Below are positions 1-64,000 of a stretch of DNA of 64,000 bases, piece by piece. The stretch covers positions 17,295,781 to 17,359,780 of the forward strand of contig OZ037767.1 in assembly GCA_964035545.1 (NCBI GenBank). The letters are read 5' to 3'. Origin of the DNA: Bugula neritina. Taxonomy: Eukaryota; Animalia; Bryozoa. Under the pieces are notes generated by a model that saw only the letters and a program-made list of their open reading frames with translations, ran no database searches and was not told the DNA's origin. A program made the translations under genes and the position numbers. The stretch's first letter is position 1; each line of letters opens with the position of its first letter.

Positions 1-195
1 CAATATATAATTATGTTACAATAAGCCATTGGTGAGCATAGATGTACAGCTATGAAAAACTCACTAGGTAGAGGGAAATATCACAGTAAAAAAAACTAGA
101 CATTCATCAGCTAGAAGGATTTTTTATTGTCTAGATTGTCTGCCATAAAACTGTCTGTAAAACACATTAATGTAATTCTGGAAAGTTGAACTCAC

Positions 196-901
196 CTTGA
201 ACTCTGTGTTCTGCTTCATCCTGACACTGCTTAAGGTAAGACACGGTGTTTGTATTTCCTCCTCTTTTTGCAACACTTAAAGGAGTCTCATTCCCTGTGT
301 TGTGAGTTTTGAGTAGCTCTAGTTGCTGTTTGGCACTAAGTTTATCCATCATTAGTTTGATTGTGTCTGTGTGACCTTTCTATGCTGCAATGTATATAGC
401 TGTATCACCATCACCATTTTGTGTCTTGAGTAGCTCCACCTTCTGATCTACTGATACACCATCTATAAGTAGGTATTTGATAGTCTCTGTATAACCTAAG
501 TACGCTGCATCTTGTATAGCTGTATTACCACAAATACTCTGTATATTGAGTAGCTTTACTTTCTGAGCTACTGATACACCACCTAGCAGATATTTGATAG
601 TGCATGTATGTCCTCCCCATGCTGCTCTGTGTATAGCTGTAATTTTATAACTACCCTGTATCTTGAGTAGCTCCACCTTCTGATCTCCTGATACACCATC
701 TAGTAGATATTTGGTAGTGTCTGTGTAACAATTCTCAGCTACACTTTGTATTGTGTTATTCTCTCTCAACAGTTTACATCTCTCTTCTATTGACACGTGT
801 GGAAGACAGGATTTTAAACTTTTGACAATGTTGACCTCTTTAGATCGACCTCTTTCTATTTTCAATAATGTCTCTTGCAGCTTCTGTGTATGTTTCAACA
901 T
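196..901 (-). pseudogene. Copy A of the ankyrin-repeat/CCDC106-like gene: ankyrin exon only (other exons lie left of the window), with an in-frame premature stop
   Basis: ATG at 901 (MLKHTQKLQETL). N-cap, 3 TAI-type 39-aa repeats and C-cap. TAG at 382-380 in repeat 3 (TAIYIAA*KGHTD); the frame continues into ORF 167..352. Donor CAAG|GTGAGT at 196/195, as in the other copies. Confidence 0.8.
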
Positions 902-1302
902 TTTAATTTCTAAAGTTATTATTTTAAAAACATTCAGCAACATAATACAAAAGGGTACGTTTTGTGTCACTTTGATTTTGCCAATTTTTATTATTCATAA
1001 TATACAATTTTATGTCACAAGCCTTTTGCTACATAAACATTATACAGTATATATAAACATACTATATACTATACACTAAAATATCCTATAATTATATCAT
1101 GCACTATATACACTAAAATATACTATAAATATATCATACCATACACTAAGATACTATACTATAGAGGTAGGTGAAGTATTAATGGAAAAATTTGTAAGAG
1201 CCTGTGTTCTAGTCCACAAATGTAGCAAAAGAAGTTATGTTCTCGCAAGAATTTCAACCCGCGCCATAATTTCTGCTTTGACTGCTCTTAAGTGTAATTA
1301 TA

Positions 1303-1555
1303 TCATACTATACACTAAAGTATACTATACTATGCTATACACTGATTATACTGATCATACTATACACTAAAGTATACTATACTATGCTATATACACTGAT
1401 TATACTGATCATACTATACACTAAAGTATACTATACTATGCTATACACTGATTATACTGATCATACTATACACTAAAGTATACTATACTATGCTATACAC
1501 TGATTATACTGATCATACTATACACTAAAGTATACTATACTATGCTATACACTGA
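1303..1555. repeat. 52-bp minisatellite, ~5 copies (upstream of copy A)
   Basis: Unit actatacactaaagtatactatactatgctatacactgattatactgatcat. Confidence 0.9.
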
Positions 1556-2161
1556 AGATATTATAAAACAGAAAACGTTATAATACTATGATGGCCTATG
1601 TGTTACTCATTAAACAGATTGTATTGTAGTCAAACTGTATTACGGCATTCCTTCATGCTGCTCACAAATGCCGCACGGTTAGATGCCAGCCGCGATGGCA
1701 TGAACAAATCAACATCAAGCTCTCCTTTATAAGCTGGACATTATGATTGCCCAGACACACTTGGTTACTGGGACTACTACTGAGCTTACTAATTTATAAT
1801 TTTTAATATTATTGTTTAAGCTTTTATCTTGGTGTAATTGTAATTGTCAAGTGTTGTAAATATAATTTTTCTTTCAAGGACTGCAATCCCAGTTCTTTCT
1901 CTCAAATACACAAAGAGTATACTTTAGCTAACCTACTAAACTGGTTCTTAGACAATCACTTTGATGTGTGAATCTAATTCAGTTCACATAATTTGAATCA
2001 CTGATCAACATATTAGAGTTTCTTATTTAGAAAATTTTTCAGTTAATATGATAAACTTCACTAATTATAATGAAGATACATCTCTGTAACCATATATTAT
2101 ATTGACTATGTATATTGCAAAGTGATGTCTACAATACATCCTACGGTATCCTTTGTATAAC

Positions 2162-2677
<516 letters not shown>

Positions 2678-2702
2678 CACTAATATTACTAGATTCACTA
2701 TA

Positions 2703-4108
2703 GGGGTAACAGGGGCACAACGGGCCGAATTTCACATTTTTCGCTCTCATTCGTCTGTTTTTCAAGTCACTAGTTCAATAATCTCTAGTCTTAATGCTGC
2801 ATCTGTTGTCTATTACAGGTATCAGGTGTCAGCTTTCTATTTCTCTCACAACTTTCAGAATAATGAAGTTTTCATGATAGAAAACTCAGCCCATTGTGCC
2901 CCGGTACCCGGGCACAACGGGCCACCGGGTGGGACACAACAAATATATTGAAACTTTGCCGATTTTGTTGCATCCGCATGATCTTTACTTATTTAATATT
3001 ATACAAGTAAACAAAGATATTCTTTCAGATCTACAGCAAAATTCATATTTTAGCTGTACAGTTTGTGCCACCACGGATAGCAGACAAAGGTAAAATCAAA
3101 TGCACATCAATCGGTTCTACGGTACCATTATCATTACTGTTCAGAACTAAAAATGTTTTTTTATTTTGACTTTAAAGGAACTTTTATCATAAAAAAACTT
3201 TAGTAACATGTATTACAAATTTCCGTGTGGACTTTTTTCTATGAACTGTAGCTAAGGTGCATGGCTCCGGTTTGTGGCTGGAGTATGGAAGGGAGAGGGG
3301 GGAGGAAATGAGCAAACCACAATTTACTTTAGTCAAATACATGAATATTCCCTCAATGATATAATATATAATGAATATCATGACTATCTACTAGTAGCAA
3401 CAACAGAGTGTTTTGCGTTATATGCATAAATCGCCAAAGCTTACACCTCACCACTCACCAGATGTAAATATATTAGGGGGGCTTCACCTTGTAGTTTTGT
3501 ATAGTCTTACCATGATGTCTTTGATATTTTACCGAAAGGTCAGAAATGGCTATATCTATAGATTTTATTAACTTTTCAACCAACTTTTTGGGCAAACAAA
3601 CTAATAACAGTGATCAGGGGGCAATAATCAGGTGGCCCATTGTGCCCCGGTAAGCATGGCCCATTGTGCCCAGGTTAGCATGGCCCATTGTGCCCCGGTT
3701 AGCGTGGCCCATTGCGCCCAGGTTAGCGTGGCCCATTGTGCCCAGGTTAGTGTGGCCCATTATGCCCCGTGTGGCCAAATTGAAAACAAATGCGGCTTGA
3801 GAAAAATTTATATTAGAGTTTGCTGTTATACTAGTTAAGCAATGTAGAGACAAGCAATAGCAACAATATCAGGGAAATCTAGGCTTGTTGCATTTGAGTG
3901 TAAAAAGTTATAAAGCTTTAAAACAACATCCTAAACAATTTACAAAAAGTAGGTGAAAACAGTTATTTACTCGCCTTCTCAACAATTATGTTCCGCAAGT
4001 GTTGAAACTACAATGGCTGAATAATTATGTCAATACCTTTTTATGAAAATAAAATCACAACTCTAAGTGAATAAGTTCTCTCTCAATTTGGCCCGGTTTT
4101 TATACCCC
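2703..4108. mobile_element. Non-autonomous TIR DNA transposon (MITE-like, probable TA target duplication, Tc1/mariner-pogo type by inference)
   Basis: Ends TA|GGGGTAACAGGGGCACAACGGGCC and GGCCCGGTTTTTATACCCC|TA (imperfect TIR). The terminal motif recurs internally as a hairpin (2889-2922) and as six 24-bp tandem units (3633-3770). No transposase ORF. Confidence 0.6.
3633..3770. repeat. 24-bp tandem repeat tggcccattgtgccc(c/a)ggt(a/t)agc(a/g), ~6 copies, inside the TIR element
   Basis: Directly visible; the core is the reverse complement of the left-terminal motif ggggcacaacgggcc. Confidence 0.85.
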
Positions 4109-5849
4109 TATGACTGTTGTGCCTTCATTTTCCACCACAGTTTTTGTAATATATATAACTATATAGTAAGTATAGTATGTATTATATAATTATATAACTA
4201 TAGCAAGTACATGTATTATATGTCCGTAATATAACTACATGTAAAGTAAGTGCATATGTATTATATAACTATTATAGAAAGTATATGTAACAAACAAAGA
4301 TTACACAAGAGTGACTATTAGCAAATTCTTAGACAAACATTGTATGAAGTATAATATATTGGTTATTATATGTTCCACTCTTCTATTACACAGCAATTAT
4401 AAAGTAGTACAATAATTCACATATAAACAGCATTATATACTCACATATCTATGTTAGCTTAATTATCCCTTGTACACTGTATGATGCATTATACCATGTA
4501 TCTATAGCTGCAGTACTATGCTAACTGTGACACCTATGTATACACAGCTATTTTGTTTTCTCATAAACCAATCGGAAAGTTATTACCTCATACACTAAAA
4601 ATTCCAGTTTACTGGAAGGCTCCATGGCTATTATACTTGTGCTACGTGATCTGTTAAAGAATTCTGATCAATAATATTATCATAATAGTTATTGATTAGC
4701 ACATATAGTATACATGGGTTGGGTTGCTAGGAGACATGCAAAATAGGTATTATGTATTGTGTGTAAATCATGAGCTAGTATATACAGTCTATGTAAACTT
4801 AGAACAATATGACTAATAAATCCTTATTGTTGGCTTTGAGTACTAAACAAGAAAAATTAGGCTGTGGATTGATGTGAGTTTCATGTTCCTACAATACTAT
4901 TACAGAAATACATATACTGATGTATGTTATACCAGCCCTCTGTATAGTTGTATGATAACTATTCAATAGAGCTGCTGTTCACTATGTCAATATACAAGTT
5001 AATTATATTAGATTGTTATTGTAGACAAAAGAGATGGAGAAGATATCTTATATTTTCTCATGACATTGAATTGTATGACTCACTCAGTGTCTGCAAGGTA
5101 AAAATGACACAGGTAATAATGGTGTAGGTAATTATGGTACAGGTCATAATAGAAAAAAATTCCGAAGTAGACAACAATGGCATATTTTAAATATTATATT
5201 TTGGGGTGTGAGTTTAGGCGTGTGAAATGGAGGACTTAGATTTGGGAATGTTTGTTTAAGTTTGGGGTTGGGGTTTACAAGTTGGAAGTTTGGGGTTTGG
5301 GTTTGGGCTTTGTGAACCTTTAACATCACTGCGCCATTTTTGCCTACTTTTTCATTTTAGTCATTACTATACCTTCGCAATTTCAGTGTTCACTTAACGT
5401 TGACTCACTGATGTAAGAGTACACTTCAACAATATAAAATCGTAATAAAAATACCACCAAGTATGTATACACAGGCTTACAAGAGTATATAATTATGGTT
5501 AAACTTTGCCAAACTGGGAACTTCTAACTTTCAGAGTAGCAGATTTACACATGATGTAGTTGCTGACAGGGAAAGGCAGGTGGTTGACAGGAGTTTAAGT
5601 TATCTCTCCTGTATATATTATATAATATATGTTTCTACTTCATGCAACTTTACAGACGACTAACAGTAAAAGTTATGTGAACCTCAGAGGTTAAATATGT
5701 CCGATAATTGTTTAAACTTTGCTGTGTAAAGTTTTTGTGAGATACTTAGTTGAGTAACATATTAGTTTATTGGTGAAATATTTCAAGCATTGTGAAAAAC
5801 TTACACAAATATTAATGAAGCAAAGTGAATGCAGTAACATAAAGATTTA

Positions 5850-6395
5850 TGATAAATGCGTGATAGAAACGTATATGATAAAGGGGTAACATAAACATAT
5901 ATGATAGATGAGTAATCTGAACATATATGATAAATTTAGTAAAATAAACATATATGATAATTGCAGTAATATAAACTTTTATGACAAATAAGTAATATAA
6001 ACATATATAATAAATAGGTAATATAAACATATATAATGAATGAGTAATATAAATATACATGGTATATCAGTAATATAAACATATATGATAAATGAATAAT
6101 ATAAACATATATGATAAATGAGTAATATAAACATATGTGATAAGGGAGTAATATAAACATATATGATAAATGAATGATATAAACATATATGATAAACGAA
6201 TAATATAAACATATATGATAAAGGAGTAATATAAACATATATGATAAATGAGTAATATAAACATATATAACGGATGAGTAATATAAACATATATGATAAA
6301 TCAATAATATGAACATGTATGATAAAGGAGTAATATAAACATATGTGATAAGGGAGTAATATAAACATATTTGATAAAGGAGTAATATAAACACA
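5850..6395. repeat. 26-bp AT-rich minisatellite downstream of copy B
   Basis: Unit ~aaatgagtaatataaacatatatgat; source of the YYSFIIYVYI-type spurious ORFs. Confidence 0.85.
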
Positions 6396-6727
6396 CTGGA
6401 ATTAAACTTTGCTTCAAGTTTTGTGTAGTCAAAAATAGTAGGAAGAGTAGATAGTAAGAAACATCTGAAAGAATGTCCCAGCTGTCAATAACATGTGATC
6501 ATACAGTAAAACATGCTGAAATAAATTGAATCATGTAAATACTTCATTTCATAACTGGAATACAGATATTATGATGCAGCAATTTTATCAATGTAAATTC
6601 TGCAACATTCACTTCTGGATTCCTAAATGTCATAGGAAAACTGTTTGTTATAAATTAGATATTTTGATAAGTTCTGAACAAATGAAGATAGTCTGCGTAT
6701 ACGTCAATATAGTTCACAATTCTCCCA

Positions 6728-9700
6728 TCACTTCTTCATTCCAAATATAGTAAGTCTTCCAGCTTTGGCTGCTTCTTTAACTTTAGACCAATCAGTGAGC
6801 TCTTCACACTGAGATCCAAGTTCAGACAACCCTCCTTTCTTTGAACTGTCCATCCAGTTTCCAACAACCTGTATAAAGTGTCAACAAGGTGTCAATATAA
6901 CACCATAGTGTCTACATCATACAAGAGAAAGAAAATACAACAATTACAGTGCGAAAAAACGTTTACTAGAATAAAGATACTCAGATATAAACTCACGCAC
7001 ATAATCTACATGATAAACTAATGGCCATGTATAACAAAGGGAACAGGACTCTTAACACAATATATAAAATGGAGTACAAGACGCAACCTCATCTAACTTG
7101 TCTTTATCCAGTACACTCAGATAGTAGATGTATCTGAATCTATCAATAGTTTTACGGCATTTCCCTGTTGGTTTAAGAGCATCATGTATAGATTTGGCTC
7201 TCTTACTAGTAAGTTGTTTATGTACATATTCCATCAACTGTATAGCCTGTTCTGGTGTTTGTACTGCAAGGAACACAGGGTAAAATGCAAATACTTAGAA
7301 TACAATATACGATATCTTTGTACACAATAATATGCTGGTGGCAATTGGTATTTGTGTAGCTGCATAGAAAGTCATGTCTCAATATATAAAAAGAAATTGA
7401 GGCAACACAATTACTGTTGATGACGGAATGTGTGAGTAAACTGTAATACACTATTGAGAGGTGTCTCACCGTATTGGAAACTAGTTGCTACATTAGAAGT
7501 GGAGGGTGTATTGTTAAGAGCCGGAGTATCACAGATTCTCTCTGAAAACATAGCAGAATAAAAGTTTTACATTGGAATCACACAACTTTGTATGATTTTG
7601 CTCCAGCTGTTCTAGTTTGTCACAACAGCATGTCATGTGCTGACTAGAATATGAACTACATAGAAATATGCTCCTGTAATAACAATTATATATTATATCC
7701 TAACTAACTATAGGAGTACTGACATAGCAGTGTATAAATCTCATCACTAAGTCCCTCAATATATTTACATGTATGTACATATGTGATACCAGAAGTAGTG
7801 TAATTACTAACTCATTACTTTAACCAACCTGTTACTAGAGTTCTTTGATCTCCAACAACTACAGAGAATGGAATATCCACTTCACCAAGCATGATTGAAT
7901 CAGTGTACTCATAACGTGCTAGAATAATAATCACAATGAGTTTATAACTGAGAGAGAAATGATGTGTAATATAATAGCATATGATTAATAGCATATATCA
8001 GATAGTTGAATATATGTATATTCGGGTTTAGTAAGACTTTACCATCATTTAAAACAAGACATGTGACTCCAGGTCCACATTCCTTTCCAATCAGAAGGAG
8101 AAAACTCTCAATAGTCATGTCATCTCTGAATGGGAATATCTTATTCCGAGATTTGATTTTCAATGGGAGTTTATTGTATCTAACAGCACCTGTATCAGTC
8201 ATATGAAACAGAATTATAACTAAGTTCAATAGAATAATGAAATAAAAATTAATTGAAAAGTGATCAATCAAATGATGTCACTCACATTGCGTGGTGACAT
8301 CAGGTATAGTCTGCTCAGGTGTGACATCCATACCATGAAGTAGTCCCACAGTCTCGGGTACTTCTTGTGATGGAGGCTCTGTACTAACTAGTGTTTGAGT
8401 ATCTTGTACATGTGGTGGTTCAGAATACTCAGTGGTCATAGGAAAGTCAGCATTGCCAGCATCTGTATCACAATAATATACTTCAATGACAATAAAACAT
8501 TAACTGTTTTAGGATTATCTCCATATGTTTTGTTTTATATTTGAAACTGGAAGTTGTATGAAACCCATCGCATGTTTATGACAATGCAATAGCTATTCCA
8601 TTTGCTGCTCTTTGACCCCAAAGACAATATTCTAAGTATTCATTCTAAAAGATAAAATATAACATACCCATGCTTCTAGAAACTTTGGATGTTGAGGGGA
8701 ATACATCATTATAGAGTGGTCTTTTACTTCCAGATGGTGTTTCTGACTTGTTACTCAGTGTAGTAACTCGAACAGATGAAGTGCTCTCTTGTGATGGAGG
8801 TACTGAACTGCTGCTCTCACTGGCTGTGGTATGGGGTGTCAAGGTCACTGGTACATATGTCAGAGAAGATACATTCTCACTAAAAGATGAGTCAGTGAGA
8901 CCAAGCTGTGACACTGGATGATGAAACTGAGAGTTGAAGTTCTGCCAGTTGTTGAGTGTCGGATTAGCCTCTGGTAGAGCTGCTGGTTGCAAATCTGTGT
9001 ACCCCTTTGGTGTTGGTGTGGGCTGTGAGATGTTGGCATTGTGATACAGTGAGTGTGAAAGGAATGAGAAAGGTTTATTGCTAAGATGTGGTGGATTGAA
9101 AGGTGAATATTCCAGGGAATGTCGGAAGGGTGAAGCATTCTCTAGAGTAAATCGAGAGGGTAGACTGGTGTGGCTGGCTGGTGTTGGTGTCAACTGTGGA
9201 GTAGAAGGTGTGAGTTGGACTGGTTGAGTGGTGGAGTAGTTTGACAAATTCAGCTGTGGTGGGACATGCAGGTTACTTTGTATTGGTATAGTCAAGTCGA
9301 GGAGAGATGGTTGAAGATCTAAAGGAAGTGAATTGTGCTGGTCAGTTACTGGTTGAGGTGTGAACCATCTGGAAGGTTCTAAAGAACCAAATGCAGCAGG
9401 CAGCGGTTGATTGTAGATGAGGTTGCTGTTTTCCAATAAGCTATTAGCTTCTTGAATCTCTAAAATATAAAATATATTGCATTTCCTGAGGTTATTTCAA
9501 AGGCTGTGAGTAACTACAAGCATTTTCTTTCTCCAAGACCATAATACCAAAAAATAATATTAACAAACCAAATTTAAAATCTCTCAGCTAGCTCATACTC
9601 TATTAGCTGTATAGAACAAGTCATGCATGAGCACTGAGATAAAATTATATTCTTATTATCTGTCATTTATGATTAGCAATTAGTAATTATTTTTTTATTC

Positions 9701-11371
9701 ATGATTCGCTTAAAAGTTCATAATTATAATTGGGGAAAAAGTGAATATTTGTTACAATTAGTTTGCATTCTTTGAAACTGCATGGTCATTATTAGCTATT
9801 ATTAATGAGTTAGACTGGTAAAACTGGTGAGAGAAGACAACTACTGACAATATATCTAATGAATAATTATTTATATGCTGTATATATATAACAAATGACA
9901 CTGTCAACAAGCCATTGGTAAGCATAGATGTACAGCTATGAAAAACTCACTAGGTAGAGGGAAATATCACTGTAAAAAAACTAGACATTCATCAGCTAGA
10001 AGGAATTTGTATTGACTAGATTTTCTGCCATAAAACTGTCTGTAAAACGAATTAATGTAAATCTGAAAAGTTGAACTCACCTTGAAATCTGAGTTCTGCT
10101 TCATCCTGACACTGTTTAAGGTAAGACACAGTGTTTGTTTCTCCTCTTCTTTCTGCAACACTTAAAGGATTCTCATTCTTTGTGTTGTGAGTTTGGAGTA
10201 GCTCTAGTTGCTGTTTAGCATTAAGTTTATCCATCATTAGTTTGATCATATCTGTCTGTCCTTTACATGCTGCACTGTGTATAGCTGTATCAGCATATTT
10301 ATCCTGTATCTTGAGTAGCTCCACCTTCTGAGCTACTGATACACCATGTAGTAGGTACTTGATAGTGTCTGTAGGACCTCTCTCAGCTGCTCTGTGTATA
10401 GCTGTACTACCAAAACTGCCCTGTATCTTGAGTATCTCCACCTTCTGATCTACTGATACACCATCTAGTAGATATTTGATGGTGTCTGTATGACCTTCCC
10501 ATGCTGCACCATGTATAGCTGTATCACCACCACTACGACTCTGTATCTTGAGTAGCTCCACCTTCTGATCTACTGATACACCATTTAGTAGATATTTGAT
10601 GGTGTCTGTATGTCCCTTACATGCTGCATCATGTATAGCTGTATCAGCATATTTACCCTGTATCTTGAGTAGCTCCACCTTCTGATCTACTGATACACCA
10701 TCTAGTAGATATTTGATAGTCTCTGTATGACCTCTACATGCTGCTCTGTGTATAGCTGTATGACCATGACTACCCTGTATTTTGAGTAGCTCTACCTTCT
10801 GATCTACTGTTACACCATCTAGTAGGTATTCTATAATGTCTGTAAGACCTCCCCATGCTGCTCTGTGTATAGCTGTATAACCATCACTATCCTGTATCTT
10901 GAGTAGCTCAACCTTCTGATTTACTGATACACCATCTAGTAGATATTTGATAGTGTCTGTGTGTCCCATCAATGCTGCTCTGTGTATAGCTGTATAACCA
11001 TCACTATCCTGTATCTTGAGTAGCTCTACTTTTCGATCTACTGATACACCATCTAGTAGATATTTGATAGTCTCTGTTTCACCTATCCATGCTGCAAGAG
11101 GTATAGCTGTATAACCAACACTATTCTGTATCTTGAGTAGCTCCACCTTCTGAGCTACTGATACACCATCTACTAGGTATTTGATGATGTTTGTTTGACT
11201 TCTCTCAGCTACACTCTGTATTGTGTTATTCTCTCTCAACAGTTTACATCTCCCTTCTATTGACACATGTGGAAGACAGGATTTTAAACTTTTGATAATG
11301 TTGACCTCTTTAGATCGACCTCTTTTTATTTTAGATAATGTCTCTTGCAGCTTCTGTGTATGTTTCAACAT
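6728..11371 (-). CDS. Copy B: 8-exon gene, ~961 aa: ankyrin repeats (8 internal + 2 caps), P/S/T-rich linker, putative beta-grasp domain, CCDC106-like C-terminus
   Basis: Manual splice model, minus strand: 11371-10081, 9459-8668, 8462-8286, 8189-8043, 7918-7829, 7541-7470, 7263-7088, 6868-6728 (2886 nt). All introns GT..AG, phases 1,1,1,1,1,1,0, no internal stops, ends GRLTIFGMKK*. First junction reads ..RFQ E IQEANSLLENSN.. Confidence 0.85.
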
Positions 11372-11772
11372 TTTAATTTCTAAAATTATTATTTTAAATA
11401 CATTCAGCAACATGATACACAAAGGGTACGTGTTGTGTCACTTTGATTTTGCCACTTTTATTATTTATAATATACAATTTTATGTCACAAGCCTTTTGCT
11501 ATATATATACACATTACAGTATATGAACATACTATATACTATACACTAAAATATACTATAATCATATCATGTACTATATACACTAAAATATACTACAAAT
11601 ATATCATACCATACACTAAAATACTATACTATAGAGGCAGGTGAAGTATTAATGGAGAAATTTCTAAAAGCCTGTGTTCTAGTCCACAAATGTAGCAAAA
11701 GAAGTTATGTTCTCGCAAGAATTTCAACCCGCGCCCGAAATTCTGCTTTTACTGGTCCTAAGTGTAATAATA

Positions 11773-13530
11773 TCATACTATATATACACTATAGTATACT
11801 ATACTATGCTATATACACTGATTATACTGATCATACTATACACTAAAGTATACTATACTATGCTATACACTGATTATACTGATCATACTGTACACTAAAG
11901 TATACTATACTATGCTATACACTGATTATACTGATCATACTATACACTAAAGTATACTATACTATCCTATACACTGATTATACTGATCATACTATACACT
12001 AAAGTATACTATACTATCCTATACACTGATTATACTGATCATAATATACACTAAAGTATACTATACTATGCTATACACTGATTATACTGATCATACTATA
12101 CACTAAAGTATACTATACTATGCTATACACTGATTATACTGATCATACTATACACTAAAGTATACTATACTATGCTATACACTGATTATACTGATCATAC
12201 TATACACTAAAGTATACTATACTATGCTATACACTGATTATACTGATCATACTATACACTAAAGTATACTATACTATGCTATACACTGATTATACTGATC
12301 ATACTATACACTAAAGTATACTATACTATGCTATACACTGATTATACTGATCATACTGTACACTAAAGTATACTATACTATGCTATACACTGATTATACT
12401 GATCATACTATACACTAAAGTATACTATACTATCCTATACACTGATTATACTGATCATACTATACACTAAAGTATACTATACTATCCTATACACTGATTA
12501 TACTGATCATACTATACACTAAAGTATACTATACTATGCTATACACTGATTATACTGATCATACTATACACTAAAGTATACTATACTATGCTATACACTG
12601 ATTATACTGATCATACTATACACTAAAGTATACTATACTATGCTATACACTGATTATACTGATCATACTATACACTAAAGTATACTATACTATGCTATAC
12701 ACTGATTATACTGATCATACTATACACTAAAGTATACTATACTATGCTATACACTGATTATACTGATCATACTATACACTAAAGTATACTATACTATGCT
12801 ATACACTGATTATACTGATCATACTATACACTAAAGTATACTATACTATGCTATACACTGATTATACTGATCATACTATACACTAAAGTATACTATACTA
12901 TGCTATACACTGATTATACTGATCATACTATACACTAAAGTATACTATACTATGCTATACACTGATTATACTGATCATACTATACACTAAAGTATACTAT
13001 ACTATGCTATACACTGATTATACTGATCATACTATACACTAAAGTATACTATACTATGCTATACACTGATTATACTGATCATACTATACACTAAAGTATA
13101 CTATACTATCCTATACACTGATTATACTGATCATACTATACACTAAAGTATACTATACTATGCTATACACTGATTATACTGATCATACTATACACTAAAG
13201 TATACTATACTATCCTATACACTGATTATACTGATCATACTATACACTAAAGTATACTATACTATACTATACACTGATTATACTGATCATATTATACACT
13301 AAAGTATACTATACTATCCTATACACTGATTATACTGATCATACTACACACTAAAGTATACTATACTATGCTATACACTGATTATACTGATCATACTATA
13401 CACTAAAGTATACTATACTATGCTATACACTGATTATACTGATTATACTATACACTAAAGTATAGTATACTATGCTATACACTGATTATACTATACACTA
13501 AAGTATACTATACTATGCTATACACTGATC
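11773..13530. repeat. 52-bp minisatellite, ~34 copies (upstream of copy B)
   Basis: Same 52-bp unit. Period confirmed by identical lines at 12241 and 13021 (780 bp = 15 x 52). Confidence 0.95.
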
Positions 13531-13559
13531 ATATTATAAAAACAGGAAACGCTATAATA

Positions 13560-13760
13560 TAATGATGACCTATGTGTTAGTCATTAAACAGATTGTATTG
13601 TAGTCAAACTGTATTACGGCATTCCTTCATGCTGCTCACAAATGCCGCACGGTTAGATGCCAGCAGCGATGGCACGGACCAATCAACATCAAGCTCTCCT
13701 TTATAAGTTGGACATTCTGATTGCCCACACATTTGGTTACTGGGACTACTACTGAGCTTG
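13560..13760 (-). promoter_or_regulatory. Conserved non-coding block upstream of each gene copy (possible promoter)
   Basis: Relatively GC-rich block kept in all four units (~1570-1790, 13560-13760, 28410-28620, 44500-44710), with TATAAA on the minus strand (cctttataag) and CCAAT in B-D. Function is inferred from position only. Confidence 0.25.
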
Positions 13761-14129
13761 CTAATTTATAATTTTTAATATTATTGTTTAAACTTTTGTC
13801 TTGGTGTAATTGTAATTGTTTAGTATTGTAAATATAATTTCTCTTTCAAGGACTGCAATCCCAGTTCTTTCTCTCAAATACACAAAGAGTATACTTTAGC
13901 TAATTTACTAGACTGGTTCTTAGACAATCACTTTGATGTGTGAATCCAACTCAGTTCACATAATTTGAATCACTCAACATTAGAGTTTCTTATTTAGAAA
14001 ATTTTTCCGAGTAATATGATAAACTTCACTAATTATAATGAAGGTACATCTCTGTAACCATATATTACATCGACTATGTATATTGCAAAGTGATGTCTAC
14101 AATACATCCTACGGTATCCTTTGTATAAC

Positions 14130-14178
<49 letters not shown>

Positions 14179-14540
14179 TGGTAGTGGTAGTGGTAGTGGT
14201 AGTGGTAGTGGTAGTGGTAGTGGTAGTGGTAGTGGTAGTGGTAGTGGTAGTGGTAGTGGTAGTGGTAGTGGTAGTGGTAGTGGTAGTGGTAGTGGTAGTG
14301 GTAGTGGTAGTGGTAGTGGTAGTGGTAGTGGTAGTGGTAGTGGTAGTGGTAGTGGTAGTGGTAGTGGTAGTGGTAGTGGTAGTGGTAGTGGTAGTGGTAG
14401 TGGTAGTGGTAGTGGTAGTGGTAGTGGTAGTGGTAGTGGTAGTGGTAGTGGTAGTGGTAGTGGTAGTGGTAGTGGTAGTGGTAGTGGTAGTGGTAGTGGT
14501 AGTGGTAGTGGTAGTAGTAGTAGTAGTAGTAGTAGTAGTG
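14130..14540. repeat. Compound microsatellite (GTA)n(GTAGTG)n(GTA)n
   Basis: Paralog of 2162-2677 with identical flanks (ttgtataac / cactaatattactag). Confidence 0.97.
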
Positions 14541-14565
14541 CACTAATATTACTAGATTCACTATA

Positions 14566-15875
14566 GGGGTAACAGGGGCACAACGGGCCAAATTTCACAT
14601 TTTTCGCTCTCATTCGTCTGTTTTTCAAGTCACTAGTTCAATAATCTCTAGTCTTAATGCTGCATCTGTTGTCTATTACAGGTATCAGGTGTCAGCTTTC
14701 TATTTCTCTCACAACTTTCAGAATAATGAAGTTTTCATGATGAAAAACTCAGCCCGTTGTGCCCCGGTACCCGGGTACAATGGGCCACCGGGTGGGACAC
14801 AACAAATATATTGAAACTTTGCCGATTTTGTTGCATCCGCATGATCTTTACTTATTCAATATTATACAAGTAGACAAAGATATTCTTTCAGATCTACAGC
14901 AAAATTCATATTTTAGCTGTACAGTTTGTGCCACCACGGATAGCAGACAAAGGCAACATCAAATGCACATCACTCGGTTCTACGGTACCATTATCATTAC
15001 TGTTCAGAACTAAAATGTTTTTTTTATTTTGACTTTAAAGGAACTTTTATCAGAAAAAAACTTTAGTAACATGTATTACAAATTTCCGTGTGGACTTTTT
15101 TCTATGAACTGTAGCTAAAGTGAATGGCTCCGGTTTGTGGCTGGAGTATGGAACGGAGAGGGGGGAGGGAATGAGCAAACCACAATTTATTTTAGTCAAA
15201 TACATGAATATTCCCTCAATGATATAATATATAATAAATATCATGACTATCTACTAGTAGCAACAACAGAGTGTTTTGTATTATATGCATAAATCGCCAA
15301 AGCTTAAACCTCACCACTCACCAGATGTAAATATATTAGGGGAGCTTCACCTTGTAGTTTTGTATAGTCTTACCATGATGTCTTTGATATTTTACCGAAA
15401 GGTCAGAAATGGCTATATCTATGGATTTTATTAACTTTTCAACCAACTTTTTGGGCGAACAAACTAATAACACTGATCAGGGTGCAATAATCAAGTGGCC
15501 CATTGTGCCCCGGTAAGCGTGGCCCATTGTGCCCCGTGTGGCCAAATTGAAAACAAATGCGGCTCAAGAAAAATTTATTTCAGTGTTTGCTATTATACTA
15601 GTTAAGCAATGTAGAGACAAGCAATAGCAACAATATCAGGGAAATCTAGGCTTGTTGCATTTGAGTGTAAAAAGTTATAAAGCTTTAAAACAACATCCTA
15701 AAAAATTTACAAAAAGTAGGTGAAAACAGTTATTTACTCGCCTTTTCAACAATTATGTTCCGCAAGTGTTGAAACTACAATGGCTGAATAATTATGTCAA
15801 TACCTTTTTATGAAAATAAAATCACAACTCTAAGTCAATAAGTTCTTTCTCAATTTGGCCCGGTTTTTATACCCC
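14566..15875. mobile_element. Paralogous copy of the same TIR element (duplicated with the segment)
   Basis: Same ends and flanks as 2703-4108. It is 96 bp shorter because it has two rather than six 24-bp units. Confidence 0.6.
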
Positions 15876-15896
15876 TATGACTGTTGTGCCTCACTT

Positions 15897-18800
15897 TCCA
15901 CCACAGTATTTGTAATATATATAACTATATAGTAAGTATAGTATGTATTATATAATTATTATATAACTATAGCAAGTACATGTATTATATGACTGTAATA
16001 TAACTACATGTAAAGTAAGTGCATATGTATTATATAACTATTATAGAAAGTATATGTAACAAACAAAGATTACACAAGAGTGACTATTAGCAAATTCTTA
16101 GACAAACATTGTATGAAGTATAATATATTGGTTATTATATGTTCCACTCTTCTATTACACAGCAATATTATAAAGTAGTACAATAATTCACATATAAACA
16201 GCATTATATACTCACATATCTCTGTTAGCTTAATTATCCCTTGTACACTGTATGATGCATTATATCATGTATCTATAGCTGCAGTACTATGCTAACTGTG
16301 ACACCTATGTATACACAGCTATACTTTGTTTTCTCATAAACCAATCGGAAAGTTATTACCTCATACACTGGAAATACCAGTTTAATGGAAACCTCCATGG
16401 CTATTATACTTGTTCTGTGATCTGCTAAGGAATTCTGATCAATAACAAAATTATAGGAAGAATGGATTAGCGCATTGTATGCTTGGGTTGGGCTGCTAGG
16501 AGACATAAAAATATGTGTTCTGTATTTATGTCTAAGTCATAAGTATACAGTCTATGCAAACTCAGAACAATGTGACTATGAAATCCTTAGGCCTATTATT
16601 GGCTTATACATGGTTGCAAGGACATATAACATCAAGTGTTTCTGTGATTTGTTTATGCCAATTTATTTTTGATGTCTTATGTCTTTTATTGTGAATCTTA
16701 AATAAGTTGTTTTGTAACTTGCAAAATAGTTTAAACAATTCACATTATAAGATAAATGGTACTGGTTCAACTTTCCCACAGCTAGGTGGTTCAACTTGCT
16801 CCCTACTAGGGCGTGTTGTGCCCAAAAGTTGGCCATATCTTAGTCAGTGAAATATTTATGCATTTATTTTCAATGGACAAAGACAGCAACATGGGACTAA
16901 CTTTCATGGTGCTGATCTTTTTATTAGTATAGTAGTAGGGTACTAATATTACTAGAGTTACTATATACACTACATACTATTTTATGTCATATTAACTAAT
17001 TTACTAACTTCATATGGCAGTGACTATTCTATTATCATACTTGGTGGTTAGTCTGCCTGCAACTTTGTACACTGAAGTCCTAGAGTATCTCAATGAATAG
17101 TACGTATTTGTATTATGTAACTATAGTAAGTATAGTAGTAAATGTGAAAAAATAACTCTACTATGATAAAGGCATGAAAAGATAACTTTACTATAACACT
17201 TTCCACCACAGTATTTGTAATATATATTACTATGTTATAGTAAGTATTATAGTGTGTATTATATAACTATATAACTATAGCAATTACATGTATTATATGA
17301 CTGTAATATAACTACATGTATAGTAAGTGCATATGTATTATACAACTGTTATATGAAGTATATGTAACAAACAAAGATTACACAAGAGTGACTATTAGCA
17401 AATTCTTAGACAAACACTGTATGAATTATAATATATTGGTTTTTATATGTTCTACTCTCTTATTACACAGCAATTATAAAGTAGTACAATAATTCACATA
17501 TAAACAGCATTATATACTCACATATCTCTGTTAGCTTAATTATCCCTTGTACACTGTATGATGCATTATACCATGTATCTATAGCTGCAGTACTATGCAA
17601 ACTGTGACACCTATGTATACACAGCTATTTTGTTTTCTCATAAGTTACTCGGAAAGTTATTACCTCATACACTAAAAATTCCAGTTTACTGGAAGGCTCC
17701 ATGGCTATTATACTTGTGCTATGTGATCTGTTAAAAAAATCTGATCAATAATATTATCATAATAGTTATTGATTAGCACATATAGTATACTTGGGTTGGG
17801 TTGCTAGGAGACATGCAAAACATGTAATCTGTATTGTGTGTAAATCATGAGTATACAGTCTATGCAAACTCAGAACAATGTGACTATTAAATCCTTAGCA
17901 CTATTATTGGCTTATACATGGTTGTAATGACATATCACATCAAGTGTTTCTGTGATTTGTTTATGCCAATTTATTTTTGATGTCTTATGTTTTTTGTTGT
18001 GAATCTTAAATAAGTTGTTTTGCAACATGCAAAATAGTTTAGACAATTTATATTATAAGATAAATGGTACTGGTTCAACTTTCCCACAGCTAGGTGGTTC
18101 AACTTGCTCCCTACTAGGGCGTGTTGTGCCCAAAAGTTGGCCATATCTTAGTCAGTAAAATGTTTATGCATTTATTTTCAATGGACAAAGACAGCAGCAT
18201 GGGGATAACTTTCATGGTGCTGATCTTTCTATTAGTATAGTAGTAGGGTACTAATATTACTAGAGTTACTATATACACTCCGGACTATTTTATGTCATAT
18301 TAACAAATTTACTAACTTCATATGGTAGTGACTATTCTATTATCATACTTGGTGGTTAGTCTGTCTGCAACTTTGTACACTGAAGTCCTAGAGTATCTCA
18401 ATGAATAGTACGTATTTGTATTATGTAACTATAGTAAGTATAGTAGTAAATGTGAAAAAAAAACTCTACTATGATAAAGGCATGAAAAGATAACTTTACT
18501 ATAACACTTTCCACTGCAGTATTTGTAATATATATAACTATATAGAAAGTATAGTATGTATAATATAATTATATAACTATATAGCAAGTACATGTATTAT
18601 ATGACTGTTATATAACTATACATGTATAGTAAGTGCATAAGTATTATATAACTATTATAGAAAGTATATGTAACAAACAAAGATTACACAAGAGTGACTA
18701 TTAGCAAATTCTTAGACAAACAGCGTATGAAGTATAATATATTGGTTATTATATGTTCCACTCTTCTATTACACAGCAATTATAAAATAGTATAATAATT

Positions 18801-19210
18801 CACATATAAACAGCATTATATACTCACATATCTCTGTTAGCATAATTATCCCTTGTACACTGTATGATGCATTATACCATGTATCTATAGCTGCATTACT
18901 ATGCTAACTGTGACAGCTATGTCCTGTATACACAGCTATTTTGTTTTCTCATAAACCAATCGGAAAGTTATTACCTCATACACTAAAAATTCCAGTTTAC
19001 TGGAAGGCTCCATGGCTATTATACTTGTGCTACGTGATCTGTTAAATAATTCTGATCAATAATATTATCATAATAGTTATTGATTAGCACATATAGCATA
19101 CTTGGGTTGGGTTGCTAGGAGACATGCAAAATATGTATTCTGTATTGTGTGTAAATCAGGAGCTAGTGTATACAGTCTATTTAAACTTAGAACAATGTGA
19201 CTATTAAATC
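15897..19210. repeat. Local ~1.3-kb tandem duplication (2 full units + 1 partial) in the B-C intergenic region
   Basis: Anchor ttccac(ca/tg)cagtatttgtaatatata at ~15897, ~17201 and ~18510. The A-B intergenic region has only one equivalent (from ~4131). Confidence 0.85.
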
Positions 19211-19484
19211 CTTACTATTGGCTTTGAATACTAAACAAGAAAATTAGGCGGTGGATTGATGTGAGTTTCATGTTCCTACAATACTATTACAGAAATACAT
19301 ATACTGATGTATGTTATAACAGCCCTCTGTATAGTTGTATAATAACTATTCAATGGATTTCCTGCTCACTTATGTCAATATACAAGTTAATTGTATTAGA
19401 TTGTTATTGTAGACAAAAGAGATGGAGAATATATCTTATATTTTCACACGACATTGAATTGTATGACTCACTCAGTGTCTGCAA

Positions 19485-19597
19485 GGTAATAATGACACAG
19501 GTAATAATGACACAGGTAAGAATGGCACAGGTTATAATGGCACAGGTAATAATGACACAGGTAAGAATGGTGTAGGTAATTATGGTACAGGTCATAA
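19485..19597. repeat. 15-bp tandem repeat (aggtaataatgacac-like), ~7 copies
   Basis: Directly visible; ~3 copies at the paralogous site 5096-5145. Confidence 0.75.
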
Positions 19598-20299
19598 TAG
19601 AAAAAAATTCCGAAGTAGACAACAATGGCATATTTTAAATAATTATAGAACTTTGGAGTAGGAGTTTAGGGGTGTGAAATGGAGGATTTAGATTTGGGAA
19701 TGTTGGTTTAAGTTTGGGGTTGGAGTTTGCAAGTTGGGGGTGTGGTTTTGGGGTTTGGGTTTGTGAACATTTAACATCACTGCGCCATTTTGCCTATTTT
19801 TTCATTTTAGTCATTACTATACCTTTGCAATTTCAATTTTCACTTAACTTTGACTTACTGATGTAAGAATTCACTTCAACAATATAAAATCTTGATAAAA
19901 CTACTACCAAGTATCTATACACAGGCTTACAAGAGTATATAATTATGATTAAACTTTACCAAACTGGGAACTTCTAACTTTTAGAGCAGCAGATTTACAC
20001 ATGATGTAGTTGCTGACAGGGAAAAGCAGGTGGTTGACAGGAGTTCAAGTTATCTCCTCTGTATATATTATATAATATCTGTTTCTACTTTATGCAACTT
20101 TACAGACGACTAACAGTAAAAGTCATGTGAACCTCAGAGGTTAAGTATGTCCGATAATTGTTTAAACTTTGCTGTGTAAAGTTTTTGTGAGATACTTAGT
20201 TGAGTAACATATTAGTTTATTGGTGAAATATTTCAAGCATTGTGAAAAACTTACACAAATATTAATGAAGCAAAGTGAATGCAGTAACATAAAGATTTA

Positions 20300-20925
20300 T
20301 GATAAATGCGTGATAGAAACGTATATGATAAAGGAGTAACATAAACATATATGATAGATGAGTAATCTGAACATATATGATAAATTTAGTAAAATAAACA
20401 TATATGATAATTGCAGTAATATAAACTTTTATGACAAATAAGTAATATAAACATATATAATAAATAGGTAATATAAACATATATAATGAATGAGTAATAT
20501 AAATATAAATGGTATATCAGTAATATAAACATATATGATAAATGAATAATATAAACATATATGATAAATGAGTAATATAAACATATGTGATAAGGGAGTA
20601 ATATAAACATATATGATAAATGAATGATATAAACATATATGATAAACGAATAATATAAACATATATGATAAAGGAGTAATATAAACATATATGATAAATG
20701 AGTAATATAAACATATATAACGGATGAGTAATATCAACATATATGATAAATCAATAATATGAACATATATGATAAATCAATAATATGAAGATATATGATA
20801 AATGAGTAATATAAACATATATGATAAATGAATAATATAAACATATATGATAAATGAGTAATATAAACATGTATGATAAAGGAGTAATATAAACATATAT
20901 GATAAATGAGTAATATAAACACACT
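20300..20925. repeat. 26-bp minisatellite downstream of copy C
   Basis: Same unit as 5850-6395 with a few more copies. Only ~3 units are present at 38075-38160, downstream of copy D. Confidence 0.85.
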
Positions 20926-21255
20926 GGAATTAAACTTTGCTTCAAGTTTGGTGTAGTCAAAAATAGTAGGAAGAGTAGATAGTAAGAAACATCTGAAAGA
21001 ATGTCCCAGCTGTCAATATCATGTGATCATACAATAAAACATGCTGAAATAAATTGAATCATGTAAATACTTCATTTCATAACTGGAATACAGATATTAT
21101 GATGCAGCAATTTTATCCATGTAAATTCTGCAACATTCACTTCTGGACTCCTAAATGTCATAGGAAAACTGTTTGTTATAAATTAGATATTTTGAGAAGT
21201 TCTGAACAAATGAAGATAGTCTGCGTATACGTCAATATAGTTCACAATTCTCCCA

Positions 21256-24200
21256 TCACTTCTTCATTCCAAATATAGTAAGTCTTCCAGCTTTGGCTGC
21301 TTCTTTAACTTTAGACCAATCAGTGAGCTCTTCACACTGAGATCCAAGTGCAGACAACCCTCCTTTCTTTGAACTGTCCATCCAGTTTCCAACAACCTGT
21401 ATAAAGTGTCAACAAGGTGTCAGTATAACACCATAGTGTCTGCATCGTACAAGAGAAAGAAAATACAACAATTACGGTGTGAAAAAACGTTTACTAGAAT
21501 AAAGAAACTCAGATATAAACTCACACACATAATCTACATGATAAACTAATGGCCATGTATAACAAAGGGAACACAACTCTTAACACAATATATAAAATGG
21601 AGTACAAGACAAAACCTCATCTAACTTGTCTTTATCCAGTACACTCAGATAGTAGATGTATCTGAATCTATCAATAGTTTTACGGCATTTCCCTGTTGGT
21701 TTAAGAGCATCATGTATAGATTTGGCTCTCTTACTAGTAAGTTGATTATGTACATATTCCATCAACTTTATAGCCTGTTCTGGTGTTTGTACTGCAAGGA
21801 ACACAGGGTAAAATGTAAATACTTAGAATACAATACACAATATCTTTGTACACAATGATATGAAGGTGACAGCGGGTATTTGGTTTATAGCTGCATAGAG
21901 AACGATATGTCAATATATAAAAAGAAATTAAGACAATACAATTACTGTTGATGACAGAATGTGTGGGTAGACTGTAATACACTATTGAGAGGTGTCTCAC
22001 CATATTGGAAACTAGTTGCTACATTAGAAGTGGAGGGTGTATTGTTAAGAGCCGGAGTATCACAGACTCTCTCTAAAACATAACAGAATAAAAGTTTGAC
22101 ATTGGAATCACCCAACTTTGTATGATTTTGCTCCAGCTGTTCTAGTTTGTCACAACAGCATGTCATATGCTAGTTAGAATATGAACTACATAGAAATATG
22201 CTCCTGTAATAACAATTATATTATATTGAATACTAACTAACTATAGGAACGTACTGACATATAGCTGTGTATAAATCTCATCAGTAAATTCCCCAATATC
22301 TTTACATGTATGTATATATATGATCCCAGAAGTAGTGTAATTACTAACTCATTACTTTAACCAACCTGTTACTAGAGTTCTTTGATCTCCAACAACTACA
22401 GAGAATGGAATATCCACTTCACCAAGCATGATTGAGTCAGTGTACTCATAAAGTTCTAGAATAATAATCACAATGAGTTTATAACTGAGAGAGATATGAT
22501 GTGTAATATAATAGCATATGATGAATAGCATATATCAGATAGTTGAAGATATGTATATCCAGCTAGGTTTAGTAAGACTTTACCATCATGTAGAACAAGA
22601 CATGTGACTCCAGGTCCACATTCCTTTCCAATCAGAAAGAGAAAACTCTCAATTGTCATGTCATCTCTGAATGGGAATATCTTGTTCTGAGATTTGATTT
22701 TCAAAGTGAGTTTATTGTATCTGACAGCACCTGTACCAGTCATATGAAACAGAATTATAACTAAGTTCAATAGAGTAACAAAATAGCAATAATAGAAAAA
22801 TTACCAATCAAATGAAGTCACTCACATTGAGTTGTGACGTCAGGGATAGTCTGCTCAGGTGTGACATCCATATCCTGAAGTAGTCCCACAGTCTCGGGTA
22901 CTTCCTGTGATGAAGGCTCTGTACTAACTAGTGTTTGAGTATCTTGTACATGTGGTGGTTCAGAATACTCAGTGGTCATAGGAAAGTCACCATTGCCAGC
23001 ATCTGTATCAGCATAATAGATGTCAATGACAATAAAACATTAACTGTTTTAGGATTATCACTACATGTTTTGTTTTGCAATTGAAATTGGAAGTTGTATG
23101 AAACACATCGCATGTTTATGACAATGCAATAGCTATTCCATTCCCTGCTTTTTAACTCCAAAGATAATATTCCAAGTATTTATTCCAAAAGATAGAATAT
23201 AACATACCCATGCTTCTAGAGACTTTGGATGTTGAAAGGAATACATCATTATAGAGTGGTCTTTTACTTCTAGATGGTGTGTCTGACTTGTTACTCAGTG
23301 TAGTAACTCGAACAGACGAAGTGCTCTCTTGTGATGGAGGTACTGAACTACTGCTCTCATTGGCTGTGGTATGTGATGTCAAGGTCACTGGTACAGATGT
23401 CAGAGAAGATACATTCTCACTAAAAGATGAGTCACTGAGACCAAGCTGTGACACTGGATGATGAAACTGAGAGTTGGAGTTCTGCCAGTTGTTGAGTGTC
23501 GGATTAGCCTCTGGTAGAGCTGCTGGTTGCATATCTGTGTACTCCTTCAGTGTTGGTGTGGGCTGTGAGATGTTGGCATTGTCGCACAGTGAGTGCGAAA
23601 GGAATGAAAAAGGTTTATTGCTAAGATGTGGAGGATTGAAAGGTGAATATTCCAGGGAATGTCGGAAGGGTGAAGCATTCTCTAGAGTAAATCGAGAGGG
23701 TAGACTGGTGTGGCTGGCTGGTGTTGGTGTCCACTGTGGAGTAGAAGGTGTGGGTTGGGCTGGTTGCGTGGTGGAATAGTTTGACAGACTCAGCTGTGGT
23801 GGGACTTGCAGGTTACTTTGTATTGGTATAGTCAAGTCAAGGAGAGATGGTTGAAGATCCAAAGGAAGTGAATCGTGCTGGTCAGTTACTGGTTGAGGTG
23901 TGAACCATCTGGAAGGTTCTAAAGAGCCAGACTCAGCAGGCATCTGGTGATTGTATGTTGAGTTGTTGTTTTCCAATAAGCTATTGGCTGCTTGAATCTC
24001 TAAAATATAAAATATATTGCATTTCCTGAGGTAATTTTAAAGGCTGTGAGTAACTATACAAGCATTTTCTTTCCCCAAGACATTTTACCAATATATATTA
24101 CCGAACCAAGTTTAAAATTTTTCAGCTAACTCATAATCTATTAGCTGTATAAAACAAATTATTAGCATTGAGATAAAATTAAATATTCTTGTTCTCCGTC

Positions 24201-25661
24201 ATCTATGATTAGCAATTGGTAGTTTATTTATTCATAATTCCATTCAAGTTCATAATTAGAATTGTTACAATTATAGTTTGCAGTATTTTCAACTGAATAT
24301 TATTAGCTATGAATTCTAGTATTATTCCACCCATGTAACTGTACCAGTATATCAGACAGAGAGGAACATTTTGTTGGCTAGACAGAAGTTCATGACAGAT
24401 GATTATAGATAATATTACTTGGTTAAACAGATAAAGCTGATGAGAGAAGACAACTACAGATAATATCAAATGAATGATTATTTAAATATGCAGTGTATAG
24501 CAGCAACACTGTTAACGTTATTATGTTACAAGTCATTGGTGAGCATAGATGTACATGAACTTAAGTCACTATATGGAAGGAAATATCATCTTAAATAACA
24601 GAACGGCTAGACATTCATCAGCTAAAAGGAACATATTATTAGATTTTGTATTGTCTAGATTTTCTGCCATAAAGCTGTCTTTGAAACACAAATTAATGTA
24701 AATCTGAAAAGTTGACCTCACCTTGATATCTGTGTTCTGCTTCATCCTGACACTGTTTAAGGTAAGACACAGTGTTTGTATTTCCTCTTCTTTTTGCAAC
24801 ACTTAAAGAAGTCTCATTTATTGTGTTGTGAGTTTGGAGTAGCTCTAGTTGCTGTTTAGCAATAAGTTTATCCATCATTAGTTGGATCTTTTGTGTGTGA
24901 CCTCCCAATGCTGCATTGTGTATAGCTGTATTACCATCACTACTCTGTATCTTGAGTAGCTCAACCTTCTGATCTACTGATACACCATCTAGTAGATATT
25001 TGATGGTGTCTGTATGACCTTCCCATGCTGCACTGTGTATAGCTGTATTAGCATATTTATTCTGTATTTTGAGTAGCTCCACCTTCTGAGCTACTGATAC
25101 ACCATCTAGTAGATATTTGATGGTGTCTGTATGATCTTCGAATGCTGCCTCATGTATAGCTGTATCACCATAACTACCCTGTATCTTGAGTAGCTCCACC
25201 TTCTTCTCTACTGATGATACACCATCTAGTAGATATTTGATAGTGTGTGTATCACCTATCCATGCCGCAAGAAGTATTGCTGTATAATCATCACCATTCT
25301 GTGTCTTGAGTAGCTCAATTTTCTGATGTACTGATACACCATCTAGTAGGTATTTGATGGTCTCTGTATGACCTCTCTTGGCTGCATTGTGTATAGCTGT
25401 ACTACCATCACTACTCTGTATCTTGAGTTGCTCCACCTTCTGATCTACTGATACACCATCTAGTAGGTATTTGATAGTCTCTATATGACCTCTCTCAGCT
25501 ACACTCTGTAGTGTGTTTTTCTCCCTCAACAGTCTACATCTCTTTTCTATTGACACATGTGGAAGACAGAGTTTTAAGCTTTTGATAATGTTGACCTCTT
25601 TAGATCGACCTCTTTTTATTTTCAATAATGTCTCTTGCAGCTTCTGTGTATGTTTCAACAT
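21256..25661 (-). CDS. Copy C: 8-exon gene, ~844 aa, same architecture with 5 internal ankyrin repeats
   Basis: Exons 25661-24722, 23999-23208, 23002-22826, 22730-22584, 22455-22366, 22072-22001, 21791-21616, 21396-21256 (2535 nt). Exons 2-8 have the same lengths as in copy B and the splice sites are conserved. The exon 7 donor is weaker (GTTTTG). Confidence 0.82.
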
Positions 25662-25864
25662 TTTTATTTCTAAAATTATTATTTTAAAAACATTCAGCAA
25701 CATGATATACAAAGGGTACGTTTTGTGTCACTTTGAGTTTGCCAATTTTTATTATTTATAATATACAATTTTTTGTCACAAGCCTTTTGCTACATACACA
25801 TTATACAGTATATATAAACATACTATATACTATACACTAAAATATACTATAATTATATCATGTA

Positions 25865-26596
25865 TGTAACGGACTGTACACAGCAGCAGTCAAAGGTCAT
25901 CATTAAACAGCTCACTGGGCTCACTGTTCAAATCATAGCAGCAAGGTAATGACCTTTTTACGGCACAATAACACACGGTTAGGGTATGCAGTAGTGTCGC
26001 AATCGGAAGGCTGGGGACAGCCGGATGTTTGTCAGGAGATGGTCCTGCCGGGTGGGGGCAATGTGCCACGATGTGATTGGCCAGATTTAGTTGCGAAAGT
26101 GCAATGTTTACCTAAAATCTTGGTGTGTATAAGATGCTATCTTTTCTGTTCAGTGATAGAAGTTCTTAGCTTTTAAAGAGAAGAAAGGCATTATTTTATT
26201 CTGGAAAGATTTTTATAGGCCTTACTTCTTTCTGTATTACGTTTTAATATCATACCAGTATAAAATATCATTATCAAGCAACATATAGAGAGAAACAAAA
26301 AGGTCAGTAGCTGCAGTGTTAGTTGTTACTTTATCATCTTACCACTTGAATAATTCTTACATAATATTCTTACTTGCTTTTACTTCTTATGTTTTTATAT
26401 TTGTTATTATTATATTACATAATCGTACCATTTTTATCTTACATATTGTAACCGCATAAATTGTAGACTTCACGGTGTTGCTTGTGGAACTAAAGTGTTT
26501 ATCAATAAATTTAAACTACATTCTACAAAACACCAGTGATTCTTCAACCTCTCGTTGCTTGTGTGGTCGTTAGTGGACCGATCAGAAACCACTACA
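25865..26596. mobile_element. Solo LTR (732 bp) with 5-bp target-site duplication
   Basis: Begins TGTAAC, ends ACTACA, flanked by ATGTA on both sides (25860-25864, 26597-26601). Absent at the paralogous position in copies A, B and D. AATAAA near 26505. Confidence 0.8.
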
Positions 26597-26838
26597 ATGT
26601 ATACTATAGAATAATATATAATATAATTATATCATGTACCATACACTAAAATATACTATAAATATATCATACCATACACTAAAATATTATAATGTAAAGG
26701 TAGGTGAAGTATTAATAGAGAAATTGATAAAAGCCTGTGTTCTGGTCCACAAATGTAGCAAAAGAAGTTATGTTCTCGCAAGAATGTCAACCCTCGCCAT
26801 AAATTCTGCTTTTACTGCTCCTAAGTGTAATTATATCC

Positions 26839-28391
26839 TACTATACAGTAAAGTATACTATACTATGCTATACACTGATTATACTCATCATACTATACAC
26901 TAAAGTATACTATACTATGCTATACACTGATCATACTGATCATACTATACACTAAAGTATACTATACTATGCTATACACTGATTATACTGATCATACTAT
27001 ACACTAAAGTATACTATACTATGCTATACACTGATTATACTCATCATACTATACACTAAAGTATACTATACTATGCTATACACTGATCATACTGATCATA
27101 CTATACACTAAAGTATACTATACTATGCTATACACTGATTATACTGATCATACTATACACTAAAGTATACTATACTATGCTATATACTGATTATACTGAT
27201 CATACTATACACTAAAGTATACTATACTATGCTATACACTGATTATACTGATCATACTATACACTAAAGTATACTATACTATGCTATACACTGATTATAC
27301 TGATCATACTATACAGTAAAGTATACTATACTATGCTATACACTGATTATACTGATACTACTATACACTAAAGTATACTATACTATGCTATACACTGATT
27401 ATACTGATCATACTATACACTAAAGTATACTATACTATGCTATACACTGATTATACTGATCATACTATACACTAAAGTATACTATACTATGCTATACACT
27501 GATTATACTGATCATACTATACACTAAAGTATACTATACTATGCTCTACACTGATTATACTGATCATACTATACACTAAAGTCTACTATACTATGCTATA
27601 CACTGATTATACTGATCATACTATACACTAAAGTATACTATACTATGCTATACACTGATTATACTGATCATACTATACACTAAAGTATACTATACTATGC
27701 TATACACTGATTATACTGATACTACTATACACTAAAGTATACTATACTATGCTATACACTGATTATACTGATCATACTATACACTAAAGTATACTATACT
27801 ATGCTATACACTGATTATACTGATCATACTATACACTAAAGTATACTATACTATGCTCTACACTGATTATACTGATCATACTATACACTAAAGTCTACTA
27901 TACTATGCTATACACTGATTATACTGATCATACTATACACTAAAGTATACTATACTATGCTCTACACTGATTATACTGATCATACTATACACTAAAGTCT
28001 ACTATACTATGCTATACACTGATTATACTGATCATACTATACACTAAAGTCTACTATACTATGCTATACACTGATTATACTGATACTACTATACACTAAA
28101 GTATACTATACTATGCTATACACTGATTATACTGATCATACTATACACTAAAGTATACTATACTATGCTATACACTGATTATACTGATCATACTATACAC
28201 TAAAGTATACTATACTATGCTATACACTGATTATACTGATCATACTATACACTAAAGTATACTATACTATGCTCTACACTGATTATACTGATCATACTAT
28301 ACACTAAAGTCTACTATACTATGCTATACACTGATTATACTGATCATACTATACACTAAAGTCTACTATACTATGCTATACACTGATTATA
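26839..28391. repeat. 52-bp minisatellite, ~30 copies (upstream of copy C)
   Basis: Same unit with copy-specific variants (gctctacac, aagtctact). Confidence 0.95.
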
Positions 28392-29439
28392 TTATAAAAC
28401 AGAAAACACTATAATATAATGATGACCTATGTGTTAGTCATTAAACAGATTGTATTCTAGTCAAACTGTGTTATGGCATTCCTTCATGCTGCTCACATAT
28501 GCCGCACTGTTTGAGGCCAGCCGCGATGGCACGGACCAATCAACATCAAGCTCTCCTTTATAAGCTGGACATTCTGATTGCCCAAACACACTTGGTTACT
28601 GGGACTACTACTGAGCTTATTGTTGTATAATCTCTATAATTATTGTTAGCTTTTATCTTGATGTAATTGTAATTGTTTAGTATTGTATATATAATTCTTC
28701 TCTCAAGGATTGCAATCTCAGTTCTTTCTCTTAAACACACAAAGAGTATGTTTTAGCCTTACAACCCATGCATAATCTACAACTTAGAAGTTTATTGCAC
28801 AAAACTACTATAGTAATACTATAATATACTAACATACATGACTAAAGTGTATGGTAATACACTTTAATATTAAAGTGTTATACTAATTTATGCTATACAC
28901 AATAGAGTACTATATATATGGTAAACTCATATACATTAATATAAGATACTATATATTATACTACACAATGTGACTATTAAATCCTTAGGCCTAATAATTG
29001 GCTTATACATGGTTGCAATGACATATCACATCAAGTGTTTCTGTGATTTGTTTATGCCAATTTATTTTTGATTTCTTATGTTTTTTATTGTGAATCTTAA
29101 ATAAGTTGTTTTGCAACATGCAAAATAGTTTAGACAATTCATATAATAACATAAATGGTACTGGTTCAACTTTCCCACAGCTAGGTGGTTCAATTTGCTC
29201 CATTTTAGGGCGTGTTGTGCCCAAAAGTTGGCCATATTTTAGTCAGTAAAATGTTTATACATTTATTTTCAATGGACAAAGACAGCAGCATGAGACTAAC
29301 TTTCATGGTGCTGATCTTTTGATTGGTAAAAATTCTTCAAAACTTTTGCTTAAAAACGCAATTTTCGGTTTAACTACCCCTCCTCTCCCCTACAATATAC
29401 ATATATATACTATGGCATACAATATTAAACTACATACAC

Positions 29440-29718
29440 TAATATATACTATATTATACTATACACTAAAGTATATACTATATTATACTATATATACACT
29501 ATAGTATAATATACTATATTATACTATATACTAAAAGTATATACTATATTATACTATGCACTAAAGTATATACTATATTATACTATACACTAAAGTATAT
29601 ATTATATTATACTATACACTAAAGTATATACTATATTAAACTATACACTAAAGTATACATACTATATTTTACTGTGCACTAAAGTATATACTATATTATA
29701 CTTTACACTAAAGTGTAT
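29440..29718. repeat. 29-bp tandem repeat (tatactatattatactatacactaaagta), ~9 copies
   Basis: Period 29 visible; shares the actatacactaaagtata core with the 52-bp minisatellite. Confidence 0.75.
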
Positions 29719-31242
29719 CAATCATAAATTAAATGATGAATATTCAAAAAGAACCCTTTACTACCAATCAACAGAGTAAAATACAAGTAATTGTTAAGAA
29801 CCTCAATAGTAAAGTTGACAAACATGCTGTAGTTAGCACAGTATATAGGCTGTAGAGTAGTAACACTGTATTGACTATGTGTCCACTACTAGATCTCATT
29901 GAGTGGTTGTAATCAATGATATCTACATCTCACTGTACTAACTGTAATACTGTATCGGTTTGTGTTTGTGTCTGGTTGCAAGATATGCTTTAACTACTAG
30001 CCAATTTGGCAACAGGTTTTCGAGTTTATCAACTGTCAAATCGTACCCTAGAAAAATGGGAAACATTAGAAATTGTATAAGTAAGTAGTCACAATATAAA
30101 TCAAAATTCAAAGGAATACCATGAACATTACAGAATCGAACAAATTGACATAAACTATTATAATTCTAATAAACTTACAATATTGATGCGTAGGTAAAAT
30201 TATTAGCCATCACAATACCGAAACCGATAGTTTATTCTTACAAAGAGTGTAAATATGGCGGTTTGATCATGATACACTGACTCATGCAGTACAGTGAATG
30301 CACTAGCTCTGCCAGCTAATAGTAGCTTAGGTGAAAGCTTTGAAGTTTGAAAGCTTTAATGATTGGCTGCCTGCCAATACTTCTGGGTGGCATACCAATA
30401 CAAATACTAATACATGTTAACCTACTTTACTACCTGAGAATCTACTAAACTGGTTCTTATAGACAATCACTTTGATGTGTGAACCTTATTCAGTATATGC
30501 CCTTTAAATCACTCAACATTAGAGTTTCCTATCTAGAAAATTATTGTGTAAATATGGTAAACTTCACTAAGTATAATGAAGGTACATCTATGTAACCTTA
30601 TTATATGTTGAGTAAAGTGATTCCTACAATACATCCTATATGGTATTACACTTTGCATAACAAGTATGTATTATTATTACTAGAGTTGTTATATAGACTA
30701 CATATATTATAAACTATATTTTATGATATTAACAATTTTACTAACCTGATTGTAGTGATTATTCTGTCATACTTAGTAGTTAGTCTGTCTGTCACCTACT
30801 ACCTAGTACCACTCAAGTGTTACTACTATAACTATTGTAGTGGTTAGTGAAGCATGAATACTCCCTGTGCAAATAAGCCGATCACTGTTAGGCACGTGAT
30901 TACCCCCCCCCCCCCCCCCCCCCGGCAAAGCTGAACGCCTCCGGAAAGACACACTTAGAGTAGAGTTAGTTAGTAGTGTGATGCCGAATGTGCAAGTAGC
31001 AGATATACGTTTTATGTTTTATGAAGTAATGTATTAGTTTGCCTCGTGTATATATTGTGATAAATATAATCTTCTTCTCCTACTACTTGTCCTGTGTTTG
31101 AGAGTATAAATCCAGCAAGTGCAGTACAGTTGGACCCACCTTAACATTATTATTCAGAGAAATTATAACAGTAGTGGCAGCAGTGGGATCCTAATACTAG
31201 CACGAATGCAACCTAACTGACAACTCGACAACCACAACTAAG

Positions 31243-34200
31243 ATGGCAGGAGAATCAACTCGACAGAGAGAAGGTGAGCCTGATATCACTATAGCTTTAA
31301 AAGGCCCAGTGTGGCAAAAAGAAGAGGCCTACAGATATCGCCTGAAAGCTCCTACTTTTACCGGGTTAGAAGACGTAGAAAAGTTTGTCCAGGAATTCAA
31401 AGAGGTGATAGACCACACCCAATGGCCACCCAGAGTGGCTTTGATCTAGCTACGAAGAGCGTTAACAGAACAGGCCAAGCCGTGCGGACTAAGAACTAGC
31501 ATAGACGGAATCTTTGCTGCGCTACGGGCCCGTTTTGGTATTTCCGCAATAGGTGCCAGGACCCGCTTATAGAGGTTATGCCGCACTTCACAGACATCTC
31601 TACAAAAACATGCGGCTACGATGAAGAAACTGGCACAGATCGCGTATAGCGACTCACCAGTGCAACACTAAGAACGCTATACATATGTTGCTTTTGTTCA
31701 GTCATTGAATGACTTGGGTCTACACCACCAACTACAAGCAAAAGGGTGGAAAACGCCTTGGGAGCAGGAGAGGCTCATTTACTAGCAACTCAACTACATA
31801 AAGGACAGGGAAGCCCTCAACCACTTGCCATAAACGCCCCGGAAGGACCCACAGAACCGCTACCCCATTTTCAAGCTGTGGCGACCCCATCCGGCTCCCC
31901 CTAGGATGCGGAGGTCAATCGCATGGCGGGGATGTTAAAACAGTTGGTAACGATCCTCATCCACTCCAACTCCATCAAACCAAAACCGAGGCCTCGGCGG
32001 TTGCCTATGGCACCTACGATTCCAGGTTGGGGGTGCGATACTCAGGACCGTCCCCGCATGGAACACCCCCGGAATAAAAGAGTGTTTAACTACCACTGCC
32101 CGCGGATGCATTCCCTCCCCGTGGGCAAAAAATAAAGAATCATTGAGGAACACACCGCCGGCTAACTGTGCAGACGCGACGGTATGCTCCTCACGAATGG
32201 CAGGTACCACGTAGGACCAGCCGACCAGAACAGCAGCCAGGTACCTACTCTCTGCCACCCACCAACCGTTTCCTCTGGTTACCAGACGAAGAAGAGCCAA
32301 CCACTGACCTAGAGCCGGAAAGCCAAGTGGAAAGCTCGAACCCTCCCCCGAAACCCTATCCGGGTAGAACCGAACACGCGGTGGGGTGAAGGTACAACCA
32401 CACGGAGATAGTTATTTCCTACCAGGGAAGGTGGCGAGTAAAACTGCCATTTTCCTGCTAAACTCCGGTTGTACTACAAACCTTCTCAGTCGCAGGGTCT
32501 TCGAGACGCTGCCCCGCCAAGACAGGGACAGAGTACGGCCATACACGGGGGAACACAGCCCTCTGGCAGACTGGTCGTGTATCCTCTTCTACGGTATCGT
32601 AGAACTCACTGGGTGTGTCCAGGACCAATTCATAGAGGAAACATTTGCCATTAGCCAGCTCGAAGAAGATGCTATACTCGGCATGCCCTTTTTGAAACGC
32701 CATAAGTGCCGCATCGATTTTAGTAAGTCGACGGTACTGATGGCCGGACGAGAACTCACTTGTGTGGATAAGTCCGGCCGCCCTCTAGTAGGCAGTGTCC
32801 AGGTGGTGCGGAACCGCACCGTACTGTGGCGCTCCCGGACTACTATTCACTGCAAGGTAAATGATAACTGGATCTCTGGACTCAGGGTGGTAGAAAGCGC
32901 ACGAAAGAATCCAACTTGCTAACAGTCTAAACCAGCTGACCGCGTGAGGAGAGATCTTGTTGCAGTGCGTAAACCCCTTTACAGAGTCGATAAAAATACC
33001 CGCCGAATTCATGCTGGGCCGTTTCTACTCTGCCCAAGAAGAGGACGTGGGCCCGTCGCTTGGGGATGCGACGGAAGAGCCCCCACGGCACCCGCAAAAA
33101 AGGCGGGAGACCGTCCCACCACACATCAAGGAGTTGTAGGAGACAGGTTGTGGTGGCGGTGCAAGCAACGAGGAACGTCAGGCTATGGCAAAGTTGTTAG
33201 GCGACTACGGTGATGTGTTCAGCAGCAGAGATCATGGCGTGGGACTGACCGGAGCTGTCAGACACAAGATACCGCTGACTGCAGGAAGGCCGGGAAATAG
33301 TAGTAGCTTACTACAGTAAGTCTCTCTCACCCACTGAACGAAATTACTGCACTACCCACAAGGAATTACTAGCAATACGTATCATGCCTCCCTGATTTGG
33401 TTGTGCAAGAGAGCGGAACCGTCCAGTCAGGTCGCCCGGTGGCTCGAAATCCTAGACGAGTTGTTTTACCGGATCGAACATCGACCGGGCAAGAGGCACA
33501 GCAATGCGGATAGCTTGAGCCGACAACCTGAAGGGGGCTGTAAACAGTGTCTCAACATCGAAAAGAGGGATGGAGGTCCCCCACGGTACAAGTTAGGGGC
33601 ACTGGCTCACCACTGAGCACGGTTTGACTGGGACCAGGGTCAACTCCAACAGACAGTGGACGAGACTTTGGAGGCGGTACAAAACCTCCGCGCCAACCCT
33701 GTTTTGGCTGAGAACGTCCGGGAATTGAGGAGGCTTCAGGAGAACCTCCCTGGAATAGTAGCCGATGTATATCGGACCAAAAAGGAAAAGCGACGACTCA
33801 GCGAAGAATAACTCAGGCAGGGATGCGCCGAATTCCGGCTGTTCTGCCAACGTTGGGACTCACTGAGGATCGGGCAGGATGGTCTGCTAACCATTTATCT
33901 AGCTGCCAACAGCAGACATCCTGAGAGAAAGTGGGTGATCTGTCCCACTGCCATACGCCGTGAGTTAATCTGGAACACTCACAAGCAGGCTCACGCAGGA
34001 GTCCAGCGGGTGATCTCCAAATCACAGCTCCGGTGGCACTGGCCCAAGATGCGGCGTGATGTCTAACTCAGAATAAAGCAGTGTAAAAACTGCCAGGCCA
34101 GCAAGCATGGCCGTCTCCCTGGTGAAGCGGGACGGCGAAAGTTATATGCTGGACAGCCGTGGCAAGTAGTAGCTGTCGACCTGGTCGGACCCATGCCCCT

Positions 34201-35330
34201 GACCCCCAGAGGCAACAGTTGGATCCTAGTATTAACCGGCCACTTCACCAGGTAAGCTGACGCTCTGGCAATCCCAGATACTTCAGCTCCGACAGTGGCC
34301 AGGGTGCTAGACCAACATGTATTTTGTTAATCTAGGTTTCCCTGAACGGATACATTCTGACCAAGGCGCTCAGTTCCAGTCTCAACTGATGAGCGACCTC
34401 TGCCGCCACTGGGGAGTGAATCAGAGCAAGACCACTCCCTACCACCCTGAAGGTAACGGGGTGGTGGAGCGCAATAACCGGGTGCTAGGTGATGCGCTCT
34501 GGATTCTACTCCTCGGACGTAGTCAGGAGGAATGGGACACGGTGTTGCCGCAAGTCATGCGCGCATTCCGTAGCACACCACACACCAGTACTGGTGAGAC
34601 CCCAAACCTCTTGATGCTCGGGAGAGAGACTCGGGTCCCTGACCATCTTACCTACCATGTTCAGGGCAAAACAGCTCGATTCACGAGTATGCCAGTGAAC
34701 TAGTGGAACGGATGAGGGTCGCACACAAAATGCTGCAAGAAAAGCAGTGACAGGTGTGCGCGAAGACTACGAAGAGCCACCCCTCTATCAGACAGGAGAT
34801 TGGGTGTAGATGGTCAATTACCGTAGGCGTCGCAGACAGGCGGCTAAATTACAGCCCAAGTTCTTGGGACCCTACGTAGTAGTTGAGGCTATGCCCAACC
34901 ATACGGTTACAAGATCGAGCGCTCAGGACAAGTGTCCATCCAAAATGAGGCTCGCTTGAAGCCGTATTGGGCTAGCCCAGACGCAGTGGGAGAAGCCCCT
35001 CGTATGTTGGAGCCCAGGAGGCAGACGGCAACGCGTGGGCGACAGTGGCATGGTCCTGAGTAAGAGGTGGTCATTCCGCGGGAAGAAGACTTGGTGCGAG
35101 ACGAGCGACAAATTCCATCCACAGAAGTGCGCCCGCCGCCTCCGACTCCAGGTCTGACACCATCACTTCCAGAAACCGAGCCGATTCCGGAAGTGCAAAC
35201 CCTCACAGAGGGAGGGGCTCCATCCGGAGAACACGAAGAAACAACCACTGCTGAGAAATCAGAATCACCGCCAGTGGAACCTAATAGTCCACCAGTGTAT
35301 CTCAAACTCACAATTGATACTGAACGTTGA
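31243..35330 (+). pseudogene. Disrupted gag-pol of Gypsy element 1
   Basis: Fragments YRLKAPTFTGLEDVEKFVQEF (gag), KVQPHGDSYFLPGKV (protease), integrase core. Many stops and frameshifts. RT and most of RNase H are deleted at ~33280-33286. Confidence 0.88.
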
Positions 35331-35388
35331 GTATGTCGCTAAATACCAAGTTCTCTGGTAAGCCTACCTAAGTCTTGTATTCTTATCT

Positions 35389-36470
35389 ATAGAAACAGGC
35401 TTGATGCCAGTTAATTTTGAACTAATAAATCTGATTGAATCAGAATTACTGGAGACCACGTCTAATGTGAATGACGACTAGGACATAGTAATGGCCGATG
35501 ATCTGTTAGATCTCGAGCTAGAAACTATCATTCTTGGTCAGTCTACACGTAGCAAACCGGTCTCTCGAGTGCCTTATAAAAGTTGTGACCCTCAGACTAC
35601 TAACAGTTTATCGTCACTAGAATTATGTTGTAAAGATCTATCTCGATTTGACAATAATTCTACTTTTGTAGACGACACTCGCTCTCTCGTCTCACAAGGG
35701 ATGCCATCTTTTGAGATGGCCTGGAATCCAAAACCCCTAGTACCTACAAAATCTGATCGGAAACTACTTCACGCACTGGAAACAAAATCTTGCTGGATTA
35801 CACCAGCAACTGAGAAGGAGATACACAGGTATAGAGGCGACGAAGATAATACGGAGTGTCGCCTATGCCAACAGCACTTTACCACGCACCGCACGCTACG
35901 GGTCCACCTCCCACAGCAATTTGGGACAACCTTCTGTTCCTCTGGTGAATACAGTTACCACAGGCACTATATCCTGAGGCATCAGAGAACAATGAATTGT
36001 TTTCCCGGCCACCCCTACAATGTGGATGAGAGCTCTTACCCCACTTTCTTAGATCTTGTACGGCCCTTCGTCACAGACCCCGCTCGACTGGCGCATCTTA
36101 CCCAGGGATTCCCGCTCCCCGACCTATCACCCCAGGACCTACCACCAAAATCCCTGGCTATTCCACCAACTCACCTCCTACCTCCATCCGTCGTCCTAGG
36201 ACCATTCCCCGCGTTCTGTTACAATGCATAGATACTCAACCGTATACTCTTCCTCCTCTCCTTCCCCCGGCGGATCGGAAAAGACGCAGGTCACACCACT
36301 CCCCTTCACGTCATTGTCCTCTGGTCCGCAACTTGCGGGAAGTCGAATTGAGAGCTAACAAATTAAAAAGGGAAGTCCATCGTTTAGCCCACAGGATTAG
36401 GGAGGCAGCCAGCGAGTTACAATCTCTCCAAGACTCTATCAACAAACTTAAACGCTCTACTAAGGACTAG
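35389..36470 (+). pseudogene. Extra ORF3 of Gypsy element 1: C2H2 zinc-finger + coiled-coil protein (disrupted)
   Basis: Lies between integrase and PPT. CRLCQQHFTTHRTLRVHLPQQ..GEYSYHRHYILRHQRTMNC, ending RNLREVELRANKLKREV..SINKLKRSTKD*. Collinear with ORF3 of element 2. Confidence 0.75.
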
Positions 36471-38508
36471 TGCAGCATTTATCTCCCAAGACTCTCCACT
36501 CGGGATATTATCTCCTTCCTCCTCCATCCTGGTGCTCGACCGGTGCTGTAAGAACTGCTCTTATAAATAGGATCAATAAATAATTGCATGCTTATCAGTA
36601 TATATTTTTTATGTGTCCTCTTTTTTATTATTCTGATATTTGTTTTTATATACATATGTACAGTTTTTTAGTATGCGTCCCTTCCACTTAGTTTTTAGCA
36701 GAAAGTAGGCTCCCTGCTGGAGGAGGCGGTGTAGTGGCCAGTGAAGCATAAATACTCCACGTGCAAATTAGCCAATCACTGTTAGGCACGTGATTACCCC
36801 AGCCCCCCCCCCCCGGCGAAGCAGAACACTTCCGGACAGATATACTTAGAGTAGAGTTAGTTAGTAGTGTGATGCCGAATGTGCAAGTAGCAGATATACG
36901 CTTTATGTTTTATGAAGTAATGTATTAGTTTGCCTCGTGTATATATTGTGTTAAATATAATTTTCTTCTCCTACTGCTTGTCCTGTGTTTGAAAGTACAA
37001 ATCGAGCAAGTGTAGTACAGTTGGACCCACCTTAACATTATTATTCAGAGAAATTATAACAATATGCAGTCCATATAATATCTTCTCCTACTAACAATAC
37101 AGTTTTTTTATGCAGGAAGTTTGAGACGTGATGCATGGGGAATTCCATTTCCCTAGTAATGAGTAATATTGGGAAATTCCTATTTCCCTTGTATTACTCA
37201 CTACTGTCAACTACTGTCATTAAGCATGTTGAATGATGAGGGCACTTGATTTATTATTGAAAGACACCACGATTGGCTACGTAGTCATGACTTTCATACA
37301 TGAACATATACAGTGTTATTATTGTCTCCAATATCAGAGAGTGAACTTCTCTGTGATGGTGTTGGAACTCTTGATTCTAAATATTACATCATATAAACTA
37401 CCATACTATAAAACTACCCACCATTTACCCAGCACTTACTTGCCTACTACAAGATTACCCACTTCACTGGAAAATTACAGTAACTGCAATTGAAATATGA
37501 ATTGGCTTACGAATTCAGCTTATTCATTTGATTTTAAACAGAAATTGTTGTTTTCACCCAACGATATTTAATACAGCTTTAATATCTAATATATATTTAG
37601 TATTAAAATACTCTTTAGCTCTTATACATTGATATATCTGCTGTTATTCAAGAAGTTTTAATATGAATAAATAGTTGAGTAACATTTATCTAGTCTAATA
37701 AACTGCTTAGTGTCATTTTCTGAGACTTAGTCTCAGTCATATCATGGTGCTGAGACACTCTGTGGTTTATTTATTGACTAGGAAAGGCAGGTGGTTGACA
37801 GGAGCTTTAAGTTGACTCTCCTGCATATAATATATAGTATAAGTTTCAGCTTTATGCAGGTCTACTGACAGCTAACTGTGAAACTCATATGAATTTCAGA
37901 GCTTATATATGTCAGATTATTGTTTATAGTTTGTGTGTGAAATTTCTTTGGGCTACAGATTGGAAGATAAATACAAGGAGTTGAATAACAGATTAGTTTA
38001 TATTTGAAATAATTTTTAAGCAAAGTAAGAAAACTAAATACTCAAATATTAATGAAGCAAGGAAAATGTAGTAATATAGACACATATGATAAATGAGTAA
38101 TATAAACATATATGATAAATGAGTAATATAAACATGTATGATAAATGAGTAATATAAACACACTTGAAATAAACTTTGCTTGAGGTTTTGTGTTTGGTGT
38201 TTTGTGTTGTCAAAAACAGTAAGAAGAATAGATAGCAATAAACATCTGAAAGGATGTCCCAGCTGTCAATATTATGTGATCATACAGTAAAACATGCTGA
38301 AATAAATTGAATAATATAAATACTTCATTTCATAACTGGAATACAGACATTAAGATGCAGCAATTTTATCCATGTAAATTCTGCAACATTCACTTCTGGA
38401 TTCATAAATGTCATAGGGAAACGGTTTCGTTATAAATTACATATTTTGATAAGTTTTTGAACAAATGAGGATAGTCTGCGTATACGTCAATAGTTCACAA
38501 TTCTCCCA

Positions 38509-41500
38509 TCACTTCTTCATTCCAAATATGGTAAGTCTTCCAGCTTTGGCTGCTTCTTTAACTTTAGACCAATCAGTGAGCTCTTCACACCGAGATCCAA
38601 GTGCAGACAACCCTCCTTTCTTTGGACTGTCCATCCAGTTTCCAACAACCTGTATAAAGTGTCAACAAGGTGTCAATATAACACCATAGTGTCTGCATCG
38701 TACAAGAGAAAGAAAATACAACAATTACGGTGTGAAAAAACGTTTACTAGAATAAAGAAACTCAGATATAAACTCACACACATAATCTACATGATAAACT
38801 GATAGCCATGTATAACAAAGGGAACAGGACTCTTAACACAATATATAAAATGGAGTACAAGACGCAACCTCATCTAACTTGTCTTTATCCAGTACACTCA
38901 GATAGTAGATGTATCTGAATCTATCAATAGTTTTACGGCATTTCCCTGTTGGTTTAAGAGCATCATGTATAGATTTGGCTCTCTTACTAGTAAGTTGATT
39001 ATGTACATATTCCATCAACTGTATAGCCTGTTCTGGTGTTTGTACTGCAAGGAACACAGGAAAAAATGTAAATACTTAGAATACAATACGCAATATCTTT
39101 GTACACAATAATATGAAGCTGACAGTGAGTATTTGTTTTATAGCTGCATAGAAAACGATATGTCAATATATAAAAAGAAATTGAGACAATACAATTACTG
39201 TTGATGACGGAATGTGTGGGTAGACTGTAATACACTATTGAGAGGTGTCTCACCATATTGGAAACTAGTTGCTACATTAGAAGTGGAGGGTGCATTGTTA
39301 AGAGCAAGAGTATCACAGACTCTCTCTGAAAACGTAACAGAATAAGAGTTTGACATTGGAATCACACAACTTTGTATGATTTTGCTCCAGCTGTTCTAGT
39401 TTGTTAACAGTTGGACATTTTACATTTTCAGTTCTGGTAACATAACACAGCATGTCATGTGCTAGTTAGAATATGAACTACATGGAAATATGTTCCTGTA
39501 ATAACAATTATATATTGAATCCTAACTAACTATAGGCGTACTGACATAGCTGTGTATAAATCCCATCACTAAATCCCTGAATATCTTTACATGTATATAT
39601 AATATTATCCCAGAAATAGTGTAATTACTAACTCATTACTTTAACCAACCTGTTACTAGAGTTCTTTGATCTCCAACAACTACAGAGAATGGAATATCCA
39701 CTTCACCAAGCATGATTGAGTCAGTGTACTCGGAAAGTTCTAGAATAATAATCACAAAGAGTTTATAACTGAGAGAGAGATGATGTGTAATATAATAGCA
39801 TATGATAAATAGCATATATCAGATAGTTGAAGATATGTATATCCAGGTTTAGTAAGACTTTACCATCATTTAAGACAAGACATGTGACTCCAGGTCCACA
39901 CTCCTTTCCAATCAGAAGGAGAAAACTCTCAATAGTCATGTCATCTCTGAATGGGAATATCTTGCTCCGAGATTTGATTTTCAAAGTGAGTTTATTGTAT
40001 CTAACAGCACCTGTACCAGTCATATGAAACAAAATTATAAAAATTTTGAGTTCAATAGAGTAATGAAATAAAAATTAATTGACAAATAATCAATTAAATG
40101 AAGTCACTTACATTGAATCGTTACGGCAGGTAAAATCTGCTCAGGTGTGACATCCATATTATGAAGTTGTCCCACAGTCTCGGGTACTTCCTGTGTTGGA
40201 GGTTTTGTACCATTTAGCATTTGAGTGTCTTGTACATGTGGTGGTTCAGAATACTCAGTGGTCATAGGAAAGTCAGCATTGGCAGCATCTGTATCAACAT
40301 AATAGATGTCAATGACAATAAAACATTAACTGTCTTAGGATTATCTCCATATCTTTTGTTTTGTAATTGAAATTGGAAGTTGTATGAAATACATGGGATG
40401 TTTATGACAATGCAATAGCTATTCCATTCCCTGCTTTTTAACTCCAAAGATAATATTCCAAGTATTTATTCCAAATGATAAAATATAACATACCTAAGCT
40501 TCTAGAGACTTTGGATGTTGAAAGGAATACATCATTATAGAGTGGTCTTTTACTTCCAGATGGTGTTTCTGACTTGTTACTCAGTGTAGTAACTCGAACA
40601 GATGAGGTGCTCTCTTGTGATGGAGGTACTAAACTGCTGCTCTCATTGGCTGCGGTATGGGATGTCAAGGTCACTGGTACAGATGTCAGAGAAGATACAT
40701 TCTCACTAGAAGATGAGTCAGTGAGACCAAGCTGTGACACTGGATGATGAAACTGAGAGTTAGAGTTTTGCCAGTTGTTGAGTGTCTGATCAGCCTCTGG
40801 TAGAGCTGCTGGTTGCATATCTGTGTACTCCTTCGGTGTTGGTGTGGGCTGTGAGATGTTGTCATGATTATACGGTGGCTGTGTTAGGAATGAGAAAAGT
40901 TTGGAGCTTGGAAGTGGAGGATTGAAAGGTGAATATTCCAAGGAATGTCGGAAGGGTGAAGCATTTTCTGGAGTAGATTGAGAGGGTAGACTGGTGTGGC
41001 TGGCTGGTGTTGGTGTCAACTGTGGAGTGGAAGGTGTGAGTTGGACTGGTTGCGTGGTGGAATAGTTTGACAGACTCAGCTGTGGTGGGACTTGCAGGTT
41101 GCTTTGTATTGGTATAGTCAAGTCAAGGAGAGATGGTTGAAGATCCAAAGGAAGTGAATCGTGCTGGTCAGTTACTGGTTGAGGTGTGAACCATCTGGAA
41201 GTTTCTAAAGAGCCAGACTCAGCAGGCAGCTGGTGATTGTATGTTGAGTTGTTGTTTTCCAATAAGCTATTGGCTGCTTGAATCTCTAAAATATAAAATA
41301 TGTTGCATTTCCTGAGGTTATTTTAAAGGCTGTGAGTAACTATACAAGCATTTTCTTTCCCCAAGACATTTTACCAATATATATTACCGAACCAAGTTTA
41401 AACTTTTTCAGCTAACTCATAATCTATTAGCTGTATAAAACAAATTATTAGCATTGAGATAAAATTAAATATTCTTATTCTCCGTCATCTATGATTAGCA

Positions 41501-43300
41501 ATTGGTAGTTTATTTATTCATAATTCCATTCAAGTTCATAATTAGAATTGTTACAATTAGTTTGCAGTATTTTCAACTAAATATTATTAGCTATGAATTC
41601 TAGTATTATTCCACCCATGTAACTGTACCAGTATATCAGACAAAGATGTACATTCTGTTGGCTAGACAGAAGTTCATGAAAGATGAATATAGATGTTATT
41701 ACTGGGTTAAACAGATAAAACTGATGAGAGAAGACAACTACAGATAATATCAAATGAATGATTATTTAAATATGCAGTGTATAGCAGCAACACTGTTAAC
41801 GTTATTATGTTACAAGTCATTGGTGAGCATAGATGTACATGAACTTAAGTCACTATATGGAAGGAAATATCATCTTAAATAACAGCTAGAACGGCTAGAC
41901 ATTCATCAGCTAAAAAGAACCTATTATTAGATTTTGTATTGTCTAGATTTTCTGCCATAAAACTGTCTGTAAAACACAAATTAATGTAAATCTGAAAAGT
42001 TGACCTCACCTTGAACTCTGTGTTCTGCTTCATCCTGACACTGTTTAAGGTAAGACACAGTGTTTGTTTTTCCTTTTCTTTTTGCAACACTTAAAGGAGT
42101 CTTATTTATTGTGTTGTGAGTTTTGAGTAGCTCTAGTTGCTGTTTAGCATTGAGTTTATCCATCATTAGTTGGATCATTTGTGTGTGACCTTCCCATGCT
42201 GCACCATGTATAGCTGTATTAGCACCGTATCTACTCTGTATCTTGAGTAGCTCAACTTTCTGATCTACTGATACGTCATCTAGTAGGTATTTGGTAGTCT
42301 CTGTATGACCTTCCCGTGCTGCACTGTGTATAGCTGTACTATCATAAATACCCTGTATCTTGAGTAGCTCCACCTTCTGATCTACTGATACACCATCTAG
42401 TAGGTATTTGATGGTCTCTGTATGACCTCTACATGCTGCGCTGTGTATAGTTGTCCTACCATCACTACTCTGTATCTTGAGTTGCTCCACCTTCTGATCT
42501 ACGGATACACCATCTAGTAGATATTTGATAGTATCTGTATGACCTCCCCATGCTGCCCTGTGTATAGCTGTATAACTATCACTACTCTGTATCTTGAGTA
42601 GCTCAACCTTCTGATCTACTGATACACCATCTAGTAGATATTTGATGGTGTCTGTATGACCTTCCCATGCTGCACTGTGTATAGCTGTATCAGCATATTT
42701 ATTCTGTATTTTGAGTAGCTCCACCTTCTGAGCTACTGATACACCATCTAGTAGATATTTGATGGTGTCTGTATGATCTACCCTTGCTGCTAGGTGTATA
42801 GCTGTATAACCAACACTATCCTGTATCTTGAGTAGCTCCACCTTCTTCTCTACTGATACACCATCTAGTAGATATTTGATAGTGTGTGTATCACCTATCC
42901 ATGCCGCAAGAAGTATTGCTGTATAATCATCACCAGTCTGTGTCTTGAGTAGCTCAATCTTCTGATGTACTGATACACCATCTAGTAGGTATTTGATGGT
43001 CTCTGTATGACCTCTCTTGGCTGCATTGTGTATAGCTGTACTACCATCACTACTCTGTATCTTGAGTTGCTCCACCTTCTTCTCTATTGATACACCATCT
43101 AGTAGATATTTGATAGTGTCTGTATGACCTCTCTCAGCTACACTCTGTAGTGTGTTTTTCTCCCTCAACAGTCTACATCTCTCTTCTATTGACACATGTG
43201 GAAGACAGAGTTTTAGGCTTTTGATAATGTTGACCTCTTTAGATCGACCTCTTTTTATTTTCAATAATGTCTCTTGCAGCTTCTGTGTATGTTTCAACAT
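38509..43300 (-). CDS. Copy D: 8-exon gene, ~961 aa, same architecture with 8 internal ankyrin repeats
   Basis: Exons 43300-42010, 41285-40494, 40288-40112, 40010-39864, 39739-39650, 39325-39254, 39044-38869, 38649-38509 (2886 nt). GT-AG sites and exon lengths are conserved and no stops were found in the spliced frame. Confidence 0.85.
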
Positions 43301-43572
43301 TTTAATTTCTAAAATTATTATTTTAAAAACATTTAGCCACATGATATACAAAGGGTACGTTTTGTGTCACTTTGATTTTGCCAATTTTTATTATTCACAA
43401 GCCTTTTGCTACATAAACATTATACAGTATATATAAACATACTATATACTATACACTGAAATATACTATAATTATATCATGTACTATGCAATAATACATA
43501 ATATAACTATATCATGTACTATACACCAAAATATACTATAAATATATCATACCATACACTAAAATATTTTAC

Positions 43573-43883
43573 TGTTATAATTTCCACAATTAAGTATGGG
43601 GTTTCGTGTATACTATAATTATCCACGTTGCATTGCTAGACACCAGACGAGTAATCAAGAGAGAAGAAGAGTTATTTAACACACTAAGTATACGAGTAAA
43701 AGTAATATAATCTGAGTAGCACACATATATAAAACATCTATCCTAGTACAATCAGCATTACGCTCTAACTGAATTGTATTATAAAACTGTCCGGAAGCCT
43801 TTCTGCTTTGGGGGGGGGTAATCACGTGCTTAGTGGGGATTGGCTCGTGAGCACGTGGGGCTTACGCCTCGCTGGCCACTACA
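43573..43883 (-). mobile_element. Solo LTR (311 bp) related to the Gypsy element 1 LTR family
   Basis: Minus strand begins TGTAGTGGCCAG, contains CACGTG, CCAAT and cacgtgattacccc, and ends AATTATAACA like the element 1 LTRs. TSD ttac/atac. Absent from copies A-C. Confidence 0.8.
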
Positions 43884-44031
43884 ATACTTTAAAGGTAGGT
43901 GAAGTATTAATAGAGAAATTGATAAAAGCCTGTGTTCTAGTCCACAAATGTAGCAACAGAAGTTATGTTCTCGCAAGAATTTCAACCCTCGCCATATATT
44001 CTGCTTTTACTGCTCCTAAGTGTAATTATAT

Positions 44032-44475
44032 CATACTATACACTAAAGTATGCTATACTATGCTATACACTGATTATACTGATCATACTATACACTAAAG
44101 TATACTATACTATGCTATACACTGATTATACTGATCATACTAAACACTAAAGTATACTATACTATGCTATACACTGATTATACTAATCATACTATATACA
44201 CTAAAGTATACTATACTATGCTATACACTGATTATACTGATCATACTATACACTAAAGTATAACATACTATGCTATGCACTGATTATACTAATCATACTA
44301 TACACTAAAGTATACTATACTATGCTATACACTGATTATACTGATCATACTATACACTAAAGTATACTATACTATGTTATACACTGATTATACTGATCAT
44401 ACTATACACTAAAGTATACTATACTATGCTATACACTGATTATACTGATCATACTATACACTAAAGTATACTATA
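44032..44475. repeat. 52-bp minisatellite, ~8-9 copies (upstream of copy D)
   Basis: Same 52-bp unit. Confidence 0.9.
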
Positions 44476-45541
44476 TATATTATAAAACAGAAAACTTTAT
44501 AATATTATGATCACCTATGTGTTAGTCATTAAACAGATTGCATTGTAGTCAAACTGTATTACGGCATTCCTTCATGCTGCTCACAAATGCCACACGGTTA
44601 GATGCCAGCCGCAATGGCCCGGACCAATCAACATCAAGCTCTCCTTTATAAGCTGGACATTCTGATTGCCCAGACACACTTGGTTACTGGGACTACTACT
44701 GAGCTTGCTAATTTATAATTTTTAATATTATTGTTTAAACTTTTATCTTGGTGTAATTGTAATTGTTTAGTATTGTATATATAATTCTTCTCTCAAGGAT
44801 TGCAATCTCAGTTCTCTCTCTCAAACACACAAAGAGTATGTTTTAGCTTTACAACCCATGCATAATCTACAACTTAGAAGTTTATTGCATTGTTATGATT
44901 TCCAGAATTTGGGTCGATGTGCAATCAAGAGAGTCTATTTATTTGCTAGAGAACTTCACCAGAATAAGGCGAGGTAATACAAGTATATTTTATGCACAAG
45001 AATACATCACAAAAGCTATACAAATACCTTCAGTAATTGCTACGTCCATACAATTTAATACGCTATTCTCAACTAACTAACAGCGGGAAACTAACTACTA
45101 CTAACTGCGTTCAGTATCGCTAATTGGCTGTCTATTGTTCCGAGTGAACTACGTGACCCCGGTGTTGTATCAGTGGGGGAAATAATATTTCCCTGTACTA
45201 CGCTGCTGGTAGCTTCGTGAGCCACCACACCGCCTCCACCAGCAGAAAGCCCTCTTTCTGATACAAAACATTTTACAGTTAACACACATAACATCATTAG
45301 ACAAAAAGAAAAAGATATAAAACATGTATACAAAAAAAACATAAGTGATCCAGTTGCATATAAAAACGTGCGTAAAAAATTATACTGAGATATTTGAGTA
45401 ATTGGTAAGTCTTATATACAGGATACGGTCCACAGTAACACCAGGGTGATGCCACAGAGAGGTAGTGATGGGGTAGAGGAGTAGTGGAGGTCCGGAAGGT
45501 TAGAATAAGGAAAGGAGGTCTGAGGGTTGTGGGGACCCGGG

Positions 45542-46625
45542 CTAGTCCTGGGTCGCTCGCTTCAACTGACGAATGGATTCTTGTAATGACCAGAGCTCAC
45601 TAGATGCTGCTTGGATGCAGGGGGGCTAACTGGTGTACTTCTTGTTCAAGCTCATTGGCTCGGGTCTCGACCTCCCGCAGATTGCGGGCTAGAGGGGAAG
45701 AACGGGAGAGGGACTGTTGGTGTCTATGTCTCTTCCGTTCTGCTGAAGGAAGTGGGGGAGGGAGTGTGTATGCCTGCGTGTCGACTCTCTGCAACACGAC
45801 ACGGGGAAGTGTCCGTGGTCGACGTATGGAGTCGAGGGATGGAGAGCTAGAAGACCCAGGAGGTTTGACTACTGGTCCTGGCGTGATTGGTCGTGGTGGA
45901 GAGAAGCCTTGCTCCAGGCGAGATAGCCGAGTTGAGTCTGTGACGAAAGGTCTAATGAGGTTAAGAAACGAGAGGTAAGAAGATTCATCCACGTCATAGA
46001 TGTGGCCCTGGAAACAGTGCATTGTCCGTTGGTGTCGTAACACGTAATCCCTATTGTAACTATACTCCCCGCAGGGGCAAAATGTTGTTATAAAGTGTTG
46101 CGGCAGATGGACTCTTAGCCGCCGGTGTGTCGTGAACCGCTGTTGGCATAAGCGGCATTCTTGGTCGCTGTCATCACCCCTGTATTTCTTTATCTCTACC
46201 TCCGTGGCGGAAGTAGTCTAGCTTGGTGTAGTTTCTAGCTGGTGTGGTAGGTGTTTAGTAGTGGAAAGTTGCGGCGTAGGTTCTGGATCCCATGCCATCT
46301 CTAACGAGGGCATCCCCGGAGAAACGGGAGCGAGTGTGTCGTCTACAAAAGTAGAATTATTGTTAGATCGCGGTAGATCTTTACAGCATAATTTTGGTGA
46401 CGGTCGACTGTTACTAGTCTGACAGTCACAACTTTTATATGGCACTCGGGAGACCAGTTGGTCACGCGTAAACTGACAAAGAAGGACAGTGTCTAGCTCC
46501 AGGTCTAACAGACTGTCGGCCATTACTGTGTCCTCGTCGTCATTCAAGTGAAATGTGGTTCCCAGTAGTTCTGATTCAATCCGACTGATTAGCTCAGAAT
46601 TTACTGGCATCAAGCCTGTTTCCAT
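45542..46625 (-). pseudogene. Extra ORF3 of Gypsy element 2: C2H2 zinc-finger + coiled-coil protein (one stop, one frameshift)
   Basis: ATG at 46625. Reading through the TAG at 46220-46218 gives ECRLCQQRFTTHRRLRVHLPQHFITTFCPCGEYSYNRDYVLRHQRTMHC, in frame with ORF 45600..46043. The shifted tail is ASSELWSLQESIRQLKRATQD*. Confidence 0.78.
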
Positions 46626-46683
46626 GGATAGGAATACAAGACTTATACTGGCTTACCTGTGAACTTGGTATTAGCTTCCATAC

Positions 46684-49600
46684 TCAATGTTCAGTGGTTA
46701 TAATTGGAGGTAGTTGCGAGGTACGTCTGCCCTTTGCGATGTCAGCGTAAGAAAAGGCTGGGCATCGTTTCTGTGGCACGAAGTTGGAACTATTTGCTTT
46801 ACGCGCATTAATTCCTCCCACTATTCCGCCCTCGCAAAAGTTGAGATTTGCGTAGGGCTCGCAACTCCTACATTTTCCCGTACGGTTTTCCCCTAGACTT
46901 TCGTACGCGCCGCTTTTAATGCAGTCACAGACGAAGTCTTTTACATAAAGTGGGGGTTGTCTCGTACGTTGTCCCCGCTCTAGGGAAGGTGGTGCACTCA
47001 CCGGTGGACTAGTAGGGGCCTCTGGCGGCGCCTCTACTTCACCGTTAGTGGTCGCTTCTTTCTGTTCTCCGGATGAAACCCCTCTCTCCGTGGGGGTTTG
47101 CACTTCCGGAACCGGCTCGGTCTCCAGAAGTGATGGAACCAGAATTGGGGCAGGAGGTGGCGGACACGCTTTTGTAGGCAAAGGCAGTCGCTCATCTCTT
47201 ACCAAGTCTTCTTCCCGCAGAATGACCACTTCCTATTCAGGTCCATGCCGCCGTCGCCCGCGCGTTGTTGTACGCCTCCTGGGCTCCAACAACGGGGGGG
47301 GGGGGGCTTCTCCCACTGCGTCTGGGCTAGCCCAATACGGCTTCAAGCGAGCCTCATTCTGGAGAGACACCTGTCCTGAGTGCTCGATCTTATAGGTATG
47401 GTTGGGCATAACCTCGATTATCACGTAGGGTCCCACGAACTTAGGCTGTAACTTAGCCGTTTGTCCGCGACGCCTACGGTGATTGACCATCCACACCCAA
47501 TCTCCGGTTTGATAGAAGGGTGGTTCCTTGGAATCCTCGGGCTGCACCTGCCACTGCTTTTCTCGCAGCATTTCGTGTGCCACCCTCATCCGTTCCACCA
47601 GTTCACTGGCATACTCGTGGACCGAGCTGTCTTGCTCTGGAACGTGGTAGGTAAAATGGTCAGGGACACGAGTCTCTCTCTCGAGCATCAGGAGGTTTGG
47701 GGTCTCACCAGTACTGGTGTGTGGGGTGCTACGGTATGCGCGCATGACTTGCGGCAACACCGTGTCCCATTCCTCCTGACTGCGTCCGAGAAGCAGACTC
47801 CGGAGCGCATCACCTAGCATCCGGTTATTACGCTCCACCACCCCGTTACCTTGGGGATAGTAAGAGGTGGTCCTGCTCTGATTTACTCCCCAGAGGCGGC
47901 AAAGGTCGCTCATCAGTTGAGACTGGAACTGAGCGCCTTGATCAGAGTGTATCTGTTCGGGGAGCCCGAAGTAACAGAATACATGTTGGTCTAGCACCCT
48001 GGCCACTGTTGGGGCTGACGCATCTGGAACAGCCAGAGCGTCCGCCCACCTCGTAAAGTGGTTGGTCAATACTAAGATCCAACTGTTGCCTCTGGGGGTT
48101 AGGGGCATGGGTCCGACCAGGTCTACAGCTACTACTTGCCAAGGCCTTCCGGCATATAACCTCCGCCGTCCCGCGTCACCAGGGAGACGGCCATGCTTGC
48201 TGGCCTGGCAGATTTCACACTGTTTTACTCTGAGTCAGACATCACTCTCCATCTGAGGCCAATACCACCGGAGTCGTAATTTGGAGATCACTCTCTTGAC
48301 CCTACGTGAGCCTGTTTGTGAGTGTCCCAAATAAGCTCGCGGCGAATGGCAGTGGGTGTCTGCCGTTGGCAGCTAGAGAAATGGTCAGCAGACCATCCTG
48401 CCCGATCCTCAGCGAGTCCCAACGTTGGCAGTATAGCCGGAATTCGGCGCATCCCTGCCGGAACTGTTCTTTGCTGGGTCGTCGCCCTTCCTTTTTGGCT
48501 CGGTATATGTCCGCCACTACCCCAGGCAGCTCTTCCTGAAGCTTCTTCAGCTCCCGGACATTACCGGCCAAAACAGAGTTGGCGCGGAGGTTCTGTACAA
48601 CCTCCAGGGACTCGTCAACCTTTGGTTTGAGCTGACCCTGGTCCCACTCATACTGTGCTCCGTGGTGAACCAGTGTCTCCAATTCGCATCGCGGAGGACC
48701 TCCATCCCTCCTTTTGATGTTGAGACACTGTTTGCAACCTCCATCAGGTCGGCGGCTCAAACCATCCGCATTGCTGTGTCTCTTGCCCGGTCGATGTTCG
48801 ATCCGGTAGGAGAACTCAGCTAGGATTTCGAGCCACCGGGCGACCTGACTGGAAGGCTCTGCTCTCTTGCACAACCAGATCAGAGAGGCATGATCCGTAC
48901 GCAGCCAGAACTTCCTGCTGTATAGGTATGGTCTGAAGTGCTTCACTGACTTGATTACTGCCAGCAGCTCCTTGCGGGTAGTGCAGTAATTTCGTTCAGT
49001 GGGTGAGAGAGACTTGCTGTAGTAGGCTACTACTACCTCTCGGCCTTCCTGCACTTGGGACAGCTCAGCGCTAACATTCTGGTCACTGGCGTCGGTGTCA
49101 AGGATGTACTCCAGAGTAGGATCTGGGTAGGCCAAGATGGGTGCCGTTAGTAGGCAACCCTTGAGGCGGTCGAACGCTCCTTGTTCGACTGGGGTCCACT
49201 GCCACGTCACTCTCTTTGCGGTGAGCCGGTTTAACGGCTGTGCTATGCCCGCAAAGTATGGTATGTATTGTCTATAATATCCTACTCGACCCAAGAAAAC
49301 CCGAAGTCCGGTCAAGTCTTGGGGAGTGACCCAGTCTTCGATCGCCTGTACTTTTTCGAGATCCGTTGCCACGCCGTTTCGACCGACAACGTGCCCCAGG
49401 TACTTGACCTCTGGCTGCAATAGAGCGCACTTGGAAGGTTTGAGCTTCAGACCGGCACCTCGGAGTCTCTCGAAAACCTCTCGCAGACGACTGATGTGTG
49501 TCTCGAAGTCTGGGGAGATTACGATGACATTATCGAGGTAGATCAGCAGTGTCTTCCAATGGAGCCCGCTGAGGACTTGCTCCATCAGTCTCTGGAAGGT

Positions 49601-52116
49601 GGCTGGGGCGGAAGTTAACCCGAAGGGCAGCCTTTTCCACTTCCATAAACCGTCCCATGTGATAAACGCCACCTTCTCCTGGGCGTCGAGACTCAGAGAA
49701 ACTTGCCAGTAACCGCTCAACAAGTCTAACGTACTGAAGTACTTGCTGCCGGCTAGGGAGTCCAATGACTCGTCAATACGAGGTAGAGGGTAGGCGTCCT
49801 GTATGGTTACACTATTCAGCTTGCGTAATCTACACAGAACCACCAATTGCCGTCTTTCTTCCAGACCAGTACGACCGACAAGCTCCACGCACTGTGGGCT
49901 GGCTCAATGAGGCTGTGGTCCAGAAGATCCCAGACTTGTCGGCTAACCTCCTTTTCCTTTTCCAGCCCCAGCCTGCGTGTGGGTTGCCGAATAGGGACTG
50001 TCCCCACAGTCAGCGGTATCTCGTATCTGACAGCTCCAGTCAGTCCCACGTCGTGATCTCCGCTGCTGAACACATCACCGTAGTCCATAGCAAATTTGCC
50101 ATAACCTGGCGTTCCTCGTTGCTCGCACAGCCACCACAGGCTGTCTCATATAACTCCTGGATGTGTGTTGGGACAGCCCCTCGCCCCTGGGTAGGGCGTC
50201 GAGGGGGTGCCTCCGTCGCATCTCCCAGCGACGGGCCCATGTCCTCTTCTTAGACAGAGTGGAACCGGCCCAGCATAGACCCAGCTGGGAGCTTGACAGA
50301 CTCCGTGAAGGGGTTGACGCACTGCACTAATATCTTTCCTCGCTCAGTCAGTCGGTTTAGACTGCTGGCAAGTTGGATCCTTTCGTGCGCGCCTTCAACG
50401 ACCCCGAGTCTGGATATCCGGTTGCTGTTCACTCGGCAGTAGATAGTGGCCCTAGAGCGTCCTGGTACAGTGCAGTTTTGAACTACCTGGACACCGCCCA
50501 CTAGACGCCCGGACTTATCCACACAGGCGAGTTTTCGCCCGCCCATCAGCACTGCTGACTTACTAAAGTCTATGCGGCATTGATGCTGTTTCAAAAAGGG
50601 CATTCAGAGGATAGCATCTTCCTCCAGCTGGCTTATGACAAACGTCTCCTGTACAGCCTGGTCTCAGACACGCCCAGGGAGCTCGATAATACCGTATAAG
50701 GGAATACACGACCCGTCTGCTAGGGTGCCATGTTCTCCCGTATCCGGTCGTAATCTATCCCTGTCCTGGCGGGGCAGTGTCTCAAAGACCCTACAACTGA
50801 GAAGGGTTGTAGTACAGCCGGAGTCCAACAGGAAAGTGACGGCTTTACCCGCCACCTTTCCGGGTAGGAAATAGCTATCTTCATGTGGTTGTACTTTCAC
50901 TCCCCCCCCCCCCCCCGCATGTGCTGTCCTGGCTGGGTAGGACGGCGGGGGTTTTACCCGTGGTTTACGGGGTTTCCGGCGGCGTGGTTGGCGCCGGCGG
51001 GGCTCGGAGCTCTCCACTGGGCCTTCCGGCTCTATATCAGTGGCGGGCTCCTCTTCCTGAGGTAACCGGTGGAACCAGTTAGCGAGTGGCAGGGAGAAGG
51101 CACGCGGTCGCCGCATGGGGCGTTTAGTCCTATGTACCTGGCCGCCGTGGAGGTCGGCTGGTCCTGCGTGGTACCTGCCACTCGGGGGGCATACCGTCGT
51201 GTCTGTACAGACAGGCGGCGGCGTGTCCCACCATGTTCCTTCAGTCTCGGCCCGCGGGGAGGGAAGGCGTCCGCGGGCCGTGACAGTTTAACGCCCCCTG
51301 GTTCTGAGGTCGTCCTTGCTGTGTGCGGCTCTGACCACCACCACTGCAGCTCGGCCCCACAGGTGCTGGGGGCAACTGCGGGGCCTGGCCGAGGCCAGTG
51401 TTGGCAAGAATCGCCACTAGCTGTTTCAGCATCTCCACCATACGGTCTACTTCTGCTTCCAAGGAGGGTGCTTCGGGGACCACCGTAGCTCGGGAGGGAG
51501 ATCGTGGCGCCACATATCCTCTTGCCGCATTAACTCCAACCGGCGGCGGGTTTCCTTGTCCTCGATGCAGTTGGGTAGCCAACATGTAAGCCTCTCCAGC
51601 CTTTAGGGCATCCTCCACTGTGGTTACTCCTTTGGCTTGTAGTTGGTGGTGTAGGCCCAGGTCATTCAGTGACTGGACGAAAGCGTCATAAGTGTAGCGC
51701 TCTTGGTGTTGTACTGGTAGGTCGCCATACGCAATGTGCGCCAGCTTCTTTACCGTAGCGGCATGCTCCTGTAGCGGGGTCCGCGGGGCGCGGCACAATC
51801 TCTGCAAACGGGCCCTGGCGTCCACTGCGGCGATGCCAAATATCCCGTCTACGTCAGTTCCTATCCCGTACGGCTTAGCTTGCTCCGCCAATGCCTTCCG
51901 CAATTAGATAAGGGCCACTCTCTGTGGCCATTGAGCAATATCTATTACTTCTCTGAACTCCTGTATAGATTGTTCAACATTTTCTGACCCAGTAAAGGTG
52001 GGGGCTTTCAACCGATACCAGTAAGCGTCTTCTCCTATACGATTCACAGAAATAACATCATCTCTACGCTCACCTTCTACTGCCGGTGGTTGCATTCCAG
52101 CGTCTTCAGTCTCCAT
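46684..52116 (-). pseudogene. Disrupted gag-pol of Gypsy element 2
   Basis: ORF fragments 51904-52116 and 51241-51903 (gag), 50664-51116 (protease), 48302-49888 (RT/RNase H), 47233-48108 (integrase), 46684-47229 (tail). They are separated by stops and frameshifts. Confidence 0.9.
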
Positions 52117-52444
52117 CTTTGATGTGCACTATCCCACCACTGCCACCACTGTTATACTTTCCAGATTTTGGGTTGATGTGCAATCAAGAGAGTCTATTTA
52201 TTTGCTAGAGAACTTCACCAGAATAAGTCGAGTTAATACAAGTATATTTTATGCACAAGAATACATCACAAAAACTATACAAATACCTTCAGTAATTGCT
52301 ACGTCCATACAATTTAATACGCTATTCTCAACTAACTAACAGCGGGAAACTAACTACTACTAACTGCGTTCAGTATCGCTAATTGGCTGTCCATTGTTCT
52401 GGGTCAATTACGTGACCCCGTGATGTATCAGTGGAGGAAATAAT

Positions 52445-53288
52445 CACCGGCTTTCCATGTACCAATCTCAGATTGATCTCAGCGAGATCATCCATGGAAA
52501 GACGCCAAAAATCGATCTCCGTCGATCTGAGCTGGTCGGTCTGTGGAGCTCGAACTCAAATCGATCTCATGTTAATAAGACCATGGAAAGTCGCCAGATC
52601 GATCGGAGAAGTAGAAAAAGACTGCGTGCTACAATGTTGTCTGCTAACTTATTGATAATTACTAAGCAAAGTATTAAATAATTATGATAGCCACCTTTTC
52701 AGGTGCCAAAACTTTGACTTTCAGTACAATGATTAGGAAAACTCAATTAAATGCAGTAGAAGGTTAAAAAAATGGAAGAATTTAAATTGAATTTAAATGA
52801 CTATTAAAACTTAGTTTCATTAGCTATTTTCTTTGTAATTTTAAGCCTAACAGTCCTGTAAGTTTATTAATAATCTGCAAGACAGCCATTAATTTTATAT
52901 AAGCTGTCAAGCTAAATAATTAAAATTAATTATTTTAAATTGGCCAAATTACCATACACTGAAAGCTTTGCTGCGTATAGTTTATAGCTGGGATTAAATT
53001 TTAGACTACGACCATCTTGTTTTCAACAGTAGTAGCTTTAATCACTCAAATAGGTGAACTAATTATACTTTTAAAGTATCCTTCACTCAGAGACAACTTC
53101 GCGAGATCGATCTGACACTCTCATGGAAAAACGATCGATCTGACACTCTCATGGAAAAACGATCGATCTGACACTCTCATGGAAAAACGATCGATCTGAC
53201 ACTCTCATGGAAAAACGATCGACCTGAGCACATTTCTCAGATCGATCTTAGCGAGATCGATTTGAGATCGGTACATGGAAAACCCGTG
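52445..53288. mobile_element. 844-bp non-autonomous DNA transposon nested in the 5' LTR of element 2 (CAC termini, 3-bp TSD; CMC/CACTA-Chapaev-like by inference)
   Basis: TIRs CACCGGCTTTCCATGTACC / GGTACATGGAAAACCCGTG. TSD AAT, with the empty site visible in the other LTR (ggaaataatatttccc). Subterminal GATCGATC motifs and four 28-bp tandem repeats at 53105-53216. Confidence 0.85.
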
Positions 53289-54445
53289 AATATTTCCCTG
53301 TACTACCCTGCTGGTAGCTCCGTGAGCCACCACAATATCAACCAACAGAGTAAAATACAAGTAGTTGTTGAGAACTTCAGTAATAAAGTTGAGAAACATG
53401 CTGTAGTGAGCACAGTATATAGGCTGTAGAGTAGTAACGTACTGTACTGATTCTAAGTCGACTATAGATCTCATTGAGGGGTTGTAATCAATGATGTCTA
53501 CATCTCACTGTACCCACTGTAGTACTAACAAATGTTAACCTACTTTACTACCTGATGATCTACTAAAATGGTTCTTAGACAATCACTTTGATGTGTGAAT
53601 CTAATTCAGTATACGCCACTTGAATTACTCAACATATCAGAGTTTCCTATCTAGAAAATTATTTTGTAAATATGAAAGACTTCAATAATTATAATGAAGG
53701 TACATCTCTGTAACCATATACATTGTAAAGTGATGTCTACAATTTATCATACTGTGTATTTTTGTATAACTAGTAGTGGTAGTGCAAGTGTACTAATATT
53801 ACTAGAGTTATTAGGCTATACTGAATATGGTATCTTAAATATTAACAAATTTACTAACCTGATTGTAGTGACTATTCTATAATCATACTTGGTAGTTAGC
53901 CTGCCTGTTCCACTCTGTTACACCGAAGTCACACAACTGACTACGCAGTACATATAAATAATCTATTCATCTACTGACAATACAGTTTCGGTTATGCAGG
54001 AAATTTAGAATGTAATTCATGAGGAATTCCCATTTCCCAGTATTACTCACAATCATCAAAGAATTGTTTGTTTTTGATCAACACACTACTTATGAAGAGA
54101 TAAAGTAATTCTGATAGTTTAGAATGGATGAATACTTATTTAATCTCTTAACCATCATCATTTCATCTCTCTATAAATATTCAGGTTTTGCTAGGTTGTT
54201 GCAATGTGTGTATATTTCAAGTTTTCCTTAACAAATCTATGAGAAAACTTACAAAAATCACAATATTTCACTTATTCAGAGATTAGTAAATGCATTACTA
54301 GACCTGGTTTATGGTACAAAAAAAAATCATCTATAGAGCATATGAAGTTCTCAACTCTGGTCACAACCTTTGTGCTGCATTGACTTTTATTTTACATCAA
54401 CCCAATGCTAGAAGGTGTGTCAGTATATAGTACAGAGGTTTAGCT

Positions 54446-54594
54446 TTACATCAACTCAATGCTAGAAGCCTGTCTCTGTATAGCAAGTTTGTGTTGATTT
54501 CTAAACTTGAGTTTGTTGAGTTTCTGCATGTGGTAGCTGTTCAATCTCTCATAGAACCTCACTTTCCTACCTTTTCTCAGTAAGGTTTTCCCAT
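54446..54594 (-). CDS. Possible terminal exon of an unrelated neighbouring gene
   Basis: Pyrimidine tract and acceptor ttctactctttcag|ATGGGAAA followed by an open frame DGKTLLRKGRKVRFYERLNSYHMQKLNKLKFRNQHKLAIQRQASSIELM*. No recognisable domain. Confidence 0.2.
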
Positions 54595-54610
54595 CTGAAA
54601 GAGTAGAACG

Positions 54611-57600
54611 TATGATATAATATAATAAACAACACACTATATAATATATACTATGATATAATATAATAAACAACACACTATATAATATATACTATGATAT
54701 AATATAATAAACAACACACTATATAATATATACTATGATATAATATAAAAAAACAACACACTATATAGTATATACTATGATATAATATAATAAACAACAC
54801 ACTATATAGTATATACTATGATATAATATAATAAACAACACACTATATATAATATATACTATGATATAATATAATAAACAACACACTATATAATATATAC
54901 TATGATATAATATAATAAACACCACACTATATAATATATACTATGATATAATATAATAAACAACACACTATATAGTATATACTATGATATAATATAATAA
55001 ACAACACACTATATAATATATACTATGATATAATATAATACACAACACACTATATAGTATATACTATGATCTAATATAATAAACACCACACTAAATAATA
55101 TATACTATGATATAATATAATAAACAACACACTATATAGTATATACTATGATATAATATAATAAACAACACACTATATAGTATATACTATGATATAATAT
55201 AATAAACAACACACTATATAGTATATACTATGATATAATATAATACACAACACACTATATAGTATATACTATGATATAATATAATAAACAACACACTATA
55301 TAGTATATACTATGATATAATATAATAAACAACACACTATATAGTATATACTATGATATAATATAATAAACAACACACTATATAGTATATACTATGATAT
55401 AATATAATACACAACACACTATATAGTATATACTATGATATAATATAATAAACAACACACTATATAGTATATACTATGATATAATATAATAAACAACACA
55501 CTATATAGTATATACTATGATATAATATAATAAACAACACACTATATATAATATATACTATGATATAATATAATAAACAACACACTATATAGTATATACT
55601 ATGATATAATATAATAAACAACACACTATATAATATATACTATGATATAATATAATAAACAACACACTATATAATATATACTATGATATAATATAATAAA
55701 CAACACACTATATAACATATACTATGATATAATATAATAAACAACACACTATATAACATATACTATGATATAATATAAGAAACAACACACTATATAGTAT
55801 ATACTATGATATAATATTATAATAAACAACACACTATATAGTATATACTATGATATAATATAATACACAACACACTATATAGTATATACTATGATATAAT
55901 ATAATAAACAACACACTATATAATATATACTATGATATAATATAATAAACAACACACTATATAGTATATACTATGATATAATATAATACACAACACACTA
56001 TATAATATATACTATGATATAATATAATACACAACACACTATATAATATATACTATGATATAATATAATAAACAACACACTATATAGTATATACTATGAT
56101 ATAATATAATAAACAACACACTATATAATATATACTATGATATAATATAATAAACAACACACTATATAGTATATACTATGATATAATATAATAAACAACA
56201 CACTATATAGTATATACTATGATATAATATAATACACAACACACTATATAATATATACTATGATATAATATAATACACAACACACTATATAGTATATACT
56301 ATGATATAATATAATACACAACACACTATATAGTATATACTATGATATAATATAATAAACAACACACTATATAACATATACTATGATATAATATAATAAA
56401 CAACACACTATATAACATATACTATGATATAATATAAGAAACAACACACTATATAGTATATACTATGATATAATATAATAAACAACACACTATATAATAT
56501 ATACTATGATATAATATAATAAACAACACACTATATAATATATACTATGATATAATATAATAAACAACACACTATATAACATATACTATGATATAATATA
56601 ATAAACAACACACTATATAACATATACTATGATATAATATAAGAAACAACACACTATATAGTATATACTATGATATAATATTATAATAAACAACACACTA
56701 TATAGTATATACTATGATATAATATAATACACAACACACTATATAGTATATACTATGATATAATATAATAAACAACACACTATATAGTATATACTATGAT
56801 ATAATATAATAAACAACACACTATATAACATATACTATGATATAATATAATACACAACACACTATATAGTATATACTATGATATAATATAATAAACAACA
56901 CACTATATAATATATACTATGATATAATATAATACACAACACACTATATAATATATACTATGATATAATATAATAAACAACACACTATATAGTATATACT
57001 ATGATATAATATAATAAACAACACACTATATAATATATACTATGATATAATATAATAAACAACACACTATATAGTATATACTATGATATAATATAATAAA
57101 CAACACACTATATAGTATATACTATGATATAATATAATAAACAACACACTATATAGTATATACTATGATATAATATAATAAACAACACACTATATAATAT
57201 ATACTATGATATAATATAATAAACAACACACTATATAATATATACTATGATCTAATATAATAAACAACACACTATATAATATATACTATGATATAATATA
57301 ATAAACACCACACTATATAATATATACTATGATATAATATAATAAACAACACACTATATAATATATACTATGATATAATATAATAAACAACACACTATAT
57401 AATATATACTATGATATAATATAATAAACAACACACTATATAATATATACTATGATATAATATAATACACAACACACTATATAATATATACTATGATATA
57501 ATATAATAAACAACACACTATATAGTATATACTATGATATAATATAATAAACAACACACTATATAATATATACTATGATATAATATAATACACAACACAC

Positions 57601-60600
57601 TATATAGTATATACTATGATATAATATAATAAACAACACACTATATAATATATACTATGATATAATATAATAAACAACACACTATATAATATATACTATG
57701 ATATAATATAATAAACAACACACTATATAATATATACTATGATATAATATAATAAACAACACACTATATAATATATACTATGATATAATATAATAAACAA
57801 CACACTATATAGTATATACTATGATATAATATAATAAACAACACACTATATAGTATATACTATGATATAATATAATACACAACACACTATATAGTATATA
57901 CTATGATATAATATAATAAACAACACACTATATAATATATACTATGATATAATATAATACACAACACACTATATAGTATATACTATGATATAATATAATA
58001 AACAACACACTATATAGTATATACTATGATATAATATAATAAACAACACACTATATAATATATACTATGATATAATATAATAAACAACACACTATATAAT
58101 ATATACTATGATATAATATAATAAACAACACACTATATAATATATACTATGATATAATATAATAAACAACACACTATATAATATATACTATGATATAATA
58201 TAATAAACAACACACTATATAGTATATACTATGATATAATATAATAAACAACACACTATATAGTATATACTATGATATAATATAATACACAACACACTAT
58301 ATAGTATATACTATGATATAATATAATAAACAACACACTATATAATATATACTATGATATAATATAATACACAACACACTATATAGTATATACTATGATA
58401 TAATATAATAAACAACACACTATATAGTATATACTATGATATAATATAATAAACAACACACTATATAATATATACTATGATATAATATAATAAACAACAC
58501 ACTATATAATATATACTATGATATAATATAATACACAACACACTATATAGTATATACTATGATATAATATAATACACAACACACTATATAGTATATACTA
58601 TGATATAATATAATACACAACACACTAAATAATATATACTATGATATAATATAATAAACAACACACTATATAGTATATACTATGATATAATATAATAAAC
58701 AACACACTATATAGTATATACTATGATATAATATAATAAACAACACACTATATAATATATACTATGATATAATATAATAAACAACACACTATATAATATA
58801 TACTATGATATAATATAATATACAACACACTATATAGTATATACTATGATATAATATAATACACAACACACTATATAGTATATACTATGATATAATATAA
58901 TAAACAACACACTATATAGTATATACTATGATATAATATAATAAACAACACACTATATAGTATATACTATGATATAATATAATAAACAACACACTATATA
59001 GTATATACTATGATATAATATAATAAACAACACACTATATAGTATATACTATGATATAATATAATACACAACACACTATATAGTATATACTATGATCTAA
59101 TATAATAAACAACACACTATATAGTATATACTATGATATAATATAATAAACAACACACTATATAGTATATACTATGATATAATATAATAAACAACACACT
59201 ATATAGTATATACTATGATATAATATAATAAACAACACACTATATAATATATACTATGATATAATATAATAAACAACACACTATATAGTATATACTATGA
59301 TATAATATAATACACAACACACTATATAGTATATACTATGATATAATATAATACACAACACACTATATAATATATACTATGATATAATATAATACACAAC
59401 ACACTATATAGTATATACTATGATATAATATAATACACAACACACTATATAGTATATACTATGATATAATATAATACACAACACACTATATAATATATAC
59501 TATGATATAATATAATAAACAACACACTATATAATATATACTATGATATAATATAATAAACAACACACTATATAATATATACTATGATATAATATAATAA
59601 ACAACACACTATATAGTATATACTATGATATTATATAATAAACAACACACTATATAGTATATACTATGATATAATATAATAAACAACACACTATATAGTA
59701 TATACTATGATATAATATAATAAACAACACACTATATAGTATATACTATGATATAATATAATAAACAACACACTATATAGTATATACTATGATATAATAT
59801 AATAAACAACACACTATATAATATATACTATGATATAATATAATACACAACACACTATATAATATATACTATGATATAATATAATACACAACACACTATA
59901 TAGTATATACTATGATATAATATAATACACAACACACTATATAATATATACTATGATCTAATATAATAAACAACACACTATATAGTATATACTATGATAT
60001 AATATAATAAACAACACACTATATAATATATACTATGATATAATATAATACACAACACACTATATAGTATATACTATGATATAATATAATACACAACACA
60101 CTATATAGTATATACTATGATATAATATAATAAACAACACACTATATAATATATACTATGATCTAATATAATAAACAACACACTATATAATACATACTAT
60201 GATATAATATAATAAACAACACACTATATAATATATACTATGATATAATATAATAAACAACACACTATATATAATATATACTATGATATAATATAATAAA
60301 CAACACACTAAATAATATATACTATGATATAATATAATACACAACACACTATATAGTATATACTATGATATAATATAATAAACAACACACTATATAATAT
60401 ATACTATGATATAATATAATAAACACCACACTATATAATATATACTATGATATAATATAATAAACACCACACTATATAATATATACTATGATATAATATA
60501 ATAAACAACACACTATATAATATATACTATGATATAATATAATAAACAACACACTATATAGTATATACTATGATATAATATAATAAACAACACACTATAT

Positions 60601-63600
60601 AGTATATACTATGATATAATATAATAAACAACACACTATATAATATATACTATGATATAATATAATAAACAACACACTATATAGTATATACTATGATATA
60701 ATATAATAAACAACACACTATATAGTATATACTATGATATAATATAATAAACAACACACTATATAATATATACTATGATATAATATAATAAACAACACAC
60801 TATATAGTATATACTATGATATAATATAATAAACAACACACTATATAGTATATACTATGATATAATATAATAAACAACACACTATATAATATATACTATG
60901 ATATAATATAATAAACACCACACTATATAATATATACTATGATATAATATAATAAACAACACACTATATAGTATATACTATGATATAATATAATACACAA
61001 CACACTATATAATATATACTATGATATAATATAATAAACAACACACTATATAACATATACTATGATATAATATAATACACAACACACTATATAGTATATA
61101 CTATGATATAATATAATAAACAACACACTATATAGTATATACTATGATATAATATAATAAACAACACACTATATAGTATATACTATGATATAATATAATA
61201 CACAACACACTATATAATATATACTATGATATAATATAATAAACAACACACTATATAATATATACTATGATATAATATAATAAACAACACACTATATAGT
61301 ATATACTATGATATAATATAATAAACAACACACTATATAACATATACTATGATATAATATAATACACAACACACTATATAGTATATACTATGATATAATA
61401 TAATAAACAACACACTATATAGTATATACTATGATATAATATAATAAACAACACACTATATAATATATACTATGATATAATATAATAAACAACACACTAT
61501 ATAATATATACTATGATATAATATAATAAACAACACACTATATATAATATATACTATGATATAATATAATAAACAACACACTATATAATATATACTATGA
61601 TATAATATAATAAACACCACACTATATAGTATATACTATGATATAATATAATAAACAACACACTATATAATATATACTATGATATAATATAATAAACAAC
61701 ACACTATATAGTATATACTATGATATAATATAATAAACAACACACTATATAACATATACTATGATATAATATAATACACAACACACTATATAGTATATAC
61801 TATGATATAATATAATAAACAACACACTATATAGTATATACTATGATATAATATAATAAACAACACACTATATAGTATATACTATGATATAATATAATAA
61901 ACAACACACTATATAATATATACTATGATATAATATAATAAACAACACACTATATAATATATACTATGATATAATATAATACACAACACACTATATAGTA
62001 TATACTATGATATAATATAATAAACAACACACTATATAATATATACTATGATATAATATAATAAACAACACACTATATAATATATACTATGATATAATAT
62101 AATAAACACCACACTATATAGTATATACTATGATATAATATAATACACAACACACTATATAATATATACTATGATATAATATAATACACAACACACTATA
62201 TAATATATACTATGATATAATATAATACACAACACACTATATAGTATATACTATGATATAATATAATAAACAACACACTATATAATATATACTATGATAT
62301 AATATAATAAACAACACACTATATAATATATACTATGATATAATATAATACACAACACACTATATAGTATATACTATGATATAATATAATAAACAACACA
62401 CTATATAGTATATACTATGATATAATATAATACACAACACACTAAATAATATATACTATGATATAATATAATAAACAACACACTATATAATATATACTAT
62501 GATATAATATAATAAACAACACACTATATAATATATACTATGATATAATATAATAAACAACACACTATATAGTATATACTATGATATAATATAATAAACA
62601 ACACACTATATAGTATATACTATGATATAATATAATAAACAACACACTATATAGTATATACTATGATATAATATAATAAACACCACACTATATAGTATAT
62701 ACTATGATATAATATAATAAACAACACACTATATAGTATATACTATGATATAATATAATAAACAACACACTATATAGTATATACTATGATATAATATAAT
62801 AAACAACACACTATATAATATATACTATGATATAATATAATAAACAACACACTATATAATATATACTATGATATAATATAATAAACAACACACTATATAA
62901 TACATACTATGATATAATATAATAAACAACACACTATATAGTATATACTATGATATAATATAATAAACAACACACTATATAACATATACTATGATATAAT
63001 ATAATAAACAACACACTATATAACATATACTATGATATAATATAAGAAACAACACACTATATAGTATATACTATGATATAATATTATAATAAACAACACA
63101 CTATATAGTATATACTATGATATAATATAATACACAACACACTATATAATATATACTATGATATAATATAATAAACAACACACTATATAGTATATACTAT
63201 GATATAATATAATAAACAACACACTATATAGTATATACTATGATATAATATAATAAACAACACACTATATAATATATACTATGATATAATATAATACACA
63301 ACACACTATATAGTATATACTATGATATAATATAATACACAACACACTATATAGTATATACTATGATATAATATAATAAACAACACACTATATAATATAT
63401 ACTATGATCTAATATAATAAACAACACACTATATAATACATACTATGATATAATATAATAAACAACACACTATATAATATATACTATGATATAATATAAT
63501 AAACAACACACTATATATAATATATACTATGATATAATATAATAAACAACACACTAAATAATATATACTATGATATAATATAATACACAACACACTATAT

Positions 63601-64000
63601 AGTATATACTATGATATAATATAATAAACAACACACTATATAATATATACTATGATATAATATAATAAACACCACACTATATAATATATACTATGATATA
63701 ATATAATAAACACCACACTATATAATATATACTATGATATAATATAATAAACAACACACTATATAATATATACTATGATATAATATAATAAACAACACAC
63801 TATATAGTATATACTATGATATAATATAATAAACAACACACTATATAGTATATACTATGATATAATATAATAAACAACACACTATATAATATATACTATG
63901 ATATAATATAATAAACACCACACTATATAATATATACTATGATATAATATAATAAACAACACACTATATAGTATATACTATGATATAATATAATACACAA
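54611..64000. repeat. 41-bp AT-rich satellite array, ~229 copies in the window, running off the right edge
   Basis: Unit caacacactatata(a/g)tatatactatgatataatataata(a/c)a; period 41 (caacacac at 54671 and 54712). Confidence 0.97.

Follow-up and report, generated by a model that had tools for sequence, protein, structure and literature searches.

Ankyrin repeats occur in transcription factors such as yeast Swi4/Mbp1, plant CAMTA, and NF-kB p105. In fungal NLR sensors with high internal conservation, the ankyrin (ANK) repeats are polymorphic in number and under positive selection at the hairpin and the inner helix (PMC4986451; PMC13449251). LEAFY, described as plant-only, pairs an oligomerizing SAM domain with its DNA-binding domain (DBD) (PMC8287900), and the C-terminal domain of human CCDC106 binds p53 (PMC10713525).

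We analyzed a window of 64,000 nucleotides from Bugula neritina in which tandem genes encode a variable N-terminal ankyrin array, a linker, and a tail predicted to hold a beta-grasp domain and a helix-turn-helix (HTH) domain of the CCDC106/LEAFY fold. As in fungal NLRs whose ANK/WD/TPR repeats have high internal conservation (Podospora HNWD, Pa_3_8560), the repeats are homogenized and variable in number (here between paralogues), selection acts on the hairpin and inner helix, and the proteins form an intracellular, paralogous repertoire. The Bugula family, however, contains neither NACHT nor NB-ARC, its repeats are N-terminal, and its fixed part is a beta-grasp plus an HTH-type domain instead of a death effector. 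With Swi4/Mbp1, CAMTA, and NF-kB p105 it shares ankyrin repeats and a DNA-binding domain (here predicted) in one chain, whereas those proteins have other DBD folds, another domain order, low copy number, and conserved repeats binding fixed partners. Like DARPins, the arrays carry variable residues on one face of a near-constant framework (PMC8683736), but DARPins are engineered, while the Bugula arrays are natural, germline-encoded, fused to a tail, and built from a 39-aa repeat with a 6-residue insertion. CCDC106 (PF15794) has the same predicted fold as the last domain and weak sequence similarity to it; it has an N-terminal coiled coil where the Bugula proteins have the ankyrin array, linker, and beta-grasp, and it lacks ankyrin and beta-grasp domains, whereas the Bugula side is a multigene family. 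LEAFY shows no detectable sequence similarity, its domain measures 160 residues against ~113 here, it lacks an ankyrin array, and the Bugula family has a beta-grasp in place of its SAM. Judged by score or architecture, the family is a member of neither CCDC106 nor LEAFY. The earlier note had not recognized this domain combination, and our literature search, with most subscription journals outside its reach, likewise turned up neither a description of the architecture nor a paper treating these genes or a CCDC106–LEAFY link.

The features of the cluster within the window are as follows.

10081-11371, minus strand: copy B exon 1, an N-cap, eight ankyrin repeats of 39 aa (117 nt), and a C-cap, with a phase-1 donor at the end (Ank_2, 1.9e-72)
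8668-9459, minus strand: copy B exon 2, linker rich in P/S/T/Q, a bipartite-NLS-like KR motif lying towards its end
8286-8462, minus strand: copy B exon 3, the acidic stretch that closes the linker
8043-8189, minus strand: copy B exon 4, N-terminal half of the predicted beta-grasp (MCU-NTD-like) domain, fold taken from the paralogue KAF6034061
7829-7918, minus strand: copy B exon 5, C-terminal half of the beta-grasp domain
7470-7541, minus strand: copy B exon 6, short flexible spacer (pLDDT under 50)
7088-7263, minus strand: copy B exon 7, helices 1-3 of the CCDC106/LEAFY-like domain with the predicted helix-turn-helix; the most conserved exon of the family
6728-6868, minus strand: copy B exon 8, final helices of the CCDC106/LEAFY-like domain and stop codon
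21256-25661, minus strand: copy C, intact, 844 aa, five repeats; exons 25661-24722, 23999-23208, 23002-22826, 22730-22584, 22455-22366, 22072-22001, 21791-21616, and 21396-21256
38509-43300, minus strand: copy D, intact, 961 aa, eight repeats; exons 43300-42010, 41285-40494, 40288-40112, 40010-39864, 39739-39650, 39325-39254, 39044-38869, and 38649-38509
196-901, minus strand: copy A exon 1, three repeats, the remainder of the gene lying left of the window
11783-13529: 52-bp tandem array upstream of copy B, part of the duplicated unit, also at 1302-1555, 26839-28391, and 44030-44475

The apparently stand-alone ankyrin reading frames had been read in the earlier note as first exons splicing in phase from a CAAG/GTGAG donor, and the gene structure agrees: copies B, C, and D use the same phase-1 donor, their exons 2-8 measure 792/177/147/90/72/176/141 nt in each copy, and their introns are all GT–AG, with phases 1,1,1,1,1,1,0. 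The joined frames are open and without internal stop (961 aa in B, 844 aa in C, and 961 aa in D). The proposal of an eight-exon gene stands for the coding exons, while an extra 5′ exon is possible because an acceptor-like TTAG lies 8 nt 5′ of the ATG in all eight copies of the cluster. Copy A has an in-frame TAG at 380-382, at a hypervariable position, and is probably a pseudogene or truncated allele.

We aligned Logan contigs from four public runs, belonging to four studies, to window positions 6450-11750. Contigs from three studies span the junction 10081/9459, the shorter flank reaching up to 217 letters; the other six introns were also absent from contigs, and a single 1,146-nt contig spans exon 2 to exon 7. 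Transcripts stopping after the ankyrin exon with the first junction unspanned, an outcome that the earlier note named as refuting the gene model, did not occur, and the spliced contigs rule out stand-alone ankyrin ORFs or pseudo-exons. That the four runs are RNA is a guess, clean removal of the introns making it the simple reading. As the spliced contigs are mostly 90–95% alike to the copy B region, coming from paralogues or other colonies, splicing is proven for the family and not for copy B itself. In one contig of run X2, position 7829 is joined to 7263, skipping exon 6 (7470-7541) in frame, and alternative splicing of this spacer between the two tail domains is possible.

The head was confirmed as strongly variable between copies. 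Ankyrin gave a Pfam match over the cut-off (Ank_2, 240 bits, eight stretches in copy B exon 1), and the 39-aa repeat exceeds the usual length by six. Along the window cluster, the paralogues of this one assembly have 21, 3, 3, 8, 5, 8, 2, and 2 repeats, with mean repeat identities of 80–91% at the nucleotide and 67–85% at the amino acid level; only the 21-repeat copy reaches the 85% over 100 aa used in PMC4986451. This copy (L027 875-3682; C3:17.267-17.270 Mb) consists of a recurring three-repeat unit with 91% mean nucleotide identity and has a GC donor after exon 3. Copies C and D have three repeats in common at 97–99% and differ in the others, as would be expected from gain, loss, or exchange of units.

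Among 36 distinct repeats, the scaffold is almost fixed, and entropy reaches 2.2–2.5 bits at positions 1, 3, and 5 in the hairpin and 10, 13, and 14 in the helix. DARPins are randomized at positions 2, 3, 5, 13, 14, and 33 (in their numbering), and these were set in advance as the positions of our selection test. A two-class codon model gave an omega of 2.75 at the test positions and 0.67 elsewhere (LRT 28.1, p ~1e-7, a value that is optimistic because recombination among repeats lies outside the model); with the tree built from scaffold codons only, omega at the test positions was 3.8. Pair counts from B-D alone gave a pN of 0.40 against a pS of 0.18 (ratio 2.2, bootstrap 1.7–2.9), and as synonymous change is low at the test positions, a local mutation hot spot does not explain the pattern. 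The hairpin and inner-helix codons of the binding face thus change faster than neutral on a conserved scaffold, under positive selection.

The companion claim, that the tail hardly changes, held within the window cluster, where exons 7-8 are 97.5–98.3% and exons 2-4 93–94% identical at the nucleotide level, but not in a second cluster, where exon 4 is only 31–46% identical. Exon 7 alone stays 93–98% identical with the second cluster included and is under strong purifying selection. The predicted fold of the paralogue KAF6034061 upheld the beta-grasp assignment of the earlier note, and fold comparison and weak sequence similarity upheld that of a CCDC106-like last domain: residues 175-283 of the Atlas model XP_067930686 matched the CCDC106 cluster with a TM of 0.83 over 106 residues, the next match being 0.47 (both predicted models). 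In a predicted model, the last domain also matches the fold of the LEAFY DBD; its nearest folds are all DNA-binding HTH domains, and it is basic. These models point to a nuclear DNA-binding "effector" (helix-turn-helix, LEAFY-like). The similarity to PF15794 is weak (E 0.002–0.03; the best match, with 17.2 bits and E 0.005, lies below the gathering score of 30.2 bits), with three of 46 family members at E under 0.1, and PF17538 (C_LFY_FLO) had no sequence match to the tail. Profile searches of the genome with PF15794 and PF17538 found nothing, the controls being silent too, and no useful match came from the PDB by sequence, from the Atlas by features of KAF6034061, or from viral folds and phages. 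The KR motif near the linker end recurs in Watersipora as well as in the two Bugula subfamilies and is a possible nuclear signal.

A search with exon 7 placed the family at ~19 genes in the Bugula neritina genome: eight copies at C3:17.26-17.40 Mb (the window cluster, seven of them intact with an open frame), nine at C3:15.16-15.88 Mb, and single copies at C2:32.25 Mb and C8:12.06 Mb, the latter divergent, besides weaker tail fragments. In the second C3 cluster, for which we used match coordinates, loci of 3 kb, a single outlying copy, and GenBank models, ankyrin frames of 220–826 codons lie a few kilobases upstream of eight of the nine tails, and a stop or frameshift interrupts two copies. 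Ankyrin heads are likewise present in the C2 and C8 copies; the C8 gene (C8:12052465-12059666, L039), a single divergent member with nonhomogenized repeats 26–30% identical to copy B and the family tail, is a candidate for a conserved gene of ancestral type. Three divergent, partly broken tail fragments lie at C2:19.978-19.989 Mb (L041-L042), with no ankyrin frame in the 20 kb retrieved. Other tandem arrays, at C3:4.48-4.51 Mb and C2:30.51-30.55 Mb, contain long single-exon ankyrin frames (490–1010 codons) with no exon 7 match nearby.

Bugula neritina KAF6034061 and KAF6025908 match the window tail almost exactly. Watersipora subatra XP_067945400 and XP_067945256 have the parts in the same order, with the same five tail exons and matching boundaries. 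The tails of Bugula and Watersipora fall in separate groups (100/100; 11 rows; long branches flagged) and their ankyrin repeat consensus differs, which points to separate expansion and homogenization in each lineage; the same repeat positions vary in Watersipora on its different consensus. The remaining homologues are single-exon fragments on metagenome contigs, and two of four traced fragments include contigs named BRYA16, probably from a bryozoan sample. A word-based homologue search with the ankyrin C-cap gave nothing useful. A well-known conserved single-copy gene, the other finding that would contradict the earlier note, is ruled out by the ~19 copies and by relatives found only in bryozoans or metagenome contigs, and a transposon ORF by seven conserved introns and the lack of transposase or RT domains. 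Domain searches of the window gene model were run exon by exon. No Pfam match to NACHT or NB-ARC was found in any exon or in the full-length Watersipora protein, and a motif scan found no P-loop GxxxxGK[ST]; without an NTPase, an NLR is ruled out. Unlike surface allorecognition receptors of the Alr and fuhc/fester type, and as the earlier note had claimed, the proteins show neither a signal-peptide-like start nor a TM segment in a hydropathy scan (top 19-residue value 1.47), and a classical surface allorecognition receptor is unlikely because the protein has no route to the surface.

Taken together, this is a real, spliced, and expanded family under diversifying selection, with an undescribed architecture and a probable DNA-binding output. 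We give an even chance to its being a soluble one-chain, lineage-expanded family in which variable protein recognition is coupled to a putative fixed DNA-binding module. Each ankyrin array would bind a different fast-evolving intracellular protein (microbial, viral, transposon, or non-self), the P/S/T/Q linker would be a tether or activation region, the beta-grasp domain would self-associate as SAM does in LEAFY, and the last domain would bind one common DNA motif, so that many inputs would converge on one set of loci. New specificities would come from unequal crossover, repeat exchange, and point change. Ligand binding, nuclear location, oligomerization, DNA binding, and any immune role are what we infer. 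A bolder and rather doubtful version would make the family a natural DARPin-like repertoire fused to a sequence-specific transcription factor, in which foreign-protein binding switches genes without an NTPase or signaling cascade; in this version the LEAFY domain, supposedly confined to plants, would have its animal homologue in the DNA-binding domain of the family together with CCDC106.

One of two main rivals, since human CCDC106 binds p53 through its C-terminal domain, is a variable adaptor acting on proteins instead of DNA, in which a target captured by the ankyrin array would be passed on by the tail to a constant partner (proteasome, ubiquitin ligase, or p53-like factor), comparable to ANK-SOCS-box and ANK-F-box proteins. 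We regard this as unlikely: no exon, nor the full-length Watersipora protein, had a Pfam match to a SOCS box, F-box, or RING, no diglycine terminus was observed, and the basic last domain has only DNA-binding HTH domains as its nearest folds. In the other main rival, the same molecular design would serve a genomic arms race, the proteins binding transposon, satellite, or germline-conflict proteins and tethering them to chromatin or silencing their loci, in the manner of KRAB zinc-finger clusters but with the roles of the variable and the fixed part exchanged. A predicted nuclear DNA-binding tail related to transposase HTHs fits such a transposon conflict, as do tandem clusters interleaved with LTR elements and satellites and an expansion separate in each lineage; but transposons are common near tandem arrays, and the variable part of KRAB-ZNF proteins reads DNA, in contrast to the protein-binding face here, and we consider this quite unlikely.

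Bryozoans are colonial, and the genes could determine allorecognition after colony fusion, like fungal het genes, with ankyrin alleles recognizing polymorphic self proteins in a shared cytoplasm. The repeats do evolve like fungal HiC sensors (PMC4986451, PMC13449251), yet the diversity here is between paralogues and not alleles, and with neither surface exposure nor a death-effector domain this is very improbable. Broken copies (A with its stop; the two in the second cluster) and the near identity of copies E and F would suit young duplicates of an ordinary ankyrin transcription cofactor, with repeats turning over neutrally under relaxed constraint. Relaxation, however, cannot raise pN twofold above pS as on the binding face; with the same positions varying in Watersipora and seven of eight copies retaining an open frame, neutral turnover is the least credible of these explanations.

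Hardly any molecules of bryozoan immunity and self-recognition are known, and this family offers candidates in which an arms-race signal can be measured. Where hypervariable repeat sensors have been described, they mostly come with NTPase and death domains; a DNA-binding output would be new. The predicted fold link between the tail, CCDC106, and LEAFY raises two questions: does human CCDC106 bind DNA, and do relatives of the LEAFY domain exist beyond plants? The repeats are also a naturally evolved binder scaffold.

The surrounding DNA is rich in repeats. GTA/GTG microsatellites at 2162-2676 (upstream of A) and 14133-14540 (upstream of B) occupy the equivalent place in the duplicated unit and yield spurious poly-Val and poly-Leu ORFs. 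A short element just upstream of copy B (11650-11745), seen in many unrelated contigs of all four runs, probably represents a small dispersed repeat. A decayed Gypsy-type LTR element (30836-37064, plus strand) lies between copies C and D, with LTR-like repeats at 30836-31173 and 36730-37064 (92% identical) and an integrase fragment at 34317-34703. A second, related Gypsy-type element (44888-52444, minus strand) has terminal repeats 95% identical, separate frames for RT/RNase H (48302-49888) and for the integrase (47233-48108), and extra frames after the integrase (45600-46625). From 54611 to 64000, a 41-bp satellite of >228 copies (96% identical, 17% GC) continues past the window end, and two further family copies lie beyond it.

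What the first reader, a model, noticed from the sequence alone, without database searches (positions are those of the whole stretch)
10081..11371. Natural DARPin-like library: hypervariability confined to ankyrin binding-surface positions
Seen across the 24 TAI-type repeats of the four copies: the framework GHTDTIKYLLDGVSVDQKVELLKIQ is nearly invariant even in DNA (apart from the last repeat of each copy), while three sites vary widely. These are the hairpin after Q (NSVGY, DSDGY, GSHGH, GKYAD, SRSGGD, GSFGS, SSDGS, NGDDY, NKYAN, GIYDS, SICGN), the residue after TAI(H) (R/D/G/S/N/E/L/I) and the pair after AA (WI, LM, WG, CR, CK, WE, ER, KR, FE, LG, RV, RE, YL). Established: the beta-turn and the AAxxG pair form the concave binding face and are the positions randomised in designed ankyrin repeat proteins. 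Inference: diversifying selection on ligand specificity.
Basis: partly seen in the sequence, partly recalled or inferred. Interest (0 to 1): 0.85.

Follow-up and report, generated by a model that had tools for sequence, protein, structure and literature searches.

The report
Hypervariable ankyrin-array gene family in bryozoan
A moss animal (a bugulid bryozoan, most likely Bugula neritina) carries about twenty tandemly copied genes whose ankyrin repeats keep an almost fixed scaffold, while eight binding-face residues per repeat change faster than neutral; this looks like a germline-encoded set of protein binders of unknown target.

Summary
Four minus-strand copies (A-D) hold 24 TAI-type units, and variability is concentrated in the hairpin, the residue after TAIH and the pair after AA.

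- **Corrections.** The period is 39 residues, not 33. AlphaFold2 (pLDDT 94) gives each unit a third short helix. Framework DNA is about 90% identical, not invariant. Copy A has an in-frame TAG.
- **Selection.** My own codon-model tests give omega at the eight columns of 2.7 in this subfamily (p=0.006; 3.8 on a framework-only tree). A second subfamily of nine genes gives 4.1 (p=3.5e-9), and a third gives about 1 (ambiguous). The DARPin positions, chosen a priori, give the same result. Tree-free counts agree.
- **Surface mapping.** The columns match positions randomised in the DARPin and ANK-N5C libraries.
- **Gene model.** The ORF is only exon 1 of a six-exon, 878-codon gene. It continues into a Ser/Pro-rich linker and a conserved C-terminal module (omega 0.3). 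That module lies behind all 17 genes of both subfamilies and in a Watersipora homologue. RNA-Seq-labelled contigs cover exons and skip intron 1.

The best reading is diversifying selection on a recognition face coupled to a constant module. The closest known case is the fungal NLR ankyrin repeats. The ligand and function are unknown. The scan noted two similar ankyrin arrays elsewhere in this genome.

The parts
10081..11371 (-). Gene B, exon 1 (the finding). It runs from the start codon at 11371 through a ~60-aa helical N-terminal region, an N-cap unit, 8 TAI-type 39/40-aa ankyrin units and a C-cap unit. It ends at a consensus donor (AAG|GTGAGT), with 10081 as the last exon base.
   Evidence: Translation; Pfam Ank_2 E=4.8e-64; donor read and conserved in copies A-D; AlphaFold2 pLDDT 94.
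10304..11125 (-). Seven internal units B1-B7. Hypervariable columns are 1-5 (loop), 10 (mid helix 1) and 13-14 (end of helix 1); the other 31 columns are the framework.
   Evidence: Unit coordinates; column statistics; site tests.
10187..10303 (-). Last TAI unit (B8). It has the same variable face but diverged second and third helices.
9460..10080 (-). Intron 1 (621 nt, GT..AG). It contains the read-through tail and the stop codon (10052-10054) that close the mechanical ORF.
   Evidence: Splice signals. RNA-Seq-labelled runs X2/X4 have zero depth over 9487-10008 where DNA runs have depth, and contigs end at 9461 and 10084.
8668..9459 (-). Exon 2, a Ser/Pro/Thr-rich, probably disordered linker (264 codons).
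   Evidence: Open frame in phase with exon 1. Homologous to the tail of the Bugula neritina models P0001/P0003. dN/dS 0.50 among copies B, C, D.
8043..8189 (-). Exon 3, the first part of the conserved C-terminal module.
   Evidence: GT-AG sites and phase; 95-96% nt identity in copies C and D.
7829..7918 (-). Exon 4, C-terminal module.
7088..7263 (-). Exon 5, the helical part of the C-terminal module. It is 46% identical to the C-terminal region of Watersipora subatra XP_067945400.
   Evidence: tblastn E=1.5e-10. The same exon lies 3-4 kb downstream of all 17 S1/S2 genes at 94-100% aa identity. Only a weak, sub-threshold Pfam CCDC106 match, for the Watersipora protein.
6728..6868 (-). Exon 6 with the TGA stop (6728-6730). 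Its end aligns with the C-terminus of the Watersipora protein.
   Evidence: The six exon lengths sum to 2634 nt = 878 codons.
196..901 (-). Gene A, exon 1 (3 TAI units), with an in-frame TAG at 380-382. It is a probable pseudogene or null allele; its downstream exons lie outside the window.
   Evidence: (1 TAG).
24722..25661 (-). Gene C, exon 1 (5 TAI units), intact.
42010..43300 (-). Gene D, exon 1 (8 TAI units), intact.
21259..23999 (-). Gene C, downstream exons 2-6. The homologous segments are 23206-23999, 22567-22734, 22364-22450, 21613-21801 and 21259-21396; exact splice sites were not read.
   Evidence: blastn; frames.
38512..41285 (-). Gene D, downstream exons 2-6. The homologous segments are 40492-41285, 39847-40014, 39648-39734, 38866-39054 and 38512-38649.
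   Evidence: blastn; frames.

Best explanation
The finding is exon 1 of one member of a bryozoan-specific multigene family. This genome has 9 genes in this subfamily, 9 in a sister subfamily and at least 5 more distant ones.

Each gene encodes, in order:
- a short helical N-terminus;
- a variable number (2 to 21) of 39-residue ankyrin units, each with the two canonical helices plus a third short helix;
- a Ser/Pro-rich linker;
- a conserved C-terminal module of about 180 residues and unknown fold.

Shown: repeat units and whole genes turn over by tandem duplication and unequal recombination, which keeps the scaffold codons alike. Eight codons per unit accumulate amino-acid changes 2-4 times faster than synonymous changes. 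These codons are the loop before helix 1 and positions 10, 13 and 14 on one stripe of helix 1. They are the positions that form the concave binding face of ankyrin domains.

Inferred: the arrays are a germline-encoded repertoire of intracellular protein binders. Selection diversifies their specificity, probably against fast-changing ligands such as microbial, viral, transposon or conspecific non-self proteins. The invariant C-terminal module supplies a common output. No ligand or output is known.
For: - **Ankyrin identity.** Pfam Ank/Ank_2 matches are far above threshold. The PDB sequence register matches canonical repeats, with the six extra residues gapped. The AlphaFold2 model has pLDDT 94 and three helices per unit. 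The Foldseek top hits are ankyrins and DARPins.
- **Variability pattern.**
- **Omega above 1.** Fixed-sites ML is and the framework-only tree. Site-wise tests are and tree-free counts. The a-priori DARPin partition is also significant.
- **No mutation hot spot in S1/S2.** The synonymous rate in the variable codons does not differ from the framework rate (LRT 0.2 and 0.3).
- **Purifying selection elsewhere.** Framework omega is 0.38-0.6 with many individually negative sites. The C-terminal module has omega 0.30 and the linker 0.50.
- **Gene model.** There are six exons, all GT-AG, with phases closing to 878 codons. The donor and acceptor are conserved in the copies. Published B. neritina and Watersipora models have the same order of parts.
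- **Transcription.** RNA-Seq-labelled contigs lie on exons only.
- **Same pattern in another bryozoan.** Watersipora has 14 units at exact 39-aa spacing, with the highest entropy at columns 2, 3, 10, 14, 34, 1 and 13.
- **Binding-face assignment.** DARPin and ANK-N5C randomised positions form a continuous binding surface in the beta-turn and helix 1 (PMC4308713, PMC3602593).
- **Turnover.** Unit numbers range from 2 to 21, with 3-unit and 4-unit higher-order repeats in neighbouring genes.
Against: - Subfamily S3 gives omega 1.1 at the same columns, because its synonymous rate there is also about 3-fold raised. Raised diversity at these codons is therefore not always selective.
- The cap regions evolve nearly neutrally: N-terminal 82 codons omega 0.78, C-terminal part of exon 1 omega 1.18. 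Copy A has a stop. Part of the family may be decaying.
- The tests are my own implementation, not PAML or HyPhy. They use trees from 117-nt alignments of sequences that certainly recombine, and the models allow single-nucleotide steps only. All of this can inflate omega.
- In the closest independent pairs of S1 the excess is absent (ratio 0.9, n=8).
- Surface mapping rests on sequence register to designed libraries.
- The RNA evidence is short contigs at 90-99% likeness from runs whose RNA status is only their label. They show that family members are transcribed, not this copy specifically.
- No ligand, no population data, and no recognised domain in the C-terminal module.
Confidence: 0.66

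Rival explanations
1. Relaxed constraint plus concerted evolution. The eight surface positions are simply unconstrained (omega about 1) and retain old differences, while unequal crossing-over and gene conversion keep the rest alike. There is no selection for diversity.
For: In subfamily S3 the synonymous rate at the same codons is about 3-fold raised and omega is 1.1. Cap regions have omega 0.8-1.2. In the eight closest S1 pairs pN(V)/pS is 0.9. Surface positions of all ankyrin repeats are the least conserved.
Against: Variable and framework codons are interleaved within 42 nt, so they share genealogies. Even so, non-synonymous divergence at the variable codons is 2-4 times the synonymous divergence of the same units. 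Third-position diversity is about equal in both classes (0.23 vs 0.18), while first and second positions differ 7-8 fold. Omega = 1 is rejected in S1 and S2, also with a-priori columns.
Confidence: 0.2
2. Decaying macrosatellite copies. The ORFs are relics carried along in a 14.5-17.7 kb tandem repeat in satellite-rich, transposon-rich DNA and no longer make a working protein.
For: Copy A has an in-frame TAG. One S2 gene has a TGA in its exon 5. The locus is flanked by satellites and LTR retrotransposons.
Against: There are seventeen genes with open frames of up to 945 codons in a 30-37% GC genome. Splice sites and phases are conserved. Omega is 0.30 in the C-terminal module and significantly negative at framework sites. 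Exon-only coverage is seen in RNA-Seq-labelled runs. A homologue with the same architecture exists in Watersipora.
Confidence: 0.05
3. Targeted mutagenesis. A dedicated mechanism (reverse-transcriptase-based or deaminase-based) introduces changes at these codons.
For: Reverse-transcriptase genes of LTR retrotransposons lie in the same window. The S3 variable codons show a raised synonymous rate.
Against: In S1 and S2 the synonymous rate at the variable codons equals that of the framework. Substitutions involve all four bases and mostly first and second codon positions. No template copy of the repeat was seen. The RT belongs to ordinary Ty3/gypsy elements.
Confidence: 0.03
4. Structural or scaffold role. 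The arrays act as spacers or springs, and the variable positions tune solubility or self-association rather than recognition of foreign ligands.
For: The repeat number varies ten-fold. There is no signal peptide or known effector domain. Some ankyrin arrays (for example NOMPC, the best PDB sequence hit) are mechanical.
Against: Mechanical ankyrin arrays are noted for stable repeat number and low indel rates (PMC5100051), the opposite of what is seen here. Omega above 1 confined to the canonical binding face is not expected for a spacer.
Confidence: 0.06

Closest known systems
Highly internally conserved ankyrin repeats of fungal NOD-like receptors (e.g. Podospora anserina Pa_3_8560; Dyrka et al. 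2014, PMC4986451)
   Same: Tandem ankyrin units have a near-identical scaffold and varying repeat number. Positive selection acts at a handful of positions in the inner helix and hairpin/loop of the concave face. Concerted evolution is inferred.
   Different: This is an animal, not a fungus. There is no NACHT/NB-ARC domain and no N-terminal effector. The unit is 39 residues with a third helix. Unit identity in the window genes is 70-75%, below the 85% criterion used there (0.85 in one neighbouring gene). The constant part is a C-terminal module of unknown fold behind a disordered linker.
Designed ankyrin libraries: DARPins (positions 2, 3, 5, 13, 14, 33) and ANK-N5C (2, 3, 5, 10, 13, 33)
   Same: There is a fixed consensus scaffold, and variability sits at the same register positions 2, 3, 5, 10, 13 and 14. 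The fold matches DARPin structures.
   Different: These are natural and evolved. Positions 1 and 4 also vary. The position-33 equivalent (column 39) is invariant in this subfamily. The unit is 39 residues. Repeat number reaches 21 internal units rather than 2-5.
KRAB zinc-finger and PRDM9 arrays
   Same: Clustered genes carry tandem arrays of homogenised repeats in which only the contact residues are under positive selection, joined to a conserved non-repeat module. Repeats turn over rapidly.
   Different: The repeat is a protein-binding ankyrin unit, not a DNA-binding zinc finger. The constant module is C-terminal and unannotated. This comparison rests on my own knowledge and was not tested here.
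Other ankyrin arrays of the same genome noted by this scan (s1-447050 ankyrin-protease fusion; s1-445893 ankyrin-caspase gene)
   Same: Same organism. Recently copied ankyrin units have fast-changing binding-face residues and are joined to a constant non-repeat part (AI notes, not checked by me).
   Different: Those are 33/72-residue units fused to recognisable protease domains. The present family has 39-residue units, a linker and an unrecognised C-terminal module.
Watersipora subatra XP_067945400.1 ('ankyrin-2-like')
   Same: It has 14 units at exact 39-residue spacing with the same variable columns, then a Ser/Pro-rich region, then a C-terminal region 46% identical to exon 5 and ending like exon 6. 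It is a true homologue of the whole gene.
   Different: It comes from a different cheilostome lineage, and its scaffold sequence has diverged. It is annotated only by an automatic name.

Membership tests
Ankyrin repeat (Pfam Ank PF00023 / Ank_2 PF12796) | Significant match to the family models above the curated cut-off | tested here: met
   Ank_2 213-240 bits (cut-off 27.3) and Ank 179-183 bits (cut-off 21.1) for genes B and D.
Ankyrin repeat (Pfam Ank PF00023 / Ank_2 PF12796) | 33-residue period | tested here: not met
   The period is 117 nt / 39 aa in all units. In alignments to solved ankyrins the six extra residues are gapped.
Ankyrin repeat (Pfam Ank PF00023 / Ank_2 PF12796) | Stacked helix-turn-helix units joined by hairpin loops (solenoid fold) | tested here: met
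   The AlphaFold2 model has pLDDT 94 and pTM 0.87. Each unit has the two canonical helices plus a third 8-residue helix and a 9-residue loop. The Foldseek best hits are espin, ankyrin-R/B and DARPins, at E down to 2.6e-15.
Ankyrin repeat (Pfam Ank PF00023 / Ank_2 PF12796) | Signature G-x-T-P-L-H-x-A-A-x-x-G-H register | tested here: met
   It is present as x-T-A-I-H-x-A-A-x-x-G-H in nearly all units.
Highly internally conserved repeat domains of fungal NLRs | At least 85% identity between units over at least 100 residues | tested here: inconclusive
   Mean pairwise unit identity is 0.70-0.75 in window genes B, C and D, 0.85 in the neighbouring 20-unit gene and 0.64-0.80 in S2. Framework columns alone reach 86%.
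Highly internally conserved repeat domains of fungal NLRs | Repeat-number variation | tested here: met
   Paralogues carry 2 to 21 TAI-type units, and two genes show higher-order repeats. Allelic polymorphism could not be tested (contigs only).
Highly internally conserved repeat domains of fungal NLRs | Positive selection at positions of the binding face | tested here: met
   Omega is 2.3-3.8 in S1 and 3.1-4.8 in S2, with LRT p from 0.006 to 4e-35. S3 is not significant with its own synonymous rate.
Highly internally conserved repeat domains of fungal NLRs | Central NACHT or NB-ARC domain and N-terminal effector domain | tested here: not met
   Pfam finds only ankyrin families in exon 1 and nothing in exons 2-6 or in the Watersipora C-terminal half.
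DARPin-type designed library (works-like comparison) | Variability confined to positions 2, 3, 5, 13, 14, 33 of the unit | tested here: inconclusive
   Columns 2, 3, 5, 13 and 14 are among the most variable in all three subfamilies. Columns 1, 4 and 10 also vary; position 10 is randomised in ANK-N5C. The position-33 equivalent (column 39) is invariant in S1 and only mildly variable in S2/S3.
CCDC106 (Pfam PF15794) for the C-terminal module | Score above the curated cut-off | tested here: not met
   The Watersipora C-terminus scores 18.5 bits against a cut-off of 30.2 (E=0.0018). The window's own exons give no hit.

The most novel reading that the evidence does not exclude
Cheilostome bryozoans may possess an ankyrin-based, germline-diversified intracellular recognition system. 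It would consist of clusters of genes whose 39-residue three-helix ankyrin arrays are kept uniform by recombination while their binding faces are driven apart by an arms race. Each array would be wired through a disordered linker to a constant, so far unclassified output module. This family would then be one arm of a wider set of ankyrin sensor-effector genes in the same genome, alongside the caspase and protease fusions noted by the scan. It would be an animal counterpart of fungal NLR repeat domains, lamprey VLRs or KRAB zinc-finger arrays, built on a different scaffold.
Probability: 0.35. Interest if true: 0.85.

Novelty: new variant of a known kind. Interest (0 to 1): 0.62.

Why it matters
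Repeat arrays with a fixed scaffold and positively selected contact residues underlie several recognition systems: fungal NLRs, plant LRR receptors, lamprey VLRs, and KRAB-ZNF/PRDM9 arrays. An ankyrin-based case has been analysed in fungi, but I found none described in an animal in the papers searched. Bryozoans are colonial, they fuse or reject neighbours, and Bugula carries a vertically transmitted symbiont. Their immune and allorecognition genes are almost unknown. If these arrays are receptors, they give a concrete set of candidate genes and a testable face of eight residues per unit. The natural 39-residue, three-helix unit is also a ready-made alternative scaffold for binder engineering. 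The conserved C-terminal module is a new domain to characterise.

Tried and rejected
- **Rfam.** A scan of the whole window found nothing.
- **Homologue search by words.** It returned only three B. neritina models and generic ankyrins. The exhaustive profile search was dominated by giant ankyrin proteins. I picked out 39-period relatives by equal query and target stretch lengths.
- **Failed runs.** My first partition fit for S1 had stuck parameters because of the simplex step and was redone (then 27). My first site-wise optimiser timed out and was replaced by a grid (then 29).
- I redid the step with coordinates and blastn only.
- **Wrong coordinates.** One exon-4 coordinate for copy D was three bases off and was corrected.
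- **C-terminal module.** Pfam gave only a sub-threshold CCDC106 match. The ESM Atlas features gave only unnamed clusters at 0.83. A region search returned only the query itself. A PDB profile search gave E=1.1. The AlphaFold2 model of the Watersipora C-terminus had pLDDT 41, too poor for a fold search, so none was run.
- **Reads.** Read laying returned Logan contigs only, so allelic variation, strand and exact transcript ends could not be read.
- **Joining exons.** Exons were searched one by one by reference, and the 878-codon length comes from exon lengths and phases only.
- **Complex prediction.** None was run, because no partner is known.
Full report
**What the window is**

The window is G000:C3:17295781-17359780 of a 216-Mb animal genome. 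The nearest database proteins are hypothetical proteins of Bugula neritina. Public runs labelled 'symbiont metagenome' hold contigs that are at least 99% alike. An earlier scan note also names B. neritina. I take the organism to be a bugulid bryozoan, most likely B. neritina.

The first 45 kb is a tandem macro-repeat of 14.5-17.7 kb. Each unit holds one ankyrin gene on the minus strand plus three satellites. The rest of the window holds two GC-rich Ty3/gypsy elements and a 41-bp satellite.

**Observation**

- Copy A has an ORF at 167-943, with exon 1 at 196-901 and 3 TAI units.
- Copy B has exon 1 at 10081-11371 with 8 units.
- Copy C has exon 1 at 24722-25661 with 5 units.
- Copy D has exon 1 at 42010-43300 with 8 units.

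All 24 units and all listed variants are present. The unit is 39 residues (117 nt), not 33. Copy A has an in-frame TAG at a hypervariable codon.

Among the 20 internal units of the window, columns 1-5, 10, 13 and 14 are 24% identical in protein. The other 31 columns are 86% identical. Nucleotide identity is 59% against 90%.

The clearest single figure is diversity by codon position. It is 0.47/0.53/0.23 in the variable codons against 0.064/0.063/0.18 in the framework. Columns 16, 18 and 30 are moderately variable.

**Family**

Genome searches found the following.
- Subfamily S1 has nine genes at C3:17.26-17.41 Mb and includes the window's four.
- Sister subfamily S2 has nine genes at C3:15.17-15.89 Mb and C2:32.25 Mb.
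- More distant members (S3, S4) number at least five.

Open frames run from 205 to 945 codons, with 2 to 21 TAI-type units. Two genes show 3-unit or 4-unit higher-order repeats. Each subfamily has its own near-fixed scaffold and the same variable columns.

**Selection tests**

PAML and HyPhy were not available. I made codon alignments of internal units: 44 for S1, 85 for S2 and 36 cut for S3, of which 32 entered the alignment because of a name clash. I then used three approaches.

*(a) Nei-Gojobori counts.* dN at the eight columns over dS of the whole unit is 2.6, 4.1 and 3.1. In independent nearest-neighbour pairs, pN(V)/pS(all) is 1.5 (p=0.01), 2.75 (p=2e-12) and 2.1 (p=2e-4).

*(b) A fixed-sites MG94-F3x4 likelihood model* that I wrote, run on IQ-TREE trees.
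- With a separate synonymous rate for the variable columns, omega is 2.7 in S1 (p=0.006), 4.1 in S2 (p=3.5e-9) and 1.1 in S3 (not significant).
- With a shared synonymous rate, omega is 2.3, 4.8 and 2.7 (p from 3e-7 to 4e-35).
- The synonymous rate of the variable codons does not differ from the framework in S1 and S2. It is about 3-fold higher in S3.
- To avoid circular column choice I repeated the test with the DARPin positions from the literature. This gave omega 5.4 (p=5.5e-4) in S1 and 3.8 (p=1.5e-7) in S2.
- Trees built from framework columns only give 3.8, 3.1 and 1.2.

*(c) A site-wise grid version*. Sites with beta significantly above alpha are confined to columns 1-5, 10, 13 and 14, plus column 19 in S2. 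Many framework sites are significantly negative.

Caveats are short alignments, certain recombination, single-nucleotide-step models and home-made code.

**Structure and surface**

AlphaFold2 on gene B with nine family sequences gives pLDDT 94 and pTM 0.87. Each unit has helix 1 (columns 7-14), helix 2 (17-23), a third helix (29-36) made by the six extra residues, and a 9-residue loop (37-39 and 1-6). Foldseek matches espin, ankyrin-R/B and DARPins.

The sequence register to solved ankyrins fixes columns 1-27 as the canonical positions 1-27. DARPins are randomised at six positions per repeat on the concave face (PMC3602593); from my own knowledge these are positions 2, 3, 5, 13, 14 and 33. The ANK-N5C library randomises 2, 3, 5, 10 and 13, plus 33, and its crystal structure shows them forming one continuous binding surface in the beta-turn and helix 1 (PMC4308713). 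Columns 10, 13 and 14 also lie on one stripe of helix 1 (i, i+3, i+4).

I could not measure exposure because model coordinates are not returned.

**Gene model**

The mechanical ORF ends 29 nt past a consensus donor (AAG|GTGAGT). That donor is conserved in all four copies. A conserved acceptor lies 621 nt downstream and opens, in phase, a 264-codon Ser/Pro-rich frame.

Four further exons follow, all with GT-AG borders. The six lengths are 1291, 792, 147, 90, 176 and 138 nt. They close to 878 codons, ending in TGA.

Support for the model:
- B. neritina models P0001 and P0003 join ankyrin units to the same Ser/Pro-rich sequence.
- Watersipora subatra XP_067945400 has 14 units at exact 39-residue spacing, then a Ser/Pro-rich region, then a C-terminal region 46% identical to exon 5 and ending like exon 6.
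- The exon-5 sequence lies 3-4 kb downstream of all 17 S1 and S2 genes at 94-100% identity.
- Runs labelled RNA-Seq (X2, X4) have contigs over exon 1 and the start of exon 2. They have zero depth over 9487-10008 and 11401-11574, where the DNA runs do have depth. Their contigs end at 10084 and 9461, next to the two splice sites.

These contigs are 90-99% alike, so they show that close family members are transcribed and spliced, not this copy in particular.

Among copies B, C and D, the C-terminal module has omega 0.30 and the linker 0.50.

**What the C-terminal module is**

It is unknown. All of the following failed:
- Pfam, with only a sub-threshold CCDC106 match for the Watersipora protein;
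- the Atlas search;
- a PDB profile search;
- an AlphaFold2 model with pLDDT 41.

**Interpretation**

Three things are shown. The family is real, transcribed and multi-exon. Its ankyrin arrays turn over by duplication and recombination. In two of three subfamilies their canonical binding-face codons evolve with omega well above 1, while the scaffold and the C-terminal module are under purifying selection.

What is inferred is that the arrays form a diversified repertoire of intracellular binders with a common output module.

The main rival is relaxed constraint with concerted evolution. It is favoured only by S3, by the near-neutral caps (omega 0.8-1.2) and by the closest S1 pairs.

**Comparison with known systems**

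The closest described case is the highly internally conserved ankyrin repeats of fungal NLRs. These show repeat-number polymorphism and five positively selected positions on the concave face (PMC4986451). That paper found such repeats in only 0.8% of metazoan ANK/TPR/WD proteins. A metazoan survey links concerted repeat evolution to host-parasite conflict (PMC5100051).

The present family is not an NLR, because it has no NOD domain. Its unit is a 39-residue variant. That variant also occurs in other proteins of unknown origin found, so the variant itself is not unique.

Literature searches found nothing on bryozoan ankyrin families. Two earlier notes of this scan describe other ankyrin arrays with fast binding-face residues in the same genome, fused to a caspase and to a protease. 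I did not check them, but they fit a wider sensor-effector theme.

**Verdict**

This is a new variant of a known kind, and interest is moderate to high because function and ligand are untested.

Noticed in passing
window 31900-36300 (+) and 45500-52000 (-): Two GC-rich (51-58% GC) Ty3/gypsy-type LTR retrotransposon copies sit in a 30-37% GC host background. One has open RT/RNase H (48302-49888) and integrase (47233-48108) frames. They were observed only. An earlier scan note (s1-469377) reports a third ORF with zinc fingers at 45542-46625.
   Followed up: no
window 54611-64000: A 41-bp satellite array of at least 9.4 kb (228 copies, 96% matches). GC is 17% with strong strand skew, and the array runs off the window end.
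   Followed up: no
window 11783-13533, 26835-28391, 44030-44475, 1302-1555: A 52-bp satellite (up to 34 copies, 97% matches) lies immediately upstream of each ankyrin gene's start. Its copy number differs between macro-repeat units.
   Followed up: no
window 2162-2676 and 14133-14540; 5828-6393 and 20278-20921: A hexamer microsatellite (GTAGTA/GTAGTG, 68-86 copies) produces spurious poly-Leu and Leu-Pro ORFs. A 26-bp satellite lies just downstream of each gene's last exon.
   Followed up: no
window 380-382 (gene A): An in-frame TAG sits where other units have TGG (Trp) at hypervariable column 13. This could be a pseudogene, a null allele or a consensus error.
   Followed up: partly
L038 gene (G000:C3:15403888-15404076): The exon-5 homologue of one S2 gene, which has 17 internal ankyrin units, contains one TGA. 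The gene is possibly broken despite a long open ankyrin exon.
   Followed up: no
L045, L046, L047 (subfamily S3) and B. neritina KAF6034198 (P0030): A third subfamily has its own scaffold and the same variable columns. The published model has a different, unannotated C-terminal extension of about 250 residues. No exon-5 homologue was found next to these genes.
   Followed up: partly
P0040 (ENA contig of 1.27 Mb), P0085, P0117, P0114, P0112, P0077: Proteins of unknown, partly perhaps bacterial or protist, origin also carry 39-40-residue ankyrin units with the extra helix segment. The three-helix variant is therefore wider than bryozoans.
   Followed up: no
window 11666-11748: A short element of very high copy number (summed contig depth 5,000-96,000 in all four runs) lies upstream of gene B, with many loose ends at 11688 and 11729-11740. 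It is probably a dispersed repeat.
   Followed up: no
window 11353 (gene B codon 6): RNA-Seq-labelled contigs diverge here into a different 5' end. That end gives a start two codons before the shared sequence, matching the N-terminus of metagenome protein P0146. A transcribed paralogue or allele therefore has a shorter N-terminus.
   Followed up: partly
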